Shown here: positions 1 through 64,000 of the stretch, in pieces
How the letters are laid out: each line of letters opens with the position of its first letter
How positions within the stretch are numbered: position 1 is the stretch's first letter
Sequence record: MN871444.1
DNA: 64,000 nucleotides
Strand: one strand, 5' to 3'
Position numbers and translations under genes: made by a program
The notes under the pieces: generated by a model
The model's input: only the letters and a program-made list of their open reading frames with translations
The model's database searches: none
Told to the model about the DNA's origin: nothing

Positions 1-82
1 ATCGGAGCGAAAATTTTATATTGAGATAAACGTCTATCCTTTCAGACTCAGTGAAGATGCATGCAGGTCAATTGCAAATGCA

Positions 83-454
83 GTGGCCATTTATTTGGAT
101 ACTCAACTTTACATCGAAACGGTATCGTATTCCCCGACCCAACTCACCCCCAGTTTGGTTCGCGATACTTATAGTGACGTGGTGCTCTATGATTTCAATG
201 AGTGGTATGTCGCAAACCACTTAACTATCCCGGGTATTTTTATGCCGGAGGTTAGATTTTATACTCCCGCAATCGCCAGGGGTAAACGGGTTAGTGAGAT
301 GGACCAAGATATTCTGAGGGAAGTGGTTGATGTCACGGGGTCGTTAAATCCATTTGAAGTGGCCATGTATGAGTTATCCGATAACTTATCCCTGAGATAC
401 GAAGATACTCGTTTCTTTACAATAGAAACGGCGTCCAAGCCAGTTGGGGCATAA
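83..454 (+). CDS. hypothetical protein (123 aa)
   Basis: ORF with GTG start, ending at a GC-rich hairpin (454-475); no motif recognised. Confidence 0.6.
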   Translation: MAIYLDTQLYIETVSYSPTQLTPSLVRDTYSDVVLYDFNEWYVANHLTIPGIFMPEVRFYTPAIARGKRVSEMDQDILREVVDVTGSLNPFEVAMYELSDNLSLRYEDTRFFTIETASKPVGA

Positions 455-475
455 GAGAGGGCAATTGCCCTCTCT
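454..475. terminator. bidirectional intrinsic terminator between convergent genes
   Basis: AGAGAGGGC-aatt-GCCCTCTCT perfect 9-bp stem, preceded by GGCATA like other members of the hairpin family. Confidence 0.75.
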
Positions 476-476
476 A

Positions 477-884
477 TTAGGAACGCGGGGTAAGATCCAT
501 TTCACCTTCCGGAATATCGAGGTTTGGAAGTTGAGTTAAATCTGGGGTAGGTGCTTTCTCTGGATTAGGTGCTGCAGATTTGTCTTCGAATGGGTTACCA
601 CCACCCAGCCCAGCAGCGAACTTGGCAATTTCTCGAGCCAACTGTTCATTTGCACTGACGCCTTGCTTATCGATATCGAGCCGCATTTTGGTCAGTTCTT
701 GTTTGCTCATATCACCAAGTAGTTTGATAAGCAATGCCTGCTCTTTTGTGTCGGTAGGCATCTTGCCAGAAAACAGATAACTGGTGATTAATTGCCGCTG
801 AATATTCTCAGCAAAAGCCAATGTATTGGTGGTTTCTGGGAGGGTTATAGTCATGCTTGGGTGGACAGATTCTTGTTCGGCCAT
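477..884 (-). CDS. hypothetical protein (135 aa, MAEQESVHP...)
   Basis: AAGGAG RBS (reverse complement of 895-900) upstream of ATG at 884; the ORF-track start at 953 looks over-extended. Confidence 0.7.
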   Translation of the reverse strand: MAEQESVHPSMTITLPETTNTLAFAENIQRQLITSYLFSGKMPTDTKEQALLIKLLGDMSKQELTKMRLDIDKQGVSANEQLAREIAKFAAGLGGGNPFEDKSAAPNPEKAPTPDLTQLPNLDIPEGEMDLTPRS

Positions 885-931
885 AATGGAGGAACTCCTT
901 ATAGAAAATAGGGTCTCTACACTATTACCCG

Positions 932-963
932 TACATACTAAAATAATTAACATCTATATTACT
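932..963 (+). promoter_or_regulatory. putative early (virion RNAP) promoter, TATATTAC core at 955-962
   Basis: Contains the phiKZ early consensus TATTAC with an A-rich upstream tract; the same core recurs at 21966, 24262, 26652 and 43181. Confidence 0.6.
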
Positions 964-998
964 ATTTGGATTGATTCATAGCGTATTGGGACAACATC

Positions 999-1514
999 AT
1001 GTTACGTTGGATATGCCGATATAAACTGCGGAACATTCGTAATAAACATCAACGATTGGAAGCCCTAGAAAGAACCTGGGCTATCGCAGAAGATTACGAC
1101 CGCTGGATAAAAATGCCTAATATTATCCAGGCATTTCCAAAAGGCACCATTGTACGTAATGAATTCATTACGGCATTTAAAAATGCGGTGCATTATCATG
1201 ATGCATTACTTCGTTGCCTGGACCGCATAAGTGCACGCGATTATATTGATATCGATGACAAGGTTTCAAAAACAAACAAGTATATTTTTGATGATTGGGT
1301 CGTGGATAATCGGGGTTACGATGTGGATGTTGAACAATTCATCCGCATTATTTTCCCTGCCATCCATGAGGTCATTATAAACATAGAAGCTTGTAGGTTG
1401 TCTAGACAAGATCTCTATGACTACTATCGAAACCAGCTCCGGTCTTATCTAGAGACCTATATTCACCTTGTCGATTTGGGGATGGAGTTGTATCTTACTG
1501 GAGTACAGCGATGA
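999..1514 (+). CDS. hypothetical protein (171 aa)
   Basis: ORF downstream of the putative early promoter; overlaps the next gene by ATGA. Confidence 0.7.
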   Translation: MLRWICRYKLRNIRNKHQRLEALERTWAIAEDYDRWIKMPNIIQAFPKGTIVRNEFITAFKNAVHYHDALLRCLDRISARDYIDIDDKVSKTNKYIFDDWVVDNRGYDVDVEQFIRIIFPAIHEVIINIEACRLSRQDLYDYYRNQLRSYLETYIHLVDLGMELYLTGVQR

Positions 1515-2038
1515 CTCAGAATAAAAAATCTTCTGATGCAGAAATACAAAATGTGTTGAATACCGTTAATAGCGGGTTTGAAACCAGCGGCAAACAAGTT
1601 GGTGTGCTGGCCGGATTATTTCGGCAACTGTGCAACGTCATGTCTGTCAGGGCATTTGCTTGGGCCTCCTTGATGGAGATGTATCTCAGTAACCCAGCTA
1701 ATGGCATCCCCCAAAACTCGAAAGACCGAGCTACCGCTCGCGGCAATCTGACCAAAGAACTTTTGCGGGAACACATGAGTTGGAAAGTGTTTCTAAAGGC
1801 GGTCAGGTTTTTGGGTGCGATCAGGGCTGAGTTCACCATTAAGATTTGGGTCACGCCGACCAAGGTGCATGAAGCCACGGTAACCATTGTGGAACGTATG
1901 CCGCGGGAACGCATTAAGCAACATGAAGAAGCCCAGCGTAACATCGAAGAAAACCATTCTGGGTTGAATGTCCCGTTGTTCGACGACAATCAACGTAGAG
2001 TATTGAGGCGCAAGCCGCGCAACAGTCAAACAGAATGA
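1511..2038 (+). CDS. hypothetical protein (175 aa)
   Basis: ATGA overlap with the upstream gene; GGAG upstream. Confidence 0.7.
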   Translation: MTQNKKSSDAEIQNVLNTVNSGFETSGKQVGVLAGLFRQLCNVMSVRAFAWASLMEMYLSNPANGIPQNSKDRATARGNLTKELLREHMSWKVFLKAVRFLGAIRAEFTIKIWVTPTKVHEATVTIVERMPRERIKQHEEAQRNIEENHSGLNVPLFDDNQRRVLRRKPRNSQTE

Positions 2039-2101
2039 TGTGGAATGGTGGGTGCTTAGGCACCCACAACACATCACTTTTTTATTTTTTTGAGGTTTAC
2101 C

Positions 2102-3196
2102 ATGGCGCAAAAAATAGCTTCCAGCGTATTTGCTGGCGCACCGACAGATACATTGTCCGTTGCTGATGTCTACCTCACCCCGACCGTAGACTTATTAACC
2201 AGTTTAGCCAGCACCCTGAGTAGTGTATTGGACAGCGTTTTTAACTCCATCCGTACCGCTGGGTTGGATTTATCTGAACTTGCTGAACTGTTAAAATCAC
2301 TGATACCGACATCCAGCTCTTCATCAAGCTCTTCATCCAGCTCAACGGTGGCATCGTCTACCACGACTACAACTGAAGCGATATCCCGCTTAAGTTCGGC
2401 GTTGGGTGTCAACGTATCGGCGATTAGCGATCTTCCAGAGGAAGTTAAAAATCAAGCAGTTGCTAATCTGATTTCATTGTCGGGAATCAACGTATCTACT
2501 CTAGGTACTATTACCGGCGATAGAATCAACGTTACGTCCGGTACCAGCGCCCAAAACGCTAACGGTATCATTAACGGGATTAATGCCGTCCTGGGAGACA
2601 CGACTACTGCAGTACCGACCGTGGTCGATGGCGTCGCGTTACAGGCGTTTCTATTATCTCTTTACAACTATGCCGTTGATTATGGCTTGTCTGATGCTGC
2701 AGGTACAGCAGCATCCGCACTAAATCAATCTGCTGCTGATACGGACACCGCATCAGATATCGTTACTGCGATGGTATCTAAATTCCCAACCGCCGTGGGA
2801 AATAGCGATCTTGATACCATGCAAACCATTTTAAATAATACCACTCCCGGAGCGGTGGTTGCGAAATACCCAAGCGCAGTAAATGACATCATTTCCACCT
2901 ACACGTTAGACCCATCCATTTCAGTCAGTGAATACCCATCGGTACTCACCAAAATGACAAATGTATTAGGGACCATTAATTCTACTTGGTCTACTGATAC
3001 TCGTGATGGCGTCACCGTAAATTCATTGTCTCCGTTTGATGGGTTATCTGATGGGGCTGCTGCTTTATTCGCCACATCGGAAGAACATCAGGCTACTGCG
3101 TTACTGGCACAAACCTATTCTTCGGCCAATACCGTAGAACTGCTGAGACAGTTTTATCCAAATATTGCTTTACGTAGTTCAACAGTACGCGCATAA
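2102..3196 (+). CDS. Ser/Thr-rich protein, possibly virion-associated (364 aa)
   Basis: GAGG RBS before ATG 2102; poly-Ser/Thr tract; ends in a terminator; adjacent to tail genes. Confidence 0.6.
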   Translation: MAQKIASSVFAGAPTDTLSVADVYLTPTVDLLTSLASTLSSVLDSVFNSIRTAGLDLSELAELLKSLIPTSSSSSSSSSSSTVASSTTTTTEAISRLSSALGVNVSAISDLPEEVKNQAVANLISLSGINVSTLGTITGDRINVTSGTSAQNANGIINGINAVLGDTTTAVPTVVDGVALQAFLLSLYNYAVDYGLSDAAGTAASALNQSAADTDTASDIVTAMVSKFPTAVGNSDLDTMQTILNNTTPGAVVAKYPSAVNDIISTYTLDPSISVSEYPSVLTKMTNVLGTINSTWSTDTRDGVTVNSLSPFDGLSDGAAALFATSEEHQATALLAQTYSSANTVELLRQFYPNIALRSSTVRA

Positions 3197-3230
3197 AAGG
3201 GAGGGCGAAAGCCCTCCCAATATGTTGTTA
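3191..3230. terminator. bidirectional terminator, dispersed repeat family member
   Basis: GCATAAAA-GGGAGGGC-gaaa-GCCCTCCC-AATATGTTGTTA between convergent genes. Confidence 0.85.
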
Positions 3231-5354
3231 GTTTTTGTTTGATTGTCTGGACAAAGCCTGTATAAATCGACCAGGTATATTGTTGAATGCAGCAGTAGCA
3301 AAATGAGCTACCGAGAAGTAACTGTCAAAATCCAACTGCGCATTCTTCCATCTACGAGACAGGGTTTCAAACTTATACGTTCTGTCTGCCAGGGATACCG
3401 ACGACAACGTGGCAAGATAATCGGAATACGTGGTATCATCACCGAAGAAATAGCGTAAAGTGTTATCGATAGTTTCTAGTGGGTTTAGTGATGCCGCTGA
3501 CATTAAGCCCTGCACGATAGGCATGTGCATGATGCTGGATAAATCTGCGACAGAAAAACTCACATCGATACCCAGAGGCTCACCGTTCTGGGTCCACCCT
3601 ACGTTACCAACCCCACGAGTAATTTCCAATGAATCGATTACGCCATAACGGACCTGCTGGCGACCCTGATAGAATAACTCGCACATGAAAGGCCGGTCAT
3701 ATGACGATGGTCCTGTAGAACGTGGCAAAGCACCACACAGCAGACCCGCCAACGGAACGAACAGATTTTGGAATCTAGAGTACTTGTCCCCAGACCACGA
3801 CCGTAATTGAATCTGGAAATTGGCTTTCGGCAAATTGACGATAGTCGATTCCCAATCTTTAGGTAAATCTGCTAACCCGTTACCTATCAACACCCCTAGA
3901 CCACCAACACCTATAGCTGAAGCACCGCCCTGGATAAAATCACCTACCGCGCCGACTATGCCTTCTATGGTGTTTGCAATCGCCCCGTCACCTATATTGC
4001 CCCCAGCGACGTTAAATTGGAATTTACGCTTAGCTGAGGATGCTGAGTTAATGGCTGAAGCCAAACCGGATTCAGACACGGAGGTCGATATCGATTCTGA
4101 AATGGTACCGATATTTTCGACTCTATAGGTAATCCATGCCGAACCTTCACGAGCCTCAGCCTGCAGATGCTCAAATACCCCACGCACCCCAGAACCAACA
4201 TCGGGGTCTGCTGTGGTTGTTGATTGTCCGCCCCACCACGACCCAGCCTGTTCTGGAGCTTCATTGGTCGCAGTATTCTGTTCTCCTGGCTTGGTGCCCG
4301 TCGTAGCAGCCGTAGTACCTGCCGAATCCGTGGAGAAGTTAGTGCCTGACGTAGAGGTGCTACTGGTTGATATGTTGGCTGTCTCGGCCCCTTCAGCACC
4401 CATGTTGGTATTTAAATAATCCTCAACATAGGCTTGCAGAGTCCTCGAACTACTCACCCCATCAGTTAAATCTATCTTGGTGGTTCCCTCATCAATTGAT
4501 TTAAGTTTGCTGTTTAAATCTGACGTTGATGACGCCGAATCCAGCACTTCACCCATTTTGCGATAATACCGGTCAGCGTACATCTGGGCTCTACGTGAAA
4601 CCGCATAGATGTTAACTCCAGCATATCCCTCACCTGTGGATGTCCAGTTTTGTGGCAGCATTCTTTTGACGATGTCGTTTTGCGCCGTTGGGATATAACT
4701 TGTATTTTGCGCGCTCTGTGCGGCAGACAAGTTATCATAGCGGTCCATCTGTGGTGCTAGGGCAATACCTATATTTGCTGCCAACGTGTTTAGCATCGCC
4801 TGGTATGCATTCCAATACAGAGGCATCGTTGGTTTTAAATAAGCAAATTTAGATGCAGGCGCCCCTACCCAGTAACGAATTAATCCTGCGGCCGTATTAA
4901 TTAACTGGACGGGCAAAGATAATACTGACGCTGTGAAATATCCCAATTTCCACATCAATCCTTTATCACGCCCTTTCCTGACCAGGGAGCTTAAATTGGC
5001 ATCGTAGAATGAACCGAAGAATCCGGTGAGTGAGTTATACTCAGGCACACCAAACCGTAAATGAACGCGCTGTTGGTTATCGTCAAATACTTCAGAATAA
5101 AATCTACCTTGCCCATTACCTATACCGAAAAGATTTTTTACCTTACGATCGGCGTAACGGGTAAACTGCGGGAGAGGGTTAATAACCAAGGCTTCACCAA
5201 GCCCCGTCGCAGTATATTTCCATTTTGCGGTAGTATAAAAACGCCGCTTTGCATCTTCCTCAGCTATGGCTTTTTTGGGGAGCATGAAGCTCTGACGAAT
5301 CCAGTCGGAATCCGAATAATTAAGCAAAGACGACGCGCTGCTGGTACTTGCCAT
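3228..5354 (-). CDS. virion structural (tail/baseplate) protein, syntenic with phiKZ gp182/SPN3US gp238 (708 aa)
   Basis: Long ORF directly downstream of the tape-measure transglycosylase, as in phiKZ-like phages; assignment by synteny only. Confidence 0.6.
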   Translation of the reverse strand: MASTSSASSLLNYSDSDWIRQSFMLPKKAIAEEDAKRRFYTTAKWKYTATGLGEALVINPLPQFTRYADRKVKNLFGIGNGQGRFYSEVFDDNQQRVHLRFGVPEYNSLTGFFGSFYDANLSSLVRKGRDKGLMWKLGYFTASVLSLPVQLINTAAGLIRYWVGAPASKFAYLKPTMPLYWNAYQAMLNTLAANIGIALAPQMDRYDNLSAAQSAQNTSYIPTAQNDIVKRMLPQNWTSTGEGYAGVNIYAVSRRAQMYADRYYRKMGEVLDSASSTSDLNSKLKSIDEGTTKIDLTDGVSSSRTLQAYVEDYLNTNMGAEGAETANISTSSTSTSGTNFSTDSAGTTAATTGTKPGEQNTATNEAPEQAGSWWGGQSTTTADPDVGSGVRGVFEHLQAEAREGSAWITYRVENIGTISESISTSVSESGLASAINSASSAKRKFQFNVAGGNIGDGAIANTIEGIVGAVGDFIQGGASAIGVGGLGVLIGNGLADLPKDWESTIVNLPKANFQIQLRSWSGDKYSRFQNLFVPLAGLLCGALPRSTGPSSYDRPFMCELFYQGRQQVRYGVIDSLEITRGVGNVGWTQNGEPLGIDVSFSVADLSSIMHMPIVQGLMSAASLNPLETIDNTLRYFFGDDTTYSDYLATLSSVSLADRTYKFETLSRRWKNAQLDFDSYFSVAHFATAAFNNIPGRFIQALSRQSNKN

Positions 5355-5373
5355 GATTGAGCCTCACGTTAGT

Positions 5374-5397
5374 TGGAGGGCGGGTTCCCGCCCTCCA
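5374..5397. other. 10-bp GC-rich intergenic hairpin without a U-tract
   Basis: TGGAGGGCGG-gttc-CCGCCCTCCA between two co-oriented minus-strand genes; may be an RNA stability or processing element. Confidence 0.5.
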
Positions 5398-5399
5398 GG

Positions 5400-8300
5400 T
5401 TATTTACTGGCTGTTCTTTTCATTGAAACCGGGTAGGATAACTTCCCAACCCCAGGGTCACTTTGCCGTGCTGCTTGACTCTGTGCCGCCGCTGGATTGT
5501 TGGAATCGTTTCCACCACCACCAAGACCGCCAGGATTATCAGCAAACATTTTTAGCAATTGCTTTAATGATTCTGACATTTCTTGCTGAACTGCCAGCTG
5601 CTGTTTACTAACATCTAACAGATCGTTAGATGCAGTCATCCGAGAAGTGGCGGCATCATCATTCGCTTTAGCCTGTGTTGCAGCTGCAGCTGGTTGAGAC
5701 GGCACCCCGCTTGGTGCAGGCATTGGTGTGGTGGTTCCTGCAGATGATTGTGTTTTCGGTTGGGCTGTAGGAGTATCCATACTTCCCACATTACTGACCC
5801 CCGCCGCTGCAGCTTGGTCCAGAGTATTCTGGTAAGCTGCTGAACCGTCATCTGAAGAGGTTCGACCGCCGCCTGGCGCAGCCATCGAAGTGACCGCACC
5901 ACTAGAACTGGTCGTAGTCCCAGGCCCCGAGTTCTGAGTCCCTCCGTCTGGGTCATTAGCCGCAGCAGGAGTAGAAGACCCACTGGCCAGTGTTTTGGCT
6001 TCAGAAATATATTTGCCGTTGTCTACCTCAATCCGTTTGTTAGCCCAAGAAACGATTTCACCCACAGTTCTTGGTCTTCCGCCGGCATAGAACACCGTGG
6101 CGTTAGCTTTGGCCTGGTCTGGAGTTACATGCATGATTGCAGAATCACCAGATGGAGCAGACAGTAATTTCACCGCTCCACCACTTCCTAAGAAGTGAGC
6201 CAAATACAAATCGGTTGCTGTGACTTTACGGCCAAGCTTACCTTCCAGATAGGCTTGGTTTTCCTTCATGTATTCCGCAGCCATCAACGCATTAGCTCTC
6301 GGGTCATTTGGTGACGCATTAGCCGGTATCCCATATTTAGAACCATATTTGGATACCATTGCTTTCCAAGTGGACGAGATAAACTGGTACAGCCCCTGAG
6401 CTGAACTGGTTCCTGGGGTTGCAACAGGGTTGAAGTTAGACTCTACCCCAGCCATTGCGGCCATCAGTCCTGGGTCTACCCCGGTCATTTTGGCTGCGGC
6501 TACAATGGTAGCCTTCATGGCATCCCACCCTTTGCCTGACGGCGCAGGAATGTCTTTTACGCTACCCCCAGTACCTTGCCCATACTCAACCGCAGAACCC
6601 ATCCCGCCAACAGGACTACCGCCACCCAGACGACCCCCCGGATACATGCCAGAACGGTCAATACCGCCAGGTAAGTCATTACCACCACCCATTCCATAAG
6701 TGATAGGTGCCCCACTCCGATTGTTGCTACCGCCATTATAACCCGCTGCTGCCAGGTTACTGCTACTGGTACCACCACCAGAACTACTTCGTCCAGTGAC
6801 CTGATTTTCCTTATAGACGTCATCACGGATTTGGTTACGTAATGACAGTAAGTTCTGGTCAATGGTGGAAACATCCGTGTTGGCTTCGATGCCAATAAAT
6901 GGAGATATTTTAACCAACCATACGGAAATAGGTCTTTCGCTGGAGTCTTTGTACGTCACCCCTTTCAACAGTTCACAAATACCCAGCATATCAGATGCTT
7001 TCAGGTATTTCCAGGCCATGCCTGGCGCCATGGCGCGGTTAACCGCAAAGCACGCAGACACGAACTGAGAATAGACCGGTAAGAAACGTTGGTTAAACCA
7101 AACTAACCAGTCTTGCTTCTGCTGAGGATCGGCAGGATTTCTACCAAAGATGCCCGCATTAGCGGCGTAGATTTCTTCAGGTGAAACGGAAAGAGTAACT
7201 TCCCCTTTACCACTCACTTTCAGATAATCATAAACATGCATTTCTAATGTGGTCAGGGCGTTAACCATGTTGACGTCAAGCGTTGTTAATCCGTATACTT
7301 TCATACGGACCGCGGTCAAGTCATCAATCATTCGGTTATTTTGCGGAGACCAATCTTTCACCGTAATGCGAGAATCAAAACTCCCACCCGCAGTACCCGG
7401 TGACAGATAGACATCAGTTGATTTTTCAAATTTACCCGCAGGTTGAGGTGCCGGGCCTTTCGGCTTGGCTGCCTCTGGTGTACGCATCCAAGGAGGAGCC
7501 GCAGCATTAATCATGTTTTGGGTAGCGGCTGATTGTGGTGTTTTATATTCATCTGCCTTGTACTTAGGAATAACCCTTTTCCATTTGAAACGAATATCAG
7601 CAATCTCAGCATCGATAATTTTGGTTCCTGTGGTCAGCGGGGTATCGCCCCAGGGCTGCCCACTGTAACCGTAAGGGCTATTGGGGTCACCATCATTAAA
7701 TCGAGTGGCTTCAGCGAAATCAACTCGTTTACCTTTCTCCAGTTTATCGTCAACTTCCAATAAATTGACGTTAGGTTCGATTTGACTCAGAACACCAACA
7801 CTACGCAAGAACACTGGACGGAAACGAGCCATGTACCATTCAGTGAATTTACGTTGCTCAGTGGGGTCACTGCTAACCTGGGCGCGTTTCAGCAATTCTT
7901 CCGGTCTGAACTTGCCGATTGATGCTTTCCCGGCAGACGCAGTAGTGTACTGCAATAAGAACCCTTCGATTTCCAATACGCGTTTCAGGTCGCTCGCACT
8001 GCCTGGGTCAAACCCATATTCAGCAAGCCGCAACCTCTGCAATGGCTCTGGGCGTTCTTTGAAGTACTTATAGGTAAAGTACCCTGCAGCACCTACCGCG
8101 GCGGCACCGGCGACTACAGCAACAACTGGCGCACTGATTACCGCACCGATGGCCGCAAGGCCTTCACCCAGCATCGGCAGTAGTGCTGCACCACCAAATC
8201 GAGCCGCAGCCATTGCTCCTCGACCCAGGAGTTTACCACCTTTTACTGCTACCCTAGCTGCTTTACGCAACAGCCCACCTTTACCACCACCCGCAGCATC

Positions 8301-11300
8301 GCCCAATGTACCTGCTACATCCAGCGCAGCATCTACGGCTTTATTGGCGAACAGTGAGGTCAGCTTCCCTTTCAACCATGCAAACCCCGACATTACCGCA
8401 CCACCAAACATCATCATGTATTTCAATAGTGGGTTAGTATCGGAAGCTTTTTCAATATCCCTTTTGACCTCTTTCGGTGACTTACGGCGATTGGCTAATT
8501 GTTCTTGCCAGGAACCTTTGCGGAAGGATTTCTCTCCGGGCAGTCTATCATCCAATAAATGGTAGATGGCTTCCAGCCCAGAAACAATGGTGGATACCCC
8601 GTTACCATTCATCCCCATAGATGACGAGAAGTTAATACCTTTGGTGACGGCATTCCATCCGGCCGAAAGAAGGCGTTTGGCTCCACGTCCTACCGATTTG
8701 GTTTTCTCCCAAACATAACTACCGGCTTTCCGTGCCAGGTTTAGTGCACCCCCCACTAGGCCGAATGCCGAACCCACCATTCTCAGTAGTTTCCCACCAA
8801 GACCCGTTATCTGCCTTCCTTTGTTATCGACCAACCCTTTACTGATGTCATCGTTAGACAACAACAGGTTCCCTTGATTGTCAATAACTTCACCGTCGAT
8901 ATCGGAGGGTTTGTTGATTATCCGTAGGGTACTTTTAGAACGATACCCTCCCCGACGCATTACGATAGCGAGTAATCGCGGAGTATCCTCGCCCTTGACG
9001 TAAACATCTTCAGGGCCGGCAATCAGGTTACCCGCAATGCCGAGTGCACCACCCACCAAAGCTTTCGTCGCGCGCACCACGTGAAGAGGCATTTCAACAT
9101 ACGCTTTTATGCCTTTACCCACTGCACCGATAACGGTCCGCAATAGACCCGATGGAATGACTTTCCCCCCGGTAGTCAAAAGGCCATTTTTGATATCCTC
9201 TAAAGTCAGTACTACCTTACCTGAGGAATCAATAACCGCGCCTTTGATGTCCGAGAATTTCTTGATGACTTCACCGGTTGCAAAATCACGATATTCCCCG
9301 GCCCGCATTTTAGCCGCAGTTAGTGCAGGTTCCACCTGCCCCTTCACATAAACGTCAAAGAGTTCCTGGGTTCGACCAAACAGGGATGACCCCAGACCCA
9401 AAGCTCCTCGACCTATGCCGCCCAGCAATTGGCCATAGCCTCGCATGGTGCGTTTACCGAGGCGCCATGCACCACGCACACCACGACGTAAAATACCACC
9501 GAACCCGAATCGCGATCCACTACCACTACCGCCATTTCCTGGGTCGCCTGGGTTTCCACCCATACCCCCTGATTCTACAGCCACGGCAATGCGGTTCAGT
9601 AATTCTAATTGCTGGCTGTCTGCATCTGAAGTTGGACTGTTACGTAACAGAGCATCCAAATTAGCAAACTGATCGGTGAGGAAACTAATCAGTTTATCGT
9701 TGGGGTTGATTGTGCTATCACCTGCACCAGATGGTGGTACTGGTGGTGTTGGGTTGCCCCCACCAAACCGAGTATCCTTTCTGGGACCTCCACCTGGAGC
9801 ATTCTTACGAATACCCTGGATGATTGGATTCCAGCCCCCACCCGATAAATGCTGTTGGATAAAATCGTAGTTAATGATGTCTTTGGTGGGATCTTTAGGG
9901 TCTCGAACAATAACCCCCAGTGCCCGTAAATCTTCAATGTTGCCGGAAGCAATCATCCGATGGATGGTTCCATATACGTCAGGCATGCTGTCACGTAGCG
10001 CACTAAAACTAGACCTATCCAAGGTCATCTGATTATAATGCTTAGCCTCAGAGATGCGATTGCCAGCCGAATCGAATCCATAACGCCCACCCATAAAGGA
10101 AGACAATTCACGTTGGATTTCTGGAGTGCTATTAAAGTTTACGCGACCTGTAGCCAACCGTTCAGGGTTGAAGCTATTCCCTGCGTCGGCTTCACGTATC
10201 AGCGTGGTCCGGAGTGCCTGTCTGGCGGCTGGGCTGAGTTTACCTTCCGGGTCCATCCGGTTAATCATGGCATCGGCGGTAGAATTAATCGATTTGACCT
10301 TATCCCGATTAAGTATCTGGTACCCAGTTTCTCTAATCCGAGTAGATTGAGATTGGAAAGTTTTACGATCGTTGTTCCAAACCAACCGACCAACTTCCCT
10401 ACCGGTACGGGAGGATTCCATAGATTGCAGCATGCGAGATAAGTAACCCAGAACCCCTTCCTGATAAGAAGCAGTTCTGGTGGACTCCCCACCTAAACCA
10501 ATTCCCAGTTGGGCCAACGGGTCGTCATTCATGCTGAGCTTTCTATCGCGCTCAAATGGGTTGGGTAACACGGCACGAAGTAATTGCTTCAACGTCCCGG
10601 CAGCACCTGTGTCAAAACTACGGTCATTTTTCAGGTCAGCTAGAGTCTCCGACAAATTGCCAGCATAGTAGCCGGATTTTGCCGCAGCATTAGCTACCCG
10701 ACGATTACTATTTAACCGACGGTTAAGGAATCCACCCAGTTTACGTCCAGCCGCCTCAGCACCGAACCTACCAGCCAATCCGGCCAATCCCAGGTCTTCC
10801 TGACCTAGCATTTCATTCATTTCTTGCTGACTAGCGTAGGCTTCTAAACCCATGCTGGCCGCAGACAGCCCGGTGATAAACTGGTCTTTAACGTTGTTAA
10901 CAACTTTACCGATGTTATCGAAGGTATTATCGATGTAGTTGCGGAAATAGTTACCTACCCCCTGCTGCACACGACCAAATGTGCGTTGACGGGCCATGTT
11001 GATGAATTGTTCGCTCGCCTGCATTTTCAAAATGTCGGGAAGCGCGGTATTCTTGACGATGGCGTCTAACTGGGTATGTGTATCTTTGGCGTAGGCTTCA
11101 ATCGCAGCTAAGGTATCGCGTTGAGTAAAGTACTGGCGATATTGAATCTCCAGCATTTTACGTTGGTACTTATTGGTCACATAACGCTGATAACCCGCCA
11201 TTGAAGAAACTGCGTCAGCAATCACAGATGTTTGAGACATGCTGTCTTGATGGCGCTTCTCTTCGGTACGATCTTTTAACTGCTGTTTGGCCGCATCTTG

Positions 11301-11819
11301 TTCTTGAGTCTGGGCTTTATCGTAAGCCTCGGCACGGAACGTTTCCAAAAGAGCCTGATTAATGTCCAATTCCCGAAAGTTCGGTTGATTGGGACTCGGC
11401 ATTCCTTTGGTTTTACCCAAGATTTTATCGATGTTATCGGCTAAACTGTTGTGACCTTTTTTGCGTACATACGGCAAGACCTGACGGGTCGCACGGTCGA
11501 GGTCTCTGACCGCTGGAGCGACGTCCTGCTGAACGCCATTGTATAGCTCCCGGCCCTTTGTGGCCACGCGCTTAGACGTGTCGTACGCATCAACAAAACC
11601 TTTTGGCATTGCCAGCCGCATCAGGTGCGAGATAAAGCTTTTGTTGGCGACAGTATTGCGGACACCTTTCAATGCATTCGTGGTGGCTTTTACAACGGGG
11701 TTCCGGTCTTTCCCATTAATTTCTGTGTTACCTGTTCTTTGATTTTGATTATCAAAATCAAAATCGAGGTCTAAGTCATCGAATGACAGGTCATCCAGAC
11801 TCGTTTTCTTTTTTGCCAT
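5400..11819 (-). CDS. tail tape-measure protein with C-terminal soluble lytic transglycosylase domain (phiKZ gp181-like, 2139 aa)
   Basis: SLT motifs AMAGVESNFNP, GLYQFISSTW and YLAHFLG near the C-terminus; large size; Gly-rich linkers; divergent from RNAP genes as in phiKZ; start taken at MAKKKTS. Confidence 0.9.
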   Translation of the reverse strand: MAKKKTSLDDLSFDDLDLDFDFDNQNQRTGNTEINGKDRNPVVKATTNALKGVRNTVANKSFISHLMRLAMPKGFVDAYDTSKRVATKGRELYNGVQQDVAPAVRDLDRATRQVLPYVRKKGHNSLADNIDKILGKTKGMPSPNQPNFRELDINQALLETFRAEAYDKAQTQEQDAAKQQLKDRTEEKRHQDSMSQTSVIADAVSSMAGYQRYVTNKYQRKMLEIQYRQYFTQRDTLAAIEAYAKDTHTQLDAIVKNTALPDILKMQASEQFINMARQRTFGRVQQGVGNYFRNYIDNTFDNIGKVVNNVKDQFITGLSAASMGLEAYASQQEMNEMLGQEDLGLAGLAGRFGAEAAGRKLGGFLNRRLNSNRRVANAAAKSGYYAGNLSETLADLKNDRSFDTGAAGTLKQLLRAVLPNPFERDRKLSMNDDPLAQLGIGLGGESTRTASYQEGVLGYLSRMLQSMESSRTGREVGRLVWNNDRKTFQSQSTRIRETGYQILNRDKVKSINSTADAMINRMDPEGKLSPAARQALRTTLIREADAGNSFNPERLATGRVNFNSTPEIQRELSSFMGGRYGFDSAGNRISEAKHYNQMTLDRSSFSALRDSMPDVYGTIHRMIASGNIEDLRALGVIVRDPKDPTKDIINYDFIQQHLSGGGWNPIIQGIRKNAPGGGPRKDTRFGGGNPTPPVPPSGAGDSTINPNDKLISFLTDQFANLDALLRNSPTSDADSQQLELLNRIAVAVESGGMGGNPGDPGNGGSGSGSRFGFGGILRRGVRGAWRLGKRTMRGYGQLLGGIGRGALGLGSSLFGRTQELFDVYVKGQVEPALTAAKMRAGEYRDFATGEVIKKFSDIKGAVIDSSGKVVLTLEDIKNGLLTTGGKVIPSGLLRTVIGAVGKGIKAYVEMPLHVVRATKALVGGALGIAGNLIAGPEDVYVKGEDTPRLLAIVMRRGGYRSKSTLRIINKPSDIDGEVIDNQGNLLLSNDDISKGLVDNKGRQITGLGGKLLRMVGSAFGLVGGALNLARKAGSYVWEKTKSVGRGAKRLLSAGWNAVTKGINFSSSMGMNGNGVSTIVSGLEAIYHLLDDRLPGEKSFRKGSWQEQLANRRKSPKEVKRDIEKASDTNPLLKYMMMFGGAVMSGFAWLKGKLTSLFANKAVDAALDVAGTLGDAAGGGKGGLLRKAARVAVKGGKLLGRGAMAAARFGGAALLPMLGEGLAAIGAVISAPVVAVVAGAAAVGAAGYFTYKYFKERPEPLQRLRLAEYGFDPGSASDLKRVLEIEGFLLQYTTASAGKASIGKFRPEELLKRAQVSSDPTEQRKFTEWYMARFRPVFLRSVGVLSQIEPNVNLLEVDDKLEKGKRVDFAEATRFNDGDPNSPYGYSGQPWGDTPLTTGTKIIDAEIADIRFKWKRVIPKYKADEYKTPQSAATQNMINAAAPPWMRTPEAAKPKGPAPQPAGKFEKSTDVYLSPGTAGGSFDSRITVKDWSPQNNRMIDDLTAVRMKVYGLTTLDVNMVNALTTLEMHVYDYLKVSGKGEVTLSVSPEEIYAANAGIFGRNPADPQQKQDWLVWFNQRFLPVYSQFVSACFAVNRAMAPGMAWKYLKASDMLGICELLKGVTYKDSSERPISVWLVKISPFIGIEANTDVSTIDQNLLSLRNQIRDDVYKENQVTGRSSSGGGTSSSNLAAAGYNGGSNNRSGAPITYGMGGGNDLPGGIDRSGMYPGGRLGGGSPVGGMGSAVEYGQGTGGSVKDIPAPSGKGWDAMKATIVAAAKMTGVDPGLMAAMAGVESNFNPVATPGTSSAQGLYQFISSTWKAMVSKYGSKYGIPANASPNDPRANALMAAEYMKENQAYLEGKLGRKVTATDLYLAHFLGSGGAVKLLSAPSGDSAIMHVTPDQAKANATVFYAGGRPRTVGEIVSWANKRIEVDNGKYISEAKTLASGSSTPAAANDPDGGTQNSGPGTTTSSSGAVTSMAAPGGGRTSSDDGSAAYQNTLDQAAAAGVSNVGSMDTPTAQPKTQSSAGTTTPMPAPSGVPSQPAAAATQAKANDDAATSRMTASNDLLDVSKQQLAVQQEMSESLKQLLKMFADNPGGLGGGGNDSNNPAAAQSQAARQSDPGVGKLSYPVSMKRTASK

Positions 11820-11863
11820 TTTTCGGCTTCCCCACGGTTTATTACTACAGGAGATTGACGTCG

Positions 11864-13486
11864 ATGTCTGCGGCAATGCAACCCTTCAACGTCTGGATTC
11901 TTACGCCGGACAAAACCACGGTCCGGATGATGAAACCGACTACCTCGCTCGATATCTTCGATGGTAGTACGCAAAACCCTCACCCGGAAGGATTATTCAG
12001 TACAGAGATTTACGGTAGAATCGGGGAAGACTCCCGCGATACGCATTTCTCCTACATCCATTTAGGCGCTCAAATTTTACATCCCCTCGTGTTTCGTACA
12101 CTGGGCAGATTGAAATCATTATATCGTGACATCTTATTGGGCACACGATTTGCCACGTGGGATGATAATGAAAAAGATTTCGTAGCCAGTAATGCCATTC
12201 AGGGGCAAACTGGCTATGCTTTCTTCATGTCTCGTTACAAAGATTTGGTCTTTAAAACCAACCGTTCAGATTCAAGAAACCAGCGTGTTGAACTGCTGAA
12301 CAAATTTAGAGACCAGGCACTTACCGAATACATTCTGGTATTACCGGCAGGTATGCGCGACATCGAAGTGGTGGATGGTCGTATTTCTCAAGATGAAATA
12401 AATGACTACTATCGCGCACTCATTCAGGCGTCTAACGTATTTCGTGGCGTTACAGGCACCAATGAAGACCCCGTATTCGACAACACCCGTAAGTCAGCGC
12501 AAATAGCCTTTAACGCGATTTACGATTATCTTGAAAATATGATTCAGGGTAAGAAAGGTTTAATCCAGGCGAAGTGGGCCCGTCGTTCGGTGTTCAACGG
12601 TACGCGTAACGTTTTGTCTGCGATGGACACTACTGTAAATGTGCTGGGTAGTACCCGCGCAGTTAAAGCAATAAATACGCAAATCGGATTGTACCAGTTT
12701 ATTAAAGCAGTATTGCCAGTAACACAATACCAACTGAAAACTGGATTCTTATCCGAGGTGTTTGTTGACCAAGAGTCCCAAGCACGCCTCGTTAATCCTG
12801 AAACGCTGATGTCCGAGATGGTTGACATCTCGGTAGATGCTCTTGACCGATGGAATACGGCGGAAGGCTTAGAAAAAGTGATTAGCAGTTTTGCTAAACC
12901 TTCTATTAGGCACAAGCCAATCAAAATAGATGGATATTATCTCGGTTTAATATACGTAGATAAATACCATTTTAAATTATTCCATGACATACGTGATTTG
13001 CCGGAGCACTTTAATAAAGAGAACGTGCGGCCATTAAGTCTCGCTGAACTCCTTTATATTAGTTGCCACCAAAGATTCAAAAAAGTGTACGGGTTTATTA
13101 CCCGATACCCTATCACTGGCGCTGGTTCCATATACCCTTCATTATTATACTGCCTGACTACCGCAAATGCGACTCGCAAATTACCACTGGACGAAAACTG
13201 GGAAGTTATGCCTGACGAATATGAGGCGTTAGAATTCCCTAGCAATAATCCGGCGGATACCTGGAACGACACCATGAGTCCTAACCTCCCATTCCTTGCT
13301 GGGTTGGGGGCAGACTTCGATGGCGACACCGGCTCAGTTACTGCGGTATATAGTCCAGAGGCCACAGCAGAATGTGAACGGTATTTAAAAACCAAACAGG
13401 CATGGGTTGACGGGAACGGACGTTTATTGGTTAACCTGGACTTGCCGGCCGTTGAGCTGGTATTCCACAACATCACGGGACATTAA
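11864..13486 (+). CDS. virion RNA polymerase beta-prime-like catalytic subunit (phiKZ gp180-like, 540 aa)
   Basis: GADFDGD catalytic Mg-binding motif, GLFSTEIYG, VLPAGMR and GKKGLIQ...RRSVFNGTRNV beta-prime motifs; AGGAGA RBS before ATG 11864. Confidence 0.92.
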   Translation: MSAAMQPFNVWILTPDKTTVRMMKPTTSLDIFDGSTQNPHPEGLFSTEIYGRIGEDSRDTHFSYIHLGAQILHPLVFRTLGRLKSLYRDILLGTRFATWDDNEKDFVASNAIQGQTGYAFFMSRYKDLVFKTNRSDSRNQRVELLNKFRDQALTEYILVLPAGMRDIEVVDGRISQDEINDYYRALIQASNVFRGVTGTNEDPVFDNTRKSAQIAFNAIYDYLENMIQGKKGLIQAKWARRSVFNGTRNVLSAMDTTVNVLGSTRAVKAINTQIGLYQFIKAVLPVTQYQLKTGFLSEVFVDQESQARLVNPETLMSEMVDISVDALDRWNTAEGLEKVISSFAKPSIRHKPIKIDGYYLGLIYVDKYHFKLFHDIRDLPEHFNKENVRPLSLAELLYISCHQRFKKVYGFITRYPITGAGSIYPSLLYCLTTANATRKLPLDENWEVMPDEYEALEFPSNNPADTWNDTMSPNLPFLAGLGADFDGDTGSVTAVYSPEATAECERYLKTKQAWVDGNGRLLVNLDLPAVELVFHNITGH

Positions 13487-13488
13487 GT

Positions 13489-16400
13489 ATGTTTGGTGAC
13501 AATCTATCCATTTCGATGGAAGCACTACTTTACCCACAATTCTATTTGGCCAAAGGGGTCCGCCTTTATTCTCAACTAAAGGCGCCTCGTTTATTTGCGC
13601 TCTCACTGTTTGAATTCCCAAAAGGCAGTATTGTCCATTACTGGCCTACTGCGGATTACCTATACGGTCCATCGACAGATGAGTTCTGGGTTCAGCGGCT
13701 GAACACCCCTGTATTCATTGACCACGTTAGTGAGCTAGTGGCTCATGATGGTAGCCCTATTCGTTCGGGGGCTTTCATAAACCAACTGGTCGCAAGCTAT
13801 AGAAAAACCCACCGTAAATTCAGACCGCTGATTAATTTGGACACCGCCACCCGCGACCCAAAAACACTGATTGTTCGTAACTACGCCATGTTGCCGCACA
13901 TGTGGAAATATCGGCAGAACATGATGACCAGCTGGTATCGGTGGGCTAACTTACGCAAAACTTTTTGGGATGGGGTTGAAGAATACGGCCAACGTAGCGA
14001 CCGTGAACAATACGTATTCATTACCCTTCCGCAGCGTATCCCCACAAAAGCAGAAATGATTAAAGCACAAACAGCAATTACTGGCCAGGTATTGAAAATA
14101 TTTAATACGCCAGAAGCGCTGAATTTGCTGGACCTGTGGGAATGGCTGGGGGTTGAACGAAATAAATCGCTAATGTCCGCGTTGAGTGAGAAGACATTAG
14201 AGAAACTGAATTTCGTGTTTGTTGAATCCGGAAAATTCTCGGTATTGAGTGCTGCGGTCATAGACCGTTGGCGTAAAATGTCCGATGAAGAATTAATGGC
14301 GATGGACCCGGCGGCACGTGAAGCACGTGAAGCAAAAACAGTATCCGAAGTCAGCGATAGCCAAATTCAACTGCATTTCATGGCGTATTGCAATGCACTG
14401 GTGCAGACCCGGTCTTTAGCAGCGGTTGGCGGCGCAGTAGAAGATACTTCTGTTGTACAACAAACCGCCGATGAAAATGCTAAGGTTATCGCGGTAAGCG
14501 ATACTGCGGATACCAGCGTTATCTCTCCGGTGGTTGGTGCCACGGTAATTAGCGCAAAATCGAAGGATGCGGTGGCGGGCAAACCGCAGGTCGTGAAAAT
14601 GTCTCCGGCGGCCAGCGAACTTATCGACTCCCCTCAGACCAATCCGTTGTCTGATTCCAGTGTAGTCAATCCATTAGATAGTGACAAAGCCACGGTTTAT
14701 GATGACATCGACCCAATGGACGAAGTTCCGGAATTAGAACTTACCGAATTGGAGATTGATGAGCCATCAGAAGAACAGTCATTGTCGGTATCTGAACAGG
14801 CGTGGTCAAGAATTGGGGTGGTTCCAGACCCCCGATACATCGAGCCCAAAAATATCCACGAGGAACATAAAGAGGCCGTTTTAGAGCGAGCTAAATCACT
14901 GGCGGATGCTGGATTAATTTCCGGCCCTGAATATCGCCGGTTCGAGAAATTAGCAAGTAGCTTTGAGCGGATTCCCAACCCGGTAGGTACGGGAACTCTG
15001 AAAGATCTGACCACGATTTCCCCAAATGAAATCCAAGATGTTAAGGAGCATGAATTTCCTGATGCTGATACCATTTTGGATAAGTCGATGTTAAAGTCGA
15101 CTTTGGTGGATTATGATGCTAAATACATCAATGGCCTTTTGCAGAAAAACATTGCAACCATGGTGCTGCATACCCAAAAAATGGGGATTGCGGTCACGGA
15201 CTATAAAGTGCAACGTGTATCTGATGCGATGGGTGAGACTGACCAATATGCAGTTAAATTGGCCCCAGTCACCGGGTCAAGTACCACATTAAAATTCACC
15301 CTACCTGTCGTTAAACCAAATGGGGTGTATGTGTCAGGCGGGGTTAAATATCGCCTCCGTAGACAACGTGGCGACTTACCTATCCGCAAGGTCAAATCCA
15401 ACCAGGTAGCACTAACTTCTTTTTATGGGAAGTTGTTTGTTACTCGTGGCGAACGTGTTTCCCAGAACTATGGTAAATGGCTGCGCGAACGAGTCCAAGA
15501 ATCCATCATCACGGACGAGGGCGCGTTTACCGACGTTCAGTACGGCAACCACATTCATACGCAGCGTAAGCTCCCTAGGGTGTATACTGCGCTGTCTACT
15601 CAGTACGGTGGATTTACTTACCATCCTAACCAAGATGCTCGATGGGTGTTTAGCTTTGATTACGGTAAACATGAAACTGTTTTTAATAAAGACATGTTGA
15701 CCGAATATGAAGTGGATGACCTGGTATTGGTGGGTCAGGAAGTTTCCACGGATAATAAAATCACTGGGCTTATCACCATGGATTTTGGTGGGGTTCTTTA
15801 CATGAACCGCAAACGCCAAACCACCGAAGTCCTCGGCACCATGGAAGATATTTTTGGCTATGATGCTCAGAAAGCGCCGATTGAGTTCCCTGAGTTGAAA
15901 GTGCTGGGTAAGCCTATCATGGTGGGTTTTGTCCTGGCTTACTACTATGGACTGGGTAAACTCTGCAGACTGCTAAACGTTGAGCCTCGTCGGGTACCTC
16001 GGGGAGCCACACTAAACCTCAAAAAGGATGAGTGGGTTCTCAGATTCTCAGATGAGACGTTGGTATTTGACCGAGACAATCCGTTAGCGGTATTGGTGTT
16101 GGGTGGGTTGCGGTGGTATCAGCGGTACTTGGTTAATTACTCGGTGTTGGGGTTTGATAATAAAGAAATCTACAGCGGTGTACTCGCTCAAATGGGTTTG
16201 GGTCAGCGTTACATCCGTGAATTGGATTTACTGCGGTCCATGTTTGTCGACCACATTACCCGTGATTTACTTATTATGCAAAAAGAACCCACCAACTTTG
16301 ACGGGTTGCTGATGCGGTCATGTGAACTGTTGTTAACTGACCAAACTCCCGATGAGACCGATCTGCAATGGCAGTTGTTCCGCGGTTATGAAAGATTCGC

Positions 16401-17970
16401 AGGTGCCGTTTATAAAGAACTGGTAAATGGGGTTCGTGCGTACTACGCTAACCCGGCCACTTCTAAAGCAGCCGTGGCCATCCCACATAGCGCGGTATTC
16501 CAGGCCATTCAAAACGATTCCGCACAAATCATCGTCGAGGAATCTAACCCAATCCATAACCTGAAAGAAAAAGAAGCAGTAACGTTTAACGGAACGGGCG
16601 GTCGTACAGGCCGAACCATGTCCAAACGTACTCGCGTGTTTCATCCAAACGACCGAGGGATTATCTCAGAGTCTACCGTAGATAACTCCGACGTGGCCGT
16701 CAACACCTATATGTCGGCAAACCCCAAACTGACCAGCCTATACGGCACCACTGGACTCTTCGATAAAGATTCCGATGGAATGGCTAGGCAGCTTTCAACG
16801 TCAGCCATGGTGAGTCCTGGGGCGACTAATGATGATCCAAAGCGAGTCAACTTTATTGCTATTCAGCACAGCTCAGGGATTTCGGCCCATGGTTATGGCA
16901 TCGCCCCACTGTTGACCGGGTATGAGCAAATCATCCCACATCGCGTGGATGATATTTTCTGCCATACCGCCAAAGCCGATGGTAAGGTTGTTAAACGTGA
17001 CCGTGATGTTATCCACGTTACCTATCCCGGCACGCAGTTGCCCGATGAGGTTGTGCGGATTGGCACGGAATATGGGGTATCCAAAGGGTCAATTGTGCCG
17101 CACCGGATCGCTACTGATTGGCGAACTGGGGATGCCTTTAAAGTAGGCGATGCTATTGCATATAACACGGGGTTCTTCGCACCTGATTTCTTAAACCCAG
17201 GGCGGGTTATGTGGAAATCTGGGGTTAATGCTAAAGTTGCCTTAATGGAAACTGCAGATACCACAGATGACTCCAGCGCCATTTCACAATGGTTGTCTGA
17301 GATGTTAACCACATCCACCTGTAAGGTCAGAACCATCATGGTGGGGTTCGACCAAGCTATCCGTAACCTGGTAGAATTAGGCGACAAAGTCGACGCGGAC
17401 GATATTTTATGCAATATAGAAGACCCACTCACCACTAACTATGACTTGTTTAATGATGAATCTATTTCGTCATTGCGGGTATTATCGGCTAACTCCCCTA
17501 GGGTTAAATACCCGGGTATAGTCAGTAAAATAGAGGTGGTGTACAACGGGGTATTGGATGACATGTCCCCGACACTTAAAGCCTTAGCGGAGGAATCTGA
17601 TGCGGTCAGAAAAAGACTGGCGACGAAACTTCAAAGAGGTGACCCCACAACTGGACAAATAGTTGGGTTTGGTCGTATAGAAGGAACTACGCTTGAAATC
17701 AAGCAAATGGCCATTCGAGTGTACATCGTAGGAGACCTCCCCGCAGGTGCTGGCGATAAAGGCGTCTTTGGTAACCAACTTAAATCTGTGTTCCGTCGCG
17801 TGATGACCGGCGTGAATAAAACGGAAAGCGGAGAAGACATTGATGCTATCTTCGGATACACCAGTATTGATAACCGCATCGTCACGGCGCCGGTAGCTAC
17901 CGGTACGACCCAGACACTGTTGCGCGTTTTAGGTAAAGCCGCAGTAAAAGTGTTTAGGGGCAAAAAATAG
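13489..17970 (+). CDS. virion RNA polymerase beta-like subunit (phiKZ gp178-like, 1493 aa)
   Basis: Beta motifs DDPKRVNFIAIQ and GDKGVFGNQLKSV; size and synteny. Confidence 0.9.
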   Translation: MFGDNLSISMEALLYPQFYLAKGVRLYSQLKAPRLFALSLFEFPKGSIVHYWPTADYLYGPSTDEFWVQRLNTPVFIDHVSELVAHDGSPIRSGAFINQLVASYRKTHRKFRPLINLDTATRDPKTLIVRNYAMLPHMWKYRQNMMTSWYRWANLRKTFWDGVEEYGQRSDREQYVFITLPQRIPTKAEMIKAQTAITGQVLKIFNTPEALNLLDLWEWLGVERNKSLMSALSEKTLEKLNFVFVESGKFSVLSAAVIDRWRKMSDEELMAMDPAAREAREAKTVSEVSDSQIQLHFMAYCNALVQTRSLAAVGGAVEDTSVVQQTADENAKVIAVSDTADTSVISPVVGATVISAKSKDAVAGKPQVVKMSPAASELIDSPQTNPLSDSSVVNPLDSDKATVYDDIDPMDEVPELELTELEIDEPSEEQSLSVSEQAWSRIGVVPDPRYIEPKNIHEEHKEAVLERAKSLADAGLISGPEYRRFEKLASSFERIPNPVGTGTLKDLTTISPNEIQDVKEHEFPDADTILDKSMLKSTLVDYDAKYINGLLQKNIATMVLHTQKMGIAVTDYKVQRVSDAMGETDQYAVKLAPVTGSSTTLKFTLPVVKPNGVYVSGGVKYRLRRQRGDLPIRKVKSNQVALTSFYGKLFVTRGERVSQNYGKWLRERVQESIITDEGAFTDVQYGNHIHTQRKLPRVYTALSTQYGGFTYHPNQDARWVFSFDYGKHETVFNKDMLTEYEVDDLVLVGQEVSTDNKITGLITMDFGGVLYMNRKRQTTEVLGTMEDIFGYDAQKAPIEFPELKVLGKPIMVGFVLAYYYGLGKLCRLLNVEPRRVPRGATLNLKKDEWVLRFSDETLVFDRDNPLAVLVLGGLRWYQRYLVNYSVLGFDNKEIYSGVLAQMGLGQRYIRELDLLRSMFVDHITRDLLIMQKEPTNFDGLLMRSCELLLTDQTPDETDLQWQLFRGYERFAGAVYKELVNGVRAYYANPATSKAAVAIPHSAVFQAIQNDSAQIIVEESNPIHNLKEKEAVTFNGTGGRTGRTMSKRTRVFHPNDRGIISESTVDNSDVAVNTYMSANPKLTSLYGTTGLFDKDSDGMARQLSTSAMVSPGATNDDPKRVNFIAIQHSSGISAHGYGIAPLLTGYEQIIPHRVDDIFCHTAKADGKVVKRDRDVIHVTYPGTQLPDEVVRIGTEYGVSKGSIVPHRIATDWRTGDAFKVGDAIAYNTGFFAPDFLNPGRVMWKSGVNAKVALMETADTTDDSSAISQWLSEMLTTSTCKVRTIMVGFDQAIRNLVELGDKVDADDILCNIEDPLTTNYDLFNDESISSLRVLSANSPRVKYPGIVSKIEVVYNGVLDDMSPTLKALAEESDAVRKRLATKLQRGDPTTGQIVGFGRIEGTTLEIKQMAIRVYIVGDLPAGAGDKGVFGNQLKSVFRRVMTGVNKTESGEDIDAIFGYTSIDNRIVTAPVATGTTQTLLRVLGKAAVKVFRGKK

Positions 17971-17978
17971 TGTCTTTC

Positions 17979-18006
17979 TGGGGGTGTCGCCACCCCCATT
18001 ATCTTT
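17979..18006 (+). terminator. probable terminator after the RNAP beta gene
   Basis: TGGGGGTG-tcgc-CACCCCCA stem followed by TTATCTTT. Confidence 0.6.
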
Positions 18007-18021
18007 ATTGAGGAAACTGTA

Positions 18022-18192
18022 ATGACTCAGGATACCGGCAATATTATTGCTAATGGCGTAGAACTGGTTGCGACCATTATGGAACGGGTAGCCGACCAAG
18101 ACATCGTACGCCCGGCGGACCACGCAAACAACGAACGTGAAACCATCGCTGCTCGCATCGTTAGCGAACTGACTGCACGGGAAGGTGTATAA
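18022..18192 (+). CDS. small hypothetical protein (56 aa, MTQDTGNIIANGVEL...), missing from the ORF track
   Basis: GAGG RBS, ATG at 18022, TAA overlapping the next ATG (TAATG). Confidence 0.65.
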   Translation: MTQDTGNIIANGVELVATIMERVADQDIVRPADHANNERETIAARIVSELTAREGV

Positions 18193-19670
18193 TGATTAAG
18201 AACAGCACAATCCAGGCCAGCATCCCGGCAATCCAACGCCTGCGTGATAAAGGCATCAGCCTGGAAACGATCGAAGGTTCTCCGCTAGACCAGTTAGCGG
18301 ATACGACAAAATCCCCGTTCCCTGAAACTGAAAACGAGACCATTTCAGTTGAATCAATGGTCGAAGAAGTTCGGGACTTATCCCTCAACCCGACCCTCGT
18401 CGATGGCTCTGCCCACGACATGGTTATGGACGAAGTTGTGCCGGGGATTGTCCAACGCCTTTCCCGGAGCAAACAAGTCGCACGTGAAGTATTGACCCCG
18501 GCAACGAAACGCGTCGATGCTCTGGTAAAAGATGCCCTGCAGAATTTCACCCCGATCCGTTTCTGGATTGATGAGTATAGACCGCATCCTATTTATCAGG
18601 CGGATGAACTCATCACCTCAGTTGACCGTTTCGAAAACGCTCCGTGGCTGCCAGGCGAACTCAAACTTCCAGTGATTGCCCCACTCGATGAACCAGCATT
18701 AATTGAAATGCTGCAGACGGGCATGCAATCTTTCGATACGCTAGTAGCCGACTGGCTGGGCCGTAAACCAGAAGGGTGGTTATCGGCAGCGTTTAATAGT
18801 TTCTTCGGCACCGGTCTCGACACCGACCTGATCCCTCCGGCGCAGCAGGGTTTCTATTATAAAGGTCTCGAACGCGTACCGACTTTTGAAATCCGCATGG
18901 GTAGCGAAGATCAAATCCTCGCCGGTTATCTGCTGGCATCGGTGCTGATTGACAAACCTCAGGGCGGTACCGGTATTTCGTTATCTGAATGGAAATCCCA
19001 GTTAGGTAAATTGATGGAACTGTGTGGTTCTGCATTAATTACCTTCCGCCGTATTCTGGCCAATTACCAGGCTACGAAAACCATCATTCTGCAACTGCCG
19101 GCGGTTTCTCCGATTTGGAAAACCAAAGCAGAAGATGCGCGGGTCGTTGTATTTGGTCCAGCGTATAGCCAATTCCTCGAAGCTGGAGGCACGCCAGAAA
19201 TCGTAATCGGCTCGGTAGTTGGCCGCATGAATCTGACCACCACAGACCAACTGCTGGCGGAAAAAGACAACTGTCTTTCCAACTACGGTGCGTATGAAAA
19301 TATGTTGGCCATGGAAGTGGAGCAACACAGCACCGAAGCGATTCGCAATGCATTCCTGGTAGGCATGGCGACCGTGGTCAATGAAATTCCAGAACAGGAA
19401 TTAAAAGGCCCGAAAGAAACCATCCACGAAGCAATTCGCCAGGCCACGGAAAATACCGATTGGGCGAATATCGATATCTATAACTGCGCACGTGAAGTCT
19501 TGGCGAGCGTGGTGTTCAAATGCCCTCTGGCACTGGATATCGTTAAACGTATCGACGTCTTGATGGATAGCAGCGACTATACCCCTCAGGAAGCAGCATA
19601 TATCGCTTATCGCGATGTGGCCGCTAATTACGTCGCCAACCAAATCAGAACCGTGCGTGGAGTGGAATAA
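18192..19670 (+). CDS. probable internal head protein (syntenic with phiKZ gp177/SPN3US gp243, 492 aa)
   Basis: Long ORF between the RNAP beta gene and the head protease; N-terminal S-x-E motifs (SLE, SVE) resemble prohead protease cleavage sites. Confidence 0.6.
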   Translation: MIKNSTIQASIPAIQRLRDKGISLETIEGSPLDQLADTTKSPFPETENETISVESMVEEVRDLSLNPTLVDGSAHDMVMDEVVPGIVQRLSRSKQVAREVLTPATKRVDALVKDALQNFTPIRFWIDEYRPHPIYQADELITSVDRFENAPWLPGELKLPVIAPLDEPALIEMLQTGMQSFDTLVADWLGRKPEGWLSAAFNSFFGTGLDTDLIPPAQQGFYYKGLERVPTFEIRMGSEDQILAGYLLASVLIDKPQGGTGISLSEWKSQLGKLMELCGSALITFRRILANYQATKTIILQLPAVSPIWKTKAEDARVVVFGPAYSQFLEAGGTPEIVIGSVVGRMNLTTTDQLLAEKDNCLSNYGAYENMLAMEVEQHSTEAIRNAFLVGMATVVNEIPEQELKGPKETIHEAIRQATENTDWANIDIYNCAREVLASVVFKCPLALDIVKRIDVLMDSSDYTPQEAAYIAYRDVAANYVANQIRTVRGVE

Positions 19671-20398
19671 TGGACACTAGCCATTTTCGCCGTGATGCGG
19701 ACGCAGTTAAGAGCGTTATCGTGGAAACTTCCGATAATCGCTTGGTGGTGAAAAAGGCATGTAATCTTTATATCCCGGAACGGTATGTCGAGAAAGGGCT
19801 TGCCCACGTCAGCAACGAAACTTACGTGGTAGGGATATATGGACTGGTGTTAGAAGAAACCGGCCAGTACGCCACATCACTCGCTAACGCCATGATGGGT
19901 ATTGACCCATCATGGTCTAATACCGTTACCATCGATAACGTGGATTACATCGAGTTCCACTTTGAACCAGGTGCGACGTTGTGTACGAATACCGAGTTGG
20001 TGAAGAACGATATTTTAGTCTACCATATCTACAATGAAATCATCGCCAAGGGAAACATCCCTTGGTACATGAACTACCTGGATGTAGGCCGGTTATTTGA
20101 TTCCGCCCAACATCATGGTGGCCTTAATTTACGTGCTTCTCCCGCAACGTTGCAAATGATCGCGGCCGTTATTTCTCGCGATAATAATGACCGAGTGAAA
20201 TATTATCGCCAAACCGTAAATTCTCTGAAAGACGCTATTGAGATTCGTCCCGCATTTATCCCATTCCGAAACATTGCTTACGGTGCAACAAACACAACCG
20301 CAAAGCTTATTGGTGCCTATTTTGAAGAAGGGATGATTTCTGCGGTGATCAATCCAAGTAAACGTGTAGAGAAAGTAGAATCCCTCTTGCGCATGTAA
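19670..20398 (+). CDS. conserved virion protein (syntenic with phiKZ gp176/SPN3US gp244; candidate vRNAP-associated subunit, 242 aa)
   Basis: TAATG coupling; size and position upstream of the protease; function inferred from synteny. Confidence 0.55.
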   Translation: MDTSHFRRDADAVKSVIVETSDNRLVVKKACNLYIPERYVEKGLAHVSNETYVVGIYGLVLEETGQYATSLANAMMGIDPSWSNTVTIDNVDYIEFHFEPGATLCTNTELVKNDILVYHIYNEIIAKGNIPWYMNYLDVGRLFDSAQHHGGLNLRASPATLQMIAAVISRDNNDRVKYYRQTVNSLKDAIEIRPAFIPFRNIAYGATNTTAKLIGAYFEEGMISAVINPSKRVEKVESLLRM

Positions 20399-21120
20399 TG
20401 GAGCGAGCCATGACTACTGGTGAGGATATCAAGCGTTGGCTCTCTATGTTGCCTGAGCATAAGCGGAAATTATTTACCCTACGCACTAAATCGGAGGTGG
20501 GTACCCCCCACCTCTACCACATCTCTCGAAATCATGACATTATGTCGTTCTCCCCCAACGTGTCCACCAGAACACTGTTGGATGAGGACCGGTCAATTCC
20601 GCGAATCTGCACCGCGACGTCATTGGCTGGGTGTCTGTTAGGCTATCAGTCACAGCGGTATGATTTCGAAACATCCGAATATAAAGGCTGGTACATTTAC
20701 GGTATACCGTATCGGTACGCCATCCGACCAACTGCTGAACTTCTTCCAGACGTCGGTGTTTCTGATGAACATTGGTTAGTGACTTTCGACCCCAGCACGG
20801 TAGAGTACTTGCCGGTGGTAGTAGGTAAATTCTTTTTCAATAAAAAAGAAAGTGTTCATCGATTCCGTCGATTGATTTCTGAATACCATGGATATTTAGA
20901 CGTCATCGCCCCAGAAGGGTTGCGATTGACTGATGGTGTTCATGCCCCCCGTGGAATTTATGATTTGCGGTATATGCCGTCTGAACTTTCGACGCATAAA
21001 AGCACCGGTGGTTTGAAAATTGGGGAGGTTTCTCGCGGCGAGTACATCGCGGTACGAAATACCTCTGTGGAATTATTATCTCGCCGGAATCGCCCCCTGC
21101 GAGGAAGTGAACTGTGGTGA
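20398..21120 (+). CDS. hypothetical protein with possible ADP-ribosyltransferase-like motifs (240 aa)
   Basis: TAATG coupling; LYHIS...ED...PRICTA...PD...EHW pattern; fold call is tentative. Confidence 0.55.
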   Translation: MERAMTTGEDIKRWLSMLPEHKRKLFTLRTKSEVGTPHLYHISRNHDIMSFSPNVSTRTLLDEDRSIPRICTATSLAGCLLGYQSQRYDFETSEYKGWYIYGIPYRYAIRPTAELLPDVGVSDEHWLVTFDPSTVEYLPVVVGKFFFNKKESVHRFRRLISEYHGYLDVIAPEGLRLTDGVHAPRGIYDLRYMPSELSTHKSTGGLKIGEVSRGEYIAVRNTSVELLSRRNRPLRGSELW

Positions 21121-21137
21121 TAAGGAGCGGGTGTGGG

Positions 21138-21899
21138 ATGTATAATGACAAGGTTGTATTTTCTGGTGGAACCCTGATTGGTGCAAATCAAGGGGGTACC
21201 CTCAAGAAAAATGAGCATGGGTACTATGAGGTGGTGTTAGGGGCATTGGACGTATTTAACAGCAACGGACAATACTACCCTCTGGGCCCGGCCAAAGCGT
21301 TGTTTGAAGCGTCGAGCGCATTTATGCGCCGATTAAAAAATAAAGCACTGCGTGCTGAATACGGACACCCCAAACGAGACGGTATGCCGTTAATGGAATA
21401 CGCCGATCGGTTAACTCGCATCGATGAGCGCATGGTTTGTTGCCATATTCACGATGTTTGGTTGGAAACGTCCAAAGTTAAAAACGCAGAAGGTCGAACG
21501 GTGATTGCCATCATGGGGCTCATTTGTCCTACCGGTCCATATGGCGAAGTCCTCAGACAGCAGCTGGAAAACCCGAATGAAAACGTATGTTTCTCCATCC
21601 GCGCCGTTACTCACGATGAGTATGTGCGTGGACGCTATGAGAAACAGATTCGCGAAATCATCAGCTGGGATTATGTTAATGAGCCCGGTATTTCTGTCGC
21701 CAATAAGTTTTCTTCTCCGAGCCTGGAATCTATCGATACAGTAGTACCTTTAGAATTAATGGGTACTTACTTATCGGCTAAACGTCCGGAGTTGGTTGCG
21801 ATGGAAGCCGCTGGTGATGTAACGCTGGCTGGGATTTACGAAAAGGCGAAATCGTCTATCATGCTGCCGTCACGCACTGCGGGTAGTCAGTCGTGGTAA
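21138..21899 (+). CDS. prohead (head maturation) serine protease, phiKZ gp175/T4 gp21-like
   Basis: Motifs RAEYGHP (His), CFSIR (Ser) and WDYVNEPG (Asp); C-terminal SLE/AME autocleavage-like sites; TAAGGAG RBS before ATG 21138. Confidence 0.9.
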   Translation: MYNDKVVFSGGTLIGANQGGTLKKNEHGYYEVVLGALDVFNSNGQYYPLGPAKALFEASSAFMRRLKNKALRAEYGHPKRDGMPLMEYADRLTRIDERMVCCHIHDVWLETSKVKNAEGRTVIAIMGLICPTGPYGEVLRQQLENPNENVCFSIRAVTHDEYVRGRYEKQIREIISWDYVNEPGISVANKFSSPSLESIDTVVPLELMGTYLSAKRPELVAMEAAGDVTLAGIYEKAKSSIMLPSRTAGSQSW

Positions 21900-21902
21900 A
21901 TT

Positions 21903-21940
21903 AACAACATATCGGGAGGGCTTTTGCCCTCCCTTTTATG
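21903..21940 (+). terminator. intrinsic terminator, dispersed repeat family member
   Basis: AACAACATATC-GGGAGGGC-tttt-GCCCTCCC-TTTTATG. Confidence 0.85.
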
Positions 21941-21942
21941 AC

Positions 21943-21974
21943 GTGAGACTAAAAAAATATACGCGTATATTACT
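21943..21974 (+). promoter_or_regulatory. putative early promoter
   Basis: GTGAGACTAAAAAAATATACGCG-TATATTAC-T. Confidence 0.75.
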
Positions 21975-22023
21975 ATGTGGAGTATTGCATGCTTCATTCT
22001 TTTGTATAGCGAGGATTATTTTT

Positions 22024-22800
22024 ATGCTCAACCGTGAAGAAATAATGGCGAAGGTAGAAGCCGAGTTATTAAACAGCAATAAGACCATTCGTCAAATATG
22101 TGCCGATACCGAGTCAATCGACCAGCGGGTGATTTACAAATATTTTAGCGACAAATACGGGATGACCCCACATCAATTCCGTAAACAACACATCGGTACT
22201 GATGGACGTGAAACAATCAGCATGGACGACAAAGCTCGGGCCATTTTTGATAAAACCCTCGACCTGTGTCAATACTCCGATTTGTCTACACTCGCAGCAG
22301 CAGCACGTTGCGGGGTTAGCGTCACTGCAATAAACAAAACGTATCTGGCCGTATACGGTTGTACTTACGATGACCTACGGCGTAAATTCTCCAGCGAACA
22401 ACGAATATATCCTGGGGAAGGTAGTCCATGGGAAAGCGAAATATTTTGTTCCTTGGAAATACTAAGACCCAAGGCATACATAGCGCAGTATCAAGAATCG
22501 GTGGCGGATGTACGTAACCTCATTATTGATTCGTATCAGTTAAATGAGGTGCAGATACAACCCAGGGGTTCATTTATACCCGGGCCGAAATATTCTGTCG
22601 TGAAAGTGTCCGAACTCCCGGATTCCAAATCAGCAAAAATGCCGATGAAGGGAATAGGCATTTACCACGTCCCAGATAAAGAGTTTCAATTTAAATTGTT
22701 CCTCGACACCGCTAATGACCGGTTGCACGTAATTTGTGATGACCGCGCATTCCGTGTTTACCTGATCGGGACCCTTAAAGGCCACGTCATTAATAAATAA
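22024..22800 (+). CDS. putative DNA-binding protein with tandem AraC-like helix-turn-helix segments (258 aa)
   Basis: YKYFSDKYGMTPHQFRK and AAARCGVSVTAINKTYLAVYGCTYDDLRRK resemble AraC/XylS HTH signatures; GAGG RBS before ATG 22024. Confidence 0.6.
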   Translation: MLNREEIMAKVEAELLNSNKTIRQICADTESIDQRVIYKYFSDKYGMTPHQFRKQHIGTDGRETISMDDKARAIFDKTLDLCQYSDLSTLAAAARCGVSVTAINKTYLAVYGCTYDDLRRKFSSEQRIYPGEGSPWESEIFCSLEILRPKAYIAQYQESVADVRNLIIDSYQLNEVQIQPRGSFIPGPKYSVVKVSELPDSKSAKMPMKGIGIYHVPDKEFQFKLFLDTANDRLHVICDDRAFRVYLIGTLKGHVINK

Positions 22801-22809
22801 GGATTCAAC

Positions 22810-23574
22810 ATGAGTGGATATACCTACGTAGCACCTGAGGGTTACCTCGGCTATATTGAAACGAAAGTTAGCCCGTGGCGCACTGGGTGGTTAACCACCC
22901 CGACAAAAGATGACATCCTCGGGGTCGACCAATCAGCAGTCCCTTTGCCGCAAATTAATTTCGATATCAGCAATACCGAAACCAGCCACCGTAACCGAGT
23001 TATTGCCATGGGCTATAATCGCGGGATTAATCTGGCTGACCTGGTTCAGGCCCTTCCGGAAAACTATCTGACCGAGCATTTGAACAACATCGTCTTTAGT
23101 CGGCCGCTGGTGACCTTAGACGACATGCCGGTACGCATCAACGATGTGTTTCAAGTTAACCCGTATGTCCTGGCACCGTGTTATTTTATTCGGTACCTAT
23201 TGCTGTCGATGTCGCAGGAACTTTTAAGCAATGACCTGTACAGCTACCAGCAGCGCGGTACTGCACTCGGTACATTGGCATCGCAGGTACAATACACCAT
23301 CGATCTGATCTTATCGAAATACGATATTGACGCGCTGAGTGATAACATCGTTCTCGGAGCCAAAGTGATTTCAACCACCAACGACTCCGGTGCAATCACC
23401 AACAAAAAGACCACGCTATTCCTCGCTGAAACGGCCTATAACGCGTGGTTGGCTTCCGGCGGTACTGATGAGCTGGTTGTGGCGAACTACGTTGTAAATG
23501 CGGCAGACGCCACGGATGCGACCATCACCAACAGCGCTACTATTCTGGCTAGCTGGCACAATATGCAAGGGTAG
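22810..23574 (+). CDS. hypothetical protein (254 aa)
   Basis: AAGGA RBS; long ORF. Confidence 0.75.
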   Translation: MSGYTYVAPEGYLGYIETKVSPWRTGWLTTPTKDDILGVDQSAVPLPQINFDISNTETSHRNRVIAMGYNRGINLADLVQALPENYLTEHLNNIVFSRPLVTLDDMPVRINDVFQVNPYVLAPCYFIRYLLLSMSQELLSNDLYSYQQRGTALGTLASQVQYTIDLILSKYDIDALSDNIVLGAKVISTTNDSGAITNKKTTLFLAETAYNAWLASGGTDELVVANYVVNAADATDATITNSATILASWHNMQG

Positions 23575-23584
23575 GCAGGTTTTT

Positions 23585-24256
23585 ATGGTTAATGTCATTC
23601 TTTGCGAAATAGACCACGTATGGAATTCAAGAGATATTCGTTCAGCCATACGTGATTGTGTCCGGCGGGAATACCGGGAAGTAGTTCGCACACCACTGAA
23701 GAGCATGAGTGCTGGTGAGTTGTTTGCTTTACTGGAGAAGCCGTATGACTCCCCGCTGGCTGAAGTCAAATACGGACACCGGTCTTGTAAAAACCACATC
23801 CACAAGCTGTACGCGTCATTCTTTTTAAGAGACCCAATTGCTACTAAGGAATGCACGTTAGAACGCAACCCGACGACCATAACCGTAACCCAGGATACGT
23901 ACACCGCAGACGCTGCGTTATTGTTGTTCATTATCGCAGACCGCCTTATCACGATAAGTGGCATGTATGCTGAAGAAAGTAAGGAAATTTTTTACCTGCG
24001 TTCGCTAAGACATATGCTGGCATGCGCCATCAACAATTACCTTGGATTCCTAACTAGGCTGCACGTGGAAAAGACCCGAGTAATGGGGATTGAAACCATA
24101 TGCGGTATTCCTACGGCATTTGTTATTGGTCATTCGCCAACTGATGCGGTGAGGTCCATAGTGTCCGCAATATTCCCAAGTGATGAAGTCACCTACTTTA
24201 TCCACCTACCGACATTGCGCGGCCTGCGGTACACCGCAGTGAAACAAAAAAGTTAA
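23585..24256 (+). CDS. hypothetical protein (223 aa)
   Basis: ATG at 23585 just after the upstream stop, with AGG RBS; the ORF-track start overlaps the previous gene. Confidence 0.65.
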   Translation: MVNVILCEIDHVWNSRDIRSAIRDCVRREYREVVRTPLKSMSAGELFALLEKPYDSPLAEVKYGHRSCKNHIHKLYASFFLRDPIATKECTLERNPTTITVTQDTYTADAALLLFIIADRLITISGMYAEESKEIFYLRSLRHMLACAINNYLGFLTRLHVEKTRVMGIETICGIPTAFVIGHSPTDAVRSIVSAIFPSDEVTYFIHLPTLRGLRYTAVKQKS

Positions 24257-24270
24257 ACACGTATATTACT
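24239..24270 (+). promoter_or_regulatory. putative early promoter
   Basis: GTGAAACAAAAAAGTTAAACACG-TATATTAC-T. Confidence 0.75.
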
Positions 24271-24366
24271 AACTGGCATGTAGGGTAGTAAAATAATACC
24301 CACCGCATACGTAATGTGCGGAAACACCAAATTTATTTTATCAAACAATCAACCCGGAGATTTAAC

Positions 24367-24816
24367 ATGGCTAAACTCGACTACGACCTGGACCAAACTG
24401 CTGCCGACTTCCAGAAAAAACTGACCGTCGGTGACAACGGGTCCATCAAAGCCGAAGACGGCGCCATCGAAACACTGCTACCCGAAGGCAAGTCGATGAC
24501 CGATCTCATTGAAGCGCAAAACATCATCAGCAAAATCGTCACTGTCGGCAGCCTGGCGGCTGGCCGCGCATCGATCGAAGCATTCAAAGGCAACAAAGAG
24601 CTGACAGAAACTGAGTTCAAAGTGAAAGTCGGCCACGACACCCTCAAAATCAACGTCGCCCGTGAAGGCGAAACCTCCGACGGCAAAGGCGGCCGTAAGA
24701 AAGTATTCGGACAAGAGCGCATCGCATACCTGGTATCCGGCGGCCCGAGCGTAGGGACCCTGAAAAAGGTGCGTGAAACGATCAAATCTGAAGCGGCTTC
24801 GGCGCTGGCTGATTAA
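24367..24816 (+). CDS. hypothetical protein, probably highly expressed early (149 aa, MAKLDYDLDQ...)
   Basis: GGAGA RBS; visibly C-ending, host-like codon usage; followed by a UUCG hairpin. Confidence 0.75.
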   Translation: MAKLDYDLDQTAADFQKKLTVGDNGSIKAEDGAIETLLPEGKSMTDLIEAQNIISKIVTVGSLAAGRASIEAFKGNKELTETEFKVKVGHDTLKINVAREGETSDGKGGRKKVFGQERIAYLVSGGPSVGTLKKVRETIKSEAASALAD

Positions 24817-24839
24817 TTCAGCGGCCTGGCGAAATACCG

Positions 24840-24863
24840 GCATGGGGTCTTCGGGCCCCATGC
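24840..24863 (+). terminator. C(UUCG)G tetraloop hairpin (terminator or 3' stabiliser)
   Basis: GCATGGGGTC-ttcg-GGCCCCATGC; the T-rich tract lies a little further downstream. Confidence 0.55.
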
Positions 24864-24910
24864 ATGGGTGGCGATTTCTTTTTTATTTAACGGTAATGGA
24901 ATTCTAAAAC

Positions 24911-25705
24911 ATGAGCATTGATGAACAAAACGTAAACGCCCCGGATGAGGGTACCGAATCGAGCACCGTCGTGGATAACGGCGTTACCACAATCACGCTG
25001 GACCCAAACGACCCCCACCCGGTAGAAACTGTCGAGCATCTGAAAGAATCCTTTCGGGCCGCGGAAGAAAACAGTTCTTCCGCTGAAGTTACTGTAACAG
25101 CGGATTCGCTGACCATTGATGCCGCCAAAGTCCTGACCGTGGATGGGGTCGACACCGCCGACCAGGAAACGGTAGTAAGTGAAGTGTCGGATGTCTTTAA
25201 ACCGGATGCGACTGCTGACGCTGAGGTAATTCGCGCCGAGCTGGCCAAGTTAAGTACTGGCGAAGATGATGCTGGTCTGACCGATGAAGATAAAGAGATG
25301 GTCACTCTCGAACTGACGCCGCAGGACTTCATGATCCGCATGCTGGGCATCGATCTCGCCATGGCGCAAATCTACCCGGAGCCGGTATATCTGGCTACTG
25401 AAGCTGACGCCGCGGACCTCCTGGCGCGAGAAGGCCTGCAGTACAGTTTTGATTCCAACAGAAGTTTATATCTGTGCGGATTAGCTGATGCCTTTATCGA
25501 AGCTACGCTCAAAGACCCTGATCTGCGGGTTCTGGCCCTGCGTGCAATCAAATTCAAATACCGCCGCTTTGACCAGCCGGTTGAAGAAGCTGTGAAAGCA
25601 GTCACTACGGCCCTGCGCAAACAGCAGCACGACATCGCAGCTGCTCAGGCCGCAGAAGCCGCAGCGCATATGGCGACCGATGGCGCAGAACAGCCACAAC
25701 CGTAA
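24911..25705 (+). CDS. acidic hypothetical protein (264 aa)
   Basis: Asp/Glu/Thr-rich N-terminal half; followed by a hairpin at 25710-25731. Confidence 0.75.
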   Translation: MSIDEQNVNAPDEGTESSTVVDNGVTTITLDPNDPHPVETVEHLKESFRAAEENSSSAEVTVTADSLTIDAAKVLTVDGVDTADQETVVSEVSDVFKPDATADAEVIRAELAKLSTGEDDAGLTDEDKEMVTLELTPQDFMIRMLGIDLAMAQIYPEPVYLATEADAADLLAREGLQYSFDSNRSLYLCGLADAFIEATLKDPDLRVLALRAIKFKYRRFDQPVEEAVKAVTTALRKQQHDIAAAQAAEAAAHMATDGAEQPQP

Positions 25706-25709
25706 TTCG

Positions 25710-25735
25710 GTGGAGGGCCACGGCCCTCCACTTAT
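25710..25735 (+). terminator. hairpin related to the GGAGGGC family
   Basis: GTGGAGGGC-cacg-GCCCTCCAC-TTATG. Confidence 0.6.
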
Positions 25736-25755
25736 GTCACATTAGGAGATAATCC

Positions 25756-26187
25756 ATGATTTTGTATACCGCACAAATATCGCAATATCGTGGTCTCCGA
25801 GAAGCAAATATCCCGTATATAGACACTACGATTAAATCGGGAGACAAACACCTTGCCCCGACCTGGGAAATGGTTTCCAGGCACAAGGCAGGTACGTTGA
25901 CTGACGAGGGATATGTTGATTTATATATTCCCATGATGCGGGCAAGTTATCGTCGTTATGATGCGCATTGGCGGAAAATAGCCCTAATGGATAAAGTAGC
26001 ATTATTGTGCTATTGTCCACATGGAATACACAGCCCGGACACTCACCCTAATTTTTGTCATCGCTTTGTGTTGGTTGAGTTGTTTGAGCGAATCTGTAAA
26101 CATAACGGCATTCCGTTTACCTATGCTGGTGAATGGGTGCGCGGAGAAGTATTAATGTCAAAGTCACCACGTTGGTTGACAAAATGA
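25756..26187 (+). CDS. DUF488-like protein (143 aa)
   Basis: LAPTW...LLCYC...FCHRFVL pattern typical of DUF488 proteins; AGGAGA RBS. Confidence 0.6.
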   Translation: MILYTAQISQYRGLREANIPYIDTTIKSGDKHLAPTWEMVSRHKAGTLTDEGYVDLYIPMMRASYRRYDAHWRKIALMDKVALLCYCPHGIHSPDTHPNFCHRFVLVELFERICKHNGIPFTYAGEWVRGEVLMSKSPRWLTK

Positions 26188-26200
26188 AGAGGTAGGTAGG

Positions 26201-26566
26201 ATGGACGAGCTTTTAACGGCACTGGCGGAACTCGAGGGTGCATCCCCGACCACAGTGCTTGCGACACCAGAGTGGGCACTGCAAGATGACCTGCGCAAAT
26301 TACATGCGTTGGCGGTGAAGCATTGCATCCAGATTGATGTCGATAAAGTAACCGTATCGCCAGAAGCATTTCAGCTACTGCGCAAACGCGGTTACGATAT
26401 TAAAGTTGCGCGCGAATCAAATATCGTAATGGCCGTGACGCTATATACCGCGTCCGGGGTATTGGTATTATACCACAATACCAATATACTTCACAGTTTT
26501 GTGGACCTACACAAACCCCGCGAGTACAAACGATCCTGGCTGGGTGGGTTGTTTTCTGCACGATGA
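26201..26566 (+). CDS. hypothetical protein (121 aa)
   Basis: RBS-like GAGGTAGG upstream; followed by a terminator. Confidence 0.7.
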   Translation: MDELLTALAELEGASPTTVLATPEWALQDDLRKLHALAVKHCIQIDVDKVTVSPEAFQLLRKRGYDIKVARESNIVMAVTLYTASGVLVLYHNTNILHSFVDLHKPREYKRSWLGGLFSAR

Positions 26567-26576
26567 TACATAAAAC

Positions 26577-26596
26577 GGGGAGGCTAATGCCTCCCC
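26577..26596 (+). terminator. intrinsic terminator (family-related)
   Basis: GGGGAGGC-taat-GCCTCCCC flanked by CATAAAA and AAATATGCC. Confidence 0.7.
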
Positions 26597-26628
26597 AAAT
26601 ATGCCGTTTCTTTTATTTTTGTAAAAAC

Positions 26629-26660
26629 GTGAAACTAAAAAATTATAAACGTATATAACT
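26629..26660 (+). promoter_or_regulatory. putative early promoter (TATATAAC variant)
   Basis: GTGAAACTAAAAAATTATAAACG-TATATAAC-T, with the same 23-nt spacing as the other copies. Confidence 0.7.
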
Positions 26661-26727
26661 TCTGGGACTAGGTGAGTAGATAATCTTCTACGACTATTAA
26701 TTCAATCAACAAACTGGAGTATAGCTC

Positions 26728-26922
26728 ATGTTCAATTCAATCAAAACTTTCGTTAAAGCACACAAAACCACCATCGCCATTGTCGGTGGGGTTGCAGCAG
26801 TTGCCGGCGTAGGCGCTGCGGTTTATTTCCAAAAGTTCCACACCGACAAAGTGATGGAACAAGTCGGTGAAGTTGTGGGCGACGTTGTCGCCAATACTAC
26901 CGAAGCGGCCACCGAAGCGTAA
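26728..26922 (+). CDS. small single-pass membrane protein (64 aa)
   Basis: GGAG RBS; hydrophobic IAIVGGVAAVAGVGAAVYF segment. Confidence 0.75.
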   Translation: MFNSIKTFVKAHKTTIAIVGGVAAVAGVGAAVYFQKFHTDKVMEQVGEVVGDVVANTTEAATEA

Positions 26923-26995
26923 CTACCCACTCGGGGCAGATACCTGCCCCACACTCACCAAACCCGTTAAACCTTTTGATAGATAGGATGTTATT

Positions 26996-27214
26996 ATGAA
27001 CGTAGTATTCCGTGGTATCGCAGCGGCAGTTGTAGGTCATGTTGTTGGTAGTATTGGTGGTGGGTTAGTAGGAGGTACTTCTGCCATCATCACCGATTCA
27101 GTAACGGGCAGTGAAGATAAGGCACGAAAATGTGGCGCGGTTACTGGCGCAGCAGCCTATATCTATTTTGGGGTTAAGTCAGCAGCTGCCGTATGGCGTT
27201 CCACTGGCGAATAA
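26996..27214 (+). CDS. small Gly/Ala-rich hydrophobic protein (72 aa)
   Basis: AGGA RBS; glycine-zipper-like GxxxG repeats. Confidence 0.7.
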   Translation: MNVVFRGIAAAVVGHVVGSIGGGLVGGTSAIITDSVTGSEDKARKCGAVTGAAAYIYFGVKSAAAVWRSTGE

Positions 27215-27261
27215 GTACGTTAATTTAAATCATTCAAAAAAAAACGGGTAAGGTGAATATC

Positions 27262-27468
27262 ATGGGTATTAAGAAAGCAATTGTTGCAGGTGTGGTAGGC
27301 GGTATCGCAGGTGGAGAAGCTGGAAAATACGTTCGTGAAACTGCCGTCCAGTTAGGCTGCAGTGAACGTAAAGCAATGTGGGCTGGAATTCTTACATCGG
27401 TGGTGGTAGGTACAGTCACTGGTGATGTTGTACGTAATAAACTCTTGAAGAACTGGGATAACCAGTAA
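27262..27468 (+). CDS. small glycine-zipper membrane protein (68 aa)
   Basis: AAGGTG RBS before ATG 27262; AGVVGGIAGG segment. Confidence 0.7.
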   Translation: MGIKKAIVAGVVGGIAGGEAGKYVRETAVQLGCSERKAMWAGILTSVVVGTVTGDVVRNKLLKNWDNQ

Positions 27469-27501
27469 TTTCTAAACCATCAAAAAAGTAAGGAAAACAT
27501 T

Positions 27502-27756
27502 ATGGAAGTATTAGTAGTTGCACTGATTCTGGACATCATCATCGGCGTTGTTTCTTATACGTGGAAAGGACGTAACGGTTTCGCCTTCTTCTTCTGGGCT
27601 TTTTTGCTGAGCCCGCTGATTGGCTTCATCATCCTGCTGTGTGTGAAAAACCTCAAAGCAGAGGCCGAGAAAGAACGCATCCGTAAAGAAGAAAAAGAAG
27701 CTGACGAACGCCGCCACCTGGAAACGCTGGCAGCGTTAAGTGGTCGTCGGGAGTAA
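27502..27756 (+). CDS. small membrane protein with two TM segments and a charged tail (84 aa)
   Basis: AAGGA RBS; hydrophobic-KGRNG-hydrophobic-PLIG pattern. Confidence 0.75.
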   Translation: MEVLVVALILDIIIGVVSYTWKGRNGFAFFFWAFLLSPLIGFIILLCVKNLKAEAEKERIRKEEKEADERRHLETLAALSGRRE

Positions 27757-27771
27757 TACCACCTTACAAGC

Positions 27772-27790
27772 GCCCTCTTAAAAAGAGGGC
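27772..27790. terminator. possible terminator hairpin
   Basis: GCCCTCTT-aaa-AAGAGGGC. Confidence 0.45.
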
Positions 27791-27819
27791 TTCTATGTCC
27801 TCTTTTAAGAGAAAATATC

Positions 27820-28245
27820 ATGAAAACTATTTTTAGCTTTATCAAAAATCACAAAATCATTTCTACTGTCGCAGCACTGCTGTTGGGTGTTAGCAGTTAC
27901 CTGTACGCATCTGGTGGAAACAATGGCCAGAACGCCGATATTCCGGCACCATTTCAAATCATGGCGTATTCACAGCGGGACCTGTTAAATCAGCCGTTCG
28001 TCCGCTTGCAGGTTACCAGTACCGCAGACATCATCACCATCAATCAGATTACGGTTAACCGCGGTAACTGCGTTTTTGAAAACCGTACGTTGCCAGGGTA
28101 TAACTCACCGCCGGCCTTGCCCGTTACTATGCGCTACGGTCAGAATAATCGCTTTTATTTCTTCCGTTGCGATAAAGCATTGGAAGCAACAATCAGCACC
28201 AATGTCGGTACCTGGACTGTACAGTTCACCTACCCCGCACAATAA
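27820..28245 (+). CDS. putative exported or membrane-anchored protein (141 aa)
   Basis: Basic N-terminus plus hydrophobic helix (signal or anchor), then a beta-rich domain with two Cys. Confidence 0.7.
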   Translation: MKTIFSFIKNHKIISTVAALLLGVSSYLYASGGNNGQNADIPAPFQIMAYSQRDLLNQPFVRLQVTSTADIITINQITVNRGNCVFENRTLPGYNSPPALPVTMRYGQNNRFYFFRCDKALEATISTNVGTWTVQFTYPAQ

Positions 28246-28256
28246 GGAAAAGAAGT

Positions 28257-28589
28257 ATGAGAACTATTATTATTTTTATGCTGGTGACGTTTTCGCTTTT
28301 ACCTTTTGTAAAAGCGAGTGGAGATTTCGGCAATATGACCATCACACCCCACGTCGTTTCTGACGGTCCTCGTCCAATTGTCGACTACGAAATTCAGTCC
28401 CGTGTGGATGGGTTAGTAGTCGAAGATTTCTTGATGACCGTTGATGGAGATTGCTGGATTCCAGCCCAGCTTCCCGTCAAATTAAACCAAGGCGACACAC
28501 GTAAAGTAAGAATCGTCGGCTGCCCAATCCAGCCGCTACACGTCATTACTAATCTGGGCAGTTACGACTTCTATTTTAACAAACTGTAG
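28257..28589 (+). CDS. putative exported protein with signal peptide (110 aa)
   Basis: MRTIIIFMLVTFSLLPFVKA signal-like N-terminus; two Cys; AAGGA RBS. Confidence 0.7.
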   Translation: MRTIIIFMLVTFSLLPFVKASGDFGNMTITPHVVSDGPRPIVDYEIQSRVDGLVVEDFLMTVDGDCWIPAQLPVKLNQGDTRKVRIVGCPIQPLHVITNLGSYDFYFNKL

Positions 28590-28615
28590 TACAGCATCCA
28601 TTCGAGGAGTAAATC

Positions 28616-28843
28616 ATGTTAATTTTCATACAAGCATACATCAATGGTTTTTCTGTAACAACTCCTCGACATCTGGAACCCGTACCTACCGTCGAAGTTA
28701 AAATAGATGGTCAGGTCGTTTATGAGTCTCACGACCTGGATGATATCATCGAGCAAGTATACGTAGAACCAAAACCAAAAACTAAATCTGGTTTCGATTT
28801 CTTTACACAAACCACGGCACGCGCCAAACAACGTAGGGGGTAA
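28616..28843 (+). CDS. hypothetical protein (75 aa)
   Basis: GAGGAG RBS. Confidence 0.7.
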   Translation: MLIFIQAYINGFSVTTPRHLEPVPTVEVKIDGQVVYESHDLDDIIEQVYVEPKPKTKSGFDFFTQTTARAKQRRG

Positions 28844-28848
28844 CAGCT

Positions 28849-29010
28849 ATGAACGCATCACATGACTGGATTTCTTTTGATACATTTGGCAAAGTTGTTG
28901 CTCTCTATTACGGCATTAAAGTCGGGCGTTTCTGCTGGCGAGTAATGAAAGAGAACATGGACTTGCGCGATGAGCTAGAAGCTCAGAAACAAAAAACCGC
29001 AACAAAATAA
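28849..29010 (+). CDS. small hypothetical protein (53 aa, MNASHDWISF...), missing from the ORF track
   Basis: AGGGGG RBS, ATG 28849, TAA 29008-29010; hydrophobic patch then a coiled-coil-like tail. Confidence 0.55.
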   Translation: MNASHDWISFDTFGKVVALYYGIKVGRFCWRVMKENMDLRDELEAQKQKTATK

Positions 29011-29043
29011 ATTAACCCAACATTCAATTAAAAAGGTACTATC

Positions 29044-29247
29044 ATGTTTACTAAACTGCAAACCGTTCTGTCTACCGTATCCAACAAACAACTGATTGCT
29101 GCCGGCATCGGTGCCGCGGCATTTGGTGGCTTTGGTCTGGGGTATATTTCTGGCCGGATTCACGGCCGCAAAAAAGCGGCGGTGGTCGCCGTTGACGAAG
29201 CAGTAGTGGAGGCAGAAACTCCCGATGCTGAAACTGTTAAAGAGTAA
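29044..29247 (+). CDS. small single-pass membrane protein (67 aa)
   Basis: AAGG RBS; LIAAGIGAAAFGGFGLGYI segment. Confidence 0.75.
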   Translation: MFTKLQTVLSTVSNKQLIAAGIGAAAFGGFGLGYISGRIHGRKKAAVVAVDEAVVEAETPDAETVKE

Positions 29248-29364
29248 AGAGCTGGTGTGGTTCTTGGCTGGGGTTGCTGTCGGAGGGTGGGCGGTTGTAA
29301 TAACTTACGATATCGCCAACAAACGAACCAAACCTCCAGCTGAGGAAGAACCCGCAGAGTAATT

Positions 29365-29390
29365 GAGCTAGAGGCATACGCCTCTAGCTC
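29365..29390 (+). terminator. terminator ending the early small-gene operon
   Basis: GAGCTAGAGGC-atac-GCCTCTAGCTC perfect 11-bp stem followed by T-rich sequence. Confidence 0.75.
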
Positions 29391-29421
29391 TTCTCATTTC
29401 GTTTATTTTTTTTTTGATTTC

Positions 29422-29448
29422 GGCATAAAAGGGAGGCCGAAGCCTCCC
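29422..29448 (-). terminator. terminator of the tail tube gene, repeat family member
   Basis: On the minus strand GGGAGGC-ttcg-GCCTCCC-TTTTATGCC. Confidence 0.85.
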
Positions 29449-29456
29449 CTTAGGGT

Positions 29457-30323
29457 TTAGATTGAAGTGCTCGGCATGTTTGCAACAGATTCCGCATAAC
29501 CGGAAGTGATGGCCGATACGTCCGCTGCAATAGAGCTGATGAAAGCTTCTTGCAGATTCGGGTTGGTACCTTCCATGTTCATGCTGTTCAGTACTTTCTG
29601 TGCCATGGACATGACACCGAAGCCATGCTGAGTAACCGCGGTGAATCGAACCTGGATTTCCTGGTTCTGACCGGCAGCGGTCAGGTCACGACGACCAACA
29701 ACATCACCGGTACCTTCAGGGAACATGTTGGTACACAGCCACGCTTCGTTTACGGTGGTAAACGTCGGGTCGGCTTCGAAGAACAGCATAGTCGCGCCAG
29801 TTACGTCACCCAGCATATCGGTAGGTTTGCTGGACGCATTCAGTGCAACGACGTTCGGGATTTTAGTGATTGGGTCCATGCCCAGACCAGTAATCCAGGC
29901 TTCCAGGAACCAACGAATTGGTTTGCCCGGTTTTTCAAGCCAGGTAAAGGTCGGGGTTGAACGGTCCCGAGTCGTGTTACTGATATCTTCTTGGATTTGC
30001 CCAGAACCATCAATCTGGTTCTCAACAAATTCAGCTTTCACACCGGCCTGCAGCCCTTCAATCTGACGGGCGTGCATTTCTACCAGAACTTTTAAAGCTC
30101 CGATATATTTAGACGAGTCTGGGAAGTAAGAGAAACCTCGCGGCGCCTGCACCAGGATACATACGACGTTACGACTCACATAAGTCGTATTTGCAAACAT
30201 GTTTGCAAAGATCGTATGGTGACCCATTTGACCTTCTACTTGGAGGTCAATGGCCGGTGCCTGGGTATTCGTCGTGTAGGCTGTGTTATTCAAAAATACA
30301 TCTTTCGTACGTGGGATAGCCAT
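29457..30323 (-). CDS. tail tube protein (phiKZ gp30-like, 288 aa)
   Basis: Directly downstream of the sheath gene; size; AGGAGA RBS; host-like codon usage of a major structural protein. Confidence 0.8.
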   Translation of the reverse strand: MAIPRTKDVFLNNTAYTTNTQAPAIDLQVEGQMGHHTIFANMFANTTYVSRNVVCILVQAPRGFSYFPDSSKYIGALKVLVEMHARQIEGLQAGVKAEFVENQIDGSGQIQEDISNTTRDRSTPTFTWLEKPGKPIRWFLEAWITGLGMDPITKIPNVVALNASSKPTDMLGDVTGATMLFFEADPTFTTVNEAWLCTNMFPEGTGDVVGRRDLTAAGQNQEIQVRFTAVTQHGFGVMSMAQKVLNSMNMEGTNPNLQEAFISSIAADVSAITSGYAESVANMPSTSI

Positions 30324-30372
30324 TGTTTATCTCCTGGATTGGGGGTAGTTGCCCACCCCCAACGGAAGGTCA

Positions 30373-32433
30373 TTAGGAAGTCGTTTGCAGGTCTTCCAGA
30401 CGGCGGGTAATCAGTGTGTAAGTACCCACAGTTTTCATGACGTTGGCGTAGATGTAAATATAGCACGACCAGCTATATCCGCGCGCAACATCATTGGTGT
30501 CAAAGAACGTTTCCGGGACAATGGTCACGCGATTATCGAAACGACCTTTAACGGCATCAGAGATCAATGCGTTAGATTGTTCGATGAACTGCGCCTGAGT
30601 CAGGTCACTGCGACCAGTCAACTGCTTCCAGGTCTGTTCAACGATTTTTTCGCAGTACGCAACGATACAGGTGACCAGGAAACTATTCAGCACCGAAGTA
30701 TCGTCGTCGTATACGGTTTGGATTGCCGGATAGAACAGCTGACGTTGGTCAAACTGTTGAACCCAAGTCAAACCCAGTGCCCAGTTAGACTGACGCACTT
30801 TTGTAGCTTTGTAGGTCAGGTTCACATCACGGACTTTTGTTACTACGTTATTCGGGTAGATATCAAAAGCCTTCCCAGGAGTCAGTACAGCGGTCTGAGC
30901 CCCCATATACGCCGCTACTTTATCCGCAAGGTCGATGGTCATCGGCACAAGAGGCGCAGCATTGTCGTCAATCAAAGTACCGCCGTGGCCAATGATGGCC
31001 GCACGGCAAGTTTTGGTGTTGTAGTACTCGGATTCAGGGAACTGCAGTGCTGCTGTACGCAGCGCCGTAGCGATGGAGGTTTCTGCGTTGTTGTTGTTCA
31101 GAGTGGTGTTTACGTCCTGCGTGGACAGAACGGTAACAATGTCTTTACGTAAAGACATCGGCAGCAGAAGCGTTTTCTTCGTGGCGATATCAAACCCGGT
31201 ATCCCAGATGTGGGTAATCGGATACTTCGCCATGTCCATCAGATGGTAATCAGATGTTTCGAAGTTATTCATGACGTCCGTGACCAATGCAGCGTACGCG
31301 GCATCGTCCATGGTACCATCACCACCACCCAGAGAGTAGTGTGTGGTGGACGAGTTAAGAGTATCCGCACCATCGAGCGCACCCTGTACCAGGATGGTTT
31401 CGTACGGATTACCGTTAACGTCCAGGCCGTCAAAGAAGTTGATCAGATATTCATCGCCATCCACCATTTCCGCACCAGTATACGCACATTCAGCGGCATA
31501 AAGCTGCTGAAGAATAGTGGCGATATTACTGTGGTAAACGTTGATGGTTTCTACCGGACCGTAGATCGGAGTGTCGGAAGTGTAGCTATTGACTTTGCGA
31601 TACTTTCCGAGCACCAGATTGTCGATGTACAGATTTTGTTCAATTTTGGTATTGATGGCGCCTTTCTTGAAACTGAATTCGACGTAGGTGTCGCCATCGA
31701 TAGTTTGGGATACTGTAGCAGTTGACGTCGCCGAACTACGTTCAACATACTGAATGCGGTACAGCGCAGTACCCTGCTCTTCGACGATATCGCTATCAAC
31801 CGGCTCACTGGATTTTGCCGTGGCGCACCACAGACGACGGCCGATGTTATTACCATAGGACCCAAAATCAGAAACCTGGTCTTCGAAGATAGGATAACGC
31901 ATCGAGGTAGTGCTACCGGATACGAGGGTACCCGTGGTAGTGGTGCCGCCACCAATCCCGTTAGTCGCTTGGCCGGATACCCATTTCAGAATATGCCCGG
32001 CGACGGTTTCCCCAGTCGGGATCGGATTGCCTGAACTGTCGGTAATGTATGCACCGTCGGCATCGCGCTCATAGAGCGGAACCTGGGCCGCAACGATTTC
32101 GAGAGATAAACGGCACGTGGCCGGGTCAGGCGCGTCGGTAGGTTTCAGTCGCAGAATGAACTGCGGGTTGGACTGGGTGACAAGCACATTCGACAGCACA
32201 GTGCCGTGGTTAGCCCACTTGCTCAGAAGATCGAAACTATCAGAACCATACAGGCTGATTCGGTCTGTGCTACTCGCCACCTGCGTAGGTACTGTCGGAC
32301 CACGCTGAGTGAACAGGGGCACCAACGCCATGTGGATTGGGGTAAAATTAATCCCCACGCTAGCGGAACTGGCACTTTGGTCCAATACCCCTAACTTGAT
32401 GGCCATTGGAGCGGCATTAACGATGGTAGCCAT
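30373..32433 (-). CDS. contractile tail sheath protein (phiKZ gp29-like, 686 aa)
   Basis: Sheath-like N-terminus (NAAP...G..D.S, P.FTQRGP), C-terminal WTCYIY-type end, size and synteny with tube and terminase; AGGAG RBS. Confidence 0.88.
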   Translation of the reverse strand: MATIVNAAPMAIKLGVLDQSASSASVGINFTPIHMALVPLFTQRGPTVPTQVASSTDRISLYGSDSFDLLSKWANHGTVLSNVLVTQSNPQFILRLKPTDAPDPATCRLSLEIVAAQVPLYERDADGAYITDSSGNPIPTGETVAGHILKWVSGQATNGIGGGTTTTGTLVSGSTTSMRYPIFEDQVSDFGSYGNNIGRRLWCATAKSSEPVDSDIVEEQGTALYRIQYVERSSATSTATVSQTIDGDTYVEFSFKKGAINTKIEQNLYIDNLVLGKYRKVNSYTSDTPIYGPVETINVYHSNIATILQQLYAAECAYTGAEMVDGDEYLINFFDGLDVNGNPYETILVQGALDGADTLNSSTTHYSLGGGDGTMDDAAYAALVTDVMNNFETSDYHLMDMAKYPITHIWDTGFDIATKKTLLLPMSLRKDIVTVLSTQDVNTTLNNNNAETSIATALRTAALQFPESEYYNTKTCRAAIIGHGGTLIDDNAAPLVPMTIDLADKVAAYMGAQTAVLTPGKAFDIYPNNVVTKVRDVNLTYKATKVRQSNWALGLTWVQQFDQRQLFYPAIQTVYDDDTSVLNSFLVTCIVAYCEKIVEQTWKQLTGRSDLTQAQFIEQSNALISDAVKGRFDNRVTIVPETFFDTNDVARGYSWSCYIYIYANVMKTVGTYTLITRRLEDLQTTS

Positions 32434-32603
32434 TAATAACTCCTTCCTCGGCCCCTCCGACGATGAAGGGGTTTTCTTTAATTGTATAGACTAGGTTTTT
32501 TCCGTGTGGGTGATGGTAAAAAGCCACACGCGCACATAATTACGACATTTGTGCCTAGCCCGTATTTTTTCAGATAACGCAACGCATATATAAGGAAAAC
32601 ATC

Positions 32604-33518
32604 ATGTTTCGGTCGCCGTACGACACCTCCATCGGGAAGGCCTTCAATCTCCCGCGCGTTGAACATGCACTGCATATGGCCAACATCAAAAAAGAATTAA
32701 AAACGATTCATCCCGATATGCCCTGGTTGTTGGCTGTAGTTGGCGATGAACCGACTGAAATTCCGGTGTTCCCACACCCTGTTACCCTGGAAGATAGCGT
32801 ACGCGGAAAACAAGTTGTCGTGGATTTACGCGGACCTTACAAAAGATACCTGACTATTACTGATACTGGGATTAACGTCGACCCATACGGCGGCGCAGGA
32901 ATCACTGTAAACAGAGCTATCCTACAGTATTATTGGTCGGCGGATACCGCGGATGCATTTTTTGCATTATCCGACGTTCCACTGATCGCGTTCAGCCGCT
33001 GGCTGGCTGACCAAATTAGCCGCGCACTGGGGCTGGACCCGGCTGCGCAATTGGCACTTCCCGTGGTATTGGCGTATTACTTTACTTCTTTATATATGGA
33101 AAAACCCATTGCTGAAGAAGAAGCAACGCGCATCGCCAACAAAATTTCCAGGGTGCTAAGAATCAATTTACAACAAGTTCTGGATTCCATCCCGAATCCC
33201 ATTCCATCGAATTTGCGTGAATTGGTCGCCGTGCTGGGGAGTGGTGATTATGGTCCGAAATTAGAACGACTCAACAACGTCGGTCTTTTTTATTCGATGA
33301 CCACCAATGGCTTTTTTGGGGTAATGAATCCTAAAGAAGTGTTAGCATGTGCGATTGAATATCCACCCACCTTCTTAGCAATTCTAGCCGGTGCCCTGAA
33401 TGACACTAGCTTCAATAAAATCCCACTGATTACATCCATTAAACATTACGTCAAACAGGATGCTGTCAAGGGATTCAACCTCGCATTCAACCAATTCCTC
33501 GCTCGTGGAGATAACTGA
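32604..33518 (+). CDS. virion structural protein (phiKZ gp28-like, 304 aa)
   Basis: Divergent from the sheath gene and first of three genes before the terminase, as in phiKZ-like phages. Confidence 0.65.
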   Translation: MFRSPYDTSIGKAFNLPRVEHALHMANIKKELKTIHPDMPWLLAVVGDEPTEIPVFPHPVTLEDSVRGKQVVVDLRGPYKRYLTITDTGINVDPYGGAGITVNRAILQYYWSADTADAFFALSDVPLIAFSRWLADQISRALGLDPAAQLALPVVLAYYFTSLYMEKPIAEEEATRIANKISRVLRINLQQVLDSIPNPIPSNLRELVAVLGSGDYGPKLERLNNVGLFYSMTTNGFFGVMNPKEVLACAIEYPPTFLAILAGALNDTSFNKIPLITSIKHYVKQDAVKGFNLAFNQFLARGDN

Positions 33519-36067
33519 TGATCGACTACCTGTTGGACCACGCTAGACAACACGTCTGGTGCAATCCCAGTATTGACCGACAGGTAGTGTTGGAGATGAG
33601 TCGACTGACCCCCATCGGTGGGGTCAAAGACAAAATGAGTTTGATGTGGGATAAGATTGCACTGCCTCTGGCCTCCACCAGTTTTCACGTATACCAGATT
33701 GGTAGCAATTTTCCACCGCAGCTTAATCTCCCCACTACCATTAATACGTGGATTAATTTTGCTGATGTTTGCATGCAGCAGAACCAGATTGCTGATTTCT
33801 TTTTAGTCGATGGTCGGCAATATCCGCGAAGCTGCTGCTGGTTGGCGCGTACCGTGGACCGTAACTATATTGTCGCGGTGCAGATTCTCAAGAAAATAGA
33901 CAGTCTGGATACGCAACCGATTAACCTCCGGCTATACTCGAATGCGTATTTTAATAGCAGCCGTTCTTCTGAAGCCATTAAAATAGAAGTGCAGGGTGGG
34001 GTGATGGCTACCACCAACGCCATCGCTACACTAACCACCGCATTTAATGCGGCACGGGCCAGGGGTTATGGATACACCTACGCCTTTCATAATGGTGAGT
34101 ACGTGGCCTCATTTAGTCCGGCTACCGTATCCATCGGTGATGTGGTAGAATACGTGTTCGACGCATCGGTGTATCGCGTCGTGGATTTTGATGTAGGGTC
34201 ACTCCCAACATTTACGTCCACGCTAGACTCTTTGGCGAAATATATTCTTCATCCAACCAAAGCCGACGATCTCAACGATATCCAATACCGGGATGATATT
34301 GATATCTTTTTATACAAAACCACGTCTACTGGCGCAGTAAAAGGCATCTATTATTATCGCTATATGGATAACGCGGTAAGAATGCTGACACACGCCGACT
34401 ACGCCATTCCCCAGAGTCTGGTCCAGACGTTTGTTCAAAATCATAAATACTGGGGCAATGCAACAAATCTGAAACTCCGCGTTCAGATGCGAGAACCGAG
34501 TTTTGACCGCACCCTGGTATTTGATGCTAATAGAATCATGGAGCTGTATAAGCTGACTGATTCACAAATCATGCAGGCGATGAGTGGGGTGAATTCACTG
34601 GTGCCAGAATGGCAGGCCGCTACATTAGAAGCCAGCTATTACACCAAAATCATGCGCAGTAGTTGGACGGGCATCACGATTAATGACGTCGAGCAAGCCT
34701 ACGGCTATAACGCCATGAGTAAATTGATTGGCGATACCCCTCAAAAAATGTCAGTCGATGCATCCAGTGGCAATTACGTTCAATTACCTCCGGGATTACG
34801 TACCCTATCTACCGTATTTGAGTTCGACGGTTCTGGGTTGTTGCTGGGGTATTATACTCATACTGCTGGTGTTCGCTATTACCCAAAAAATAGTGCGACG
34901 GCATTGGTCGAAGTTATCTCCGGGACGGGTTCTAAATTGCTGTCCATCACCCAGGGAAATGACCCCGTCACTTTAGGTGCGGATAACGGCTATCGGCTGT
35001 ACGTTTCACCAAAACAAAATAGGGTGTCTACCAACCAGTGGGTAGAAGTCGACCCTAGTGACAGCACTCACGTTAATGTCACCGATGGGGTGGTTACGTG
35101 GACTCACAATACGTATAACTGGCAAGGTGCGGTTAAACAGGATGATAGATTCTTAGTGCAGCAATACACTCTGAATTCGTCCTATGACTTATTGCAGTTT
35201 ACTTTGACTTATGGTTCAACCGCCGGTGTTGCTTTGACCATCCCGCCTGGCCGTATCGATATCTGGCTGAATAAACACCGCCTGGTAAAAGGTATCGATT
35301 ACTACATGGTATTCCCAACCATCGTTATCGTTAATAAGGAATACTTAAATACGACCACCGGGGTTCAGGACGTCGTGGTTAGAGCCTATGGATTCTGTAC
35401 CCCAGCAATGACGATTGAAGAGAATAACCAATATGGGTTTGTCCAAAATGGCGTATTGAGTTACAACAATCAATACAACCTGAGGGATGACCGGGTTATT
35501 CAAATCACCATTGATGGCGGTGCGTATCACCGGGATGGGTTACACTTCGGAGAGGATGGGTTAGTTACGGTGGTGGAAGAGGCTTATGAGGGGAGACCTT
35601 ATGAGATTTCAGACATCGTGGTACCTATTCGCGGAGTCACGGATTATTCCGTGTACCTTTACCGAGAGCAAGCCCAGGCGACGGATGCCAGAGTATCTGC
35701 TTATCTGAATACGCTGTTGCCGGAGCATGAATTTCCAACGGCGCCAAATATTGAGAGAAAATACCAAGTATTCAGCCCGTTCCTGAATTACATCATCGGT
35801 GAAATTATAAACGGTGTACTGACTGTACCCACTACGACAATGACTGATAAACAAGTGATTGACTCCACGTCAACGTATCAGTATTTATTGGCGTATGACC
35901 CCTGCATCGTGGGTGTGGTTAGTAAACAATACGAGGTTATTCACCCGATTATCGGCGATGGCCCCGTTTCAGTGACTTCGGTGGAATACGCCTACGTAGA
36001 CCGCATCATTAGTTTGATGTTGGGCTCCCAAGTGGATATCACCACATTCTTGACTATCGAGGATTGA
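33518..36067 (+). CDS. virion structural protein (phiKZ gp27-like, 849 aa)
   Basis: TGATG coupling; size and synteny. Confidence 0.7.
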   Translation: MIDYLLDHARQHVWCNPSIDRQVVLEMSRLTPIGGVKDKMSLMWDKIALPLASTSFHVYQIGSNFPPQLNLPTTINTWINFADVCMQQNQIADFFLVDGRQYPRSCCWLARTVDRNYIVAVQILKKIDSLDTQPINLRLYSNAYFNSSRSSEAIKIEVQGGVMATTNAIATLTTAFNAARARGYGYTYAFHNGEYVASFSPATVSIGDVVEYVFDASVYRVVDFDVGSLPTFTSTLDSLAKYILHPTKADDLNDIQYRDDIDIFLYKTTSTGAVKGIYYYRYMDNAVRMLTHADYAIPQSLVQTFVQNHKYWGNATNLKLRVQMREPSFDRTLVFDANRIMELYKLTDSQIMQAMSGVNSLVPEWQAATLEASYYTKIMRSSWTGITINDVEQAYGYNAMSKLIGDTPQKMSVDASSGNYVQLPPGLRTLSTVFEFDGSGLLLGYYTHTAGVRYYPKNSATALVEVISGTGSKLLSITQGNDPVTLGADNGYRLYVSPKQNRVSTNQWVEVDPSDSTHVNVTDGVVTWTHNTYNWQGAVKQDDRFLVQQYTLNSSYDLLQFTLTYGSTAGVALTIPPGRIDIWLNKHRLVKGIDYYMVFPTIVIVNKEYLNTTTGVQDVVVRAYGFCTPAMTIEENNQYGFVQNGVLSYNNQYNLRDDRVIQITIDGGAYHRDGLHFGEDGLVTVVEEAYEGRPYEISDIVVPIRGVTDYSVYLYREQAQATDARVSAYLNTLLPEHEFPTAPNIERKYQVFSPFLNYIIGEIINGVLTVPTTTMTDKQVIDSTSTYQYLLAYDPCIVGVVSKQYEVIHPIIGDGPVSVTSVEYAYVDRIISLMLGSQVDITTFLTIED

Positions 36068-36068
36068 T

Positions 36069-37745
36069 ATGGCCACGGTACCTAAGTATAAACAAGACGG
36101 CATTGGGCTGTTTTGGATGATGAAAGATATTTATACCGGGCCTAATGGTACCGGAGAATATGTCCCCAATGTTGGGGACGCTATTCTGGATTGGACTGCG
36201 GGGTGGTTTAAAGTCATCTCCGTCGTGGATAACATCGCTACCTGGGTATCCTGGGAAGCTCCCAGCAACAATACCTCAGAAGAAGACGTTATGTTCGGGA
36301 CGGTACCTGCTGTCCCGGGACAGTCTTCGCGGGTGTGGTATAACACTTCGGTGACGCCGTATTCGCTGGATTTCGATGCGCGTCTGCGGATATACGGTTC
36401 TGGTCTGACTCACTTTAAGATCTTTAAAGGTACGGACATTTCTGCCACTACCGGTAAGGTGATTGGATACACCATCGATACCGGTGGCGCAAAAGACAGT
36501 GAAAATATCCCATTCGAGTTGGTGGGCACCGATACGATTACCAATATTGCTATTTGGGTCGGCGTAACGGCATATACCTCGGAAGCACTCACTGACGGCG
36601 ATACCGTAACTGCGGTGTACTATAAAGGAGAAATTCCGGCAGGATACCAGACGTTCATTATCAAGGATTCTTCGCTGGTGCGTACCGGGTCAGCCTCTCA
36701 AAAGACGATTCGTAGCCTGGTACTGAATTCTGCCTTCCTGTCAGATAGCGCAGATAAACAATTTGACGTACCTATGGGTACGACGATTGATTCTCTCGGA
36801 ATTACGGGGGTAATCACGTACAGTGATGGCTCTACTCGAACACTCACCCCAGATGGTTCTAAACTGACCATAGCAGGTTTCGACGATTTTGCGGCAATGG
36901 TTATTGGCCAGCGCATCAGCGTGGTTGCTACGTACTATCTGGATTCCACAGAACAGTCCGACATCGTACAGACCAACGGCACCAGAAACTTCATCCCGAC
37001 CACATACAACGCCGTAGTGACTGAAGCTGATGGTGCGGCAACTGTTAAGTTGTTTGTCGTACCGAAGTGGGTCAGTGACTCTGTGGGGTACGGTTTGGAC
37101 TATTGGTTGTATCGCTTGGACCGCCAGGATTTCTATTACGTCACCCCATTTGTTCAGATGGGCACCAACTCCGCTGACTTCCAGCCGAAACTATACGGTA
37201 CTCGTCAGAGATTGACCGTTGTTATTGATTTGAATAATGTCAGTACGACGTATAAAGAAATCAGACACTCTCAAACTTTCGAGATTACTCTCGCCCAGGA
37301 TGGGTTAAGTGCCGGCGACCCATGGTTCCTTCGTTGGACCGTCGGCCAGAATCCAGCATACGGTCAGGGGGTATCTGCCAAATTCAAATTTGGTAGTGTC
37401 GGTAACTGGGGGCTTAAAGTTGACTGTGGCGCGGCGACTTACAATCAGTGGCTGGATGCCCTGTATTACCGTTGCCAGCCGTTGTATTATCCCGGCACGG
37501 AAACCAAAGCTCCAGCGCCTACCCACTTTAACGTATACGTCAGTGATACCTACCAGGTGGAATACCCGATTTCTCAGTGGAATCAGGAACTCACCTTCCA
37601 GTCTGGTGGCGTAGAAGGGCAGAGTGTGGTTATTCAGTGGATCTATCGTGACGGTACTACGGGCAATGCATTGTATCTCGGTGCAAGCCCTATGGTTATT
37701 CGCCATGTAACTGATTATAGCGATGGTACAAGTTTGACCAGTTAA
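36069..37745 (+). CDS. virion structural protein (phiKZ gp26-like, 558 aa)
   Basis: Synteny immediately upstream of the terminase; beta-rich sequence. Confidence 0.7.
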   Translation: MATVPKYKQDGIGLFWMMKDIYTGPNGTGEYVPNVGDAILDWTAGWFKVISVVDNIATWVSWEAPSNNTSEEDVMFGTVPAVPGQSSRVWYNTSVTPYSLDFDARLRIYGSGLTHFKIFKGTDISATTGKVIGYTIDTGGAKDSENIPFELVGTDTITNIAIWVGVTAYTSEALTDGDTVTAVYYKGEIPAGYQTFIIKDSSLVRTGSASQKTIRSLVLNSAFLSDSADKQFDVPMGTTIDSLGITGVITYSDGSTRTLTPDGSKLTIAGFDDFAAMVIGQRISVVATYYLDSTEQSDIVQTNGTRNFIPTTYNAVVTEADGAATVKLFVVPKWVSDSVGYGLDYWLYRLDRQDFYYVTPFVQMGTNSADFQPKLYGTRQRLTVVIDLNNVSTTYKEIRHSQTFEITLAQDGLSAGDPWFLRWTVGQNPAYGQGVSAKFKFGSVGNWGLKVDCGAATYNQWLDALYYRCQPLYYPGTETKAPAPTHFNVYVSDTYQVEYPISQWNQELTFQSGGVEGQSVVIQWIYRDGTTGNALYLGASPMVIRHVTDYSDGTSLTS

Positions 37746-37834
37746 TGATAATGTGGTGGGTATGTCATCTCTTAGGGGGTGGCATACCTACCCATTATGT
37801 ATGCTCTTTTCTTTTGGACGTTGAGGAAGTTATT

Positions 37835-40774
37835 ATGTCAATTTTGTTCGCAAGTGACTGGGCAAAATTCCCCAGGGCCATTCCCGACTATAAAACAAAA
37901 AATGAAAGTTTTCTCAAGATGGCCATCCTCTTAAATAAAATGGGGATTAAGAACTGCTTATTTCCATTGGCTTTATTGCAGCCGGAATTGCAGGGGGTTG
38001 ACCCTCACGATGTGGCTAATCTGACTGACGCCCAGAAAACGGCTATTTTGTTTGAAGTTCAGTATAACCCATGGTATTTCTTCCGCGAGATTGTCAAGAT
38101 ACCACCAAAAGCGGGTAGTACACCAATTGATTTTAGAATCAATCGGGCAACGCTTGCAACCTACTGGCTGTTTTTTAACCATGTTCGTTCGTACCTGATA
38201 CTCTGCCGTCAGGTGGGTAAGGACCAACCCCTGAATGCCCAGGCACGTACTCCAACTGGATGGAAAAAGAACGGCGACCTTATTCCGGGAGACTTGGTAA
38301 TCACCCCATCCGGATTGCCTAGCAAGGTATTGGCTACCTATCCTCAGGGACTAAAAGATGTCTATCGCATTACTTTAGATGACGGGCGTAGTACGCAATG
38401 TGGCCTAGAGCACATGTGGGACATCTGGACTGATGAAAACCAAAACTGGACTACGGTAGATACCGGGGACATTATCAAACGTCTAAATGCCGGTGAAAGC
38501 ATTTACGTGCCACTTGCAAGTCCAGAACAAACTGCCGACAGCTCTTTTATTGTCCCCCCTTACGTTGCCGGGTCCAACATTAATCTTAATGCCAATATCG
38601 TGGAGCTGAACGATGAGTATTTACGTGGCTCACATAAACAACGTTTGGAATTACTACAAGGCATATTGGATAACAATGCTCTCGTTACGCCAGAAGGTAT
38701 TCTCCTGGATGTGGAAAACGATGAATTGCGTAAAACAATTACGTACCTCATTCGTTCTATTGGTGGGGTGGCATACACTGATGGTACTGTTATCGACATT
38801 AGGTATCACACACCTGCATTGTTATTTCAACACCCGTACATGAAAGAATGTGCTGAGGGTATTCTCTCAGTAAACGCAGATAAGCTGCGCATCACTTCTA
38901 TTGTACCGGAAGGACAAACCCAGACGCTTTGTATTGAGATTGATCATCCGGACCATCTATACGTCACTGATGATTTTATCGTAACGCACAACACCGTGGG
39001 GATGTCGGCGTTGGTGCAGGGGGTGATGAAATTCTGGGCAAACAACACCTTATTCCAGCAGATTACCAAAGATACCAAACTGAAACTGGAAACCATCGAC
39101 ACCATCAAAGAAATCGGTTCATTGCTTCCATCCTATTTAACTTCAATCAACGTTGAATTAGATAACCCGGAAAGTAAGACTGAAATCAAATACAGTTTGA
39201 AGAATAACCTCTTCAAATCAATGGTGGGGCGTAACGACCGTAAGGCCGCCAACAACCTAGGTCGTGGTGCGACATCTCCGATTCTTTGGTTTGACGAACC
39301 TCCCTTTACTCCGTTCATTGGTGAGACTGTTCCTGCGGCTCTGGGTTCCATGTCCGCAGCGGTAGAAGAAGCAGCTAAGTCAGGCAACCCATACGGTGTT
39401 GTATTCACCACAACGGCCGGTAAGATAGATGACCGCGATGGTGGATTTATCTATGGGTTGGTGCAGGCGGCCGCTCCGTGGTCCGAACACATGTACGACT
39501 GTCGTGACCGCGATGACCTCATCTCCATGATTCGGATGAACATGGCTGACAGTGAATCTGCGATTGCCGTAAATTGCACGTTTACTCATAACCAGCTGGG
39601 TTATAGTGACGAGTGGTTAAAACGTAAAATTGCAGAATCATCCGGTAGTAAAGAACAGGCCGATATGGACTGGAGGGTAATCTGGGCATCGGGTGGTGCG
39701 TATAGTCCATTGACGGCAGACCAGCTGGAAGCTATTCGTCAAAGTGAGATGGAACCTACACATACGGAAAGGACCAAAGACAACTACCTGATTAGATGGT
39801 ACGATGACCCGGAGACTCACGAAGAGAATCTACAGCAGGGCAACTATGTCCTGGGCATAGACTCGTCAGAAGCGGTGGGTCGAGATGCCATTGCGATGGT
39901 TATCACTGACGTACGTGATTTATCTGTGGTTGGCGTAGCGACGGTCAACGATACTAACCTTACCCGGTATGCGGTGTGGTTATGCGACCTATTAATTAAA
40001 TACCCAAAAATCACAGGTATCATCGAACGGAAATCGAGTGGGGTAGGTATTTTAGATCACTTGCTTTACGTCATGCAAGCTAAAGGAATTGACCCATTCA
40101 AGCGACTGTACAACAAGTTAGTTGATGAACAGAACTTGCGGGTAGATGAATACAAGGAAGTGAAAGGTACGGCATTGGCCCGACGTGATGCTTTCTTCTA
40201 CGATAAGTTCCGTCGAGATTTTGGTTTTATCACGGATAAGAAATCACGCCAGGAATTGTATCGTGATGTGATGGCTGAAGCAGTGCGCCGCGGTGCACGT
40301 AAACTCCGTGACAAAATGTTGGCGGGTGAGTTGAAGAAACTGGAAATTCGTAAGAACCGTGTCGACCACCCGGAAGGCGGCCATGATGACCATGTTATCG
40401 CCTGGTTGATGACTGCGTGGTTCCTCCTCAATTCCAGACACCATCAGGTGTACGGTATCCCAGCTAATGCAGTATTTGCCAGCATCACCGATAATGGTGG
40501 TGACATCACGGAAGAAGACCGTAAATTAGGTGAACGTATCGAACAGCTGCATGAAGACATGAATGAGGCTTTCGCTGAATTGCGTAGAACAGAAAACCCC
40601 TACGCTATTGTTCAATTAGAACAGCGTATTCGTAATTTGAATGCAAAGATTGGACAATCCGGCGGGGTCGCAAACAACGTCGATACATTAATTCAGCAGG
40701 CCATGTTTGAACGTCGCCGCAAATACCTGGACCGGGCAAAAACACCAAACTACTTAGGGCGGTGGAACGGGTAA
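37835..40774 (+). CDS. terL: terminase large subunit (phiKZ gp25-like) interrupted by an intein
   Basis: Walker A RQVGK|T split by the intein, Walker B ILWFDE, motif III FTTTAG, RNase H-like nuclease LGIDSSEA...DHPEGGHDDHV; GAGGA RBS before ATG 37835. Confidence 0.92.
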   Translation: MSILFASDWAKFPRAIPDYKTKNESFLKMAILLNKMGIKNCLFPLALLQPELQGVDPHDVANLTDAQKTAILFEVQYNPWYFFREIVKIPPKAGSTPIDFRINRATLATYWLFFNHVRSYLILCRQVGKDQPLNAQARTPTGWKKNGDLIPGDLVITPSGLPSKVLATYPQGLKDVYRITLDDGRSTQCGLEHMWDIWTDENQNWTTVDTGDIIKRLNAGESIYVPLASPEQTADSSFIVPPYVAGSNINLNANIVELNDEYLRGSHKQRLELLQGILDNNALVTPEGILLDVENDELRKTITYLIRSIGGVAYTDGTVIDIRYHTPALLFQHPYMKECAEGILSVNADKLRITSIVPEGQTQTLCIEIDHPDHLYVTDDFIVTHNTVGMSALVQGVMKFWANNTLFQQITKDTKLKLETIDTIKEIGSLLPSYLTSINVELDNPESKTEIKYSLKNNLFKSMVGRNDRKAANNLGRGATSPILWFDEPPFTPFIGETVPAALGSMSAAVEEAAKSGNPYGVVFTTTAGKIDDRDGGFIYGLVQAAAPWSEHMYDCRDRDDLISMIRMNMADSESAIAVNCTFTHNQLGYSDEWLKRKIAESSGSKEQADMDWRVIWASGGAYSPLTADQLEAIRQSEMEPTHTERTKDNYLIRWYDDPETHEENLQQGNYVLGIDSSEAVGRDAIAMVITDVRDLSVVGVATVNDTNLTRYAVWLCDLLIKYPKITGIIERKSSGVGILDHLLYVMQAKGIDPFKRLYNKLVDEQNLRVDEYKEVKGTALARRDAFFYDKFRRDFGFITDKKSRQELYRDVMAEAVRRGARKLRDKMLAGELKKLEIRKNRVDHPEGGHDDHVIAWLMTAWFLLNSRHHQVYGIPANAVFASITDNGGDITEEDRKLGERIEQLHEDMNEAFAELRRTENPYAIVQLEQRIRNLNAKIGQSGGVANNVDTLIQQAMFERRRKYLDRAKTPNYLGRWNG
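38222..38992 (+). mobile_element. class 3 intein (257 aa) with a degenerate LAGLIDADG remnant, inserted in the terminase Walker A
   Basis: Begins DQPLNAQARTPTGW, ends VTHN followed by Thr+1; block B HMW (Trp), block F LCI (Cys) and block G THN (Thr) form the WCT triplet; LLQGILDNNA and YLIRSIGG are endonuclease remnants. Confidence 0.9.
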
Positions 40775-40829
40775 CACCATGCTATGGGATGTGCGCCCAA
40801 ACCCCCAATATAAGAAGCAGAGGTGTGTC

Positions 40830-41312
40830 ATGGCAATATCGGAGGTAATTGACCAAGACGGCTACCGATTGGAGACGAATCCTTATATTCGTCTCCTTGA
40901 CGCTGCCGGAAACATACTCATCCAACTCATCCCTGGAATTAGTTCTTTGGGCGGTGGGATTGTTTTGGTGCGAGATAGTGCCGGGGACTTTCGTTCTCTC
41001 GGGGTTTATATTAATCCCGAGTTTACGGACGTTACCCAAGAGAGCAACATTCGCATATTGGATAGTTTATTTGAACGCATACGTCGCGAGACAAAAGCGT
41101 TAATTCATATTGCTGCATATGGCCCATTTTTTGGTTTGGACCCGGAAGGTCGTCGTCAGGTACTATATCTAGGTGGGATGGATATTGCCATGTTGTCGAT
41201 TTCCAAAAGTAAAGTTACTGATGTCATGCTACTCGATCCATTTGATTCAGGTAGTCAACATTTTTCTGCGTTGGTTGAACGCATTGCGGGAACACTCATT
41301 CAGGGTCGTTAA
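40830..41312 (+). CDS. hypothetical protein (160 aa)
   Basis: GAGG RBS before ATG 40830. Confidence 0.65.
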   Translation: MAISEVIDQDGYRLETNPYIRLLDAAGNILIQLIPGISSLGGGIVLVRDSAGDFRSLGVYINPEFTDVTQESNIRILDSLFERIRRETKALIHIAAYGPFFGLDPEGRRQVLYLGGMDIAMLSISKSKVTDVMLLDPFDSGSQHFSALVERIAGTLIQGR

Positions 41313-41354
41313 TCGGCCTTATAATGGTCAGTAGGGTTTTGGATGCATAGACCT

Positions 41355-41670
41355 GGGGAGGGCGAAAGCCCTCCCTTTTATGCCGTCGACGGCATAACGG
41401 TCTGCATATGGGAAAACCCATATGCAGACGTCACCCGAAACACGGTCGGGGTTATGCTGTTTTTAATAAGTAGTTAATGGCGTGTCCACGGGACACTCAT
41501 CCGTTACAATCCCACGGGATGGGGTTCTACATACGTAAAGCCGTATGTGAGAGCTTGAAAAATAAATGTGCGTAGATGAAAAATAAGGAGACGAACGACT
41601 TGGCCCATTCGTCTCCGGACGCTCGCAAGGCGCGAGAAAGCTACATGTAAGGTGAGGGTATCTCCTTACT
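41355..41670. other. hairpin-dense non-coding region (terminator plus candidate structured RNA or DNA element)
   Basis: About eight consecutive inverted repeats, including a perfect 20-bp palindrome (41378-41397) and a perfect 13-bp stem (41400-41429), between convergent genes. Confidence 0.6.
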
Positions 41671-41721
41671 GAGGCTCAGCTTTTACCAATCCCGGTTTCA
41701 GCTAACGCACATTATACTGCA

Positions 41722-43098
41722 TCAGGTAGCATAATGGTTAGCTACTAACGCTCGAATCAGTACATAAAGAATTACCGCGGTACGTTCTGAGGCCGCTAAT
41801 GCCGGAGACCGCTCTTTACCGTGACTCGCCACAATAGCCGCAGCCATCTCTTTAAGCTGCAACATGGTGGGGTCAGACATTTTTGCAGCCATGTATAACC
41901 CTTTCATCCGGGTAATGATGAGTTGCAAATCTGTCGTACGTAATCGATTCGATTTAATGTAGTCGAAAGCGTGAATAAGTACCTCATCCAAAAACTGAGG
42001 TAACCAGGGTAGTTGCGAGGTCCCGTAACATTCGGACATGTGTCCAAGCGTTACGACAAAGCGTGGAACGGATAGCGTGTGAATGGCGTCAGCTACGATG
42101 GAGACAAGCTCCGGCCGAACAAAACTGTTTTTGTCAGAAATGACCGTATGAATATACCGCTTGTATTTGGTTAATTCTCGAGTCACGTCTTTAACAATGG
42201 CTTCGCCATCTACCGTCATTACATTGCTCACGGATGTAATTTTAGCATTTGAAGCTAGTGCATCGTAAAGCGATGAAGTTAACCGATTGACCATGTCACG
42301 TAAACGAGTTTGAATATCGTTAATCATTGAAATGATACCGGCATCATCTCTAAACGTTTCTATGGTCTTACGATGAATCCCACGGGGTCCGATGATGTCT
42401 TCACAACGTGCGCGCAATAAAGCCAGCCAAGTGCCATACTGCTTTAAGGCATAGCGCTTAGTCAGGTCGTTAAACGCCGCCATCTCGGTTTCACGGTCAG
42501 ATGCATATTTAAAACGACGTGCCAACAGAGAAGTGAGCAATTTAAAATGCAGGTTTAACAACACATCAATTTTCGCAGCATGTTTTAATGACTCGGGCAA
42601 TTTTGATGTGTGGATGGCGTGCACCAGGTATAAGCATGATAAGTTATACGTGTCACTCGATACGACCCAATCTGTATTGATGGCTTTTAGAGAATGAAGG
42701 TCATCTTCCAGTGCGATATCATCGGTTTGGAGAATATCGTCATACCACGTTTCTCTATCCTGGTCGGTCCATCTAATTTGATACACCCCCAAAAAGTGAC
42801 CACCAAAAAACTTCACGTGATTATCATTTTTGGTAATAAATCCATTAGTGATGCTACGCAGCGATTTAACCCATTTCTGGTCAATAGACAATGAGATTAA
42901 ATGTTTTTGAAAGCAGTTAAGGATTGTCCCATGGCTGCCAGGTAAACGACGTACTTCGATAGTCTCGTCATCGTCAATCGCTTCCATTGCCAGGGACAGT
43001 TGATAAAAAGTATTGTTCGATACTGTCGCCGGGGAGAAATAAGCATGATGCAAATCAGTGGGCCATCCGCGCTGTTCGATGAGTCCGGAGGTTGACAT
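41722..43098 (-). CDS. conserved phiKZ-like protein, probably virion-associated (458 aa)
   Basis: AAGGA RBS before ATG 43098; N-terminal SLAME resembles a protease cleavage site; family assignment from memory of the KN..H..FFGG..LGV motif. Confidence 0.6.
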   Translation of the reverse strand: MSTSGLIEQRGWPTDLHHAYFSPATVSNNTFYQLSLAMEAIDDDETIEVRRLPGSHGTILNCFQKHLISLSIDQKWVKSLRSITNGFITKNDNHVKFFGGHFLGVYQIRWTDQDRETWYDDILQTDDIALEDDLHSLKAINTDWVVSSDTYNLSCLYLVHAIHTSKLPESLKHAAKIDVLLNLHFKLLTSLLARRFKYASDRETEMAAFNDLTKRYALKQYGTWLALLRARCEDIIGPRGIHRKTIETFRDDAGIISMINDIQTRLRDMVNRLTSSLYDALASNAKITSVSNVMTVDGEAIVKDVTRELTKYKRYIHTVISDKNSFVRPELVSIVADAIHTLSVPRFVVTLGHMSECYGTSQLPWLPQFLDEVLIHAFDYIKSNRLRTTDLQLIITRMKGLYMAAKMSDPTMLQLKEMAAAIVASHGKERSPALAASERTAVILYVLIRALVANHYAT

Positions 43099-43157
43099 AA
43101 TGGATTCCTTTTTTACCAAATAGTAAACGCTATACCATAACAGGCAAAATATTATTA

Positions 43158-43189
43158 CTGATTCAAAATATCTATGCACGTATATTACT
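43158..43189 (+). promoter_or_regulatory. putative early promoter
   Basis: CTGATTCAAAATATCTATGCACG-TATATTAC-T upstream of an accessory operon. Confidence 0.7.
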
Positions 43190-43222
43190 AATCAGACTAC
43201 TTACCCATGGAGTTATTTTAAA

Positions 43223-43696
43223 ATGACTGACGGAATCGAAATGCAATATAGCCTGCGTTATCATCAGACTGTCGATGGTAACTTGACCAACTTCGCGGTG
43301 TACGATGAATTAACGAATGAAAAAATAATTTCTCTCGTGCCGGATGTGGCGCTAGATGACCATGCAATTATTGTGCGCATTAAGCGAAAATACTTTTTCC
43401 TAAAGTCAGTGATTTTATTTGACGATTACCCGCTGCCGATTGTTGACATTTTAGAAAGATGCATCGATGTACAATCTGGGGATTTGTTCTGCGGGTATGG
43501 TCGCGTGTACCGTAGGAACAAAAAGAATCCGACAGGTAAAGCTTGCCAGACTATCTTTTTGGATTCCAAACCGATTGTCCGACGCGATGGTCAACTTCGC
43601 TTTTATGCGGTCGGTATCCGTGGGGTAGGTAATATCGATTTAGAAGCTACAGGGGATATTGACTCCCTGTATGTTCAGTTCAATTCGTTGGTGTGA
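43223..43696 (+). CDS. hypothetical protein (157 aa)
   Basis: GGAG RBS; first gene after the early promoter. Confidence 0.7.
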   Translation: MTDGIEMQYSLRYHQTVDGNLTNFAVYDELTNEKIISLVPDVALDDHAIIVRIKRKYFFLKSVILFDDYPLPIVDILERCIDVQSGDLFCGYGRVYRRNKKNPTGKACQTIFLDSKPIVRRDGQLRFYAVGIRGVGNIDLEATGDIDSLYVQFNSLV

Positions 43697-43787
43697 CTTC
43701 ACGTCAGCGACAGGTTTTCCCGTAATGAAGTTCTTTGGGGGCTCCGTGCCCCCAATTTTTTTCATACTCTTTTTTGGGACTCAAAAC

Positions 43788-45209
43788 ATGCAACTTACTC
43801 CGTATTCCGAAATTCAGTACTATCATGATGGCCGTCCTAAATTTAAAGTGGTCGGCTTTGATGAAGAAAAGATGTTCACCACCACAGAAAAAATCACTAT
43901 CGACCAGGCCATGCGTAATGCCGTACGTTGGCGTAATCTCCAACTGGGATTGGAGATGAGTGCTAAGGATGAATCCACGATTACTCGATTCATCAAATCC
44001 CTTGAAGAAGACGACAAACCAACGCAGGCCAAAGTTGAACCACCGAAACCTAAAACAATTATCCCTGAACACGTAAAGGTTACTCAGCTTCCTTCGGGGG
44101 TTGTTAGGACCAACGAAGAACCGGAGAAACGCAGTTGGAATGATGGGGTCGGATTTCCTTCGAGCACTCCATCGAAATCAAAAAAGCAACCGTATGGTGA
44201 AGACCTCCCCACCGGTGGAAAGATCATCAAAACGGTATCGGCTATATCCATACAAAAACCGCGTAAAATTAGGCAGGCTAAAGCCCCTACCGTGGCAGCC
44301 CTAATCAATGCGCGTAACGCCGAGTATCCTTCATTACCTGGCGGGGTAAATATTATTCGCTGTAAGGCAGATACCAGCATTCGTTTTAGTGTTGCTATCC
44401 CGCCATACATCCCCGGTAATAAGGCTAAAAACCGAGTATTCCATGTTTCCACTGTGTCAAAATTTACATTGTCGCAGTATCGCATGGTGCGGCATATCGC
44501 CATTTGTTTTAGAAAAGAGGTTATCGCAGCCTATGCCGAAAAACGCGAAATTGATTTAAATGCATTTGAAGATGCAAAACGCAAAGTGCTGGAAAATGAT
44601 TTCCGGTGGCCTTTTACTGGGACACTCCCAAAAAATCCGGGTTTGGTAAAAGGTACGACGATTGACCCTAAGCCATCACCCTTGGCGTTACGCAATCGCC
44701 GTTTTCCAAGTTTACCGGCTGGGTTGACGGTCAGACGTATTGTTAAAGAAGACTCTGACCCGCAGGTTATTTTTCAGGTTAATTTAAACGATCGTAAAAC
44801 CAGACAGTTTTATGTCGGCGAAGTAGGGACATTTACTCTAGCCGAGTATCGGGTAATTCGACATGTGGCTATTGCCTACCGGCATGAATTCCTTGAAGCC
44901 AAGTTGGAAGGCCGTGAAATGCGTATGGAGTTGTTTAAAGACTGGCGTAAGAAAATGCAACTAGGGGAGTTTTTCAAACCGTTTAAAGGTACTTTACCCG
45001 ACAACATCTCCAAACCCAAAGTGGCTCCTAATGGAAGCCATGGTGGAGTAACTCGGGCTACTGCAGCAACTAAAGAAATCATTGAATACTTGATGTCCTT
45101 TCCGGAATTAGCCCCGGGATTCATTCAACTCGATGATTTGTCCGCCGCCAAAATACAATCCAAGATAAATGACATCGTACATAACGCCATTTATCCATAT
45201 CGCCAATAA
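43788..45209 (+). CDS. basic protein with repeated AP2-like DNA-binding segments (473 aa)
   Basis: Two clear internal repeats (R N..(Y/F)PSLP.G...F.V..V..FTL..YR..RH.AI.(F/Y)R.E) plus a similar N-terminal segment; start taken at MQLTPYSE. Confidence 0.6.
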   Translation: MQLTPYSEIQYYHDGRPKFKVVGFDEEKMFTTTEKITIDQAMRNAVRWRNLQLGLEMSAKDESTITRFIKSLEEDDKPTQAKVEPPKPKTIIPEHVKVTQLPSGVVRTNEEPEKRSWNDGVGFPSSTPSKSKKQPYGEDLPTGGKIIKTVSAISIQKPRKIRQAKAPTVAALINARNAEYPSLPGGVNIIRCKADTSIRFSVAIPPYIPGNKAKNRVFHVSTVSKFTLSQYRMVRHIAICFRKEVIAAYAEKREIDLNAFEDAKRKVLENDFRWPFTGTLPKNPGLVKGTTIDPKPSPLALRNRRFPSLPAGLTVRRIVKEDSDPQVIFQVNLNDRKTRQFYVGEVGTFTLAEYRVIRHVAIAYRHEFLEAKLEGREMRMELFKDWRKKMQLGEFFKPFKGTLPDNISKPKVAPNGSHGGVTRATAATKEIIEYLMSFPELAPGFIQLDDLSAAKIQSKINDIVHNAIYPYRQ

Positions 45210-45232
45210 ACAAAATAAGGGGTTTTATCATT

Positions 45233-46069
45233 ATGGGAAATATCGAAAAATTCAGAATGGCGTTGCTTGGCAATATCGCTAAGCAAGTGAAACCACAACA
45301 GCCGGTGTTTAAAGTTAAACCCAACCGTCCACTGACCCACATCTGGAAAGAAACTGTTCCGGACCAGCGTATCGGCGGGTATTTTAAAAAGCTGCTCAGC
45401 GAAGAGGCGCTCTGGGTCACTATCGATGAAGAGACTTTCACCCTTCGCCCCGTTTTATTCGGGGAAATGTCCTTACAGTTAATTGACTACTTTAATTTCT
45501 TTCAACGGGCAAAAGAAGCGGTACGTCAGGGTACCGTTACTACGCCGGTTTATCTGCGGGGTGAAGCGCACGCAACTTCAGTGTATCGAAACATGCAAAT
45601 TACTCCGCTGCAAACTTCGTTCAACTATACCCACTGGTGGAACGCTAGTTGTGGGTTTGGTGATTGGAAAGAACAGCATTTTCGTCGGCGGGTATTCAAT
45701 GCAATTAACCGCGAACGGCAATGGTTAACCGGGCCCGTATTGGTTGCGCTGGACGACGCGATTCGGCATCTGGATGCGGCCAATATCGACGCCCCTGGGT
45801 TGATTGCTTATTTGTGTGACATTTCTGCCATCTACCATTATGCGCAAGCATCTTGCGATAATGCATTGTGGTTGCTGACGACTCGCGAATCCCTGAATCT
45901 GTCGGCAGCCATGTTAAGAGATGTGGTTTCACGGCATACCGTTCTTGAAGTTTGTAACTACAGTGTACGTAGCGATTATTCCATAGATACGTTAATTGAT
46001 ATTGAAAATATCGAGTTACTCTACCGTCAAGCTTCGCCGGTGTTCTCTCTACCTCACGGGCATAAATAA
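45233..46069 (+). CDS. hypothetical protein (278 aa)
   Basis: Long ORF with AAGGGG RBS. Confidence 0.7.
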   Translation: MGNIEKFRMALLGNIAKQVKPQQPVFKVKPNRPLTHIWKETVPDQRIGGYFKKLLSEEALWVTIDEETFTLRPVLFGEMSLQLIDYFNFFQRAKEAVRQGTVTTPVYLRGEAHATSVYRNMQITPLQTSFNYTHWWNASCGFGDWKEQHFRRRVFNAINRERQWLTGPVLVALDDAIRHLDAANIDAPGLIAYLCDISAIYHYAQASCDNALWLLTTRESLNLSAAMLRDVVSRHTVLEVCNYSVRSDYSIDTLIDIENIELLYRQASPVFSLPHGHK

Positions 46070-46360
46070 ATGACCCACGACCCCCTGCTGGAGATGCTTA
46101 TCCGAGCGGAGTTATCGGATATCATCAGCACCCTGAAACTCCATCTGCTGACGCATGACAAACCCGACATTGAAACCCTTAGGGAATCCCTGAGGGTGAT
46201 GTTGCCGCGCATGCAAACCACCACCTGCAGAAAAATAGTCGAAGATTGCATTGCCGCTAAAAACCCAATTACGTTATTGGAAATGATTTTGGTGTCGCAT
46301 ATGCAGTCCAAAACAACATCACCGAACACGCCGGTTGTAAACCGTAAGGGACGTAAATGA
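46070..46360 (+). CDS. hypothetical protein (96 aa)
   Basis: Abuts the upstream stop; ATGA overlap with the next gene. Confidence 0.65.
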   Translation: MTHDPLLEMLIRAELSDIISTLKLHLLTHDKPDIETLRESLRVMLPRMQTTTCRKIVEDCIAAKNPITLLEMILVSHMQSKTTSPNTPVVNRKGRK

Positions 46361-47082
46361 AATATGAAGAAACCGTGGTTGCTATGGATTGGGATGATAC
46401 TATCGTGGATACCACCCCAACCCTGGCAAATATGATTCACGTTAATACCGGCTGGCATCCCGGCGATGATGTTTATCTGAACAGCAACAACGACCGAGGG
46501 CATCTGGCCCCACTCCTGGCTTCAGGTGAGTTTATGGCATTAACTGAACTGCGCCCAGAACACGTGGGATTAATCGATTGGATGTATGCCATCAAAGAAA
46601 GATTCCCGGTGAGATTTGTGGTGGCTACTCACCGTGGTTATCACGCCGAGGCCGAGCGTCTGACCGCCGATAACGTCACACGTACCGGGTTACCATTTTC
46701 GGACATCATCTATATCGACCCCAAAAAACACGCAGATAAAACGGCTTATCTGTCCGAGATCTTCCCCAGGACGGTGTTAATCGATGACCGCCCGATGTTC
46801 GATGGGCACGGTCCACTACCTCCCAACGTCATTCTCTACAACCAGCCCTGGAACCAGCACATTGCTCCATTTAAAGATCGCTATCGGGTGACTAACAGCA
46901 TCCGCATGCGCACTGAGGTAGAGCGGTTTATTCGCATGACCTACCTCATTGAAGAAACGCTGAATGAACACAGCACGCTACCCTTAGCAGAAAAGTCGTT
47001 TAATGAATACGACTCTACCAGTTTATCTGCGACGGTACGGGCGCGCGTAGCCGGAGGTAAAATTAATGACCGACGCTTCTGA
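46357..47082 (+). CDS. HAD-superfamily 5'(3')-deoxyribonucleotidase-like phosphatase (241 aa)
   Basis: Motif I AMDWDDTIVD, motif II VATHRG, motif IV LIDDRP and C-terminal YNQPWN. Confidence 0.8.
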   Translation: MKYEETVVAMDWDDTIVDTTPTLANMIHVNTGWHPGDDVYLNSNNDRGHLAPLLASGEFMALTELRPEHVGLIDWMYAIKERFPVRFVVATHRGYHAEAERLTADNVTRTGLPFSDIIYIDPKKHADKTAYLSEIFPRTVLIDDRPMFDGHGPLPPNVILYNQPWNQHIAPFKDRYRVTNSIRMRTEVERFIRMTYLIEETLNEHSTLPLAEKSFNEYDSTSLSATVRARVAGGKINDRRF

Positions 47083-47428
47083 TTTGACCATCGTCCAAAA
47101 CATGGTAATTGAATCCTTGGGAAAATTACCAGGCATGGTTTATAAGGTAATCGAAACTTATAAACCAGAAGAAGTGGCTGCGGTAACTGAGCAGTTGCAG
47201 GGCCAGCTGCCATTAGCTTCGCTCGGTGATGTATTGCAATCCTATCTTCAAAAGGAATTGGGTGAAGATTATGCTGACTGGGTGAGGTGTGTGGCTGAAG
47301 AAGGTACGGTGGATATCGTGGTTATGCCGCCGGGCGACCAAATCGCAACAATGCCGCTGACTATCCTGGACGAGAAACTCGCCCGTGGGTGGTGCGTGGG
47401 GTTACTGCATTCAGAAGGTGAATCGTAA
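47066..47428 (+). CDS. hypothetical protein (120 aa)
   Basis: GGAGG RBS; overlaps the upstream gene. Confidence 0.7.
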   Translation: MTDASDLTIVQNMVIESLGKLPGMVYKVIETYKPEEVAAVTEQLQGQLPLASLGDVLQSYLQKELGEDYADWVRCVAEEGTVDIVVMPPGDQIATMPLTILDEKLARGWCVGLLHSEGES

Positions 47429-47895
47429 TGCGCCCATTGGAATTTGTCTACAAAGGGGTGAAACTCACCCTGGATACAAAGTCATTTAACCCAACTCAGC
47501 CATTCATTCTTTTGAATGATGAGGTGGAGGAAAGTTATTTGCTTAATGTAACCAATCTATCCGAAGAATGGGCGACAAAACCCGCAGTCATCCGTAAGCT
47601 GGGTAAGCTCGCATCACCTTACGGTGTCATCCAACTCATCGTTACTGGATTAACTAAACCCTGGAAATTAACTGGCCGTAAAGCTACGCTCCATGGCGTT
47701 GAGTTCCAGGAAGGGGTGTTTGACATTGGTAACGATGTTGTGGGCGCCTGGATGCCGGTAGGGGACGCTGAACAACAAGTCCCCGTCCAAACCTACATCG
47801 TTGATGTCAAACACCCCAGGCTGTATGGTAAGCTCCTGGGTCGTACCTTTGTCCACATCAAAACATCAGACGGTTTCCGATTCGTCTACGCCTAA
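47428..47895 (+). CDS. hypothetical protein (155 aa)
   Basis: TAATG coupling. Confidence 0.7.
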   Translation: MRPLEFVYKGVKLTLDTKSFNPTQPFILLNDEVEESYLLNVTNLSEEWATKPAVIRKLGKLASPYGVIQLIVTGLTKPWKLTGRKATLHGVEFQEGVFDIGNDVVGAWMPVGDAEQQVPVQTYIVDVKHPRLYGKLLGRTFVHIKTSDGFRFVYA

Positions 47896-47909
47896 CGTTG
47901 GGGGTACGT

Positions 47910-48269
47910 ATGGAGCTTGAACGTGTGGTTTACCACCCGGCTGGAATGATTGCTTATTATTCTGACGGTACGGTGGGTATACCAACCCAGGAAGATTTGG
48001 ATAACGCTGTCGGGGAGATTCTGCTTTATACCAAACATCGCGCTAAAAGAATTATTACGGACGTTTTAACTCACGGATACGATGAACTTAAATTTCGCAA
48101 CAATCCCACCAAGGATGAGTGTGGCGTTGTTGCGTTTCAGTTATTGTGGCATGCGCAAGACCACCTGAATGTGTTTCCCATTTTGTGGAAACCTTCTGGT
48201 GATAAACCATGGTACGAATGCCTGTATATGTCGGTCTGGGGAAATGGCTCTGATTTACGTCCGGTATAA
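47910..48269 (+). CDS. hypothetical protein (119 aa)
   Basis: GGGGG RBS before ATG 47910; ends at a terminator. Confidence 0.65.
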   Translation: MELERVVYHPAGMIAYYSDGTVGIPTQEDLDNAVGEILLYTKHRAKRIITDVLTHGYDELKFRNNPTKDECGVVAFQLLWHAQDHLNVFPILWKPSGDKPWYECLYMSVWGNGSDLRPV

Positions 48270-48271
48270 AA

Positions 48272-48301
48272 GGGAGAGGCTTCGGCCTCTCCCTTTTTTT
48301 A
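48272..48301. terminator. bidirectional intrinsic terminator
   Basis: AAAA-GGGAGAGGC-ttcg-GCCTCTCCC-TTTTTTT. Confidence 0.9.
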
Positions 48302-48359
48302 TGTTGTTTTTTTTTATTTATTCGGCGGTGGTTATTACGCCCCCCTTTTTTTTATGCTT

Positions 48360-50885
48360 TTATGCCAATGAGATAGTTGAGCGTGCTTCAACCCAGTCAG
48401 TGCCCAGAGTATTCGAACTCCCTGAGGTTAATCTATACCATCCGGCGATTACGTAGGTGTGGGTTAGGGTATTCGACCCTACCGTGATCGTTTGTGTCTT
48501 TATTGCTTTATCCAGATTTTTTGCGAAATAACCTGCCGGCCAATACCCAGTCGTAGGAACCGATGAGGTTGCCGACATGCCAGAAGCGTACTTTGTAGTC
48601 AAGTAAGTTGCGGACGTGGGATCGGAATCCTCCACTATAAAATCATCCGAGGTCATTTTTGGGATATACCTGACCCCTTTATTGTTGGTACTCCCCGCTA
48701 CAGTGAAATCATAGCCATCCGCCGGCTGACATAAATAAATATTGTTTTTTACAACACCCGTACCGCGGGTAGTTTCAGCACCGGTATTATTACGCATACC
48801 CCCTACGTCAGATACGCCAATAGCGCAGTTCCGAAATATATTATTTTTTGCAATAATTCCCGTGACATATGACCGACTAACCCCGGCTGGAACATCAGTA
48901 TTATTCCACCCGCCTCCAGAAGTTCGATAACTACTTTCTAAATACGGGTCTATGTCAAAAACATTGTCCGATACATTTAAAAATCCATAGGGTTGACCTA
49001 GTTTACTAGATGATGCAAAATTACCACCCGAGACATCCACTCCTGAAGTACCGAGGCGAATAAATTCGTTATCTTTAATAACAAGGTTATTAATAAACGT
49101 ACAATATTTTAAATTTATTCCTTTGTCTAACCCATAGAACAAATTGTCTTTTGCCACCAATCGATGTATTGCTGGAGTGGGGGTATACTGCCCAACCCTA
49201 GCTAATATTCCAGTCCCAGTGCGCATTGTGGACATTATCGGGTCTACCCATCCAGTAGGGCAAAATACTTTACCCAAACCCCATGATGAATATAGATTGG
49301 CGTCCGGTAACGTTCTAGTAAACTGGTTGCCGGAAATTCTTATATCTCTGATGCCAAATATTGGGGATGTTTTTGTGGTATTACCTGCACTCGCTAGGAA
49401 ATAGGTTTCTGGAAGGACAAAGGAATGTAATGCATAATCGAATTGGCCTGGGGGGACTGAGTTCGTTACTGCCACTTGTGGGTACGGTGAAATTAATATA
49501 CCTACGTTCCACAATGAGTCAGAACCTTGAGACGGGACGTTGGACCCCCCTGCGGCAAATACCGCGGGAGCCGGAATCATATCAGATATAAGGTTATCTT
49601 TTATATTGATTGCGGCCATATCGTTAGCACCTTCTGTACCACCACTCCAGCCAACCATAATCCCTAAATACTTGGTTCTATTCAATATGTTATTACTTAT
49701 ATTGGTGTACGTACCCCCCAAACAAGCGATACCGCAGGTATCAATCAATACATTATCAGTTATTACACATCCTCGATTGAGAGTTTGAGTGTACCCAACT
49801 AAATTAGATTTGTAGTCAGTTCCAGCGGCAATGGCGTTATCGCCACAATGCTCTATGTAATTTCCAGATACCACTGTGGAATGATTTCCACCTACTCGGA
49901 TGCCATCTCGCATCGAATTTTTTATAGTGCAGTTTTTTATTTCCGCCGACAAATTACTACCGGCCACAATACTGAATCCCCGACACCATAATACACTGAC
50001 GTTGGTTATGCTGACATTTTCGAAGTACTCAGCACGGATCGCCCCCTCAGTCCCTACAGTGGATGCATTGTAGTAGGTGCTGGTGTTAGTGCTATCATAG
50101 GCGAAGAAATTTCCTTCCACCCCAGTTATGGTAAAATCCCTTAACACGCAGTTTGCTGGTTTTGTCCCTGGATAATACAAAGAACCATAACTCATCATAC
50201 CACCCGCCCCGGCTTTGATATGAAAAACAGTCCTTCCTTCACCGGCCCCGATAATACAACCATAATGGTCAAATTGAGCATCAATCAGGTAGTGCCCAGC
50301 TGGGACATATAGTTGTTTATTTTGCAAATAAGCCGTTTTACAAGCGGTCTCCAATAATACTGACATGCCGAGTTGCAGAGAACCATTCTTAATATCGTCA
50401 TATTGGGTTGGGGTAATAAATTTGAAAAAACTTATCATATCCAATTCTGTTTTATGGATTACATTATCTAGTTCTGCCTGTACGGAATTTCCTTGCGTAC
50501 CCCCAAGAAAATTTGTTACTGTAGTGGTTATAAGTCCCGCCCCCAAACCCTCTTCACTTGAACGGAGGTTTTCGCGAAGCACTGAATCATTGCTGTATGC
50601 CCAGGCCCCAGAACCGATGCCACCGGTGGTGTCTGGCGTGCTTCCTGAGGGTACTGTTTTCGGGTAACTGCCGGTCCAAACCAAACGTTGGCCGCCATAA
50701 ACAATTTCTTCTTTTATAGACGTAATGGTAAAACCGACATCGAAAGATTTACTGGCGGTCAGGAAATTCGTCATTGGGATTTGATAATTACTCCCATCTT
50801 CGCTATACAGCAATGCCCCGGTGTTATAACCCAACCCGTAGGTCGGCAGGTCACTCAGGCGCTTTGCGATTACTCTACTGGTCAT
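48360..50885 (-). CDS. tailspike/depolymerase A (841 aa): anchor head, tailspike N-terminal domain and beta-helix body; currently expressed arm of switch 1
   Basis: GAGGT RBS before ATG 50885; KRLSDLPTY anchor; WTGSYPKTVPSGSTPDTTGGIGSGAW matches the Tail_spike_N-type motif; pectate-lyase-like repeats. Confidence 0.85.
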   Translation of the reverse strand: MTSRVIAKRLSDLPTYGLGYNTGALLYSEDGSNYQIPMTNFLTASKSFDVGFTITSIKEEIVYGGQRLVWTGSYPKTVPSGSTPDTTGGIGSGAWAYSNDSVLRENLRSSEEGLGAGLITTTVTNFLGGTQGNSVQAELDNVIHKTELDMISFFKFITPTQYDDIKNGSLQLGMSVLLETACKTAYLQNKQLYVPAGHYLIDAQFDHYGCIIGAGEGRTVFHIKAGAGGMMSYGSLYYPGTKPANCVLRDFTITGVEGNFFAYDSTNTSTYYNASTVGTEGAIRAEYFENVSITNVSVLWCRGFSIVAGSNLSAEIKNCTIKNSMRDGIRVGGNHSTVVSGNYIEHCGDNAIAAGTDYKSNLVGYTQTLNRGCVITDNVLIDTCGIACLGGTYTNISNNILNRTKYLGIMVGWSGGTEGANDMAAINIKDNLISDMIPAPAVFAAGGSNVPSQGSDSLWNVGILISPYPQVAVTNSVPPGQFDYALHSFVLPETYFLASAGNTTKTSPIFGIRDIRISGNQFTRTLPDANLYSSWGLGKVFCPTGWVDPIMSTMRTGTGILARVGQYTPTPAIHRLVAKDNLFYGLDKGINLKYCTFINNLVIKDNEFIRLGTSGVDVSGGNFASSSKLGQPYGFLNVSDNVFDIDPYLESSYRTSGGGWNNTDVPAGVSRSYVTGIIAKNNIFRNCAIGVSDVGGMRNNTGAETTRGTGVVKNNIYLCQPADGYDFTVAGSTNNKGVRYIPKMTSDDFIVEDSDPTSATYLTTKYASGMSATSSVPTTGYWPAGYFAKNLDKAIKTQTITVGSNTLTHTYVIAGWYRLTSGSSNTLGTDWVEARSTISLA
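50553..50578 (-). repeat. invertase crossover site A (hix/gix-like, core TC on the minus strand)
   Basis: Minus strand TTCGCGAAAACC-TC-CGTTCAAGTGAA; 18-bp exact inverted repeat with site B. Confidence 0.9.
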
Positions 50886-50909
50886 GTTGTTATACCTCAC
50901 GCAGTGGCG

Positions 50910-50940
50910 TCTTGTAAAAAATGATAAGCATAAAATGAGG
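50910..50940 (-). promoter_or_regulatory. 31-bp upstream element with TTTTATG (late-promoter-like), identical to 63595-63625
   Basis: CCTCATTTTATGCTTATCATTTTTTACAAGA on the minus strand upstream of tailspike A; TATG is the known phiKZ late promoter core. Confidence 0.75.
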
Positions 50941-50947
50941 TCGCACC

Positions 50948-52486
50948 GTGGTTCATTCAAACCTCCGTTCAAGTGATACTGGAAAAGGGGGTAGTTTAGT
51001 TAACACTATTATCGGGGTATCTGTGGGGGATTGGTTAGGCAATACCGTAATAACTCCAGACATGTTTTATACCTCTAATGATGCTGACTGGTCATCGGCT
51101 TTTTCTTTAGCCGCCGCCGCATGTACCAAATTAAAACTGCCCGTGACCTTATTACCTAGGACATATACTTTTAATAAGTCAGTAGATTTGACCATATTTA
51201 GTTATGGTGTTGTCTGCGATGCCTCCAGAAACAATAAGGTTATTTTTAAAGCAACGGATAATTCCACCAATGCTGAAGTTTTTGTGTCTATGAAAAACGT
51301 AGACCGTCGAAAAACAGGTGGATTTCTCATAGACGCCAATAATTTATTTGATGTCGGATTTGATACCACGTGGGATTTGACTGGCGGGCCTTCACTAATG
51401 ATGGTTTGGGAAAAAATACAGATTCAGGGATGGAGAACTATAGGGTGGCGTGCAAATAACAATAATGATGTTTGGAATAAAAATATTACCATTCTCGAGC
51501 CCGGGGCCGGCGTAATAGCAAATGCAGTTAGCTATTATAACCATAGTGCGGGAGGGCCGATTTCATTCGAAGGGTGTAGCTTCCAGGGAGGAAGAGTCCA
51601 AATTACCGCCCAACATATAAGTGCTACCTTTTGCGTGTTTAGGGGCATTGAAATAAAAACGGGAGGTTCTGGATGGAATACTTTTGCTGCGATGGGATGT
51701 CATTTTTTTAAAGATAGTTATTATAATGCATGCTTCACTTTCGCCGGTAACATTCAAGGGTTTACTGTGATTGGTGGGTTGGTTGAACCCACTGACGGTG
51801 GGGTGGTATTGCTGGGGCTGGGTACTGGTTATTTCAATTGCGGGCAATTGGAATTTATGAATACCAGAATTAGTTCCTATAACGCCACTGCACCTGCGGT
51901 GTTAGCCAGCGGAACTATGCTATCAGCTTACGGTAATACCACTATAAAAATAACGGGGGGCATTGCGGAACTGTCTTCTTATGACCCGACGACAATGGGT
52001 TGGGTAAACACCCTAGTCATAGATAAGGTCTTATTAAACCAATTAAACAACACCCCCATAACGCGTGTATTTTCCGGAACCACGTTACGTTACAATAAGC
52101 CAACGGTTGGAAACATCAGCGTCATTAATACCTCATCCACGGCATGTATTGTAACTGATTTACTAAACACGCTGACTACGACAAGTCGAAATTTTGGAAA
52201 TATTTCGGCCCTGGATGGAGCAAAAACAACCAGAAGTGGCGGGACAATAAAATTAGTCTATGCCGATGGCGGTGGGTACGCCGAATATAGATATGCACGT
52301 ACGGGCACCACAGCTGTAACTTTAACTTTAGTATCCGAAGCTTACGTAGACACTACAAGGCAATTATCCGTGTATAATTCCAGTTCTCAGTATGTTTATG
52401 TGGCTAATAGCCGAGCGGCCGGTTCAACTGGCGATTCCTGGACCCTACTAATATCGTTCACCGGCACCCTTGATTACATTCCATAA
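50948..52486 (+). CDS. headless tailspike body B (512 aa): alternative cassette of switch 1
   Basis: Lacks the anchor head; begins at site B in the same frame (SNLRSSD vs ENLRSSE); beta-helix-like sequence. Confidence 0.85.
   Translation: MVHSNLRSSDTGKGGSLVNTIIGVSVGDWLGNTVITPDMFYTSNDADWSSAFSLAAAACTKLKLPVTLLPRTYTFNKSVDLTIFSYGVVCDASRNNKVIFKATDNSTNAEVFVSMKNVDRRKTGGFLIDANNLFDVGFDTTWDLTGGPSLMMVWEKIQIQGWRTIGWRANNNNDVWNKNITILEPGAGVIANAVSYYNHSAGGPISFEGCSFQGGRVQITAQHISATFCVFRGIEIKTGGSGWNTFAAMGCHFFKDSYYNACFTFAGNIQGFTVIGGLVEPTDGGVVLLGLGTGYFNCGQLEFMNTRISSYNATAPAVLASGTMLSAYGNTTIKITGGIAELSSYDPTTMGWVNTLVIDKVLLNQLNNTPITRVFSGTTLRYNKPTVGNISVINTSSTACIVTDLLNTLTTTSRNFGNISALDGAKTTRSGGTIKLVYADGGGYAEYRYARTGTTAVTLTLVSEAYVDTTRQLSVYNSSSQYVYVANSRAAGSTGDSWTLLISFTGTLDYIP
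50952..50977 (+). repeat. invertase crossover site B (core TC)
   Basis: TTCATTCAAACC-TC-CGTTCAAGTGAT; inverted relative to site A. Confidence 0.9.
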
Positions 52487-52493
52487 TTAATGT

Positions 52494-52529
52494 AACATAT
52501 TGGGAGGGCAAAACCCCTCCCTTTTATGC
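52494..52529 (+). terminator. intrinsic terminator, dispersed repeat family member
   Basis: AACATATT-GGGAGGG-caaaa-CCCTCCC-TTTTATGCC. Confidence 0.85.
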
Positions 52530-52572
52530 CCGCGTTCTTTATCGTATGCACTTTTATAAAGGAGGGCACCAC

Positions 52573-53136
52573 ATGGGCTTTACCCCTAATTTCACCCTGT
52601 CCTCATATTACGTGGTTAATATTGGACTACCGTCTTCAGAATTGGTATTTGGATTAATTAACCACGATAACCATTCCACATTTGCCGCCTCTGATGTGTT
52701 CTTTGATATCCCTGCGAGCACTGCTCCGGGTAGTTTAAGAAACACGCAAATCACGTTATATCGTCAACCGCCATACGACTACGATTCGATGGTAGTGACT
52801 TATGACAGGTTAGACCTCGATGAGGCGTTAGAAAAACATCTGCCTATTATTTTGTCCCTTGAAGAAACCGATCTCAACCTCACCGATCTCATTCCTTATT
52901 TCAATAATACTTATAACCTATCTTTAATTGACGGTGAGGTTTTAGGAGGGGTTATCGATACGGTTGCAGATACAAATGCGTTCACCATCTCCGATTCCAG
53001 TTTAGCGTGGCGAGGCACCGTAGATTTTACAGCCATTGCTCTAGGCCATTCTTTAATGGTTGATGACACTGGGGAATACATCACGGTCGGAAATGGCCTT
53101 TTATTGGAAATCACGCCACCACCAACAAGTGAGTAA
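52573..53136 (+). CDS. tailspike adaptor-like paralog 1 (187 aa)
   Basis: LPSSELVFGLINHDN, YDRLDL and TISDSSLAW motifs shared with three paralogs; GGAGG RBS. Confidence 0.7.
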   Translation: MGFTPNFTLSSYYVVNIGLPSSELVFGLINHDNHSTFAASDVFFDIPASTAPGSLRNTQITLYRQPPYDYDSMVVTYDRLDLDEALEKHLPIILSLEETDLNLTDLIPYFNNTYNLSLIDGEVLGGVIDTVADTNAFTISDSSLAWRGTVDFTAIALGHSLMVDDTGEYITVGNGLLLEITPPPTSE

Positions 53137-53142
53137 AATAAC

Positions 53143-54918
53143 ATGGCACAGACAGTTGCGAAGAAAGGCCTGGCCGCACTCCCTGATTTGGGGAGCGTTA
53201 TGGGTGAAAACGGCTACTTTCATTATAATGAAGATGGGGTAGACTATCGTTTTCCTGTGGCTCTTTTAAGTCAAATTTCCGTACTTGCTGCCGCTACTGG
53301 CGCAAAAAGCATCGGCCTAGATTTAACAACCGTGTGGAACGTCCTTTCTGGGCGCACCCGCAATTTCTTTGAATTCCTCAGCGATGATAAAATCATTGCA
53401 GTGAAAGCCGGTGAAGATGTGGATGTTACCACAGAACTTCAAGCGGCAATGGATGCGAATTGTGCTATCAAAATACCTGACGGTAGCTATTTCGTGACGC
53501 AAGCTATCACCACGTCCATCAATTCTGGTTTGGTGGGTGATGGTCCTCGCAACTGCGTGATTGATAACCGCGGTATTGACCATCTTTTCAAATTCCCTTC
53601 TGGGTATAACCGTGGGTGGAAAGTGTGGTGTGGGTTTAAAATCAAATCCAGCAATCAGGCGGCACTCAAGAAATATGCCTTTTATTTCATGGGCTCCGCT
53701 GCGGCAGGGTATTTGGATTATGCTGCTTCCCATTGGTTCCAATTAATTGAGTTTGATGGTACCGGCATGGGTGGAGGTTGGTATCTCCAGGATTGTTTCC
53801 GGGTAACCATCCGGGACTGCGGCGCAACGGCACACGGCAACCCGTTCTATATTGCAGGTTCAGTAGTTCAACTTACCGTCGATAACTACGTCAACAATGG
53901 TGATAACGCCCCCGTCATGGACGTCGGGTCATACGGCGTATATATGACCAATAAAACGTACACCGATGGTAATGGCGTCAAGTCTCCAGAAGGCATCAAT
54001 TTTACTCATTGTAAATTTGTTAAACAGGCTGTTGGCGCTTATACGGTCGGATTATTTATCAACTTTTCTAAATGTGAATTTGATTATTGTTGGCAATACG
54101 GTGGGTATTATCGTGGTGGTAGTCAGGTCACGTTCGATATGTGCTATGTGGGTGCCCAAGCAAATCGACCTAATGATTTTGTGGGGTTCATGATCCCAGC
54201 ACAGGCGACGGGTGTTGCAGAAAAAGTTGTAGTTCATAAATGCACCATTAACATGCAAACGAACACAAATGCCAATGCCGCGAATTATGTCTCTAAAGGT
54301 ATCCAAATAGGTAATTCAACCGTGAACCCGATTGCGGCAGATATTGTCAGCAATACTTTCCGGGGAACAGGATACACCATCGGGATTCATGTGGCCCGGG
54401 GACTTGGCATTAAACTGGATGCCAATGCATTCCTATATACCGGCGTGGATATCCAGGTAGACGAATGTCGCACCTTATGGATGGCCAACAATACCACCAG
54501 TATTGATGATTCCGGTAATCCGCGCGGCACTTACAGCGTAACCACTACTGACAACAGTGCCGAATGGTTTATTGTTGGGAATGACGGAACGTTCACTACT
54601 AAAAGTATCGTCAACCCTGCCCGATGCATCATAATGAATCGGTATTGGACGCCCTACGTTACCAGAACTGCATGGTCACCGATAGCAGCAGTCAGTACGA
54701 GTATTTCTGCTGGCGGTACTTATTCATTCAGTATGGCCGCTACAGCGGATGCCAACGCCGTTTATTCTTTAGCGGGCATAACCGTTGCGGGGTTGCTTTG
54801 GAGTGTAGTTTATATTAACACCACCTCTGTTCGCGTGACCTTTTTTAATCCGACTGCCTCTACGATTACACTCAATGCTTCGTTGCGTGTGAAGACAGAG
54901 TGGCCTCCAGTGGGGTGA
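53143..54918 (+). CDS. tailspike/depolymerase C (591 aa)
   Basis: KKGLAALPDL...HYNEDGVDYRFP anchor; DVTTELQAAMDA...IPDGSY pectate-lyase-type start; beta-helix repeats. Confidence 0.8.
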   Translation: MAQTVAKKGLAALPDLGSVMGENGYFHYNEDGVDYRFPVALLSQISVLAAATGAKSIGLDLTTVWNVLSGRTRNFFEFLSDDKIIAVKAGEDVDVTTELQAAMDANCAIKIPDGSYFVTQAITTSINSGLVGDGPRNCVIDNRGIDHLFKFPSGYNRGWKVWCGFKIKSSNQAALKKYAFYFMGSAAAGYLDYAASHWFQLIEFDGTGMGGGWYLQDCFRVTIRDCGATAHGNPFYIAGSVVQLTVDNYVNNGDNAPVMDVGSYGVYMTNKTYTDGNGVKSPEGINFTHCKFVKQAVGAYTVGLFINFSKCEFDYCWQYGGYYRGGSQVTFDMCYVGAQANRPNDFVGFMIPAQATGVAEKVVVHKCTINMQTNTNANAANYVSKGIQIGNSTVNPIAADIVSNTFRGTGYTIGIHVARGLGIKLDANAFLYTGVDIQVDECRTLWMANNTTSIDDSGNPRGTYSVTTTDNSAEWFIVGNDGTFTTKSIVNPARCIIMNRYWTPYVTRTAWSPIAAVSTSISAGGTYSFSMAATADANAVYSLAGITVAGLLWSVVYINTTSVRVTFFNPTASTITLNASLRVKTEWPPVG

Positions 54919-54922
54919 TATA

Positions 54923-55444
54923 ATGGCGACGTATGTTCCCGATATTTCGTTGACTTCCGATGAGCTGGTATACCAGCTCATCAATAACGACAACGGTACT
55001 TATTATGATGCGGCCCATCTAACTCTGGGTGTTCCGTCAGTCAATACCACTGATTACTCAGACAAAAATACGCGCATTACTGTATCACATCCAAAATACG
55101 GTGCAATAGATGGCACCCTCCTTTATTACAATCGAATGGACATACAGAAGGTGTTTGATAATACCTTCCCTTTATTCGTTTGTTTAAATGGGGAATTAAC
55201 CGCCAGTGAGTTAGGTGCGTATTTCCAATCCACCTATGGTGTTGGCCTAGGTAGTGTTGACATATCTCCGACTATCATTTCTGGGACCACCAACACGGAG
55301 ATAGTTTTCACCATCTCCGATTCCAGTTTAGCCTGGTATGGCCAAACCCCAATGATGGTGGTTAGTAAAAGCCATTATTTTTACGGTACTCCGGACACTC
55401 TGGGGTATTACGTTTTATCTGATGGTAGTCTGTTGACTGCTTAA
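54923..55444 (+). CDS. tailspike adaptor-like paralog 2 (173 aa)
   Basis: LTSDELVYQLINNDN, YNRMDI and TISDSSLAW motifs. Confidence 0.7.
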   Translation: MATYVPDISLTSDELVYQLINNDNGTYYDAAHLTLGVPSVNTTDYSDKNTRITVSHPKYGAIDGTLLYYNRMDIQKVFDNTFPLFVCLNGELTASELGAYFQSTYGVGLGSVDISPTIISGTTNTEIVFTISDSSLAWYGQTPMMVVSKSHYFYGTPDTLGYYVLSDGSLLTA

Positions 55445-55455
55445 TGAGGGCTATC

Positions 55456-56115
55456 ATGGCAGGATTTTACATCGTTGATTTGTCCTTGCCATCTGATGAG
55501 ATGGTGTTAGGGTTAATCAACAATGACAATGAATTAGCATTGCGGATGGACGAAGTTAATTTGGGGGTAGCTCAAGTTAATACCGACGTCATAAGGCACC
55601 CCCGAGACACTACCATGCTCGTGACTAACGGGAAATACGCCAGAGATACATTACGGGTCTACTACGACCGACTCAGTATTGAGGATGTTATTTCCATGAA
55701 ATATCCCATCATTGTTCGGGGCGTGGCTGATGGTAATGTATCTGATCTACTGACCTACGTCAATTCTGAATATGGGTTGGGTTTGGTGCCAGCAGATATC
55801 GTCGATGCCGCATTAAGCGATTTGACTGAGGAAATTGCCAGCGCGGAACTGGACATGCAGTCGACTAACCGCGCTTGGTTGGGGTCGGTACCTATCCTCA
55901 TTCTCGGTGATGGCATGACTGTATTACGTCAGGAAGACGATGATGGCATCATGTTGTTATTTGATGATGATACTTACATCGCTGTAGGTAGTCCAGCATT
56001 CGCTATTGAGAACATGGTCACTTTGGCGGAAGGGCAGTCCGTATTAGTCACCCAGGCGGTAAACCCTATCACCGCGACAGATGGTACCTACTATCTGCTG
56101 CGTAGCGCAACGTAA
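55456..56115 (+). CDS. tailspike adaptor-like paralog 3 (219 aa)
   Basis: LPSDEMVLGLINNDN, YDRLSI and RAWLG motifs; GAGG RBS before ATG 55456. Confidence 0.7.
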   Translation: MAGFYIVDLSLPSDEMVLGLINNDNELALRMDEVNLGVAQVNTDVIRHPRDTTMLVTNGKYARDTLRVYYDRLSIEDVISMKYPIIVRGVADGNVSDLLTYVNSEYGLGLVPADIVDAALSDLTEEIASAELDMQSTNRAWLGSVPILILGDGMTVLRQEDDDGIMLLFDDDTYIAVGSPAFAIENMVTLAEGQSVLVTQAVNPITATDGTYYLLRSAT

Positions 56116-56129
56116 TAAGGAGAGCCGTT

Positions 56130-58040
56130 ATGGCCCAGACCCCCGTAACAAAAACACTGACTGATTTACCCGTATATTCCAATACCGGTTATGCTGGTCA
56201 TTTGTTGTACACTGATAGTAATATTGAATATCGATTACCTTTAAATTCTCTCGTACGAAAGTCAGAACTGGGAAATAGTGATGGGTTTAAGTATATTGGT
56301 CAAGTGGAATCATGGGCCGATTTACAATCGATTACATTAACCGAAGCTAACGTCGTCATTAAGTTAAAGTCATACGTTGCGGGCGGGGCTTTAACGGGAA
56401 CATCTCCTTCGGGTGGCGGATACTTCATTTCAGTATCGGGCACAGCCACTGACGACGGTGGTAGTATATGCGTACCTTCCGGACAAACTAATTTTTATCT
56501 TGTTCGAATCAGGGCAACAGATGAAATCAATCTATCCGAATATGGGTTGGTTCCTGGAGGTGAAATTGCAATACCTTTGATTAAAGCTGTGGCTTATTCA
56601 AGATCAGTGGGCATTACTAAAATAGTTATCCCGCCGTCATATGGCGAACAGTATTATACCTGGTCATCGCAGGTTAACGTTGACGTAACTAAATACCCTC
56701 TGACGTTAATGGGTGGTTCCGGTGAAAATATGAACGAAGTAATGGTGTACCATTACCCCACCGCGACTAATGAAGTGGCCATTGATTTTAGTACTACTTC
56801 GGCAGGGTCATCACCCACAGAAGCAGCATGCATCTGCGGTTTTTATTTTTATAATCAAAATACCGCCGTCAACGCATCTGCCATCCAGTTTTCAGATGCG
56901 TGGGCACATAAGGCCAGAAATTTATACATCACGCATTATGCGTTAAGCGCCGGGATTCGGATGGTTAATATCAACTCCTGGACCGAAAACTTCCAGGGAG
57001 AAAATTTAAATATCCGGCACTGCAAATATGGGTTTTGGTTGTACACCACAGGGTCCTGGCAATCGTTCTATGGAATGAAACTGGAGAAATATTATTTTAA
57101 CCACGGTAGCGCCGTAGGTGGGCCATCATATTCAATGTATCTTGGCAATGGCACTTCCACTGGATATGCATTCCTTTATGCTGCAGACTTGGATATGGGT
57201 GGTTGGCTGGGTACGACATATTCCACGGGACCTCACTGCGGCATATATCTTGCACCTTATTCTATCGTCATGGGCAAGTGCCGCATGAATTATGATGGTA
57301 CACAGCAAGCTAGTCTGGCAACTTATTTTACCGCCGTATACACGGCGTCAACCCAATGTATCGCGCGGCTTGATTTTACCAACAACAACGACCAGTTCTC
57401 TTATGTATCCATACAAGCCCCAGATTCTGCAAGCACCCTGAGTTATGCTCTTTGGGATAACTTAGCATATCCCGCATTAAATGGCTCTAAGACGTACGGG
57501 CGCTCAAACTGGATGAACGTGGCGATGGCGCGTTCCCCAATTATTTTATCTGGTGCACAACAAAAGTGGAAAACTACGGTGACTTCCACTAGCACTACCA
57601 AAACAGACCCCGGAATAATTAGGGTAGTCGGTTTACCAATATTATCAAATTTCAAAGTTGAGATTAAAACCAGCGGGACTAACCAGGTGTGCAATAGAAC
57701 ATTTATTGTTAATGTACATAACCAGGATTTGGTCGCCGCAGTAACAGAACAACAGCAATTGTCTGCAGGGACGGCAACAACAAGCACCTTTAACTCAACG
57801 ACCTCTACAGTTACCTCTATAAGCACCACAACGCTGACGCAATACTCGTCGTTCACAAATCAACGAGTTTATTGTCGCACATACAACGGCGTTCAGCCTG
57901 GGTATTATTCAGCTGGAAATGGTCAGACGTTCGATATCGTTATTCCTCCATCGACGTATAATGGCACCTCGGCTAATGCGGATGCGGTTGTGACGTCAGG
58001 ATTAACCACTGCGATTGAAATAATTATTACTCAGATTTAA
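56130..58040 (+). CDS. tailspike/depolymerase D (636 aa)
   Basis: KTLTDLPVY...LLYTDSNIEYRLP anchor; DGFKYIGQ...GGGYF...DDGG domain common in enterobacterial phage tailspikes; beta-helix body. Confidence 0.8.
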   Translation: MAQTPVTKTLTDLPVYSNTGYAGHLLYTDSNIEYRLPLNSLVRKSELGNSDGFKYIGQVESWADLQSITLTEANVVIKLKSYVAGGALTGTSPSGGGYFISVSGTATDDGGSICVPSGQTNFYLVRIRATDEINLSEYGLVPGGEIAIPLIKAVAYSRSVGITKIVIPPSYGEQYYTWSSQVNVDVTKYPLTLMGGSGENMNEVMVYHYPTATNEVAIDFSTTSAGSSPTEAACICGFYFYNQNTAVNASAIQFSDAWAHKARNLYITHYALSAGIRMVNINSWTENFQGENLNIRHCKYGFWLYTTGSWQSFYGMKLEKYYFNHGSAVGGPSYSMYLGNGTSTGYAFLYAADLDMGGWLGTTYSTGPHCGIYLAPYSIVMGKCRMNYDGTQQASLATYFTAVYTASTQCIARLDFTNNNDQFSYVSIQAPDSASTLSYALWDNLAYPALNGSKTYGRSNWMNVAMARSPIILSGAQQKWKTTVTSTSTTKTDPGIIRVVGLPILSNFKVEIKTSGTNQVCNRTFIVNVHNQDLVAAVTEQQQLSAGTATTSTFNSTTSTVTSISTTTLTQYSSFTNQRVYCRTYNGVQPGYYSAGNGQTFDIVIPPSTYNGTSANADAVVTSGLTTAIEIIITQI

Positions 58041-58050
58041 GGAAAAGAAT

Positions 58051-58332
58051 ATGTCGTTTACCAAAACTAGCATTTTAGAGTACAATAAATTATTTTATTC
58101 AATCGGGGCTGAAGTTACAGGGGGGTCTGAAGAAGTAATATTGACTTACACCGCTACCGGAATTAATTACGGCGGTAGGGAAATTGGTGATGTCGCAGAA
58201 ATAGTATTTTCTATTACGTGTGACTCGCCACAAATACAAACTAATTGTACCTCTGTTATTTCAGTTCAGTCGACCGATGCTGATGAAATATTAGCTCAGG
58301 CGGAATCGGAATTGCAAAAATCTTTGGGCTAA
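58051..58332 (+). CDS. small tailspike-associated protein, possibly an assembly chaperone (93 aa)
   Basis: AAGGA RBS; directly downstream of a spike gene; function inferred from position. Confidence 0.6.
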   Translation: MSFTKTSILEYNKLFYSIGAEVTGGSEEVILTYTATGINYGGREIGDVAEIVFSITCDSPQIQTNCTSVISVQSTDADEILAQAESELQKSLG

Positions 58333-58370
58333 AACAACATATCGGGAGGGCGAAAGCCCTCCCTTTTGTG
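58333..58370 (+). terminator. intrinsic terminator, dispersed repeat family member
   Basis: AACAACATATC-GGGAGGGC-gaaa-GCCCTCCC-TTTTGTG. Confidence 0.85.
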
Positions 58371-58422
58371 TGAAACTGTACGGCCCATTTTATGCTGATA
58401 AAATTTTATTGAGGGGTCTATT

Positions 58423-60885
58423 ATGGCAACGCTGCCGTCGTTGAAAAAAATATCGGATCTGCCGACCTACGGCAGTTCTTCGCCAGACTCAGGAACGATG
58501 CTGTACACCGAAAACGGGATTGATTACAAACTACCAATAAATACGCTAACCCGCGCAATTGATTTAGCATCCAACCTTTCTGGAAAAGGGGGTGGGTTAG
58601 TCGGATTAGAGCAGGGTGGAACCGTACAGTCAGCGTTACTGGGGTATATTAATGCAGCCGCCTTTGGCTATCTCGCCGATTATAACCCGGTGACTAATAC
58701 CGGTACGGATAATACCGCGGCACTTAGAGCGGCCGCCACGTACTGCTTACAGCATGGGATTAGAAAATTAATCCTTCCGCCGGGTATGGGGTTAATTTCC
58801 GATTATATTCCAATAGATGTCGGTACTGTGGGGGAAGCTGTTGCAGATCGATTTAAAGGATGTCAGGACGGGTTCCACATCCAAGGGGCTGGGATGTATT
58901 CCAGTTTATTGGTGTTTGATGCGCCTGATGCAGATACCCCAGCGATAAAAGCAACTGGAGATTGGGGGACCCACACGGCGCGCGCAATCAGTGATTTAGC
59001 GATCGTCCCCCGCACTACTGCCGCGTATAACGTAGATACGCTAGGTCAGGGTATCCAGTTTATTGGTGGGTGTTTCATCCCCATCAGAAACGTGGTGATT
59101 GGTAGATTCCATAAAGGGATTTGTTTCTGGAATAAAAATAAAGGCGTTAACGACACCGCAAATACATTCACTGCCGGGGATTTTACTGAATTTATTCGGG
59201 GCAACAATATACGCATATTCAACTGTGATATCGGTATCGATTTCATGGTTACTTTGGGCAACAATTCATTTCACGGCATTAACTTTACCCAAACCCAAGT
59301 GCAGATTAGAAAATATGGCGGTATTGGGGTTCGTTTTTATGATGACGGTTCTAGGGCCGCTATCGTCACACCTTCAAGCAATTACCAATTCATTGCTAAC
59401 GTTTACAATGCTAAATTAGATATAAATCTATTTGGTGATGACTCATCTACGTGCTATGGGCTCTATTTAAGCGGTGCCCAGGGTAGGGGGATGTCGGGAG
59501 ACATTACCTGCGAAGGGGCCATGACTCTCAAAACAAACAGTTTTGAATGGTATCAGAGTTTCGGTAGCCTACACTCCATATCTGCCATAAATCTTGAAAT
59601 TGGAGCCACTGATACTTCAACCAGACCGGTCGCATTTATGTTTTCTAATGCGGCATATCCCCAAACTTACTTTGATGGCAGTGATCCTACTTTATTAAGT
59701 ACGTCATACCCCCGCCAGTTTGATGGAAACAATCATGGCAATACTGGTATGGATTTATTAAATATTCGCGGGGCGCAATCTGGAAGTATCTGGTCCCAGG
59801 TCGCAAGCAACGTGTCGGTAGGGTGGATTTTTTCAACACGTACTACCGGTGGAAGCCGACCGGCTCAACGTACTGTCTGGCAATTTTCTTATGATGGCAC
59901 TCGCATATCTTCAGCCGGCACATCGGTCGGACTGTACAATTCAACAGTGGGGGTTGATTTAACTGCGGCGGCATTAGTCCCTTCTGGTAATACTACCTTG
60001 AATATTGGTTCGGCATCGTATCGATTCAACAGTGCTTATTTTAATGGTTGGAATATAGGTTCTGGCGGCGTTGTTCCTACTGCTGATGTGAGTTTTAACG
60101 TTGGTAGCTCTACTTTCCGAGTCAACCGGTCTTATGTTGCCTCTCGGTATTACACATCGACTGTATTTGATTCGTCGGGAACTGGTTCTCCCGAAGGGGT
60201 GGTTGCGGCAGCAATTGGTTCTACTTATCGCAGAACTGACGGTGGTGCAAATACATCGTTTTATGTGAAGGAATCTGGAACAGGCACTACGGGCTGGGTA
60301 TCCACTGGCTCAGTCAGGCCGTATGTTTCTGGCATGTTTGTGAGCCCAGGGAATCTGGTGTTGTCTGGAAACTACATATTTAAATATCTGGGTACTGCTG
60401 CAGATATTACCGTCGCTCCAGTACCTGGAACACTATGGAGTATGTTGATTCCAGGAGCTTCAGTAAAAATAAAAGCCACGGCAACTCAAACCACCACAAC
60501 GGGGACCAACACAGCCCTAACTTGGGCATCCGCTACCACGGAGTATAATAGTAGCAGTATTTATACGGTTGCTACTGCCGGAATTACTGTTCCAGTGGCC
60601 GGGATATATCGCATCGCCGGTAGGGTTGCTTTTGCTTCCAACAACACAGGTACCCGGTCAGCCGGAGTATTTATTAACGGCTCCTATTACGCTGGGTCTC
60701 AGGCTAGATTCGTTGCCAAATCCGGCGGGTATGCAACTACCGCAGATTACAATGACACGTTATCGCTTGCCGCTGGGTCGATTATTACGTTATCTGGATT
60801 CCAGGATTCTGGTGGGAACTTAGATACTGTTGCAACAGCCCCAGATGTATCTTTCCTGGTAGTCAGTTTGGTAAGCTACGTTTAA
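58423..60885 (+). CDS. tailspike/depolymerase E with C-terminal C1q/TNF-like domain (820 aa)
   Basis: KKISDLPTY anchor; DNTAALRAA...LILPPG beta-helix start; GSPEGVV...RTDGG...YVKESG motif; ITVPVAGIYRI C1q-like signature. Confidence 0.8.
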   Translation: MATLPSLKKISDLPTYGSSSPDSGTMLYTENGIDYKLPINTLTRAIDLASNLSGKGGGLVGLEQGGTVQSALLGYINAAAFGYLADYNPVTNTGTDNTAALRAAATYCLQHGIRKLILPPGMGLISDYIPIDVGTVGEAVADRFKGCQDGFHIQGAGMYSSLLVFDAPDADTPAIKATGDWGTHTARAISDLAIVPRTTAAYNVDTLGQGIQFIGGCFIPIRNVVIGRFHKGICFWNKNKGVNDTANTFTAGDFTEFIRGNNIRIFNCDIGIDFMVTLGNNSFHGINFTQTQVQIRKYGGIGVRFYDDGSRAAIVTPSSNYQFIANVYNAKLDINLFGDDSSTCYGLYLSGAQGRGMSGDITCEGAMTLKTNSFEWYQSFGSLHSISAINLEIGATDTSTRPVAFMFSNAAYPQTYFDGSDPTLLSTSYPRQFDGNNHGNTGMDLLNIRGAQSGSIWSQVASNVSVGWIFSTRTTGGSRPAQRTVWQFSYDGTRISSAGTSVGLYNSTVGVDLTAAALVPSGNTTLNIGSASYRFNSAYFNGWNIGSGGVVPTADVSFNVGSSTFRVNRSYVASRYYTSTVFDSSGTGSPEGVVAAAIGSTYRRTDGGANTSFYVKESGTGTTGWVSTGSVRPYVSGMFVSPGNLVLSGNYIFKYLGTAADITVAPVPGTLWSMLIPGASVKIKATATQTTTTGTNTALTWASATTEYNSSSIYTVATAGITVPVAGIYRIAGRVAFASNNTGTRSAGVFINGSYYAGSQARFVAKSGGYATTADYNDTLSLAAGSIITLSGFQDSGGNLDTVATAPDVSFLVVSLVSYV

Positions 60886-60894
60886 GGAGTTACC

Positions 60895-61413
60895 ATGCCA
60901 GCAAGTATGTATGTAGTGGATACGTCCCTACCCTCTGTTGATTTGGTCTACGGGCTTATCAACAACGATAACAACACGGTTTATAGTAAATCAACACTCA
61001 ACCTGGCTACGCCAGAAACAAATACCAATCCCGCGATTGATCGTAATAGTAAAATCCTGGCTTCGAACATCAAATACAGTAACAACACTTTGATGTTGTA
61101 TTACGATAGATTGGATATTGCTGACGTATTGCGCATGGAGTTACCCATCATTTTGTCGAATGTAACCGAAACCACGGTAGACCAAATGATGTGGTTTTTT
61201 AACTCCACGTACAAGATGGGATTGACCAAAGCTGAAATTAATGCGTCGGCAGTTGATTTAACCAATAACACCACTACGTGGACAATTGCGGATAATTCAA
61301 TGGCGTGGGTGGGAAATCTACCATTAACCATTTTACCATCCGGGTATGGCCTTTTGATTGATGAAACAAACAATCAATTGTTGGATGAAGATGGGTCATA
61401 TTTAATTTTATAA
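60895..61413 (+). CDS. tailspike adaptor-like paralog 4 (172 aa)
   Basis: LPSVDLVYGLINNDN, YDRLDI and TIADNSMAW motifs; AAGGAG RBS. Confidence 0.7.
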   Translation: MPASMYVVDTSLPSVDLVYGLINNDNNTVYSKSTLNLATPETNTNPAIDRNSKILASNIKYSNNTLMLYYDRLDIADVLRMELPIILSNVTETTVDQMMWFFNSTYKMGLTKAEINASAVDLTNNTTTWTIADNSMAWVGNLPLTILPSGYGLLIDETNNQLLDEDGSYLIL

Positions 61414-61417
61414 ATAG

Positions 61418-61456
61418 GGCATAAAAGGGAGGGCAAAAGCCCTCCCAATATGTTGA
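61418..61456. terminator. bidirectional terminator, dispersed repeat family member
   Basis: GGCATAAAA-GGGAGGGC-aaaa-GCCCTCCC-AATATGTTGA between convergent genes. Confidence 0.85.
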
Positions 61457-63001
61457 TTACACTGCGGTTCCCGTTGCATCAACCCATCCAGTATTTGTGG
61501 CATTTCGCCAAATGGGTTTATTCAAGGTAGTATCAAAATATTGATCCCCGGAATTAGAAAATGCATTCGGCCGCAACGCGGTAGTCCCAACCGCCACTGT
61601 CTGTGGCCCTACTTCATACCAGATGCCATTATACCGCCAAAATTCATATGTGTTGCCTAATCTACATGTTTTTCTTCCATCTGAAGTACATCCTTTTACT
61701 ACAAACGTCGAACTCCTTACTAGAGTAATATTTGCGTTTCCGTAGATTATAACACGTTGGCCCTTGACCCCGTTCAGTAAATCAGTTATATCCGTAGCCA
61801 CGGTATCTGTAGGTATGTATGTTTTCACACCTTCAACATTTGGTGTGCTGCCAGTACCTCGCTGATATCCATCGTACATAACGTGCAAAACCCCATTAAA
61901 CAAAGAATCAGAGATCGCTGAGGTTATATGCCCGGTGGATAGAAATGAAGCTATTCGGGGCTTTAAACTCATATCGGATTGATCCGCGGAAGAAATCCAT
62001 TCAATACCGTATTTGTGGGTTCCGTCAGCACGGCAGTTACTCAACTGACTGCGATTATCTAAAACAAATCCGCTATAAGTTCCACTCGCCCCATTTGAAT
62101 TATTAAGGGCATGACAATTACTCATTATGGCTGAGCCATAAAAACCATGACCATAATTTAAATCAGCGCGGCAATTGGTTAATTTATGCATGGCTCCCGT
62201 GGCTGACACACATATCCCAATTTCCGATAACTCCCCCTCCAAATTGACGGCGTAGTTATTTGCGCCACCCAGCAATATACCGCAAAGATACAATGATGTT
62301 GATTGTATCGCAGTAATGCCAGTATTACCCTGAATACGTTCAATAAAATTATCGGCGCCATTGAACACAAACACCCCGGTTCTTGCCGATCTCGAACGAT
62401 TTAATAAACAGTTTGTTCCAGAAAGATCTGAAAATTTTCCAATCAGAGCATTTGTAACCAATGCCTCATCGGAAAAATAATCCCACTTACATGCAGTGAC
62501 AATCCAGTCGTTTGACCCCGCACGAAGATTGACCCCACCACCAGGCAATGCTAACCCACCGCCTTTAAAATCAATCCCGATAATCCCACCACAGTCGCCA
62601 CCACCAGTAGGGGTATCTATAACCCATCCTGAAGTTGCCGGCGTAAACTGAGTACCGTACTTAGTTATGGACGCCCCGAAGGATAATATCCCACGCACAG
62701 CACCAAAGGTACAACCAATATGGCAGACGTTAGATTTATTTATAAAATTTAATTTATAAACCCCTCTAGGCCAGTAAATCCCACCACCACCTAACGAACT
62801 GACATAATCTACCAAGGCTTGCGCCGCTGCAGAATCGTCAGTTATGCCATCCCCAATAATACCATAATCCTTAGCATTAAAAACATCGCTTAAACGCGCC
62901 GCCAATGTTCTGGTAACTGATGGGCCATTTTGCGCGGCAAAAGACACCATGCTTGCGCCATCACTTGAACCCAGGTTTGAGGGAATATATGTCGACACCA
63001 A
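61457..63001 (-). CDS. headless tailspike body F (514 aa): alternative cassette of switch 2
   Basis: No anchor head; starts across site C (SNLGSSD); NAKDYGIIGDGITDDSAAAQA pectate-lyase-3 start; C-terminal GTTALRP...YFDTTLNKPIW...WVDATG motif. Confidence 0.85.
   Translation of the reverse strand: MVSTYIPSNLGSSDGASMVSFAAQNGPSVTRTLAARLSDVFNAKDYGIIGDGITDDSAAAQALVDYVSSLGGGGIYWPRGVYKLNFINKSNVCHIGCTFGAVRGILSFGASITKYGTQFTPATSGWVIDTPTGGGDCGGIIGIDFKGGGLALPGGGVNLRAGSNDWIVTACKWDYFSDEALVTNALIGKFSDLSGTNCLLNRSRSARTGVFVFNGADNFIERIQGNTGITAIQSTSLYLCGILLGGANNYAVNLEGELSEIGICVSATGAMHKLTNCRADLNYGHGFYGSAIMSNCHALNNSNGASGTYSGFVLDNRSQLSNCRADGTHKYGIEWISSADQSDMSLKPRIASFLSTGHITSAISDSLFNGVLHVMYDGYQRGTGSTPNVEGVKTYIPTDTVATDITDLLNGVKGQRVIIYGNANITLVRSSTFVVKGCTSDGRKTCRLGNTYEFWRYNGIWYEVGPQTVAVGTTALRPNAFSNSGDQYFDTTLNKPIWRNATNTGWVDATGTAV
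62960..62985 (-). repeat. invertase crossover site C (hix/gix-like, core TG on the minus strand)
   Basis: Minus strand TTCCCTCAAACC-TG-GGTTCAAGTGAT; 20-bp exact inverted repeat with site D. Confidence 0.92.
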
Positions 63002-63018
63002 CCCTCAAGGACATAAAA

Positions 63019-63570
63019 ATGATCTACGGTTATGCCCGAGTTTCTACTCAACATCAGGATACTACACTACAACTTATTGCGCTTCAGGCAGCCGGTTGCG
63101 ATGAAATTCGCGAAGAAAAAGCGTCTGGTAGAAGTAGAAACAGACCCGTATTGAAGAAACTGCTAACCGATCTTCAATCCGGCGATGAATTAGTATTGTG
63201 GAAAATAGACAGGATGGGTAGGAATGTATTACATGCCTTAACCTGGTTGGCTGAGCTGCAGGATAAGAATGTAAACCTCAGGTCAATCACCGACGCTATC
63301 GATATGCGTACTGCTTCTGGCCGTTATAGTTTTCGCAATATTTTGAATGCCGCACAGTACGAATCGGACGTAAATAGCGAAAGAACCTTGGCTGGACTAG
63401 CTGCAGCCAGAGCACAAGGTAGGGTGGGTGGAAGAAAACCAACAATGACCGAACCCGTTTTGGAGAAAGCACGGGATTTAATAAATGCCGGAAATAATTA
63501 CCGTGAAGTAGCTGAAGTCATCGGAGTGACCACAAAAACGATATACAAATATTTTCCAGTCAATTCATAA
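63019..63570 (+). CDS. serine DNA invertase, Hin/Gin/Pin family (183 aa)
   Basis: YARVST catalytic Ser9, LVLWKIDRMGR, ERTLAGLAAARAQGRVGGR and C-terminal HTH VIGVTTKTIYKYFP; AAGGA RBS before ATG 63019. Confidence 0.95.
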   Translation: MIYGYARVSTQHQDTTLQLIALQAAGCDEIREEKASGRSRNRPVLKKLLTDLQSGDELVLWKIDRMGRNVLHALTWLAELQDKNVNLRSITDAIDMRTASGRYSFRNILNAAQYESDVNSERTLAGLAAARAQGRVGGRKPTMTEPVLEKARDLINAGNNYREVAEVIGVTTKTIYKYFPVNS

Positions 63571-63577
63571 TTTTTTG

Positions 63578-63606
63578 ATGAGGCGGCTTGGCCGCCTCAT
63601 TTTATG
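63578..63606 (+). terminator. invertase terminator
   Basis: ATGAGGCGGC-ttg-GCCGCCTCAT followed by TTTATG. Confidence 0.75.
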
Positions 63607-63625
63607 CTTATCATTTTTTACAAGA
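63595..63625 (+). promoter_or_regulatory. 31-bp upstream element with TTTTATG (late-promoter-like), identical to 50910-50940 on the minus strand
   Basis: Exact match by manual comparison; lies just before the RBS of tailspike G. Confidence 0.75.
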
Positions 63626-63634
63626 GGGGCTATC

Positions 63635-64000
63635 ATGGCCAACAGAGCGATTACGAAGAAAATTAGTGCTTTGCCGACCTACGCACTGAACAACAATAAC
63701 GGCAATTTACTGTATAGTGAGGGGGGTGCAAATTACCAATTTCCGTTGAGTAATATTGCCCTTCTTTCAAACCTGGGTTCAAGTGAAGTGGGTAAAGGGG
63801 CGAGTCTGATAGGGACATCAGACGGTAGCAATTTACAACAAATTGCAACAGTAGTAAGTGACCAACTTATAACCAACCCACAAATTGTTGCTGGCGACAA
63901 CATGTCCGTTTTAGACCGAATCAAAGTCAAAGGCCAGTATGACATCAACCCGGCACCTCAGGAACCCCAAGCCGCAGTAGGTATTACTTTTGGAGGGCAG
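63635..64000 (+). CDS. tailspike G, 5' part (runs off the window); currently expressed arm of switch 2; not in the ORF track
   Basis: GAGGGG RBS; manual translation MANRAITKKISALPTYALNNNNGNLLYSEGGANYQFPLSNIALLSNLGSSEVGKGASLIG... is open to the window end. Confidence 0.9.
   Translation, partial: MANRAITKKISALPTYALNNNNGNLLYSEGGANYQFPLSNIALLSNLGSSEVGKGASLIGTSDGSNLQQIATVVSDQLITNPQIVAGDNMSVLDRIKVKGQYDINPAPQEPQAAVGITFGGQ
63762..63787 (+). repeat. invertase crossover site D (core TG)
   Basis: TTCTTTCAAACC-TG-GGTTCAAGTGAA; left arm is 10/12 identical to the hixL arm TTCTTGAAAACC. Confidence 0.92.

Follow-up and report, generated by a model that had tools for sequence, protein, structure and literature searches.

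Inversion switches of host range are a textbook trait of temperate phages such as Mu and P1, and in p15B Min and the R64 shufflon the 3′ segments are rearranged and the 5′ part stays fixed, the R64 recombinase being of the tyrosine type. In the G segment of Mu (Gin), the C segment of P1 (Cin) and the P segment of e14 (Pin), crossover at 26-bp sites inside a tail-fibre or spike gene leads to in-frame alternative receptor-binding proteins. The promoter and the constant 5′ part are fixed in Mu and P1, and the segment holds the alternative 3′ parts together with chaperones. Switches of the Mu/P1 type serve alternative adsorption specificity (PMC12529663, PMC3575834). Further invertase-bearing phage records listed in our comparison were all of ≤126 kb and mostly of temperate types (P1, Mu, P2-like, lambdoid). 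A literature search found no report of a host-range inversion switch in a virulent jumbo phage, and the Eowynvirus papers searched did not mention an invertase.

The window analysed here, 64,000 nucleotides of sequence record MN871444.1, belongs to the 269-kb genome of the Klebsiella phage KpGz_1. A first-pass annotation had proposed that one serine invertase drives two tailspike switches in a lytic, phiKZ-like jumbo phage. The assignment of the phage was upheld: RNA polymerase β subunits (PHROGs 3148 and 2986) encoded in the window indicate a split multisubunit RNA polymerase, and the genus Eowynvirus, which includes the close relative Eowyn, is described as obligately lytic and as possessing a nuclear shell (chimallin) and PhuZ (PMC13757433). 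The invertase of KpGz_1 is of the same enzyme family as Gin, Cin and Pin. Nevertheless, the Mu/P1 pattern of a temperate phage of ≤126 kb with inversions accumulating in the prophage does not apply to KpGz_1, which is of an obligately lytic type, has a genome of 269 kb and its own RNA polymerases and, in its genus, a phage nucleus.

The pattern TTC-N4-AAACC-NN-S-GTTCAAGTGA had exactly four matches in the window, with mismatches neither allowed nor needed, at 50554–50578 (−), 50952–50976 (+), 62961–62985 (−) and 63762–63786 (+), compared with 0.03 expected by chance in shuffled sequences. The pattern covers 25 bp and the full site 26 bp, and the full sites form two inverted-repeat pairs, A (50553–50578, −) with B (50952–50977, +) and C (62960–62985, −) with D (63762–63787, +). 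When the entire 269-kb genome was scanned piece by piece, no fifth site with up to three mismatches was found. In each site, an asymmetric core of 2 bp separates two 12-bp half-sites of imperfect symmetry, as is characteristic for the invertase family; when reverse-complemented, the right-hand halves of C and D matched 7 of the 8 specified positions of TTC-N4-AAACC, a half-site also present in the e14 Pin repeat (PMC12529663). The core dinucleotide is TC in A and B and TG in C and D, non-palindromic in both cases and identical within a pair, and the difference between the pairs is a silent CTC/CTG leucine change. All four sites encode the peptide N-L-(R/G)-S-S-(D/E) in frame, reading into an open body, and the reading frames were in register at 4/4 sites of the window and at 6/6 sites of the sister phage KpHz_2. 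The sites, pairs, heads and bodies described in the first-pass annotation were thus confirmed, and the main points of its interpretation were supported. Scans of IMG/VR by site pattern and invertase retrieved no relatives of the KpGz_1 system; the 14 loci obtained were unrelated and had a single site, and just one of them (L005) carried an invertase, with 48% identity. A JGI metagenome scan with the 25-mer pattern returned six single-site matches, all unrelated.

The first pair encloses segment 1 (50579–50951), whose minus strand carries a promoter-like element and a head of 103 codons before the site, starting at ATG 50888. This head 1 (50579–50888, −) comprises an N-terminal anchor and a Tail_spike_N-like domain, and showed 98% amino acid identity to the head of KpHz_2 with a dN/dS of 0.025. 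Site A contains the head-side half-site TTCGCGAAAACC, which accompanies head 1 also in KpHz_2, Eowyn and the contigs L040 and L044. At present, head 1 is fused to spike body A (48360–50553, −) in a continuous open frame; the product of 842 aa (48360–50888) had Pfam matches to Tail_spike_N, located in the head, Beta_helix and Pect-lyase. On the other side, spike body B (50978–52486, +) is a silent cassette without a head. Its frame is in phase with the site and open for 503 codons; it has stop codons immediately upstream of the site and is followed by a hairpin terminator (52502–52521, +). The B-like body of P0001, a protein that carries head 1, was 89% identical to body B. A fold search with body B yielded phage tailspikes as matches; as the model was of moderate quality (pLDDT 66) and the TM-scores were low, this was taken as mere support for tailspike-likeness.

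Segment 2 (62986–63761) contains the invertase gene, a hairpin terminator 3′ of it (63577–63625, +), a promoter-like 31-mer (63595–63625) which overlaps the terminator, and a 42-codon N-terminal anchor, head 2 (63635–63761, +), from ATG 63635. In public data, head 2 occurred on at least six different bodies, joined at SNLGSS. It is currently fused to spike body D (63788–64000, +), which is cut by the end of the window and whose full gene encodes 563 aa in contig L017. Spike body C (61457–62959, −) is the headless, silent partner. Its frame is open and keeps the register of site C, with stop codons immediately upstream of this site. The body matched the Pfam family Pect-lyase_RHGA_epim, and the hairpin terminator behind it (61427–61446, −) also ends a DUF7941 gene of the plus strand. 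Every one of the more than 60 homologues of body C has an N-terminal head of its own. Both pairs hence have the proposed arrangement, with a head and a promoter-like element inside, two divergent bodies outside and all parts in frame.

The 31-mer of segment 1 (50910–50940), located in the leader of head 1 (50889–50951, −), is a 100% identical inverted copy of that in segment 2. The genome contains the sequence CATTTTATGCT at just three places, each of them upstream of a spike head; the third promoter-like copy (58381–58427, +) precedes a fixed spike of 820 aa. Within the element lies the TATG known from late start sites of phiKZ (PMC7598289), a short motif on which the putative promoter role of the 31-mer is based. 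A scan for sigma-70 promoters revealed no enrichment (39 found, 37.5 expected), which fits a phage with its own RNA polymerases.

The enzyme encoded in segment 2 (63019–63570, +) is a serine DNA invertase of 183 aa. Pfam searches identified a Resolvase domain (residues 2–135, 3.6e-36) and an HTH_7 domain (residues 138–180), and NCBIfam gave just sub-threshold matches to other serine recombinase models. Residues 1–181 aligned to residues 1–181 of Gin (PDB 4m6f/3uj3, E 5e-45), with Ser9 in the motif Y-A-R-V-S-T at position 9 of Gin; S9 was named as the linking serine (PMC3575834). The identity to Gin and Cin was 44–47% (tblastn). No further serine recombinase gene was present in the 269-kb genome, and the proposal of a single Gin-type invertase is consequently well founded. 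All seven orthologues were intact; of their 91 variable sites, 79 fell on third codon positions. The nearest sequence relatives among GenBank phages, with about 62% identity over the full length, were PinL of phi80 and the invertases of the lambdoid phages HK225 and mEp237. The comparison with these temperate siphoviruses of 41–46 kb covered the invertase sequence; the gene may plausibly have come from phages of this type.

Our preferred explanation, with a probability of roughly 0.8, is that the invertase flips two cassettes, each joining a promoter-like element and a head to either of two spike bodies. The Gin/Pin-family enzyme would invert two short cassettes bounded by inverted 26-bp sites inside coding sequence. 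Each cassette would bring a promoter-like element and the tailspike 5′ part encoding the virion anchor, and inversion would fuse the head in frame at N-L-(R/G)-S-S to one of two fixed, promoterless bodies of divergent orientation, which are depolymerase-like β-helices. With one head for two alternative bodies, a single body per pair would be made from a given genome. One invertase probably catalyses both switches, and the bodies may bind different receptors.

The KpGz_1 switches work like the Mu G/P1 C family, but are not members of it by architecture. The promoter and 5′ part, fixed in Mu and P1, are here inside the inverted segment, and the reversed geometry claimed earlier, with a mobile head and stationary large bodies, is borne out by the sites, the frames and the contents of the segments. 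In the order of site, invertase gene, outward promoter-like element and site, segment 2 corresponds to the H segment of Salmonella Hin (PMC3798978, PMC2724282). Hin, however, flips a promoter only and turns transcription ON or OFF, whereas the KpGz_1 sites lie in coding sequence, which predicts a translational fusion with a productive target on both sides. The same logic of a mobile expression site is known from the Mycoplasma pulmonis vsa locus (PMC2268961), which differs in being a bacterial system with the tyrosine recombinase HvsR, many silent genes and a role in lipoprotein antigenic variation. Given this precedent for a mobile promoter and 5′ coding part, the locus is not a categorically new system as had been suggested; it would combine the chemistry of Gin, Cin, Pin and Hin with a mobile promoter as in Hin and with in-frame fusion, in a jumbo phage of an obligately lytic, nucleus-forming type. 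KpHz_2 has three sites per set and thus three bodies per head, and resembles p15B Min and the R64 shufflon in that multiple, nested inversions would connect one head to three bodies.

An alternative which we consider unlikely is that the locus records past rearrangements and is now effectively fixed in KpGz_1, with an invertase that is unexpressed, inactive in the lytic cycle or devoid of its cofactor inside the phage nucleus, and with bodies kept as evolutionary spare parts. It would agree with the deposited sequences of KpGz_1 and KpHz_2, which do not differ in orientation at either switch, and with Eowyn and other relatives, which have decayed, frozen versions with degenerate sites; several relatives are frozen without an invertase, so the system is dispensable. 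Wild-type Hin and Gin moreover require Fis and supercoiling (PMC3798978), and a search for an enhancer by synonymous-site conservation in the seven invertase genes detected no stretch of reduced variation, a weak test since Fis sites are degenerate. On the other hand, none of the four sites of KpGz_1 has a mismatch, and seven genomes possess an intact invertase gene that evolves under purifying selection. Such selection is strong on the silent bodies as well (dN/dS ~0.02); for headless body B a value of 0.019 was obtained between the copies of KpGz_1 and KpHz_2. At saturated dS, such a ratio demands recurrent expression.

A fixed arrangement is also at variance with opposite states between phages that are about 99% identical. 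The comparison of related genomes, suggested as a check in the first-pass annotation, revealed both orientations of both switches among close relatives, with breakpoints inside the sites. For switch 2, the invertible segments of contigs L035 and L036 were 98.9% identical and oppositely oriented. A body alpha, 99.1% identical between the two, is fused to the head in L035 (677 aa) and headless in L036, and a conserved downstream block sits on opposite sides. For switch 1, the segment with head 1 was reversed relative to the window in L044 (flank 98% identical, two perfect sites), which shares its sample with an identical invertase, and in L040 (flank 96% identical); in both contigs the breakpoints of the reversal were located at the sites.

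The neighbouring cassettes of L035 and L036 differ, so relatives of this type are close but not isogenic. This would suit a different origin of the two states, in which co-infecting phages exchange cassettes at the linker by homologous or illegitimate recombination and the invertase has another role. In the spikes of Klebsiella phages, the linker N-L-x-S-S/G-x-G-x-x-L-(I/V)-G indeed generally marks a boundary between modules and is found behind many unrelated heads. We regard such an exchange as very improbable, because the repeats measure merely 25–29 bp and contain the breakpoints, the half-sites have the two-fold arrangement of the Pin family with an asymmetric core identical within pairs, the invertase gene resides inside one of the segments as in Hin, and the fixed spikes have the linker peptide without the DNA site. 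A mis-orientation of inverted repeats in some assemblies, which might be suspected because many related contigs are short and stop at a repeated hairpin or the 31-mer, can practically be dismissed, as repeats of 25–26 bp are below the assembly k-mer, independent contigs from other samples and assemblers traverse both sites, and the ORFs predicted for the fusions run uninterrupted over their full length.

Under the preferred explanation of two inverting cassettes, the TC and TG cores should insulate the switches from each other. Serine recombinases must re-pair 2-nt overhangs, and cross-reactions between TC and TG sites should accordingly fail to ligate; in Hin, the change of one base in the core prevents ligation in the inverted orientation (PMC4817059). 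The switches would then be independent, with 2 × 2 states in KpGz_1 and 3 × 3 in KpHz_2, and the four virion types of the postulated receptor code would follow. Two insulated switches per genome would also set KpGz_1 apart from Mu and P1. Distinct core dinucleotides with one enzyme for two switches would represent a compact natural set of orthogonal recombination sites.

The time and regulation of inversion can be discussed only tentatively. Switching may take place during lytic replication, by an invertase naturally altered at the lock positions of helix E that acts without host Fis or with a cofactor of the phage; we rate this at slightly less than even odds. At the positions of F105, H107, M109 and L112 of Hin and M114 of Gin, the phage invertase has S, R, I, A and Y (PMC4513852, PMC3575834), and with these changes in lock and ratchet residues its regulation may differ. 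The phage nucleus of the genus might keep out host Fis, and a cofactor supplied by the phage would act inside this nucleus. Each burst would be a bet-hedged mix of spike genotypes, from four in KpGz_1 to nine in KpHz_2, and the virions might be phenotypically mixed. How an enzyme family dependent on Fis and supercoiling acts on DNA enclosed in a phage nucleus is a mechanistic question raised by this locus. An active switch would mean that a strictly lytic phage of Klebsiella holds hidden depolymerase specificities, which the deposited orientation does not reveal and which annotation records as headless ORFs or overlooks. Genome-based prediction of host range and the judgement of the stability of phage preparations would be affected.

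Between the two switches, the window encodes three fixed spikes (53143–54918, 56130–58040 and 58423–60885, all +), with DUF7941 genes in between. All three bear the same N-terminal anchor and have an N-L-x-S-S-type peptide linker in common. The number of three given previously is correct for the window but not for the genome, since two further anchor-bearing spikes, together with one further large protein, are located just beyond the end of the window. Inverted DUF7941 copies in contig L027 were considered as a possible assembly hairpin; at 88% identity to each other they are true paralogues.

Exactly four matches to the recombination site pattern are present in the window, compared to 0.03 expected from shuffled sequences. 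As the first-pass annotation had proposed, they form two inverted pairs: site A (50554-50578, minus strand) with site B (50952-50976, plus strand), and site C (62961-62985, minus strand) with site D (63762-63786, plus strand). A piecewise scan of the whole KpGz_1 genome yielded no further sites at up to three mismatches and only one serine recombinase gene, in agreement with the suggested single invertase. On the minus strand of segment 1, the 373 bp between A and B, a leader containing a 31-mer precedes a 103-codon head, the 5' anchor-encoding part of a tailspike gene. Segment 2 (776 bp, between C and D) contains the invertase gene, a strong hairpin terminator, the 31-mer, 100% identical to that of segment 1, and a 42-codon head. 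Head 1 consists of the N-terminal anchor and a Tail_spike_N-like domain (Pfam). In the present state, it is joined to body A, one of the large 3' parts of the spike genes, resulting in an 842-aa product, and head 2 is joined to body D. Body B (50978-52486, plus strand) and body C (61457-62959, minus strand) point away from segments 1 and 2, respectively. Both lack a start codon of their own and are preceded by stops a few codons 5' of the site. The reading frame was indeed found to be shared across the sites: bodies B and C are open for about 500 codons in the exact frame of the heads crossing the sites, and the peptide N-L-(R/G)-S-S-(D/E) is encoded at all four.

Comparison of the orientation in related genomes revealed both switches in opposite states. 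For switch 2, two Logan contigs, L035 (83 kb) and L036 (29 kb), share an identical invertase protein, and their segments (site, invertase, leader, head 2, site) are 98.9% identical and co-linear. Both contain a body, alpha, with 99.1% identity. It is located on the head-2 side in L035, where its 677-aa product starts with head 2, and on the invertase side in L036, reversed and headless. Beyond S-N-L-G-S-S, the fused and the headless copy have identical protein sequences, and the conserved gene block downstream (98.7% identical) flanks the segment on one side in L035 and on the other in L036. For switch 1, contig L044 derives from a JGI sample which also gave an invertase (L039) 100% identical to that of the window. 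L044 has a right flank 98.0% identical to the window, two perfect sites with the central dinucleotide TC, and a reversed head-1 segment (92.9% identity) that connects head 1 to the right-hand body and leaves a headless body at the left. The 90-kb ENA scaffold L040 (left flank 95.8% identical) shows the same reversal, and in both contigs the limits of the reversed block coincide with the outer site edges to within a few bases. Mis-assembly is an unlikely cause of these inverted states, because the assembly k-mer is longer than the repeats and the contigs continue across them.

The silent, headless bodies qualify as functional genes by their sequence. In both KpGz_1 and its relative KpHz_2, body B lacks a head; the two copies have 90% protein and 79% nucleotide identity and a dN/dS of 0.019 at saturated dS. 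The dN/dS was 0.04 between the headless KpHz_2 copy and the head-fused copy of a third phage, whose protein P0001 combines head 1 with a B-type body in a single fixed spike, and 0.05 between fused and headless body alpha. In a search of 5.8 billion proteins, all homologues found for bodies B, C and D carry an N-terminal head of some kind (T7-like, P22 head-binding, Tail_spike_N and others). The predicted structure of body B, of moderate confidence (pLDDT 66), gave significant E-values only with phage tailspikes or tail fibres, those of Acinetobacter phage P1 (6e1r) and Klebsiella phages Kp9 (gp42) and Kp7 (gp52).

The 183-aa invertase comprises Resolvase and HTH_7 domains. Its full-length alignment with crystal structures of Mu Gin (E 5e-45) includes Ser9, the catalytic serine of Gin (PMC3575834). 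Among 50,697 phage records, the Pin-like enzymes of phi80, HK225 and mEp237 come closest to it (about 62% identity). Matching invertases occurred in 134 records; among the matches listed, all phages but KpGz_1 and KpHz_2 have genomes of at most 126 kb, and most are recognisable temperate types (P1, Mu, P2-like, lambdoid). The sites are of the 12 + 2 + 12 Hin/Gin/Pin type, since the left half-site TTC-N4-AAACC equals that of the e14 P-segment repeat (quoted in PMC12529663) and, taken from the opposite strand, the right half of sites C and D agrees with it at seven of eight specified positions. An unrelated viral contig (L005, IMGVR_UViG_3300011613_000018) encodes an invertase of 48% identity and contains AAACC-NN-S-GTTCAAGTGA, a core plus half-site, which is thus common to at least one other Gin-like system.

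Sites A and B have TC as their central dinucleotide, sites C and D have TG; these correspond to the leucine codons CTC and CTG, and neither is palindromic. The association of TC with head 1 and of TG with head 2 holds in all relatives examined. As a single core-base change in one Hin site stops ligation in the inverted orientation (PMC4817059), we infer by analogy that this difference keeps the two switches insulated. The mismatch would block the 12-13 kb inversions A x D or B x C, as well as any deletion through the direct pairs A/C and B/D. Wild-type Hin and Gin require a Fis-bound enhancer and negative supercoiling, a requirement abolished by single changes in helix E (PMC3798978, PMC3575834, PMC4513852). 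Opposite Hin F105, H107, M109 and L112 and Gin M114, the residues of the phage enzyme are S, R, I, A and Y; two of the three enhancer-contacting basic residues of helix B are retained. No conserved non-coding-like signal was found within the invertase gene. The enzyme may employ host Fis or a phage factor, or may need no cofactor.

KpHz_2 contains three TC and three TG sites, all six in frame. One TC site precedes a B-type body at the far left, and the additional TG site, with its own body, is located upstream of the 820-aa-type spike gene. With three sites per set, nested inversions would give each head access to three bodies; one such inversion would flip a 5.8-kb block with a fixed spike gene inside. 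Six or more different bodies are joined to head 2 in public data, the junction in each case lying at S-N-L-G-S or directly beside it. The invertase is missing from Eowyn and from several metagenomic relatives. In these phages, one TC site is still intact within a single fused spike, a TG site is degenerate, and a body 5' end and the invertase 3' end survive as short remnants. Head 2 is frozen on the left-hand body in L042 and on the right-hand body in L027 and Eowyn, and in L037 one spike body downstream of head 2 is broken once into two ORFs. On this survey, the switch system looks ancestral to the phage group, active in some lineages and decayed in either state elsewhere. The small 'hypothetical protein' gp232 of Eowyn (NC_070650, PP187_gp232) overlaps a 5'-end remnant of a body-C-type spike and a partial recombination site, and is probably a relic rather than a gene. 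Contig L028 (ENA ERZ1744937 NODE_987, coverage 1.9) contains head 2 and its leader with 99.4% identity to the window, adjoining bacterial-looking genes (TonB, MTHFR, DNA pol III delta'); the contig may be chimeric.

The 269-kb genome has only three copies of the element CATTTTATGCT, located upstream of head 1, head 2 and the fixed 820-aa spike. It includes TATG, the sole conserved feature of phiKZ late start sites (PMC7598289), and we infer a candidate promoter from its sequence. Sigma-70-like sites were not enriched. In segment 2 the element starts within the descending arm of the terminator hairpin, and in segment 1 only the last four hairpin bases are left beside site B, a remnant suggesting that the segment 1 leader was copied from segment 2. 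A G+C-rich hairpin terminator, GGGAGGGC-N4-GCCCTCCC, is repeated across the genome in both orientations (window 52502-52521, 58344-58363, 61427-61446, ~3191-3230 and ~21897-21940), frequently with TTTTATG after it; in relatives, many short-read contigs stop at these repeats.

An anchor of about 44 residues (K-K-[I/L]-x-x-L-P-x-Y ... Y-[Q/R/K]-x-P) is common to seven KpGz_1 genes: head 1, head 2, three fixed spikes in the window and two beyond it. The earlier count of three fixed spikes thus holds for the window, but not for the genome, and with seven anchor genes the particle would carry five fixed and two switchable spike positions. A neighbouring 575-aa protein lacks the anchor. Most spike genes are followed by small DUF7941 paralogues of 172-223 aa (window 52546-53136, 54923-55444, 55444-56115 and 60895-61413; 16089-16610 in the related contig L017), annotated as 'virion structural protein' in Eowyn. 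They may serve a branched spike complex as adaptors. In some relatives (L027, L037), one of the paralogues has the reverse orientation.

KpGz_1 (MN871444.1, 269,351 bp; window 48000-64000 is 100% identical to record positions 110000-126000) is a Serratia phage by name with Klebsiella pneumoniae as stated host. Among GenBank phages, KpHz_2 (MN871445.1) and Klebsiella phage vB_KvM-Eowyn (genus Eowynvirus) are its relatives. Other genes of the window include those for phiKZ-type split RNA polymerase beta subunits, a tail sheath and a terminase. Another Eowynvirus was announced as obligately lytic, with a circularly permuted genome that encodes a nuclear shell protein, PhuZ and two sets of RNAP genes (PMC13757433). 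The split subunits and these traits support the view of KpGz_1 as a lytic, phiKZ-like jumbo phage. Without a prophage stage, inversion would have to occur during replication in the infected cell, which would lead to progeny of mixed genotypes and possibly to virions with spikes mismatching their own genome.

The switches share their chemistry with Gin, Cin, Pin and Hin, the layout of segment 2 with Hin, and the outcome, alternative receptor-binding proteins, with Mu and P1. In the bacterial vsa system of M. pulmonis, a promoter and 5' coding part are likewise moved to silent 3' genes, but by a tyrosine recombinase (PMC2268961). Literature searches yielded no published description of this jumbo-phage system. 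New are the combination of features and its virulent, presumably nucleus-forming jumbo-phage host, one enzyme predicted to serve two insulated switches, and the three-body elaboration in KpHz_2. As MN871444.1 and MN871445.1 are unannotated, the headless bodies and the invertase are described nowhere in GenBank. Both headers carry the flag UNVERIFIED_ORG and the name 'Serratia phage', yet give Klebsiella pneumoniae as host.

The terminase large subunit ORF (37745-40774, plus strand, 1009 aa) best matches phrog_2, with about 578 positions of the 807-position profile spread over about 910 residues, which suggests a large insertion, perhaps an intein or homing element. A 2158-aa ORF (5400-11876, minus strand) combines a match to a 'tail fiber' PHROG and a transglycosylase at the C-terminus, and its product is probably a tail-tip protein or a lysin associated with the virion.

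What the first reader, a model, noticed from the sequence alone, without database searches (positions are those of the whole stretch)
48360..52486. Switch 1: orphan 400-bp invertible segment with no recombinase, 12 kb from the enzyme
AAACCTCCGTTCAAGTGA occurs at 50959-50976 (+) and inverted at 50554-50571. The segment between them holds the promoter element and the first roughly 107 codons of spike A (anchor plus tailspike N-terminal domain). The 512-aa plus-strand ORF has no head of its own and starts at the site in the matching frame (SNLRSSDTGKGG vs ENLRSSEEGLGA). The only candidate enzyme in the window is the invertase at 63019, which would act in trans.
Basis: partly seen in the sequence, partly recalled or inferred. 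Interest (0 to 1): 0.88.

Follow-up and report, generated by a model that had tools for sequence, protein, structure and literature searches.

The report
Invertible tailspike switch, remote invertase
A 269-kb Klebsiella jumbo phage carries a 400-bp flip-flop DNA segment that hooks one shared tailspike "head" onto either of two different enzyme bodies, apparently driven by a single invertase gene 12 kb away that also runs a second, separately keyed switch; it is a new layout of the classical Mu/P1 host-range switch.

Summary
The window is Serratia phage KpGz_1 (host K. pneumoniae), bases 62001-126000. The exact 18-mer lies inverted at 50554-50571 and 50959-50976, against 0.07 matches expected by chance. 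It is the centre of a 26-bp imperfect palindrome. The 387 bp between the arms hold a promoter-like element and the first 104 codons of spike A, including the Tail_spike_N domain. Cassette B (509 codons) opens at the site in the same frame and has a stop 6 codons upstream. B is 90% identical in protein to a headless cassette in phage KpHz_2, with dN/dS about 0.02. In another relative, a B-type body is fused to this head exactly at the site. A metagenomic relative has collinear flanks and both sites exact, but its segment is inverted. The same contig carries the invertase, 14 kb away. The whole KpGz_1 genome has four sites and one serine invertase. The A/B sites (centre TCC) and C/D sites (TGG) differ in the crossover core, which should keep the two switches separate. 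Catalysis by this invertase at A/B is inferred, not shown. I rate it a new variant of a known kind, with moderately high interest.

The parts
48360..50885 (-). Spike A as assembled (841 aa): the head (aa 1-104, with Tail_spike_N at aa 43-96) joined to a right-handed beta-helix body. This is the expressed state in this record.
50553..50578 (-). Left 26-bp recombination site of switch 1. It contains the exact 18-mer at 50554-50571, with the inferred 2-bp crossover core at 50565-50566. It sits at the head/body junction of spike A.
   Evidence: dyad symmetry read from the sequence
50572..50958 (.). Invertible segment between the two 18-mers (387 bp). It holds the head coding part (50572-50885, minus strand), an RBS and a promoter-like element.
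   Evidence: found inverted relative to collinear flanks in L042/L043
50910..50940 (-). Promoter-like element containing TTTTATGC. It is 100% identical, in reverse complement, to 63595-63625 upstream of the spike C head, and similar to 58381-58427 upstream of a fixed spike.
   Evidence: (I4, I12, D2)
50952..50977 (+). Right 26-bp recombination site of switch 1. It contains the exact 18-mer at 50959-50976, with the inferred core at 50964-50965.
50957..52486 (+). Silent cassette B: 509 codons plus stop, a headless tailspike body that opens at the site in the head's frame.
48268..48297 (.). Symmetric G+C hairpin with A and T runs on either side, 63 nt beyond the spike A stop; likely a two-way terminator.
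52502..52521 (+). Terminator-like hairpin 16 nt after the cassette B stop, so B has its own 3' end signal.
63019..63570 (+). Serine DNA invertase (183 aa, catalytic Ser9). It lies inside the second invertible segment and is the only one in the genome.
62960..62985 (-). Left 26-bp site of switch 2, with centre TGG.
63762..63787 (+). Right 26-bp site of switch 2, with centre TGG.
61457..62980 (-). Silent cassette D of switch 2: 507 codons, headless, in frame with the site.
63635..64000 (+). Spike C: a 44-codon head inside switch 2, joined to a body that runs off the window.

Best explanation
Switch 1 is a working site-specific inversion switch for a tailspike, the capsule-degrading receptor-binding protein. 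Two 26-bp imperfectly palindromic sites lie in inverted orientation around a ~400-bp segment. The segment carries a promoter-like element, an RBS and the constant N-terminal 'head' of the spike (virion anchor plus Tail_spike_N domain). In the orientation in this record, the head reads leftwards into body A. After inversion it reads rightwards, in frame, into body B. One attachment position on the virion can therefore carry either of two enzymes. The catalyst is most likely the single Gin/Pin-like serine invertase at 63019-63570. It sits inside a second switch of the same design (C/D) and acts on switch 1 from 12 kb away. The two switches use the same half-sites but differ at the centre (TCC vs TGG). 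Serine invertases cut with a 2-bp stagger at the site centre and cannot ligate mismatched cores. A/B sites should therefore recombine only with A/B sites and C/D sites only with C/D sites. That gives 2 x 2 independent spike combinations in KpGz_1 and 3 x 3 in KpHz_2. Shown: the anatomy, the frames, selection on the silent cassette, both orientations among relatives, and co-occurrence with the invertase. Inferred: which enzyme acts, where the crossover falls, insulation by the core, promoter function, and when and how fast the segment flips.
For: Exact sites, far above chance. All 11 sites in KpGz_1, KpHz_2 and Eowyn are followed in one frame by 507-1079 open codons. Headless cassettes have a stop 6-14 codons upstream. 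Cassette B vs KpHz_2 cassette X: 509 codons, no gaps, 90% aa identity, pS 0.72, pN 0.054, dN/dS ~0.02, although both are headless as assembled. Homology between B and X begins at the first base of the site. P0001 (613 aa) is this head (about 95% identical) joined to a B-type body (90% identical) at the same junction. The head (>=95% identity) occurs on at least 11 different bodies. Inversion: in ERZ24875813 NODE_86 (L042; also Logan L043) the flanks align plus/plus. Window 50552-50977 aligns to L042 10334-9907 on the minus strand at 92% identity. Both TCC sites there are exact, the head is joined to the right-hand body and the left cassette is headless. That contig carries the invertase P0146 about 14 kb away. 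KpGz_1 as a whole has only four sites with <=2 mismatches and one serine recombinase. The invertase family is active in nature: L050 and L051 encode identical invertase proteins and have ~99% identical flanks, yet the 827-bp invertase segment is inverted with its ends at the sites. The invertase aligns to Mu Gin over residues 1-181 without gaps, E 5e-45. Core rule: a 2-bp stagger at the site centre, and one core base change blocks ligation of recombinants (PMC4817059). Cassette B models as a beta-rich protein, and its best PDB matches are phage tailspikes and depolymerases.
Against: No read-level or within-population evidence that KpGz_1 itself flips. Both GenBank genomes with the switch (KpGz_1, KpHz_2) are in the A orientation. 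L042 has different bodies, so its opposite orientation is a comparison between species, not two states of one clone. Hin-family invertases normally need a Fis-bound enhancer in cis, natively about 100 bp from a site (PMC3798978). No enhancer was identified near A/B. The invertase departs from residues that paper names as Fis contacts: it has Lys, Asp and Thr at its positions 150, 153 and 50 (Gin numbering; Hin Gln151, Arg154 and basic residue 51). Members of the genus are described as obligately lytic and nucleus-forming (PMC13757433), so access to host factors is uncertain. Eowyn keeps one exact TCC site with no partner and no invertase in the 35 kb examined, so an exact site alone does not prove use. 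The first 34 codons of B are variable, and an in-frame ATG at codon 36 is conserved. Translation of B on its own is therefore not strictly excluded.
Confidence: 0.78

Rival explanations
1. Frozen relic. The A/B locus was once a switch but no longer inverts in KpGz_1. Cassette B is a silent leftover, and the orientation differences among relatives are old events.
For: Both GenBank genomes are in the same orientation. Several relatives clearly have frozen, single-site versions in either orientation. Eowyn keeps an exact but unpaired site.
Against: Frozen relatives show decayed sites with 1-2 mismatches, whereas both KpGz_1 arms are exact. B has no stop or indel in 509 codons, and dN/dS is ~0.02 against a homologue at near-saturated synonymous divergence. 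The invertase is intact and its family has flipped the C/D segment between ~99% identical genomes.
Confidence: 0.1
2. Inversion happens, but another activity catalyses it: a second phage recombinase of another class, a host Pin/Hin-like invertase, or homologous recombination across the 18-29-bp repeat.
For: The invertase lies 12 kb away and no enhancer was found near A/B. Only serine recombinases were searched for genome-wide; tyrosine recombinases and others were not screened. Enterobacterial hosts often carry Pin-like invertases 60-70% identical to this one.
Against: The A/B sites share both half-sites with the C/D sites that flank the invertase gene. Paired exact TCC sites occur in the three genomes shown to carry the invertase and in none of the three shown to lack it at that locus. 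Homologous recombination would not explain the dyad-symmetric 26-bp architecture, nor why homology between cassettes starts exactly at the site.
Confidence: 0.07
3. There is no switch. The inverted repeat is only a conserved coding motif (N-L-R-S-S) shared by two divergently transcribed paralogous spikes. B is translated on its own, from GTG 50948 (GAGG 9 nt upstream) or from the ATG at codon 36, as a free or separately anchored enzyme.
For: A GTG with a GAGG 9 nt upstream lies 3 codons before the site. An internal ATG is conserved. The motif is protein-coding in every copy.
Against: The motif could be encoded in thousands of ways, yet all 10 sites in the two phage genomes are identical at 15 of 18 bases and differ only in the central triplet. 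The KpHz_2 homologue has no start codon before codon 36. No promoter-like element faces B. The segment bounded by the sites is physically inverted in L042. B-type bodies are fused to N-terminal anchor domains in all full-length relatives.
Confidence: 0.05

Closest known systems
Tail-fibre host-range switches of phage Mu (G segment/Gin), P1 (C segment/Cin), e14 (Pin)
   Same: All use a small serine invertase; here it aligns to Mu Gin over residues 1-181 without gaps, E 5e-45. Short dyad-symmetric sites lie in inverted orientation inside the receptor-binding gene, at the border between its constant and variable parts. Alternative C-terminal receptor-binding parts are fused in frame, giving phage progeny with different adsorption specificity.
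   Different: Here the flipped piece is the small constant part (promoter plus N-terminal head, ~400 bp), while the variable bodies stay fixed outside. One enzyme serves two separate loci 12 kb apart, and one of them has no enzyme gene of its own. The two loci carry different site centres. The switched proteins are tailspike/depolymerase bodies, not fibres. The phage belongs to a group described as lytic, nucleus-forming jumbo phages rather than temperate ones (PMC13757433). The arrangement of the classical systems is given from established knowledge, not tested here.
Salmonella Hin / H segment (flagellar phase variation)
   Same: An invertible segment carries the invertase gene and an outward-facing promoter between two 26-bp sites (Johnson and Simon 1985, as cited in PMC3798978). 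This resembles switch 2 (C/D) in the window. Switch 1 likewise flips a promoter.
   Different: Hin turns one operon on or off. Here the flipped segment also carries the 5' coding part and chooses between two gene bodies. Switch 1 has no enzyme gene inside it. Hin's enhancer lies ~100 bp from a site, and none was identified for switch 1.
Multiple-inversion systems (Min of plasmid p15B; R64 shufflon)
   Same: In KpHz_2 each site class has three sites and three cassettes, in nested inverted and direct orientation. Successive inversions would bring any one of the three bodies to the head.
   Different: KpGz_1 has only two sites per class. The shufflon uses a tyrosine recombinase. In these classical systems the sites cluster in one locus with one site type. 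This comparison is from established knowledge.
Global promoter invertase of Bacteroides fragilis (Mpi)
   Same: One serine invertase is thought to flip several short promoter-bearing segments at distant loci.
   Different: Mpi acts on a bacterial chromosome and flips promoters only, with no in-frame protein fusion. No sequence relationship was tested here. This is a likeness in how the system is organised, drawn from established knowledge.

Membership tests
Hin/Gin/Cin/Pin-type serine DNA invertase systems | Small serine recombinase: N-terminal catalytic domain with the nucleophilic serine near residue 9-10, and a C-terminal helix-turn-helix | tested here: met
   Pfam Resolvase 3.6e-36 plus HTH_7. 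phrog_125 'DNA invertase' 7e-65. Gapless alignment to Mu Gin (4m6f, 3uj3) over 1-181, E 5e-45, with Ser9 aligned. Ser9 is invariant in 124 homologues.
Hin/Gin/Cin/Pin-type serine DNA invertase systems | Two ~26-bp imperfectly dyad-symmetric sites in inverted orientation with identical central core bases | tested here: met
   The 26-bp frames are 50553-50578 and 50952-50977. The half-sites match each other at 7-8 of 12 positions around a central dinucleotide (read). The arms are identical over 18 bp including the centre. The 26-bp length and 2-bp stagger come from PMC3798978 and PMC4817059.
Hin/Gin/Cin/Pin-type serine DNA invertase systems | The invertase gene lies next to or inside the segment it inverts | tested here: not met
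   For switch 1 the nearest recombinase gene is 12,043 bp away. For switch 2 the gene is inside the segment.
Hin/Gin/Cin/Pin-type serine DNA invertase systems | Dependence on a Fis-bound recombinational enhancer in cis | tested here: inconclusive
   No enhancer could be identified from sequence. PMC3798978 names these positions as conserved in Fis-dependent invertases: Hin 47, 48, 51, 151, 154, 155. In Gin numbering the phage enzyme has K46, K47, T50, K150, D153, L154, so three of six depart. Position 106 is Arg, as in all 117 Pin-like homologues.
Hin/Gin/Cin/Pin-type serine DNA invertase systems | The segment is actually found in both orientations | tested here: met
   Switch 1: window and KpHz_2 versus L042/L043, with both sites intact. 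Switch 2: L050 versus L051 at ~99% identity. These are comparisons between genomes, not within one population.
Phage receptor-binding-protein switches by inversion (Mu G / P1 C type) | Alternative C-terminal receptor-binding parts joined in frame to one constant N-terminal part | tested here: met
   All sites have the same frame. Headless cassettes have 507-667 open codons. The head plus B-type fusion exists as a real gene in a relative.
Phage receptor-binding-protein switches by inversion (Mu G / P1 C type) | The variable parts lie inside the invertible segment and the constant part outside | tested here: not met
   The reverse holds here: the constant head and promoter-like element are inside (50572-50958) and bodies A and B are outside.
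Multiple-inversion systems (Min / shufflon type) | Three or more crossover sites giving more than two arrangements | tested here: not met
   KpGz_1 has exactly two sites of each class in 269 kb. KpHz_2 has three of each.

The most novel reading that the evidence does not exclude
One invertase runs two mutually insulated switches through two site classes that differ only in the crossover core. It does so during purely lytic growth of a nucleus-forming jumbo phage, possibly without the host Fis/enhancer machinery. Each burst would then release a combinatorial mix of virions: 4 spike sets in KpGz_1 and 9 in KpHz_2. That would amount to programmed bet-hedging on capsule type by a virulent phage.
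Probability: 0.3. Interest if true: 0.8.

Novelty: new variant of a known kind. Interest (0 to 1): 0.64.

Why it matters
Inversion switches for phage host range are textbook material for the temperate phages Mu and P1. Four full-text searches of the held library found no paper describing one in a jumbo phage or for capsule-specific tailspikes. If the switch is active, a 'clonal' stock of such a Klebsiella phage is a mixture of particles with different depolymerase sets. That would affect how genomes of these phages are annotated, because headless cassettes are real genes. It would affect how host-range and capsule-type data are read, and how spike complements are counted. The design, one enzyme with two site classes kept apart by the core bases, is also a compact natural example of orthogonal recombination sites. 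The comparative series from intact switches to frozen and decayed ones shows how such switches are gained and lost.

Tried and rejected
(1) I scanned IMG/VR for AAACCNNNGTTCAAGTGA. It gave 31 single hits, none homologous to the window by blastn, so they are chance or distant; only L007 has a similar spike junction motif, and I did not follow it up. (2) The closest named invertases in the phage collection (phi80 pinL, mEp237, HK225, ~62% identity) looked like possible comparators for site anatomy. In the two records opened, phi80 and mEp237, the annotation shows no invertible segment. In phi80 the only nearby tail gene is an annotated pseudogene fragment, and the annotated 'IR3' is a plain hairpin. 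They were no use as site comparators. (3) The sigma-70 promoter scan of 48200-52700 found no more than the shuffles (12 vs 11.0). The promoter call therefore rests on the phage's own repeated element. (4) dN/dS on only the first 34 codons of B was uninformative: this is a variable linker with 13 non-synonymous and 3 synonymous codon differences. (5) The AlphaFold model of B was of modest quality (pLDDT 62, pTM 0.41), so the tailspike matches (TM 0.2-0.3) are weak support only. (6) I found no within-sample evidence for both states; assemblies give one state each. (7) I did not screen the genome for tyrosine or other recombinases, because no suitable tool route existed for ~300 unannotated ORFs. 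The family comparison rests only on properties stated in PMC3798978 and PMC4817059 and on the window's own sequence.


Full report
WHERE THE WINDOW COMES FROM. The window is identical to Serratia phage KpGz_1, MN871444.1, bases 62001-126000. This is an unannotated 269,351-bp record whose stated host is Klebsiella pneumoniae. The only relatives in the phage collection are KpHz_2 (MN871445.1, fetched as L001) and Klebsiella phage vB_KvM-Eowyn (NC_070650.1, fetched as L002). A recent genome announcement describes a member of the genus Eowynvirus as an apparently obligately lytic jumbo myovirus with complex tail fibres, a nuclear-shell protein and PhuZ (PMC13757433). Eowyn itself was reported to encode seven putative depolymerases (PMC8006926). 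Neither paper mentions an invertase.

CHECK OF THE OBSERVATION. The 18-mer AAACCTCCGTTCAAGTGA is exact at 50554-50571 (minus strand) and 50959-50976 (plus strand). Allowing three mismatches adds only the two copies at 62961-62978 and 63769-63786, which read TGG instead of TCC at the centre. Chance expectation is 0.07 matches. The repeat finder extends the switch 1 arms to 29 nt (I5).

In its 26-bp frame each site is an imperfect palindrome. A variable outer half begins with TTC and ends with AAACC, then comes a central dinucleotide, and then a constant half whose reverse complement again begins with TTC (TGG sites) or ATC/TTC (the two TCC sites) and ends with AACC (TGG sites) or AACG (TCC sites). 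I read this. The frames are 50553-50578 and 50952-50977 for switch 1, and 62960-62985 and 63762-63787 for switch 2.

ANATOMY OF SWITCH 1. Spike A starts at ATG 50885 on the minus strand. 104 codons precede the codon that enters the site, and Pfam Tail_spike_N covers aa 43-96. A beta-helix body follows, down to 48360.

The 73 nt between this ATG and the right-hand site hold an RBS and a 31-nt stretch (50910-50940). That stretch is 100% identical, in reverse complement, to 63595-63625 just upstream of the head of spike C, and is similar to the stretch upstream of the fixed spike gene at 58423 (I4, I12, D2). Its TTTTATGC core occurs 35 times in the KpGz_1 genome against about 8 expected, about 20 of them directly after a G+C hairpin between genes. 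I therefore read it as the phage's own promoter or terminator-promoter element. That reading is an inference. A sigma-70 scan gave nothing above shuffles.

To the right of the segment, the plus-strand reading frame is closed by a stop 6 codons before the site. It then stays open for 509 codons in the same frame as the head. Cassette B ends 16 nt before a terminator-like hairpin at 52502-52521.

THE SAME RULE HOLDS AT EVERY SITE. In KpGz_1, KpHz_2 and Eowyn there are eleven sites in all. Each is followed, in one and the same frame, by 507-1079 open codons. The six headless cassettes each have a stop 6-14 codons upstream.

KpHz_2 has three TCC sites (L001 7504 plus, 11368 minus, 11773 plus) and three TGG sites (21888 minus, 26906 minus, 27713 plus). 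That gives three bodies per head, in a nested arrangement like a multiple-inversion system.

IS CASSETTE B A LIVE GENE? B has no Pfam or PHROG match, but four lines of evidence say it is live.
- It is homologous over its whole length to KpHz_2 cassette X, which sits at a different place (left of that phage's spike A body). The nucleotide homology begins at the first base of the site: window 50959 aligns to L001 7504.
- Over 509 codons there are no gaps or stops, 90% amino-acid identity, pS 0.72, pN 0.054 and dN/dS about 0.02. This is strong purifying selection on a sequence with no head in either assembled genome.
- In Logan assemblies, a 613-aa protein (P0001) has the spike A head (76% identity over the first 156 residues; about 95% over the head itself) fused at this junction to a body 90% identical to B. 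B-type bodies also occur behind unrelated N-terminal domains (P0002-P0006).
- An AlphaFold model of B is of modest quality (pLDDT 62). It is beta-rich, and its best PDB matches are phage tailspikes and capsule depolymerases.
One caveat: the first 34 codons are a variable linker, and an in-frame ATG at codon 36 is conserved. Independent translation is unlikely but not excluded.

DOES THE SEGMENT INVERT? The head, at 95% identity or more, is found on at least eleven different bodies. I fetched the contigs for several of them. Orientation below is given relative to the conserved flanking genes: a 119-123-aa gene on the left and a DUF7941 gene on the right.
- Head-bearing gene antiparallel to the flanks: KpGz_1, KpHz_2, Eowyn, L039/L040 and L054.
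- Head-bearing gene parallel to the flanks: L041, L042/L043, L044 and L045/L046.

The decisive case is ENA ERZ24875813 NODE_86 (L042; independently Logan ERR13599000, L043). Its flanks align plus/plus with the window (44001-48321 and 52529-56300). Window 50552-50977 aligns to L042 10334-9907 on the minus strand at 92% identity. Both TCC sites there are exact (9908-9925 minus, 10315-10332 plus). The head is joined to the right-hand body (1012 codons), and the left cassette (465 codons) is headless. The inverted block ends at the two 26-bp sites.

Contigs with a single TCC-type site carry 1-2 mismatches in it (L039/40, L041, L044, L045/46). Eowyn is the exception, with one exact site.

WHICH ENZYME? 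The ORF at 63019-63570 is a 183-aa serine invertase. It has Resolvase and HTH_7 domains and matches phrog_125 at 7e-65. It aligns without gaps to Mu Gin residues 1-181 at E 5e-45, with Ser9 aligned. The closest named phage proteins are Pin-like invertases of phi80, mEp237 and HK225 at about 62% identity.

It lies inside switch 2, between the TGG sites, together with the promoter-like element and the 44-codon head of spike C. Cassette D (507 codons, minus strand) is the silent partner.

In the whole KpGz_1 genome, read in six separate pieces, there are only four sites with two or fewer mismatches and only one serine recombinase.

The 90%-identity cluster of this invertase has eight members. One of them (P0146) is on the same 49-kb contig as the flipped switch 1 of NODE_86, about 14 kb from it.

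Three genomes shown to carry the invertase (KpGz_1, KpHz_2, NODE_86) have 2-3 exact TCC sites. Three shown to lack it at the C/D locus (Eowyn, L044, L045) have one TCC-type site, decayed in two of them. Where the C/D sites of these genomes were examined (Eowyn and L044), they are decayed too.

The enzyme family is evidently active. L050 and L051 come from different samples and encode the identical invertase protein. Their flanks are about 99% identical, but the 827-bp invertase segment is in opposite orientation, with breakpoints at the sites. A body that is head-joined in L050 is headless in L051. In these genomes both TGG arms carry the same one-base variant, as expected if the arms exchange halves.

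WHY TWO SITE CLASSES? The TCC and TGG sites differ only in the central triplet. By dyad symmetry, this triplet spans the second base of the central dinucleotide and the innermost base of the constant half-site. Serine invertases make 2-bp staggered breaks at the centre of the site, and a single base change in the core of one site prevents ligation in the recombinant configuration (PMC4817059).

I therefore infer that A/B sites cannot productively recombine with C/D sites. That would avoid 12-kb inversions or deletions across the structural genes between them and would make the two switches independent. In every genome examined, TCC sites go with the 104-codon head and TGG sites with the 44-codon head.

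OPEN MECHANISTIC POINTS. Hin, Gin and Cin need a Fis-bound enhancer in cis, natively about 100 bp from a site and within or beside the invertase gene (PMC3798978). Switch 1 is 12 kb from that gene, and I could not identify an enhancer.

That paper names six positions as conserved in Fis-dependent invertases. The phage enzyme keeps three (K46, K47, L154 in Gin numbering) and departs at three (T50, K150, D153). Position 106 is Arg, as in all 117 Pin-like homologues examined. Fis dependence is therefore undecided.

If the phage replicates inside a protein shell, as described for the genus, access to host factors is a further open question. Timing and rate of inversion during lytic growth are unknown.

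COMPARISON WITH KNOWN SYSTEMS. By enzyme, by site type and by the logic of in-frame alternative receptor-binding parts, this works like the Mu G, P1 C and e14 P switches. It differs in five ways.
- The constant head and the promoter-like element are what flips, and the variable bodies stay fixed.
- One enzyme gene serves two loci.
- The loci have different site centres.
- The proteins are tailspike bodies.
- The host phage is a jumbo phage of a lytic genus.
Switch 2 resembles the Hin segment, with enzyme and promoter inside. KpHz_2 resembles multiple-inversion systems. Four full-text searches found no description of such a switch in jumbo phages or for tailspikes.

VERDICT. I rate it a new variant of a known kind.

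SLIP TO REPORT.

Noticed in passing
window 52502-52529, 58344-58371, 61427-61454; genome-wide in L034-L038: There is a repeated intergenic element: a G+C hairpin of the GGGAGGGC...GCCCTCCC type followed by TTTTATGC. The 8-mer occurs 35 times in the KpGz_1 genome against about 8 expected, and about 20 of these follow such a hairpin. It is probably a combined terminator and phage-promoter signal.
   Followed up: partly
window 52546-53136, 54923-55444, 55444-56115, 60895-61413: Four DUF7941 / 'virion structural protein' paralogues are interleaved with the spike genes. They are conserved in order in all relatives. They may be adaptors that hold the individual spikes. Two of them share a 30-nt stretch at 97% identity (D8).
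   Followed up: no
L001 7504-9031 (+), 19904-21905 (-): KpHz_2 has a third headless cassette for each site class, which gives 3 x 3 possible spike pairs. Its cassette at 7504 is the homologue of KpGz_1 cassette B but lies on the other side of the spike A body.
   Followed up: partly
L002 13273-13290, 19492-19547, 22974-23019: Eowyn has no invertase in the 35 kb examined. It has one exact TCC site inside its 1183-aa tail spike. It also has two decayed TGG-type relics, one of them beside a 44-aa 'hypothetical protein' that looks like the stump of a D-type cassette.
   Followed up: partly
L048 9944-9961 and 10753-10770; L050; L051: In three relatives both arms of switch 2 carry the same one-base variant of the 18-mer. 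The arms thus co-vary within a genome.
   Followed up: no
L050 vs L051: Two contigs from different samples encode identical invertase proteins and have ~99% identical flanks. The 827-bp invertase segment is in opposite orientation, and the cassette set on one side is different.
   Followed up: yes
P0007 (Klebsiella quasipneumoniae, 5.5-Mb contig): A chromosomal homologue of the B-type body (52% identity, 553 aa) has an N-terminus that looks like a signal peptide rather than a phage anchor. It is a bacterial or prophage copy of the same enzyme module.
   Followed up: no
window 62989-63570: One public gene call (JGI, P0024, 193 aa) starts the invertase at the upstream ATG 62989, only 4 nt from the 26-bp left site of switch 2. 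The alignment to Gin supports 63019 as the start.
   Followed up: partly
MN871444.1 / MN871445.1 records: Both records are titled 'Serratia phage', flagged UNVERIFIED_ORG and carry no annotation, yet give Klebsiella pneumoniae as host and sea water as source. As a result the switch cassettes and the invertase are not annotated in these two records.
   Followed up: no
L007 6347-6364 (IMG/VR 3300011613_000018): An unrelated viral contig has an exact TGG-type 18-mer that encodes a similar spike junction motif. This may be a distant user of the same site type.
   Followed up: no

What the first reader, a model, noticed from the sequence alone, without database searches (positions are those of the whole stretch)
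50553..63787. Orthogonal core dinucleotides (TC vs TG) would insulate the two switches from each other
Aligned on the hix/gix AAACC-NN-GGTTT pattern, pair A/B has core TC and pair C/D has core TG, while GTTCAAGTGA is identical in all four sites. Established: serine recombinases need matching 2-bp overhangs to religate. Neither core is palindromic, so no cross-pair combination matches. Cross-pair events would otherwise delete about 12.4-12.8 kb (A x C or B x D, direct repeats) holding three fixed spikes and four adaptors. This looks like a natural version of the core-orthogonality trick used in synthetic recombinase logic.
Basis: partly seen in the sequence, partly recalled or inferred. Interest (0 to 1): 0.85.

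Follow-up and report, generated by a model that had tools for sequence, protein, structure and literature searches.

The report
Two insulated phage tail-spike inversion switches
A giant Klebsiella phage uses one DNA-flipping enzyme to run two separate tail-spike switches, and their cut sites differ at the crossover base, which should keep the switches independent; related phages fit this, but nobody has tested it directly.

Summary
The window is Serratia/Klebsiella jumbo phage KpGz_1. It has four 26-bp sites that fit the Hin/Gin/Cin/Pin ("Din") invertase consensus of 12-2-12 bases.

- **Switch 1 (sites A/B):** flanks a 0.4-kb module. The central dinucleotide is TC (GA on the other strand, as in Mu gix).
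- **Switch 2 (sites C/D):** flanks a 0.8-kb module that also carries the genome's only invertase gene. The central dinucleotide is TG (CA).

Each module carries an upstream element and the N-terminal anchor of a tail spike. It flips between two outward-facing spike bodies that have no start codon and are all open in the same phase.

Relatives keep the same two classes: KpHz_2 has three sites per class, and a metagenome phage has two per class. They show several within-class rearrangements, no cross-class junction, and no inverted fixed cluster.

Published Hin data show that a single core mismatch blocks ligation of recombinants, so insulation is mechanistically expected. It is not demonstrated, and adaptation is not shown.

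Invertases of this family disfavour deletion, and KpHz_2 tolerates same-core direct repeats.

Verdict: a new variant of a known kind, of moderately high interest.

The parts
50553..50578 (-). Site A, class 1 (core TC on the minus strand; GA at 50565-50566 on the plus strand). The inner half-site is the coding end of anchor module N1. The outer half starts the body of spike L.
50952..50977 (+). Site B, class 1 (core TC at 50964-50965). The inner half-site lies in the non-coding far end of module 1. The outer half starts silent body R.
50567..50963 (-). Invertible module 1. It holds a 31-nt upstream element (50910-50940) and the N1 anchor (ATG at 50885, about 105 codons, with a Tail_spike_N domain). 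It currently reads leftwards into spike L.
48360..50885 (-). Currently assembled spike 1 (841 aa): N1 anchor plus body L (beta-helix / pectate-lyase-like).
50960..52486 (+). Silent body R (508 codons, open from the site, no start codon of its own). A relative carries N1 fused to this body as an intact 613-aa gene.
52546..61413 (+). Fixed cluster: four DUF7941 virion proteins (52546-53136, 54923-55444, 55444-56115, 60895-61413), three fixed spikes (53143-54918, 56130-58040, 58423-60885) and a 93-aa ORF.
61457..62977 (-). Silent body C (506 codons, open from site C). It has a pectate-lyase fold and is up to 82% identical to spikes of unrelated Klebsiella phage contigs.
62960..62985 (-). Site C, class 2 (core TG on the minus strand; CA at 62972-62973 on the plus strand). 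The inner half-site lies just upstream of the invertase gene.
63019..63570 (+). Din-family DNA invertase, 183 aa, the only one in the genome. It lies inside invertible module 2.
62974..63773 (+). Invertible module 2: invertase gene, hairpin (63577-63601), the same 31-nt upstream element (63595-63625), and the N2 anchor (ATG at 63635, about 46 codons). It currently reads rightwards.
63762..63787 (+). Site D, class 2 (core TG at 63774-63775). The inner half-site is the coding end of N2. The outer half starts body D.
63770..64000 (+). Body D (518 codons from the site), currently fused to N2. It runs off the window; in the record the whole N2-D gene is 563 aa.

Best explanation
KpGz_1 has two independent host-range switches driven by one Din-family serine invertase. 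Each invertible module carries a shared upstream element plus the N-terminal virion anchor of a tail spike. Flipping the module fuses that anchor in frame to one of two outward-facing spike bodies, giving 2 x 2 spike combinations here (up to 3 x 3 in KpHz_2).

The invertase, encoded inside switch 2, acts in trans on switch 1, 12 kb away. Strand exchange happens at the central dinucleotide of the 26-bp sites. That dinucleotide is GA (TC) in switch 1 and CA (TG) in switch 2. Any cross-switch synapse would therefore produce a mismatched 2-nt overhang that cannot be ligated in the recombinant configuration. Each anchor stays with its own pool of bodies, and the 12-kb region between the switches is neither inverted nor deleted.

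Shown: the sites, their class structure, the in-phase bodies, the single invertase, natural within-class isomers, and the absence of cross-class products in relatives.

Inferred: the exact cleavage position, the block by mismatch, and any selective advantage.
For: - **Enzyme.** Resolvase plus HTH_7 domains and PHROG 'DNA invertase'. Gin is the best solved structure, E 5e-45. There is one copy per genome in KpGz_1 and KpHz_2.
- **Sites.** They fit the published Din table and consensus. Positions 13-14 are the exchange point there, and every published pair shares one core (PMC3241671). In the Mu record the annotated G-segment boundaries fall in the GA core. The symmetry centre in the window's sites is at 13/14.
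- **Position 15.** A difference at this position exists within the published pixL/pixR pair, so it is tolerated.
- **Mismatch effect.** A single-bp core change in hixL prevents recombinant ligation (PMC4817059).
- **Reading frames.** All 29 bodies examined are open in the same phase from the site.
- **Class fidelity.** About 18 TC sites and 18 TG sites were found across KpGz_1, KpHz_2, a 49-kb ENA contig that holds both switches, and a dozen other contigs. None is mixed.
- **Within-class events.**
  - A 632-aa body is fused to N2 in one phage and is silent, at 100% identity, in three others.
  - N1 plus the window's silent body R exists as an intact 613-aa gene, joined at residue 105/106.
  - One contig matches the product of an inversion between two class-1 sites of a KpHz_2-like array.
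- **Fixed cluster.** It has the same orientation in all genomes that show it.
Against: - No recombination was measured, and the cleavage position is inferred by homology and symmetry.
- The natural isomers map the exchange only to about a 20-bp interval, because the sequence around the core is identical.
- From my own recall (not retrieved here): in P1 Cin, sites with mismatched cores still recombine at low frequency with local conversion. If so, insulation would be leaky rather than absolute.
- The sample is small, about 16 distinct anchor-body junctions. Large cross-pair inversions might be missing because they are harmful for other reasons.
- Relatives without an invertase keep the same TC and TG sequences in their frozen spikes. 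The class difference could therefore simply be inherited.
- This invertase clade differs from Hin and Gin in helix E. The phage probably belongs to the phiKZ-like, nucleus-forming group. Fis/enhancer control, and with it the family's usual selectivity rules, is unverified.
Confidence: 0.68

Rival explanations
1. The core difference is a historical by-product. The two switches had separate origins, or drifted apart with local conversion keeping each pair uniform. Any insulation is incidental and not needed, because deletions are already disfavoured by the invertasome's topological filter and large inversions would be tolerated.
For: - The TG (CA) site type is the common type of a large prophage invertase family: 71 sites in gut metagenome contigs, 26 of 69 loci with an invertase 46-51% identical within the locus, in many cases right beside the site. 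Switch 2, which carries the invertase, may have arrived as a unit, with switch 1 arising separately.
- Invertase-less relatives keep the same classes.
- KpHz_2 tolerates same-core direct repeats, and one of its class-2 inversions would flip a fixed spike gene.
- Spike units have their own upstream element and hairpins.
Against: - The outer half-site is identical (10 of 10 bases) in both classes, while the only differences sit at or next to the core.
- The new core is present in every partner of a class, up to three sites. This needs coordinated change that drift alone makes unlikely.
- The two pools of bodies share no close relative, the best cross-class identity being 32-35%.
Confidence: 0.3
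2. There is no effective insulation. A single mismatched core base is tolerated often enough (leaky ligation, repair or local conversion) that cross-pair inversions and deletions occur at biologically relevant rates.
For: My own recall of P1 Cin quasi-sites, not retrieved here. The invertase clade is uncharacterised and differs from Hin and Gin at helix-E positions where activating mutations map.
Against: Hin data for a single-bp core change. No mixed site, no cross-class junction and no inverted fixed cluster were seen in any relative, while at least four within-class rearrangements were.
Confidence: 0.12
3. Switch 1 is not operated by this invertase. It is either frozen or served by a host or prophage enzyme, so the question of cross-talk does not arise.
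For: Switch 1 is 12 kb from the invertase gene and from any enhancer inside it. Many relatives have a frozen spike 1 in either orientation with no invertase in the contig.
Against: - The partner site at the non-coding end of module 1 is kept perfectly in all three invertase-bearing genomes, although the adjacent half-site varies.
- In invertase-less lineages the orphan sites decay by 1-2 changes.
- Module 1 is found in both orientations, and the predicted N1-R fusion exists.
- Both classes share the outer half-site.
Confidence: 0.08

Closest known systems
Phage Mu Gin/gix G-segment (also P1 Cin/cix, e14 Pin/pix)
   Same: A small serine invertase acts on 26-bp 12-2-12 sites that lie inside tail-fibre coding sequence. 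Inversion swaps receptor-binding parts and so host range. The class-1 core is the same GA as gix.
   Different: - In Mu the constant N-terminal part lies outside and the variable C-terminal parts lie inside the segment. Here the anchor and its upstream element are inside, and the variable bodies lie outside facing away.
- Mu has one switch with one core. Here there are two switches with two cores.
- The host phage is reported as obligately lytic for its genus, not temperate.
- The invertase is only about 48% identical to Gin.
Salmonella Hin/hix flagellar switch
   Same: The invertible segment carries the invertase gene and an outward-reading expression signal. The evidence that a core mismatch blocks recombinant ligation comes from this system.
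   Different: Hin flips a promoter only. Here the segment also carries the first 46-105 codons of the product, and each orientation has a target gene. Fis/enhancer dependence is not verified here.
Min multiple-inversion system of plasmid p15B
   Same: One invertase acts on more than two sites and shuffles tail-fibre parts. KpHz_2 has six sites.
   Different: All listed mix sites share one core (AA), so every inverted pair can recombine. Here the sites fall into two non-matching classes that partition the array.
Synthetic orthogonal att pairs of phiC31 integrase (six overlap dinucleotides)
   Same: One serine recombinase is used, and the site pairs are made independent only by the central dinucleotide (PMC3936721).
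   Different: That system is engineered, uses a large serine integrase and is unidirectional. The case here is natural, uses a small invertase and is reversible. Orthogonality here is inferred, not measured.
phi80 PinL-like invertase clade of enterobacterial prophages
   Same: These are the closest proteins, at 60-71% identity. They share the distinctive helix-E sequence.
   Different: They sit next to side-tail-fibre segments of temperate phages, and phi80 itself has no site pair. None is known to serve two switches.

Membership tests
Din (Hin/Gin/Cin/Pin) DNA-inversion systems | Small serine recombinase: N-terminal catalytic domain plus C-terminal helix-turn-helix | tested here: met
   Pfam Resolvase (E 4e-36) and HTH_7. 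PHROG 125 'DNA invertase'. Full-length match to Gin structures 4m6f/3uj3.
Din (Hin/Gin/Cin/Pin) DNA-inversion systems | 26-bp sites: two imperfect 12-bp inverted half-sites around a 2-bp core, fitting the family consensus | tested here: met
   Zero or one mismatch to the generic consensus at all four sites and nowhere else in the genome. Symmetry centre at positions 13/14. Published table for comparison.
Din (Hin/Gin/Cin/Pin) DNA-inversion systems | Partner sites in inverted orientation with identical cores; A at core position 2 on the canonical strand | tested here: met
   A/B are inverted and both GA; C/D are inverted and both CA. The rule is stated in PMC3241671.
Din (Hin/Gin/Cin/Pin) DNA-inversion systems | Both orientations occur in nature | tested here: met
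   This rests on comparison between related phages, not within one clone.
Din (Hin/Gin/Cin/Pin) DNA-inversion systems | Fis-bound recombinational enhancer in cis, usually inside the invertase gene | not tested
   No annotated enhancer was available to compare. The invertase clade has Arg at the position that aligns with Gin H106, by family homology the position of the activating Hin H107Y change. Host Fis access is uncertain in a phiKZ-like phage.
Mu G / P1 C / e14 P segment architecture | Constant N-terminal fibre part outside the segment; alternative C-terminal parts (and chaperones) inside it | tested here: not met
   The arrangement is reversed: anchor plus upstream element inside, bodies outside.
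Min-type multiple inversion (p15B) | More than two sites, all sharing one core, so that all inverted pairs can recombine | tested here: not met
   There are four sites here and six in KpHz_2, but in two classes with different cores.
Orthogonal-core site sets for one serine recombinase | Pairs recognised by one enzyme that differ in the central dinucleotide | tested here: met
   There is one invertase per genome. The outer half-site is identical, and the classes differ at the core and one adjacent base.
Orthogonal-core site sets for one serine recombinase | Cross pairs yield no recombinant product | not testable with these tools
   Only indirect evidence: no cross-class junction in about 16 distinct anchor-body junctions, and no inverted fixed cluster.

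The most novel reading that the evidence does not exclude
Selection has installed two non-matching crossover dinucleotides so that a single invertase runs two independent host-range switches (multi-way in KpHz_2) in an obligately lytic, probably nucleus-forming jumbo phage. There the host factor Fis may not reach the DNA and the usual topological filter may be missing. Core matching would then be the main rule deciding which sites may recombine. This would be a natural counterpart of the orthogonal-overlap design used in synthetic recombinase circuits.
Probability: 0.3. Interest if true: 0.8.

Novelty: new variant of a known kind. Interest (0 to 1): 0.62.

Why it matters
- It would be the first natural case I could find, in the literature searched, of one invertase partitioned between two switches by its crossover bases.
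- It shows a reversed switch design, in which a flipping anchor plus expression signal chooses between fixed, outward-facing receptor-binding bodies.
- It places programmed host-range variation in a lytic jumbo Klebsiella phage, which matters for reading host-range data on such phages.
- It also gives a descriptive rule for annotating these genomes. Start-less 'tail fibre fragments' next to such sites are alternative spike bodies, not pseudogenes.

Tried and rejected
- **IMG/VR site scan**: ten single hits, judged chance matches. The invertase has no relative there.
- **phi80 as a site comparator:** its annotated repeat next to pinL is a hairpin, and no Din site is present.
- **Johnson review:** not held. 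One literature query was malformed.
- **Contig look-up with a protein from a fetched locus:** I went through protein clusters instead.
- **Search with silent body C** to learn which anchor its relatives carry: the relatives are spikes of other phage types with other anchors, so it says nothing about cross-class exchange.
- **A shared 11-base start between a class-1 body (L027) and class-2 bodies** looked like a cross-class transfer. The proteins are not detectably similar, so I dropped it.
- **Sigma-70 promoter scan:** no enrichment (39 found, 37.5 expected).
- **tRNA scan:** none.
- **Register shift:** I considered that the real difference might be CC versus GG. Symmetry and the Mu boundary annotation argue against it.
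Full report

**What the window is.** The region is 100% identical to Serratia phage KpGz_1 (MN871444.1). This is a 269-kb unannotated jumbo phage isolated on Klebsiella pneumoniae, and window position x equals record position x + 62000. [quoted passage not shown] That genus is described as obligately lytic (PMC13757433). It groups with phiKZ-like phages (PMC12390700), and the window itself encodes multisubunit RNA polymerase beta pieces, a tail sheath and a terminase.

**The observation.**
- The four sites are real and far beyond chance. They are the only ones in the genome.
- The inner halves are TTCGCGAAAACC (A), TTCATTCAAACC (B), TTCCCTCAAACC (C) and TTCTTTCAAACC (D).
- The outer half begins with C in A/B and G in C/D, followed by the shared GTTCAAGTGA.
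- The published Din-family table has the same 12-2-12 layout, with exchange at the two central bases. Its cores are AA or GA, and A at the second core position is strongly conserved. Read on the other strand, the window's cores are GA (the gix core) and CA, so both obey that rule.
- In the Mu record the annotated G-segment boundaries fall inside the GA core.
- Dyad symmetry centres all four window sites on positions 13/14.
- The extra difference at position 15 is of a kind tolerated within the published pixL/pixR pair.

**Anatomy.**
- The only invertase (183 aa; Resolvase plus HTH_7; Gin is the best solved relative; 62% identical to phi80 PinL; one copy per genome) lies inside switch 2.
- Both invertible modules carry the same 31-nt upstream element (100% identical, pair I4) followed by a start codon and a conserved N-terminal anchor of about 45 residues. 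The three fixed spikes share this anchor.
- N1 carries an extra Tail_spike_N domain.
- The site sits exactly at the anchor-body junction. The class-defining core base is the third base of a Leu codon, so it is silent at the protein level. Position 15 makes the first residue of the body Arg or Gly.
- All 29 bodies examined in 13 loci are open in the same phase from the site, including the silent, start-less ones.
- The window therefore encodes four possible spike combinations on top of three fixed spikes and four DUF7941 proteins.

**Relatives.**
- KpHz_2 has six sites: three TC (+, -, +) around module 1 and three TG (-, -, +) around module 2.
- A 49-kb ENA contig holds both switches with the same classes, and its module 1 faces the other way.
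- Five further contigs with the same invertase show only TG sites at switch 2.
- Contigs without an invertase carry one frozen spike 1 (TC) in either orientation and one frozen N2 spike (TG) in either orientation. Their orphan sites have 0-2 changes.
- About 36 sites were found in all, and none is mixed.

**Evidence that the switches have really flipped.**
1. A 632-aa body is fused to N2 in one phage and lies silent at the invertase end, at 100% identity, in three others.
2. A related phage has an intact 613-aa gene made of N1 (98% identity) plus the window's silent body R (97.4% over all 508 residues), joined at residue 105/106. This is the product expected from flipping module 1.
3. Another contig matches the product of an inversion between the first two class-1 sites of a KpHz_2-like array. 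The displaced body there is reduced to remnants.

No cross-class junction appears among about 16 distinct anchor-body junctions. The fixed cluster is never inverted. The closest cross-class bodies are only 32-35% identical. If cross pairs were as usable as cognate pairs, roughly half of four or five inferred events should have been cross-class. Seeing none is suggestive, on the order of P = 0.03-0.06 by that crude count. The sample is small, and selection against large inversions is an alternative reason.

**Mechanism.** For Hin, one base change in one hixL core prevents ligation in the recombinant orientation (PMC4817059). GA against CA is such a one-base mismatch in parallel alignment and a two-base mismatch in antiparallel alignment. 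No cross pair can therefore yield matched overhangs. Insulation is the expected consequence of the sequence. This is an inference from the family, not a result obtained on this enzyme.

Deletion between direct repeats is already disfavoured by enhancer-dependent invertases (my own knowledge of the family, not from a source read here). KpHz_2 also lives with same-core direct repeats in both classes. The events the mismatch would really block are the 13.2-kb A x D and 12.0-kb B x C inversions. Those would exchange bodies between anchors and flip the fixed cluster. Each spike unit has its own upstream element and hairpin, and one legitimate KpHz_2 inversion already flips a fixed spike. The cost of such cross events is therefore unclear, and so is the case for adaptation.

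**Origin.** A metagenome scan found 71 TG-type sites of very similar sequence in gut contigs. In 26 of 69 loci an invertase 46-51% identical lies within the locus, in many cases right beside the site, and these loci relate to temperate Klebsiella phages. The CA core is thus the common type of a large, little-studied prophage family. The TC-plus-C type was seen only in the Eowyn-like phages, so switch 1 looks derived. A new core had to be fixed in two or three partner sites while the adjacent 10 bases stayed identical. That pattern favours selection or local conversion over simple drift, but it does not prove either.

**Caveats on control.** All 114 close homologues of the invertase have Arg at the position that aligns with Gin H106, by family homology the position of the activating Hin H107Y change. 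They have Tyr at the position aligned with residue 114 of the Gin chain. The phage is probably of the nucleus-forming kind. Whether Fis and an enhancer are used is unknown. If they are not, the topological filter would be absent and core matching would matter more.

**Verdict.**
- Observation: confirmed.
- Interpretation: partly supported.
- Novelty: a new variant of a known kind. This is a Din-family switch with reversed architecture (the anchor flips and the bodies stay put), two core classes under one enzyme, and a lytic jumbo phage as host. I found no description of it in the literature searched.

Noticed in passing
window 48268-48297, 52502-52521, 58344-58363, 61427-61446, 63577-63601: GC-rich hairpins recur after spike genes, each directly followed by a T-rich motif that runs into the next unit's upstream element. 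They look like combined terminator and phage-specific start signals. The sigma-70 scan shows no enrichment.
   Followed up: partly
window 50910-50940 and 63595-63625; similar at 58381-58427: The 31 nt upstream of N1 and N2 are 100% identical, and a 72% similar copy lies upstream of the fixed 820-aa spike. This is probably the spike promoter and leader carried by each invertible module.
   Followed up: partly
window 11783-17970: Two large ORFs match phage multisubunit RNA polymerase beta subunits. The Eowyn group is placed among phiKZ-like, chimallin-encoding phages. If a phage nucleus forms, host Fis may not reach the DNA.
   Followed up: partly
loci L032-L100 (metagenome contigs): A large family of TG(CA)-core Din sites in gut metagenomes, many lying next to an invertase 46-51% identical to the window's. 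The nearest isolates are temperate Klebsiella phages. This core is not in the published site table.
   Followed up: partly
window 63019-63570 (residues 104-118): Helix E of this invertase clade differs from Gin and Hin at positions where activating, Fis-independent changes are known. All 114 homologues share Arg106 and Tyr114.
   Followed up: partly
L002, L024-L028, L106-L110: Relatives without an invertase have spike 1 and the N2 spike frozen in either orientation. Their orphan sites are slowly decaying, which suggests repeated loss of the switch.
   Followed up: yes
L014 2700-2960: In this 3.9-kb JGI contig the sequence departs from N2 right after the shared upstream element, and no second site is found. 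It may be an assembly join at the repeat or a different arrangement.
   Followed up: partly
L023 20347-21779: The N2-fused spike of the ENA contig is split into two ORFs, where a relative has one 646-aa gene. That is one break, of a type I did not determine.
   Followed up: no
L023 15126-17695: The 172-aa DUF7941 gene lies on the opposite strand and upstream of a 658-aa spike. In KpGz_1 and KpHz_2 it follows its spike on the same strand. No site was found that would explain this.
   Followed up: no
window 61457-62977: Silent body C has a pectate-lyase fold. It is 73-82% identical to 650-770-aa spikes on contigs of about 4-44 kb that carry other N-terminal anchors, which points to horizontal exchange of depolymerase bodies.
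   Followed up: partly
window 5400-11876 (-): A 2158-aa ORF that I did not examine. Separately, the record is labelled 'Serratia phage' and UNVERIFIED_ORG, although its stated host is K. pneumoniae.
   Followed up: no

Follow-up and report, generated by a model that had tools for sequence, protein, structure and literature searches.

Programmed DNA switches are already known from temperate Mu and P1-type phages. In the G-segment layout of Mu, P1 and p15B, the constant N-terminal part of the receptor-binding gene lies outside the invertible segment, and two variable C-terminal parts together with their chaperones lie inside it. The outer baseplate has been described for two other phages. In phiKZ, gp127 is an outer peripheral baseplate protein, and phiKZ gp127/gp126 as well as Goslar gp22/gp23 are located at this outer periphery, where they polymerise head to tail. 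The Goslar homologues belong to the family DUF7941 and are abundant, filament-forming virion proteins. For Eowynvirus, nine depolymerases have already been counted.

The window analysed in this study, a stretch of 64,000 nucleotides, originates from KpGz_1, a virulent, Eowynvirus-like chimallivirus and jumbo Klebsiella phage with a genome of 269 kb. We consider it likely that its last part holds the arsenal of receptor-binding proteins of a jumbo Klebsiella phage of the chimallivirus type, in which a fixed chassis is combined with a switch. Judged from the sequence, about ten tailspikes, predicted to be capsule-degrading, are interleaved with baseplate-periphery proteins of the DUF7941 family; two of the anchored spikes, I and J, are situated just beyond the window edge. 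The spikes follow a common plan consisting of a position-specific N-terminal anchor of approximately 43 residues, a neck, and a beta-helix depolymerase-like body. Because Klebsiella phages are limited by capsule type, such a locus would allow a single virulent jumbo phage to vary its host range in two layers. In the first layer, anchors and DUF7941 proteins form a conserved chassis, to which depolymerase bodies from unrelated types of phage are attached at a fixed joint; the second is predicted to be a programmed DNA switch. In the collection of literature searched, no report of a programmed DNA switch in chimalliviruses was found. A preliminary description of this DNA had observed anchored spikes and paralogous small genes, which profile searches and alignments confirmed; of its interpretation, the modular spikes and the placement of the small proteins at the baseplate periphery stood, and the use of AT-richness as a sign of import did not.

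The N-termini of spikes A, C, D, E, and G align over approximately 43 residues, with M1, K8, L13, P14, G23, Y27, Y34, and P37 invariant. An HMM built solely from the seven anchors of phage Eowyn was searched against 1101 six-frame segments of the window and retrieved exactly the five anchors proposed earlier, with E-values of 1e-19 to 1e-24 (next-best score in the window, 0.38). Spike A (841 aa; 48360-50885, minus strand, true start at 50885) comprises the anchor (50757-50885, 43 aa), a Tail_spike_N domain, the site s1 at codons 105-110, and a beta-helix body (48360-50553). It matches PF18668 (4e-14), and the profiles Beta_helix (4e-9) and Pect-lyase (2e-6) identify a beta-helix/pectate-lyase-like body behind the attachment module. 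The Tail_spike_N domain is of the TSP1/Gp66 type and is present in A and I. Spike C (591 aa; 53143-54918, plus strand) was recognised by the anchor HMM (anchor 53143-53271), and its body is kept in KpGz_1, KpHz_2, and Eowyn. Spike D (636 aa; 56130-58040, plus strand; anchor 56130-56258) matches phrog_9823 (8e-41), and in the relatives its body is swapped immediately behind the anchor. An ORF of 93 aa located 3' of D (58051-58332, plus strand) is without homologue in the relatives and is either an accessory tied to the D body or a spurious ORF. Spike E (820 aa; 58423-60885, plus strand; anchor 58423-58554) has a promoter-like element at 58381-58427, and spike G (63635-64000, plus strand; anchor 63635-63763) has a body that exceeds the window, the full protein in the record being 563 aa long. 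Spikes C and F gave beta-helix-type matches below the cut-off, and D, E, and F match PHROG tail fibre or spike families. Outside the Eowynvirus lineage, a word search for the anchor returned D orthologs alone, tblastn returned the three phages alone, and the ESM Atlas provided nothing usable.

The locus was then compared by position between the three phages KpGz_1, KpHz_2, and Eowyn. The DUF7941 genes are 83-98% conserved and the anchors 71-100%, and body replacement is seen in spikes A, D, G, I, and J. This comparison bears out the modular spikes, since at each position the anchor is kept and the body can be exchanged right after it. Because anchors and DUF7941 genes are positionally kept and the bodies are replaced behind the anchor, the locus can be divided into a fixed chassis and its cargo. 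The splice point of the bodies is the Leu codon of an N-L-(R/G)-S-S motif, and the dN/dS of the DUF7941 genes is 0.05-0.08. The preliminary description had also called the region AT-rich and had taken this as a mark of imported bodies. The locus indeed has a GC content of 44.5%, compared with 47.5% for the remainder of the window, but the low GC is not peculiar to the bodies, which do not differ from the anchors and DUF7941 genes (44.8 and 44.3%, respectively). The argument does not hold, since AT-richness is equally a feature of the conserved chassis; the import of bodies is shown by comparative genomics and not by GC content.

The four small genes between the spikes had been described as paralogs, and their alignment contains 20 invariant columns, among them the motifs L.S...V..LIN.DN, Y.R, and AW.G that had been noted. 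All four match Pfam DUF7941 (PF25613) with E-values of 1e-19 to 3e-25 and 69-90 bits, the curated Pfam cut-off being 27 bits. They are short forms on the plus strand: duf1 (52573-53136, start possibly 52546; positional orthologs 92% identical), duf2 (54923-55444), duf3 (55456-56115), which has a longer C-terminal tail, and duf4 (60895-61413; 96-98% identical across the three phages). A fifth short-form gene is found close by the four. The ORF at 62920-63570 is no further adaptor and encodes a serine invertase instead. An AF2 model of duf2 with a pLDDT of 90 was matched to phiKZ gp127 by both Foldseek (E 7.6e-8, TM 0.61/0.70) and VIA-align (Z 11.6 over 138 residues, with a runner-up at Z 6.2), and a profile comparison with gp127 gave an E-value of 4e-10. 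The modelled N-terminal globular fold is that of phiKZ gp127 residues 1-150. Homology to gp127 in fold and profile, together with the presence of relatives in virions, agrees with the proposed baseplate location of the small proteins, and supports their reading as structural baseplate-periphery proteins rather than body-specific chaperones.

As such, the DUF7941 proteins would constitute a peripheral scaffold from which the spikes would hang via their anchors. The preliminary description had suggested that each adaptor docks one anchor, a pairing that the counts do not support, with seven anchors and five DUF7941 genes locally and ten DUF7941 genes in the genome. An hhalign profile comparison of the DUF7941 C-terminal tails with the anchors was not significant (probability 0.6%, P 0.1), and the suggestion that the anchor mimics such a tail was therefore dropped. 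When 150 diverse DUF7941 proteins were screened for Rosetta-stone fusions, with both the anchor HMM and the spike bodies as queries, none was found. It is quite possible, if on balance doubtful, that the two kinds of protein are neighbours and not partners, the DUF7941 proteins building a filament cloud or baseplate rim of their own and the anchors docking elsewhere, either on the gp130 homologue, on a baseplate protein, or on each other via Tail_spike_N. Fibres of phiKZ dock beneath gp130 and not on the DUF7941 protein, gp127 merely terminating the gp139 band, and Eowyn encodes homologues of gp130 (ORF130) and ORF128 as well as fibre-like tail proteins elsewhere in its genome. Moreover, five DUF7941 paralogs are encoded far from the spike locus, and the anchor is limited to the Eowynvirus lineage, whereas DUF7941 occurs across the chimalliviruses. 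Evidence against this separation is the close interleaving of five DUF7941 genes with the spikes, at gaps of 3-16 nt and in an order that is the same in all relatives. Further evidence against it comes from Goslar, in which a covalent link joins DUF7941 modules to domains of the carbohydrate-binding, hydrolase, or beta-helix kind, and from SPN3US, which likewise has a DUF7941 gene beside its fibre genes.

The second layer of the arsenal concerns the invertase, a Gin-like small serine DNA invertase of 183 aa (63019-63570, plus strand). As in the Din family, it has an N-terminal catalytic domain (Resolvase, 6e-36), in which residue 9 is the catalytic Ser, and ends in an HTH (HTH_7); a YARVST motif is also present. 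It matches Mu Gin (4m6f) over the full length (5e-45, approximately 50% identical). Its helix-E regulatory residues are unlike those of Gin and Hin (PMC4513852), and no relatives were found in IMG/VR. Four gix-like sites of 26 bp form two inverted pairs of the Din type, with imperfect dyad half-sites and a non-palindromic 2-bp core that matches within each pair, and each pair flanks a promoter-plus-anchor cassette. The number of site matches expected by chance is 0, and no others occur in the 269-kb genome. Switch 1, a predicted invertible segment of approximately 400 bp (50553-50977), extends between s1 (50553-50578, minus strand) and s2 (50952-50977, plus strand), both with the core TC, and carries a promoter-like element and the 107-codon head of spike A. 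Switch 2, likewise predicted and approximately 800 bp long (62960-63787), extends between s3 (62960-62985, minus strand) and s4 (63762-63787, plus strand), both with the core TG, and carries the invertase gene, a hairpin, a promoter-like element (63595-63625), and the 47-codon head of spike G. More than 500 codons are open in frame after every site, and the upstream frame is open solely at the anchor-side sites. A scan of viral and metagenome contigs with the site pattern gave single, unrelated matches, of which L005 alone had an invertase and none had anchors or DUF7941. A microbial contig from a gut metagenome, L011, was screened by local tblastn only.

Inversion of switch 1 would decide whether anchor A is fused to body A or to body B, and that of switch 2 whether anchor G carries body G or body F. 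One invertase would serve both switches, with four spike repertoires as the outcome in KpGz_1 and nine in KpHz_2, and the differing core dinucleotides, TC and TG, would keep the two switches independent; in Hin, a core mismatch blocks ligation (PMC4513852). The phage invertase can probably flip two anchor segments and thereby select between alternative spike bodies. It counts against such a switch that switch 1 is 12 kb away from the invertase and only approximately 400 bp long, and that host Fis, which in the Din family binds a recombinational enhancer in cis, may be unable to reach DNA inside the phage nucleus.

The predicted invertase switches, which the preliminary description had missed, would account for the lack of an anchor in two spikes. 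These had been lettered like the others, as B (50948-52486) and F (61457-63001, minus strand), but neither has an anchor, a start codon, or a promoter, and both are now described as headless silent cassettes. Body B (50957-52486, plus strand) has 509 open codons in frame from s2 with stops directly upstream, and body F (61457-62980, minus strand) has 507 open codons in frame from s3, again with stops upstream. Body F matches Pect-lyase (9e-6); body B has no family match, and B-like bodies are also found behind P22-type and other spike N-termini. The dN/dS of silent B against its equally silent KpHz_2 ortholog is 0.023, an approximate value since dS is saturated, compared with 0.029 for the expressed C; on this estimate, strong purifying selection acts on silent B in both KpGz_1 and KpHz_2. 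Another phage, P0169, contains an intact gene in which anchor A is joined to a B-like body at the site. In addition, run X9 contains a fusion of anchor G with a body that both KpHz_2 and run X5 carry in silent form. The arrangements in run X9 and P0169 may be fixed and result from recombination, not from the invertase. The same invertase occurs in KpHz_2 together with six sites, and Eowyn has neither invertase nor silent bodies and only relic sites.

The most specific version of the attachment model joins the scaffold to the switch. Accordingly worded, the five short DUF7941 proteins would be dedicated connectors, their N-terminal domains integrated into the DUF7941 filament network of chimalliviruses at the baseplate rim and their paralog-specific tails each capturing one anchor, and a Gin-like invertase, possibly Fis-independent and active inside the phage nucleus, would toggle two of the plugs from one alternative body to the other. 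In this complete form it is offered tentatively and is rather unlikely. If true, the depolymerase arsenal would be hung on the filament cloud via non-covalent plugs and not via fusions, and a virulent jumbo phage would produce mixed progeny with four capsule specificities here and nine in KpHz_2.

Sites and invertase could also be relics of a switch that has stopped flipping, homologous recombination at the conserved neck motif being the only route by which bodies are swapped. Fixed arrangements with degenerate sites in Eowyn and in the phage of L019/L020 would agree with this, and in the sequencing runs compared, which are Logan contigs of relatives, the best of them having 0.28 of the sampled words in common with KpGz_1, two orientations were not seen and no joints were reported. 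Yet two phages approximately 14% apart in DNA both carry an intact invertase, 99% identical between them, all ten sites of KpGz_1 and KpHz_2 fit a 25-nt pattern with cores identical within each family, and headless B is maintained by selection in both phages, so that a switch which has ceased to flip appears improbable. A role of the small genes as spike-specific assembly chaperones, similar to tail fibre assembly proteins and absent from virions, would suit their position directly 3' of B, C, E, and I, comparable to U and U' downstream of S in Mu, but was rejected as very improbable indeed, because the chassis and cargo pattern argues against body-specific chaperones, with duf4 nearly unchanged although the adjacent bodies differ and duf1 kept with or without B, homologues have been seen in virions by mass spectrometry and cryo-EM, and profile searches gave zero chaperone-family matches.

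The preferred reading, a chassis of anchors and DUF7941 proteins with switchable cargo, can be compared with several known systems. The DUF7941 proteins resemble those of phiKZ and Goslar in Pfam family and N-terminal fold, and in the occurrence of short forms, composed of the N-terminal domain and a linker, next to a long form. The number of paralogs is also as in Goslar, with ten per genome here and ten there (gp22/gp23 and eight paralogs). Unlike in Goslar, where binding or hydrolase domains are fused onto the DUF7941 module itself, five short forms here alternate singly with anchored spikes. The locus also provides this newly described family with a concrete, testable role in spike attachment. 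The array is similar to the branched fibres of RaK2/phiK64-1, to TSP1-4 of CBA120, and to gp66/gp63.1 of G7C in that each virion would bear many beta-helix spikes whose N-terminal attachment modules are conserved and whose bodies can be exchanged. It differs from these in that the small neighbours are DUF7941 proteins and not T4 gp10-like or XD-domain adaptors, and in that the 43-residue anchor is without detectable relative outside the Eowynvirus group.

The predicted switches share with the Gin, Cin, Min, and Hin systems (Mu G segment, P1 C segment, p15B, and Salmonella) a small serine invertase, 26-bp sites with 12-bp half-sites around a non-palindromic 2-bp core, and inverted site pairs within a receptor-binding gene by which an N-terminal part is joined to alternative C-terminal parts. 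As in Hin, invertase and promoter are inside the segment, which in KpGz_1 applies to switch 2. The geometry is inside-out relative to the Mu type, since in KpGz_1 the constant head and promoter are inside and would flip between two fixed flanking bodies outside; in KpHz_2, one pair of bodies also lies tail to tail between two sites, a Mu-like arrangement. A single promoter-bearing 5' module that is flipped or re-joined to silent headless cassettes, as proposed here, is known from the sap promoter inversion of Campylobacter fetus and from vsa of Mycoplasma pulmonis, which differ in serving cellular antigenic variation via RecA or a tyrosine recombinase. Unlike the Din systems, two separate switches with different cores would be operated by one enzyme, and unlike the Mu type, the cargo consists of tailspikes and not fibres, and chaperone genes are not swapped. 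Finally, the Mu-type switches belong to temperate phages, whereas the host of the switch proposed here is a virulent, nucleus-forming jumbo phage.

The analysed sequence is identical to bases 62001-126000 of GenBank MN871444.1, a 269-kb record without annotation. The record is named "Serratia phage KpGz_1" and labelled UNVERIFIED_ORG, and gives Klebsiella pneumoniae as host; name and label fit oddly with this host and with the Eowynvirus kinship of the phage. KpGz_1 is related to KpHz_2 and to vB_KvM-Eowyn, a Klebsiella phage of the genus Eowynvirus, with a DNA identity of about 81-87%, and one Eowyn-like phage has been assigned to the nucleus-forming Chimalliviridae (preprint). A phiKZ-type tail sheath, terminase and virion proteins are encoded upstream of the spike locus in the window. 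An ORF map gives the order of the tailspike genes (A-J) and the neighbouring short-form DUF7941 genes (duf1-duf5) as A (minus strand), switch 1, B, duf1, C, duf2, duf3, D, a 93-aa ORF, E, duf4, F (minus strand), switch 2 with an invertase gene, G, H, I, duf5 and J. The G body extends beyond the window end, and H, I, duf5 and J lie wholly outside it and were read from the record. H, located 3' of G, is a spike-like gene of 575 aa (L003 4343-6070, equal to record positions 127342-129069) with neither an anchor nor a crossover site. The 93-aa ORF after D (58051-58332) matches no family and, unlike the DUF7941 genes, lacks a homologue in all relatives; it is either an accessory gene travelling with the body of D or no gene. 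Three near-identical GC-rich palindromes with runs of T or A at their sides, resembling bidirectional terminators, are found after B (52502-52521), after the 93-aa ORF (58344-58363) and between duf4 and F (61427-61446).

Seven spike N-termini of the KpGz_1 locus, including its part past the window, can be aligned over ~43 residues, of which eight are invariant. A profile built from Eowyn anchors only, applied to a six-frame translation of the window, matched exactly five segments with E 1e-19 to 1e-24 (next best 0.38). The common anchor claimed in the preliminary description was thereby borne out, and the coordinates and motifs of its anchors and four small genes were confirmed with three corrections. 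B and F carry no anchor at all; the 216-codon ORF at 62920-63570 is a recombinase and not an adaptor; and the counts are seven anchors versus five local DUF7941 genes, with ten DUF7941 genes per genome. A and I contain an extra Tail_spike_N domain between anchor and neck. Relatives of the 43-aa anchor outside the Eowynvirus lineage were not detectable.

A pair of probable invertase switches accounts for the missing anchors of B and F and is what stands out most in the region. A repeat search yielded a 26-bp element with four copies in the window; the pattern TTCNNNCAAACCTSSGTTCAAGTGA with up to three mismatches gave four matches in the window versus 0 expected, and no further matches in the whole genome. 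The copies are arranged as two inverted pairs: 50553-50578 (minus) and 50952-50977 (plus) have the central dinucleotide TC, and 62960-62985 (minus) and 63762-63787 (plus) have TG. Each of the four is built like a hix or gix site, with 12-bp imperfect dyad half-sites flanking a non-palindromic 2-bp core. The ORF between the sites of the second pair encodes a small recombinase of the serine type that has Resolvase and HTH_7 domains, aligns end to end with Mu Gin (E 5e-45) and keeps the catalytic serine. All sites share one reading frame, spanning N-L-(R/G)-S-S codons, and 507 to more than 700 open codons follow each site. Upstream, the frame is open only at the two anchor-joined sites; in B and F, stop codons directly precede the site. 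An identical 31-nt element is present in each segment just 5' of the anchor start codon and is read as a putative promoter and ribosome-binding region.

Inversion of the ~400-bp segment would place the 107-codon head of A onto B, and inversion of the ~800-bp segment, which also carries the invertase, would place the 47-codon head of G onto F. Because a core mismatch in Hin blocks ligation and returns the reaction to the parental arrangement (PMC4513852), the difference between the TC and TG cores should keep the two switches separate. Within residues 104-114 the invertase (63019-63570) has S, R, I and A at the helix-E positions of Hin F105, H107, M109 and L112, and the essential second Phe is retained. 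These four positions control Fis dependence in Hin and Gin. Judged by its residues, the KpGz_1 enzyme might have no Fis requirement, which, if true, would be relevant to the orphan switch, which lies 12 kb off, and inside the phage nucleus.

Several observations suggest that the switch is used. The KpHz_2 invertase is 99% identical, and its sequence (L002) contains six sites at 11994, 15865, 16263, 26385, 31403 and 32203, in two core families of three TC and three TG sites, giving three bodies per anchor. One KpHz_2 site pair encloses two tail-to-tail bodies in a Mu-like manner, and another would invert a 5.8-kb block of spike E, duf4, a silent body and the invertase. Eowyn is devoid of the invertase and of silent bodies, and of the sites it has kept two, one intact and the other degenerate. 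B is headless, as is its KpHz_2 ortholog, and the two show 260 synonymous and only 63 nonsynonymous differences, with a dN/dS of ~0.02 that is approximate because dS is saturated; this is comparable to 0.03 for the expressed spike C. For B, which has no start or promoter, such purifying selection is possible only with expression in another configuration. The Logan assemblies contain an intact protein of 613 aa (P0169) in which anchor A and Tail_spike_N are followed by a body with 90% identity to B, the joint falling exactly on the site. On the opposite strand, ~270 nt past the P0169 stop, there is a relic site, as expected for a derivative of an inverted isomer. Among contigs of relatives, the body that is silent beside the invertase in KpHz_2 and sequencing run X5 forms a fusion with anchor G in X9; there, the sequence 5' of the promoter is not the invertase, and the arrangement may be fixed.

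In an all-against-all comparison of the three loci (KpGz_1, KpHz_2 and Eowyn), each DUF7941 gene is a full-length positional ortholog (83-98% identity), as is each anchor (~71-100%), and the bodies of A, D, G, I and J as well as the middle of E are swapped immediately behind the anchor. In metagenomes, D's anchor is found on bodies of 581 to 722 aa. In a Logan contig of a relative, a spike of 717 aa whose anchor is D/E-like is encoded on the minus strand (L013 5662-7815), between D and duf4. It has no gix-like site close by and represents a further rearrangement of the locus. In Eowyn a transposase gene (gp240, L017 7713-8807) lies directly 3' of the last spike J, where KpGz_1 has none. The AT-richness noted earlier holds for the locus as a whole (44.5% GC versus 47.5% elsewhere in the window), but bodies and chassis are equal in GC, so that it says nothing on import. 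Real horizontal traffic of bodies is instead shown by B-like bodies behind a P22-type head-binding domain and behind another N-terminus, and by P0175, a protein 52% identical to body B that occurs in genomes of Klebsiella quasipneumoniae (57 member sequences) and is presumably prophage-borne.

The four small genes described as adaptors (duf1-duf4) are clear paralogs, as proposed, according to their alignment and the assignment of all four to Pfam DUF7941. A profile search retrieved 685 representative clusters, with architectures of single domains (~150-190 aa), tandems of 2-3 domains, and modules placed N-terminally of Ig, SPRY or propeller domains. DUF7941 is present in 72 records of the phage collection; those relatives that are listed with a name, SPN3US, RAY and its kin, Goslar and Asesino, belong to the phiKZ-like jumbo phages, the usual annotation is "virion structural protein", and in SPN3US the gene adjoins tail fibre genes. 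The AlphaFold2 model of duf2 (pLDDT 90) has phiKZ gp127 as its single outstanding PDB match (Foldseek E 7.6e-8; VIA-align Z 11.6, next match 6.2), and the DUF7941 sequence profile matches gp127 with E 4e-10. In the phiKZ atlas, gp127 terminates the gp139 band of each "star lobe" on its outer side, and the phiKZ fibres themselves are attached beneath gp130 (PMC13250141). The Eowyn annotation mirrors phiKZ gp128-gp127-gp126, with an ORF128 homologue followed directly by a full-length DUF7941 gene and then a short one; an ORF130 homologue and fibre-like genes are encoded elsewhere in that genome. For Goslar, a preprint reports ten DUF7941 proteins, two of them at ~580 and ~2140 copies per virion, head-to-tail oligomers predicted by AlphaFold, filaments of purified gp22, and three paralogs fused to carbohydrate-binding, hydrolase or beta-helix domains; its authors suggest that the peripheral baseplate carries a cloud of filaments. 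The small genes of the locus belong to this family, known from a recent description.

Purifying selection acts on the DUF7941 genes (dN/dS 0.05-0.08), and since they are conserved while bodies are replaced, they do not track the bodies, which rules out body-specific chaperones. The reading that stands from these comparisons is that they and the anchors are probably parts of one conserved apparatus for attachment. The plug-and-socket idea of the preliminary description thus gains a chassis-and-cargo pattern from the three loci and a likely baseplate-periphery role of the small genes from the gp127 match, whereas the docking of one anchor by one adaptor is something we infer only from their joint conservation. 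The use of gp130 by phiKZ fibres speaks against this last step; comparing the profiles of anchors and DUF7941 tails gave no significant match, and no natural fusion linking the two was found.

The spike array of KpGz_1 is like those of other multi-depolymerase phages, and nine depolymerases in Eowynvirus have already been counted (2026 preprint), but its 43-aa anchor is, as far as detectable, confined to its own lineage. In its enzyme and its sites, the switch conforms to the Gin/Hin family. The layout differs from that of Mu and is inside-out, with a constant head and promoter flipping between fixed flanking bodies; a literature search found no description of such an inside-out two-switch spike system. 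In contrast to Gin/Hin-type systems, one enzyme here serves two switches, and the phage is a virulent chimallivirus.
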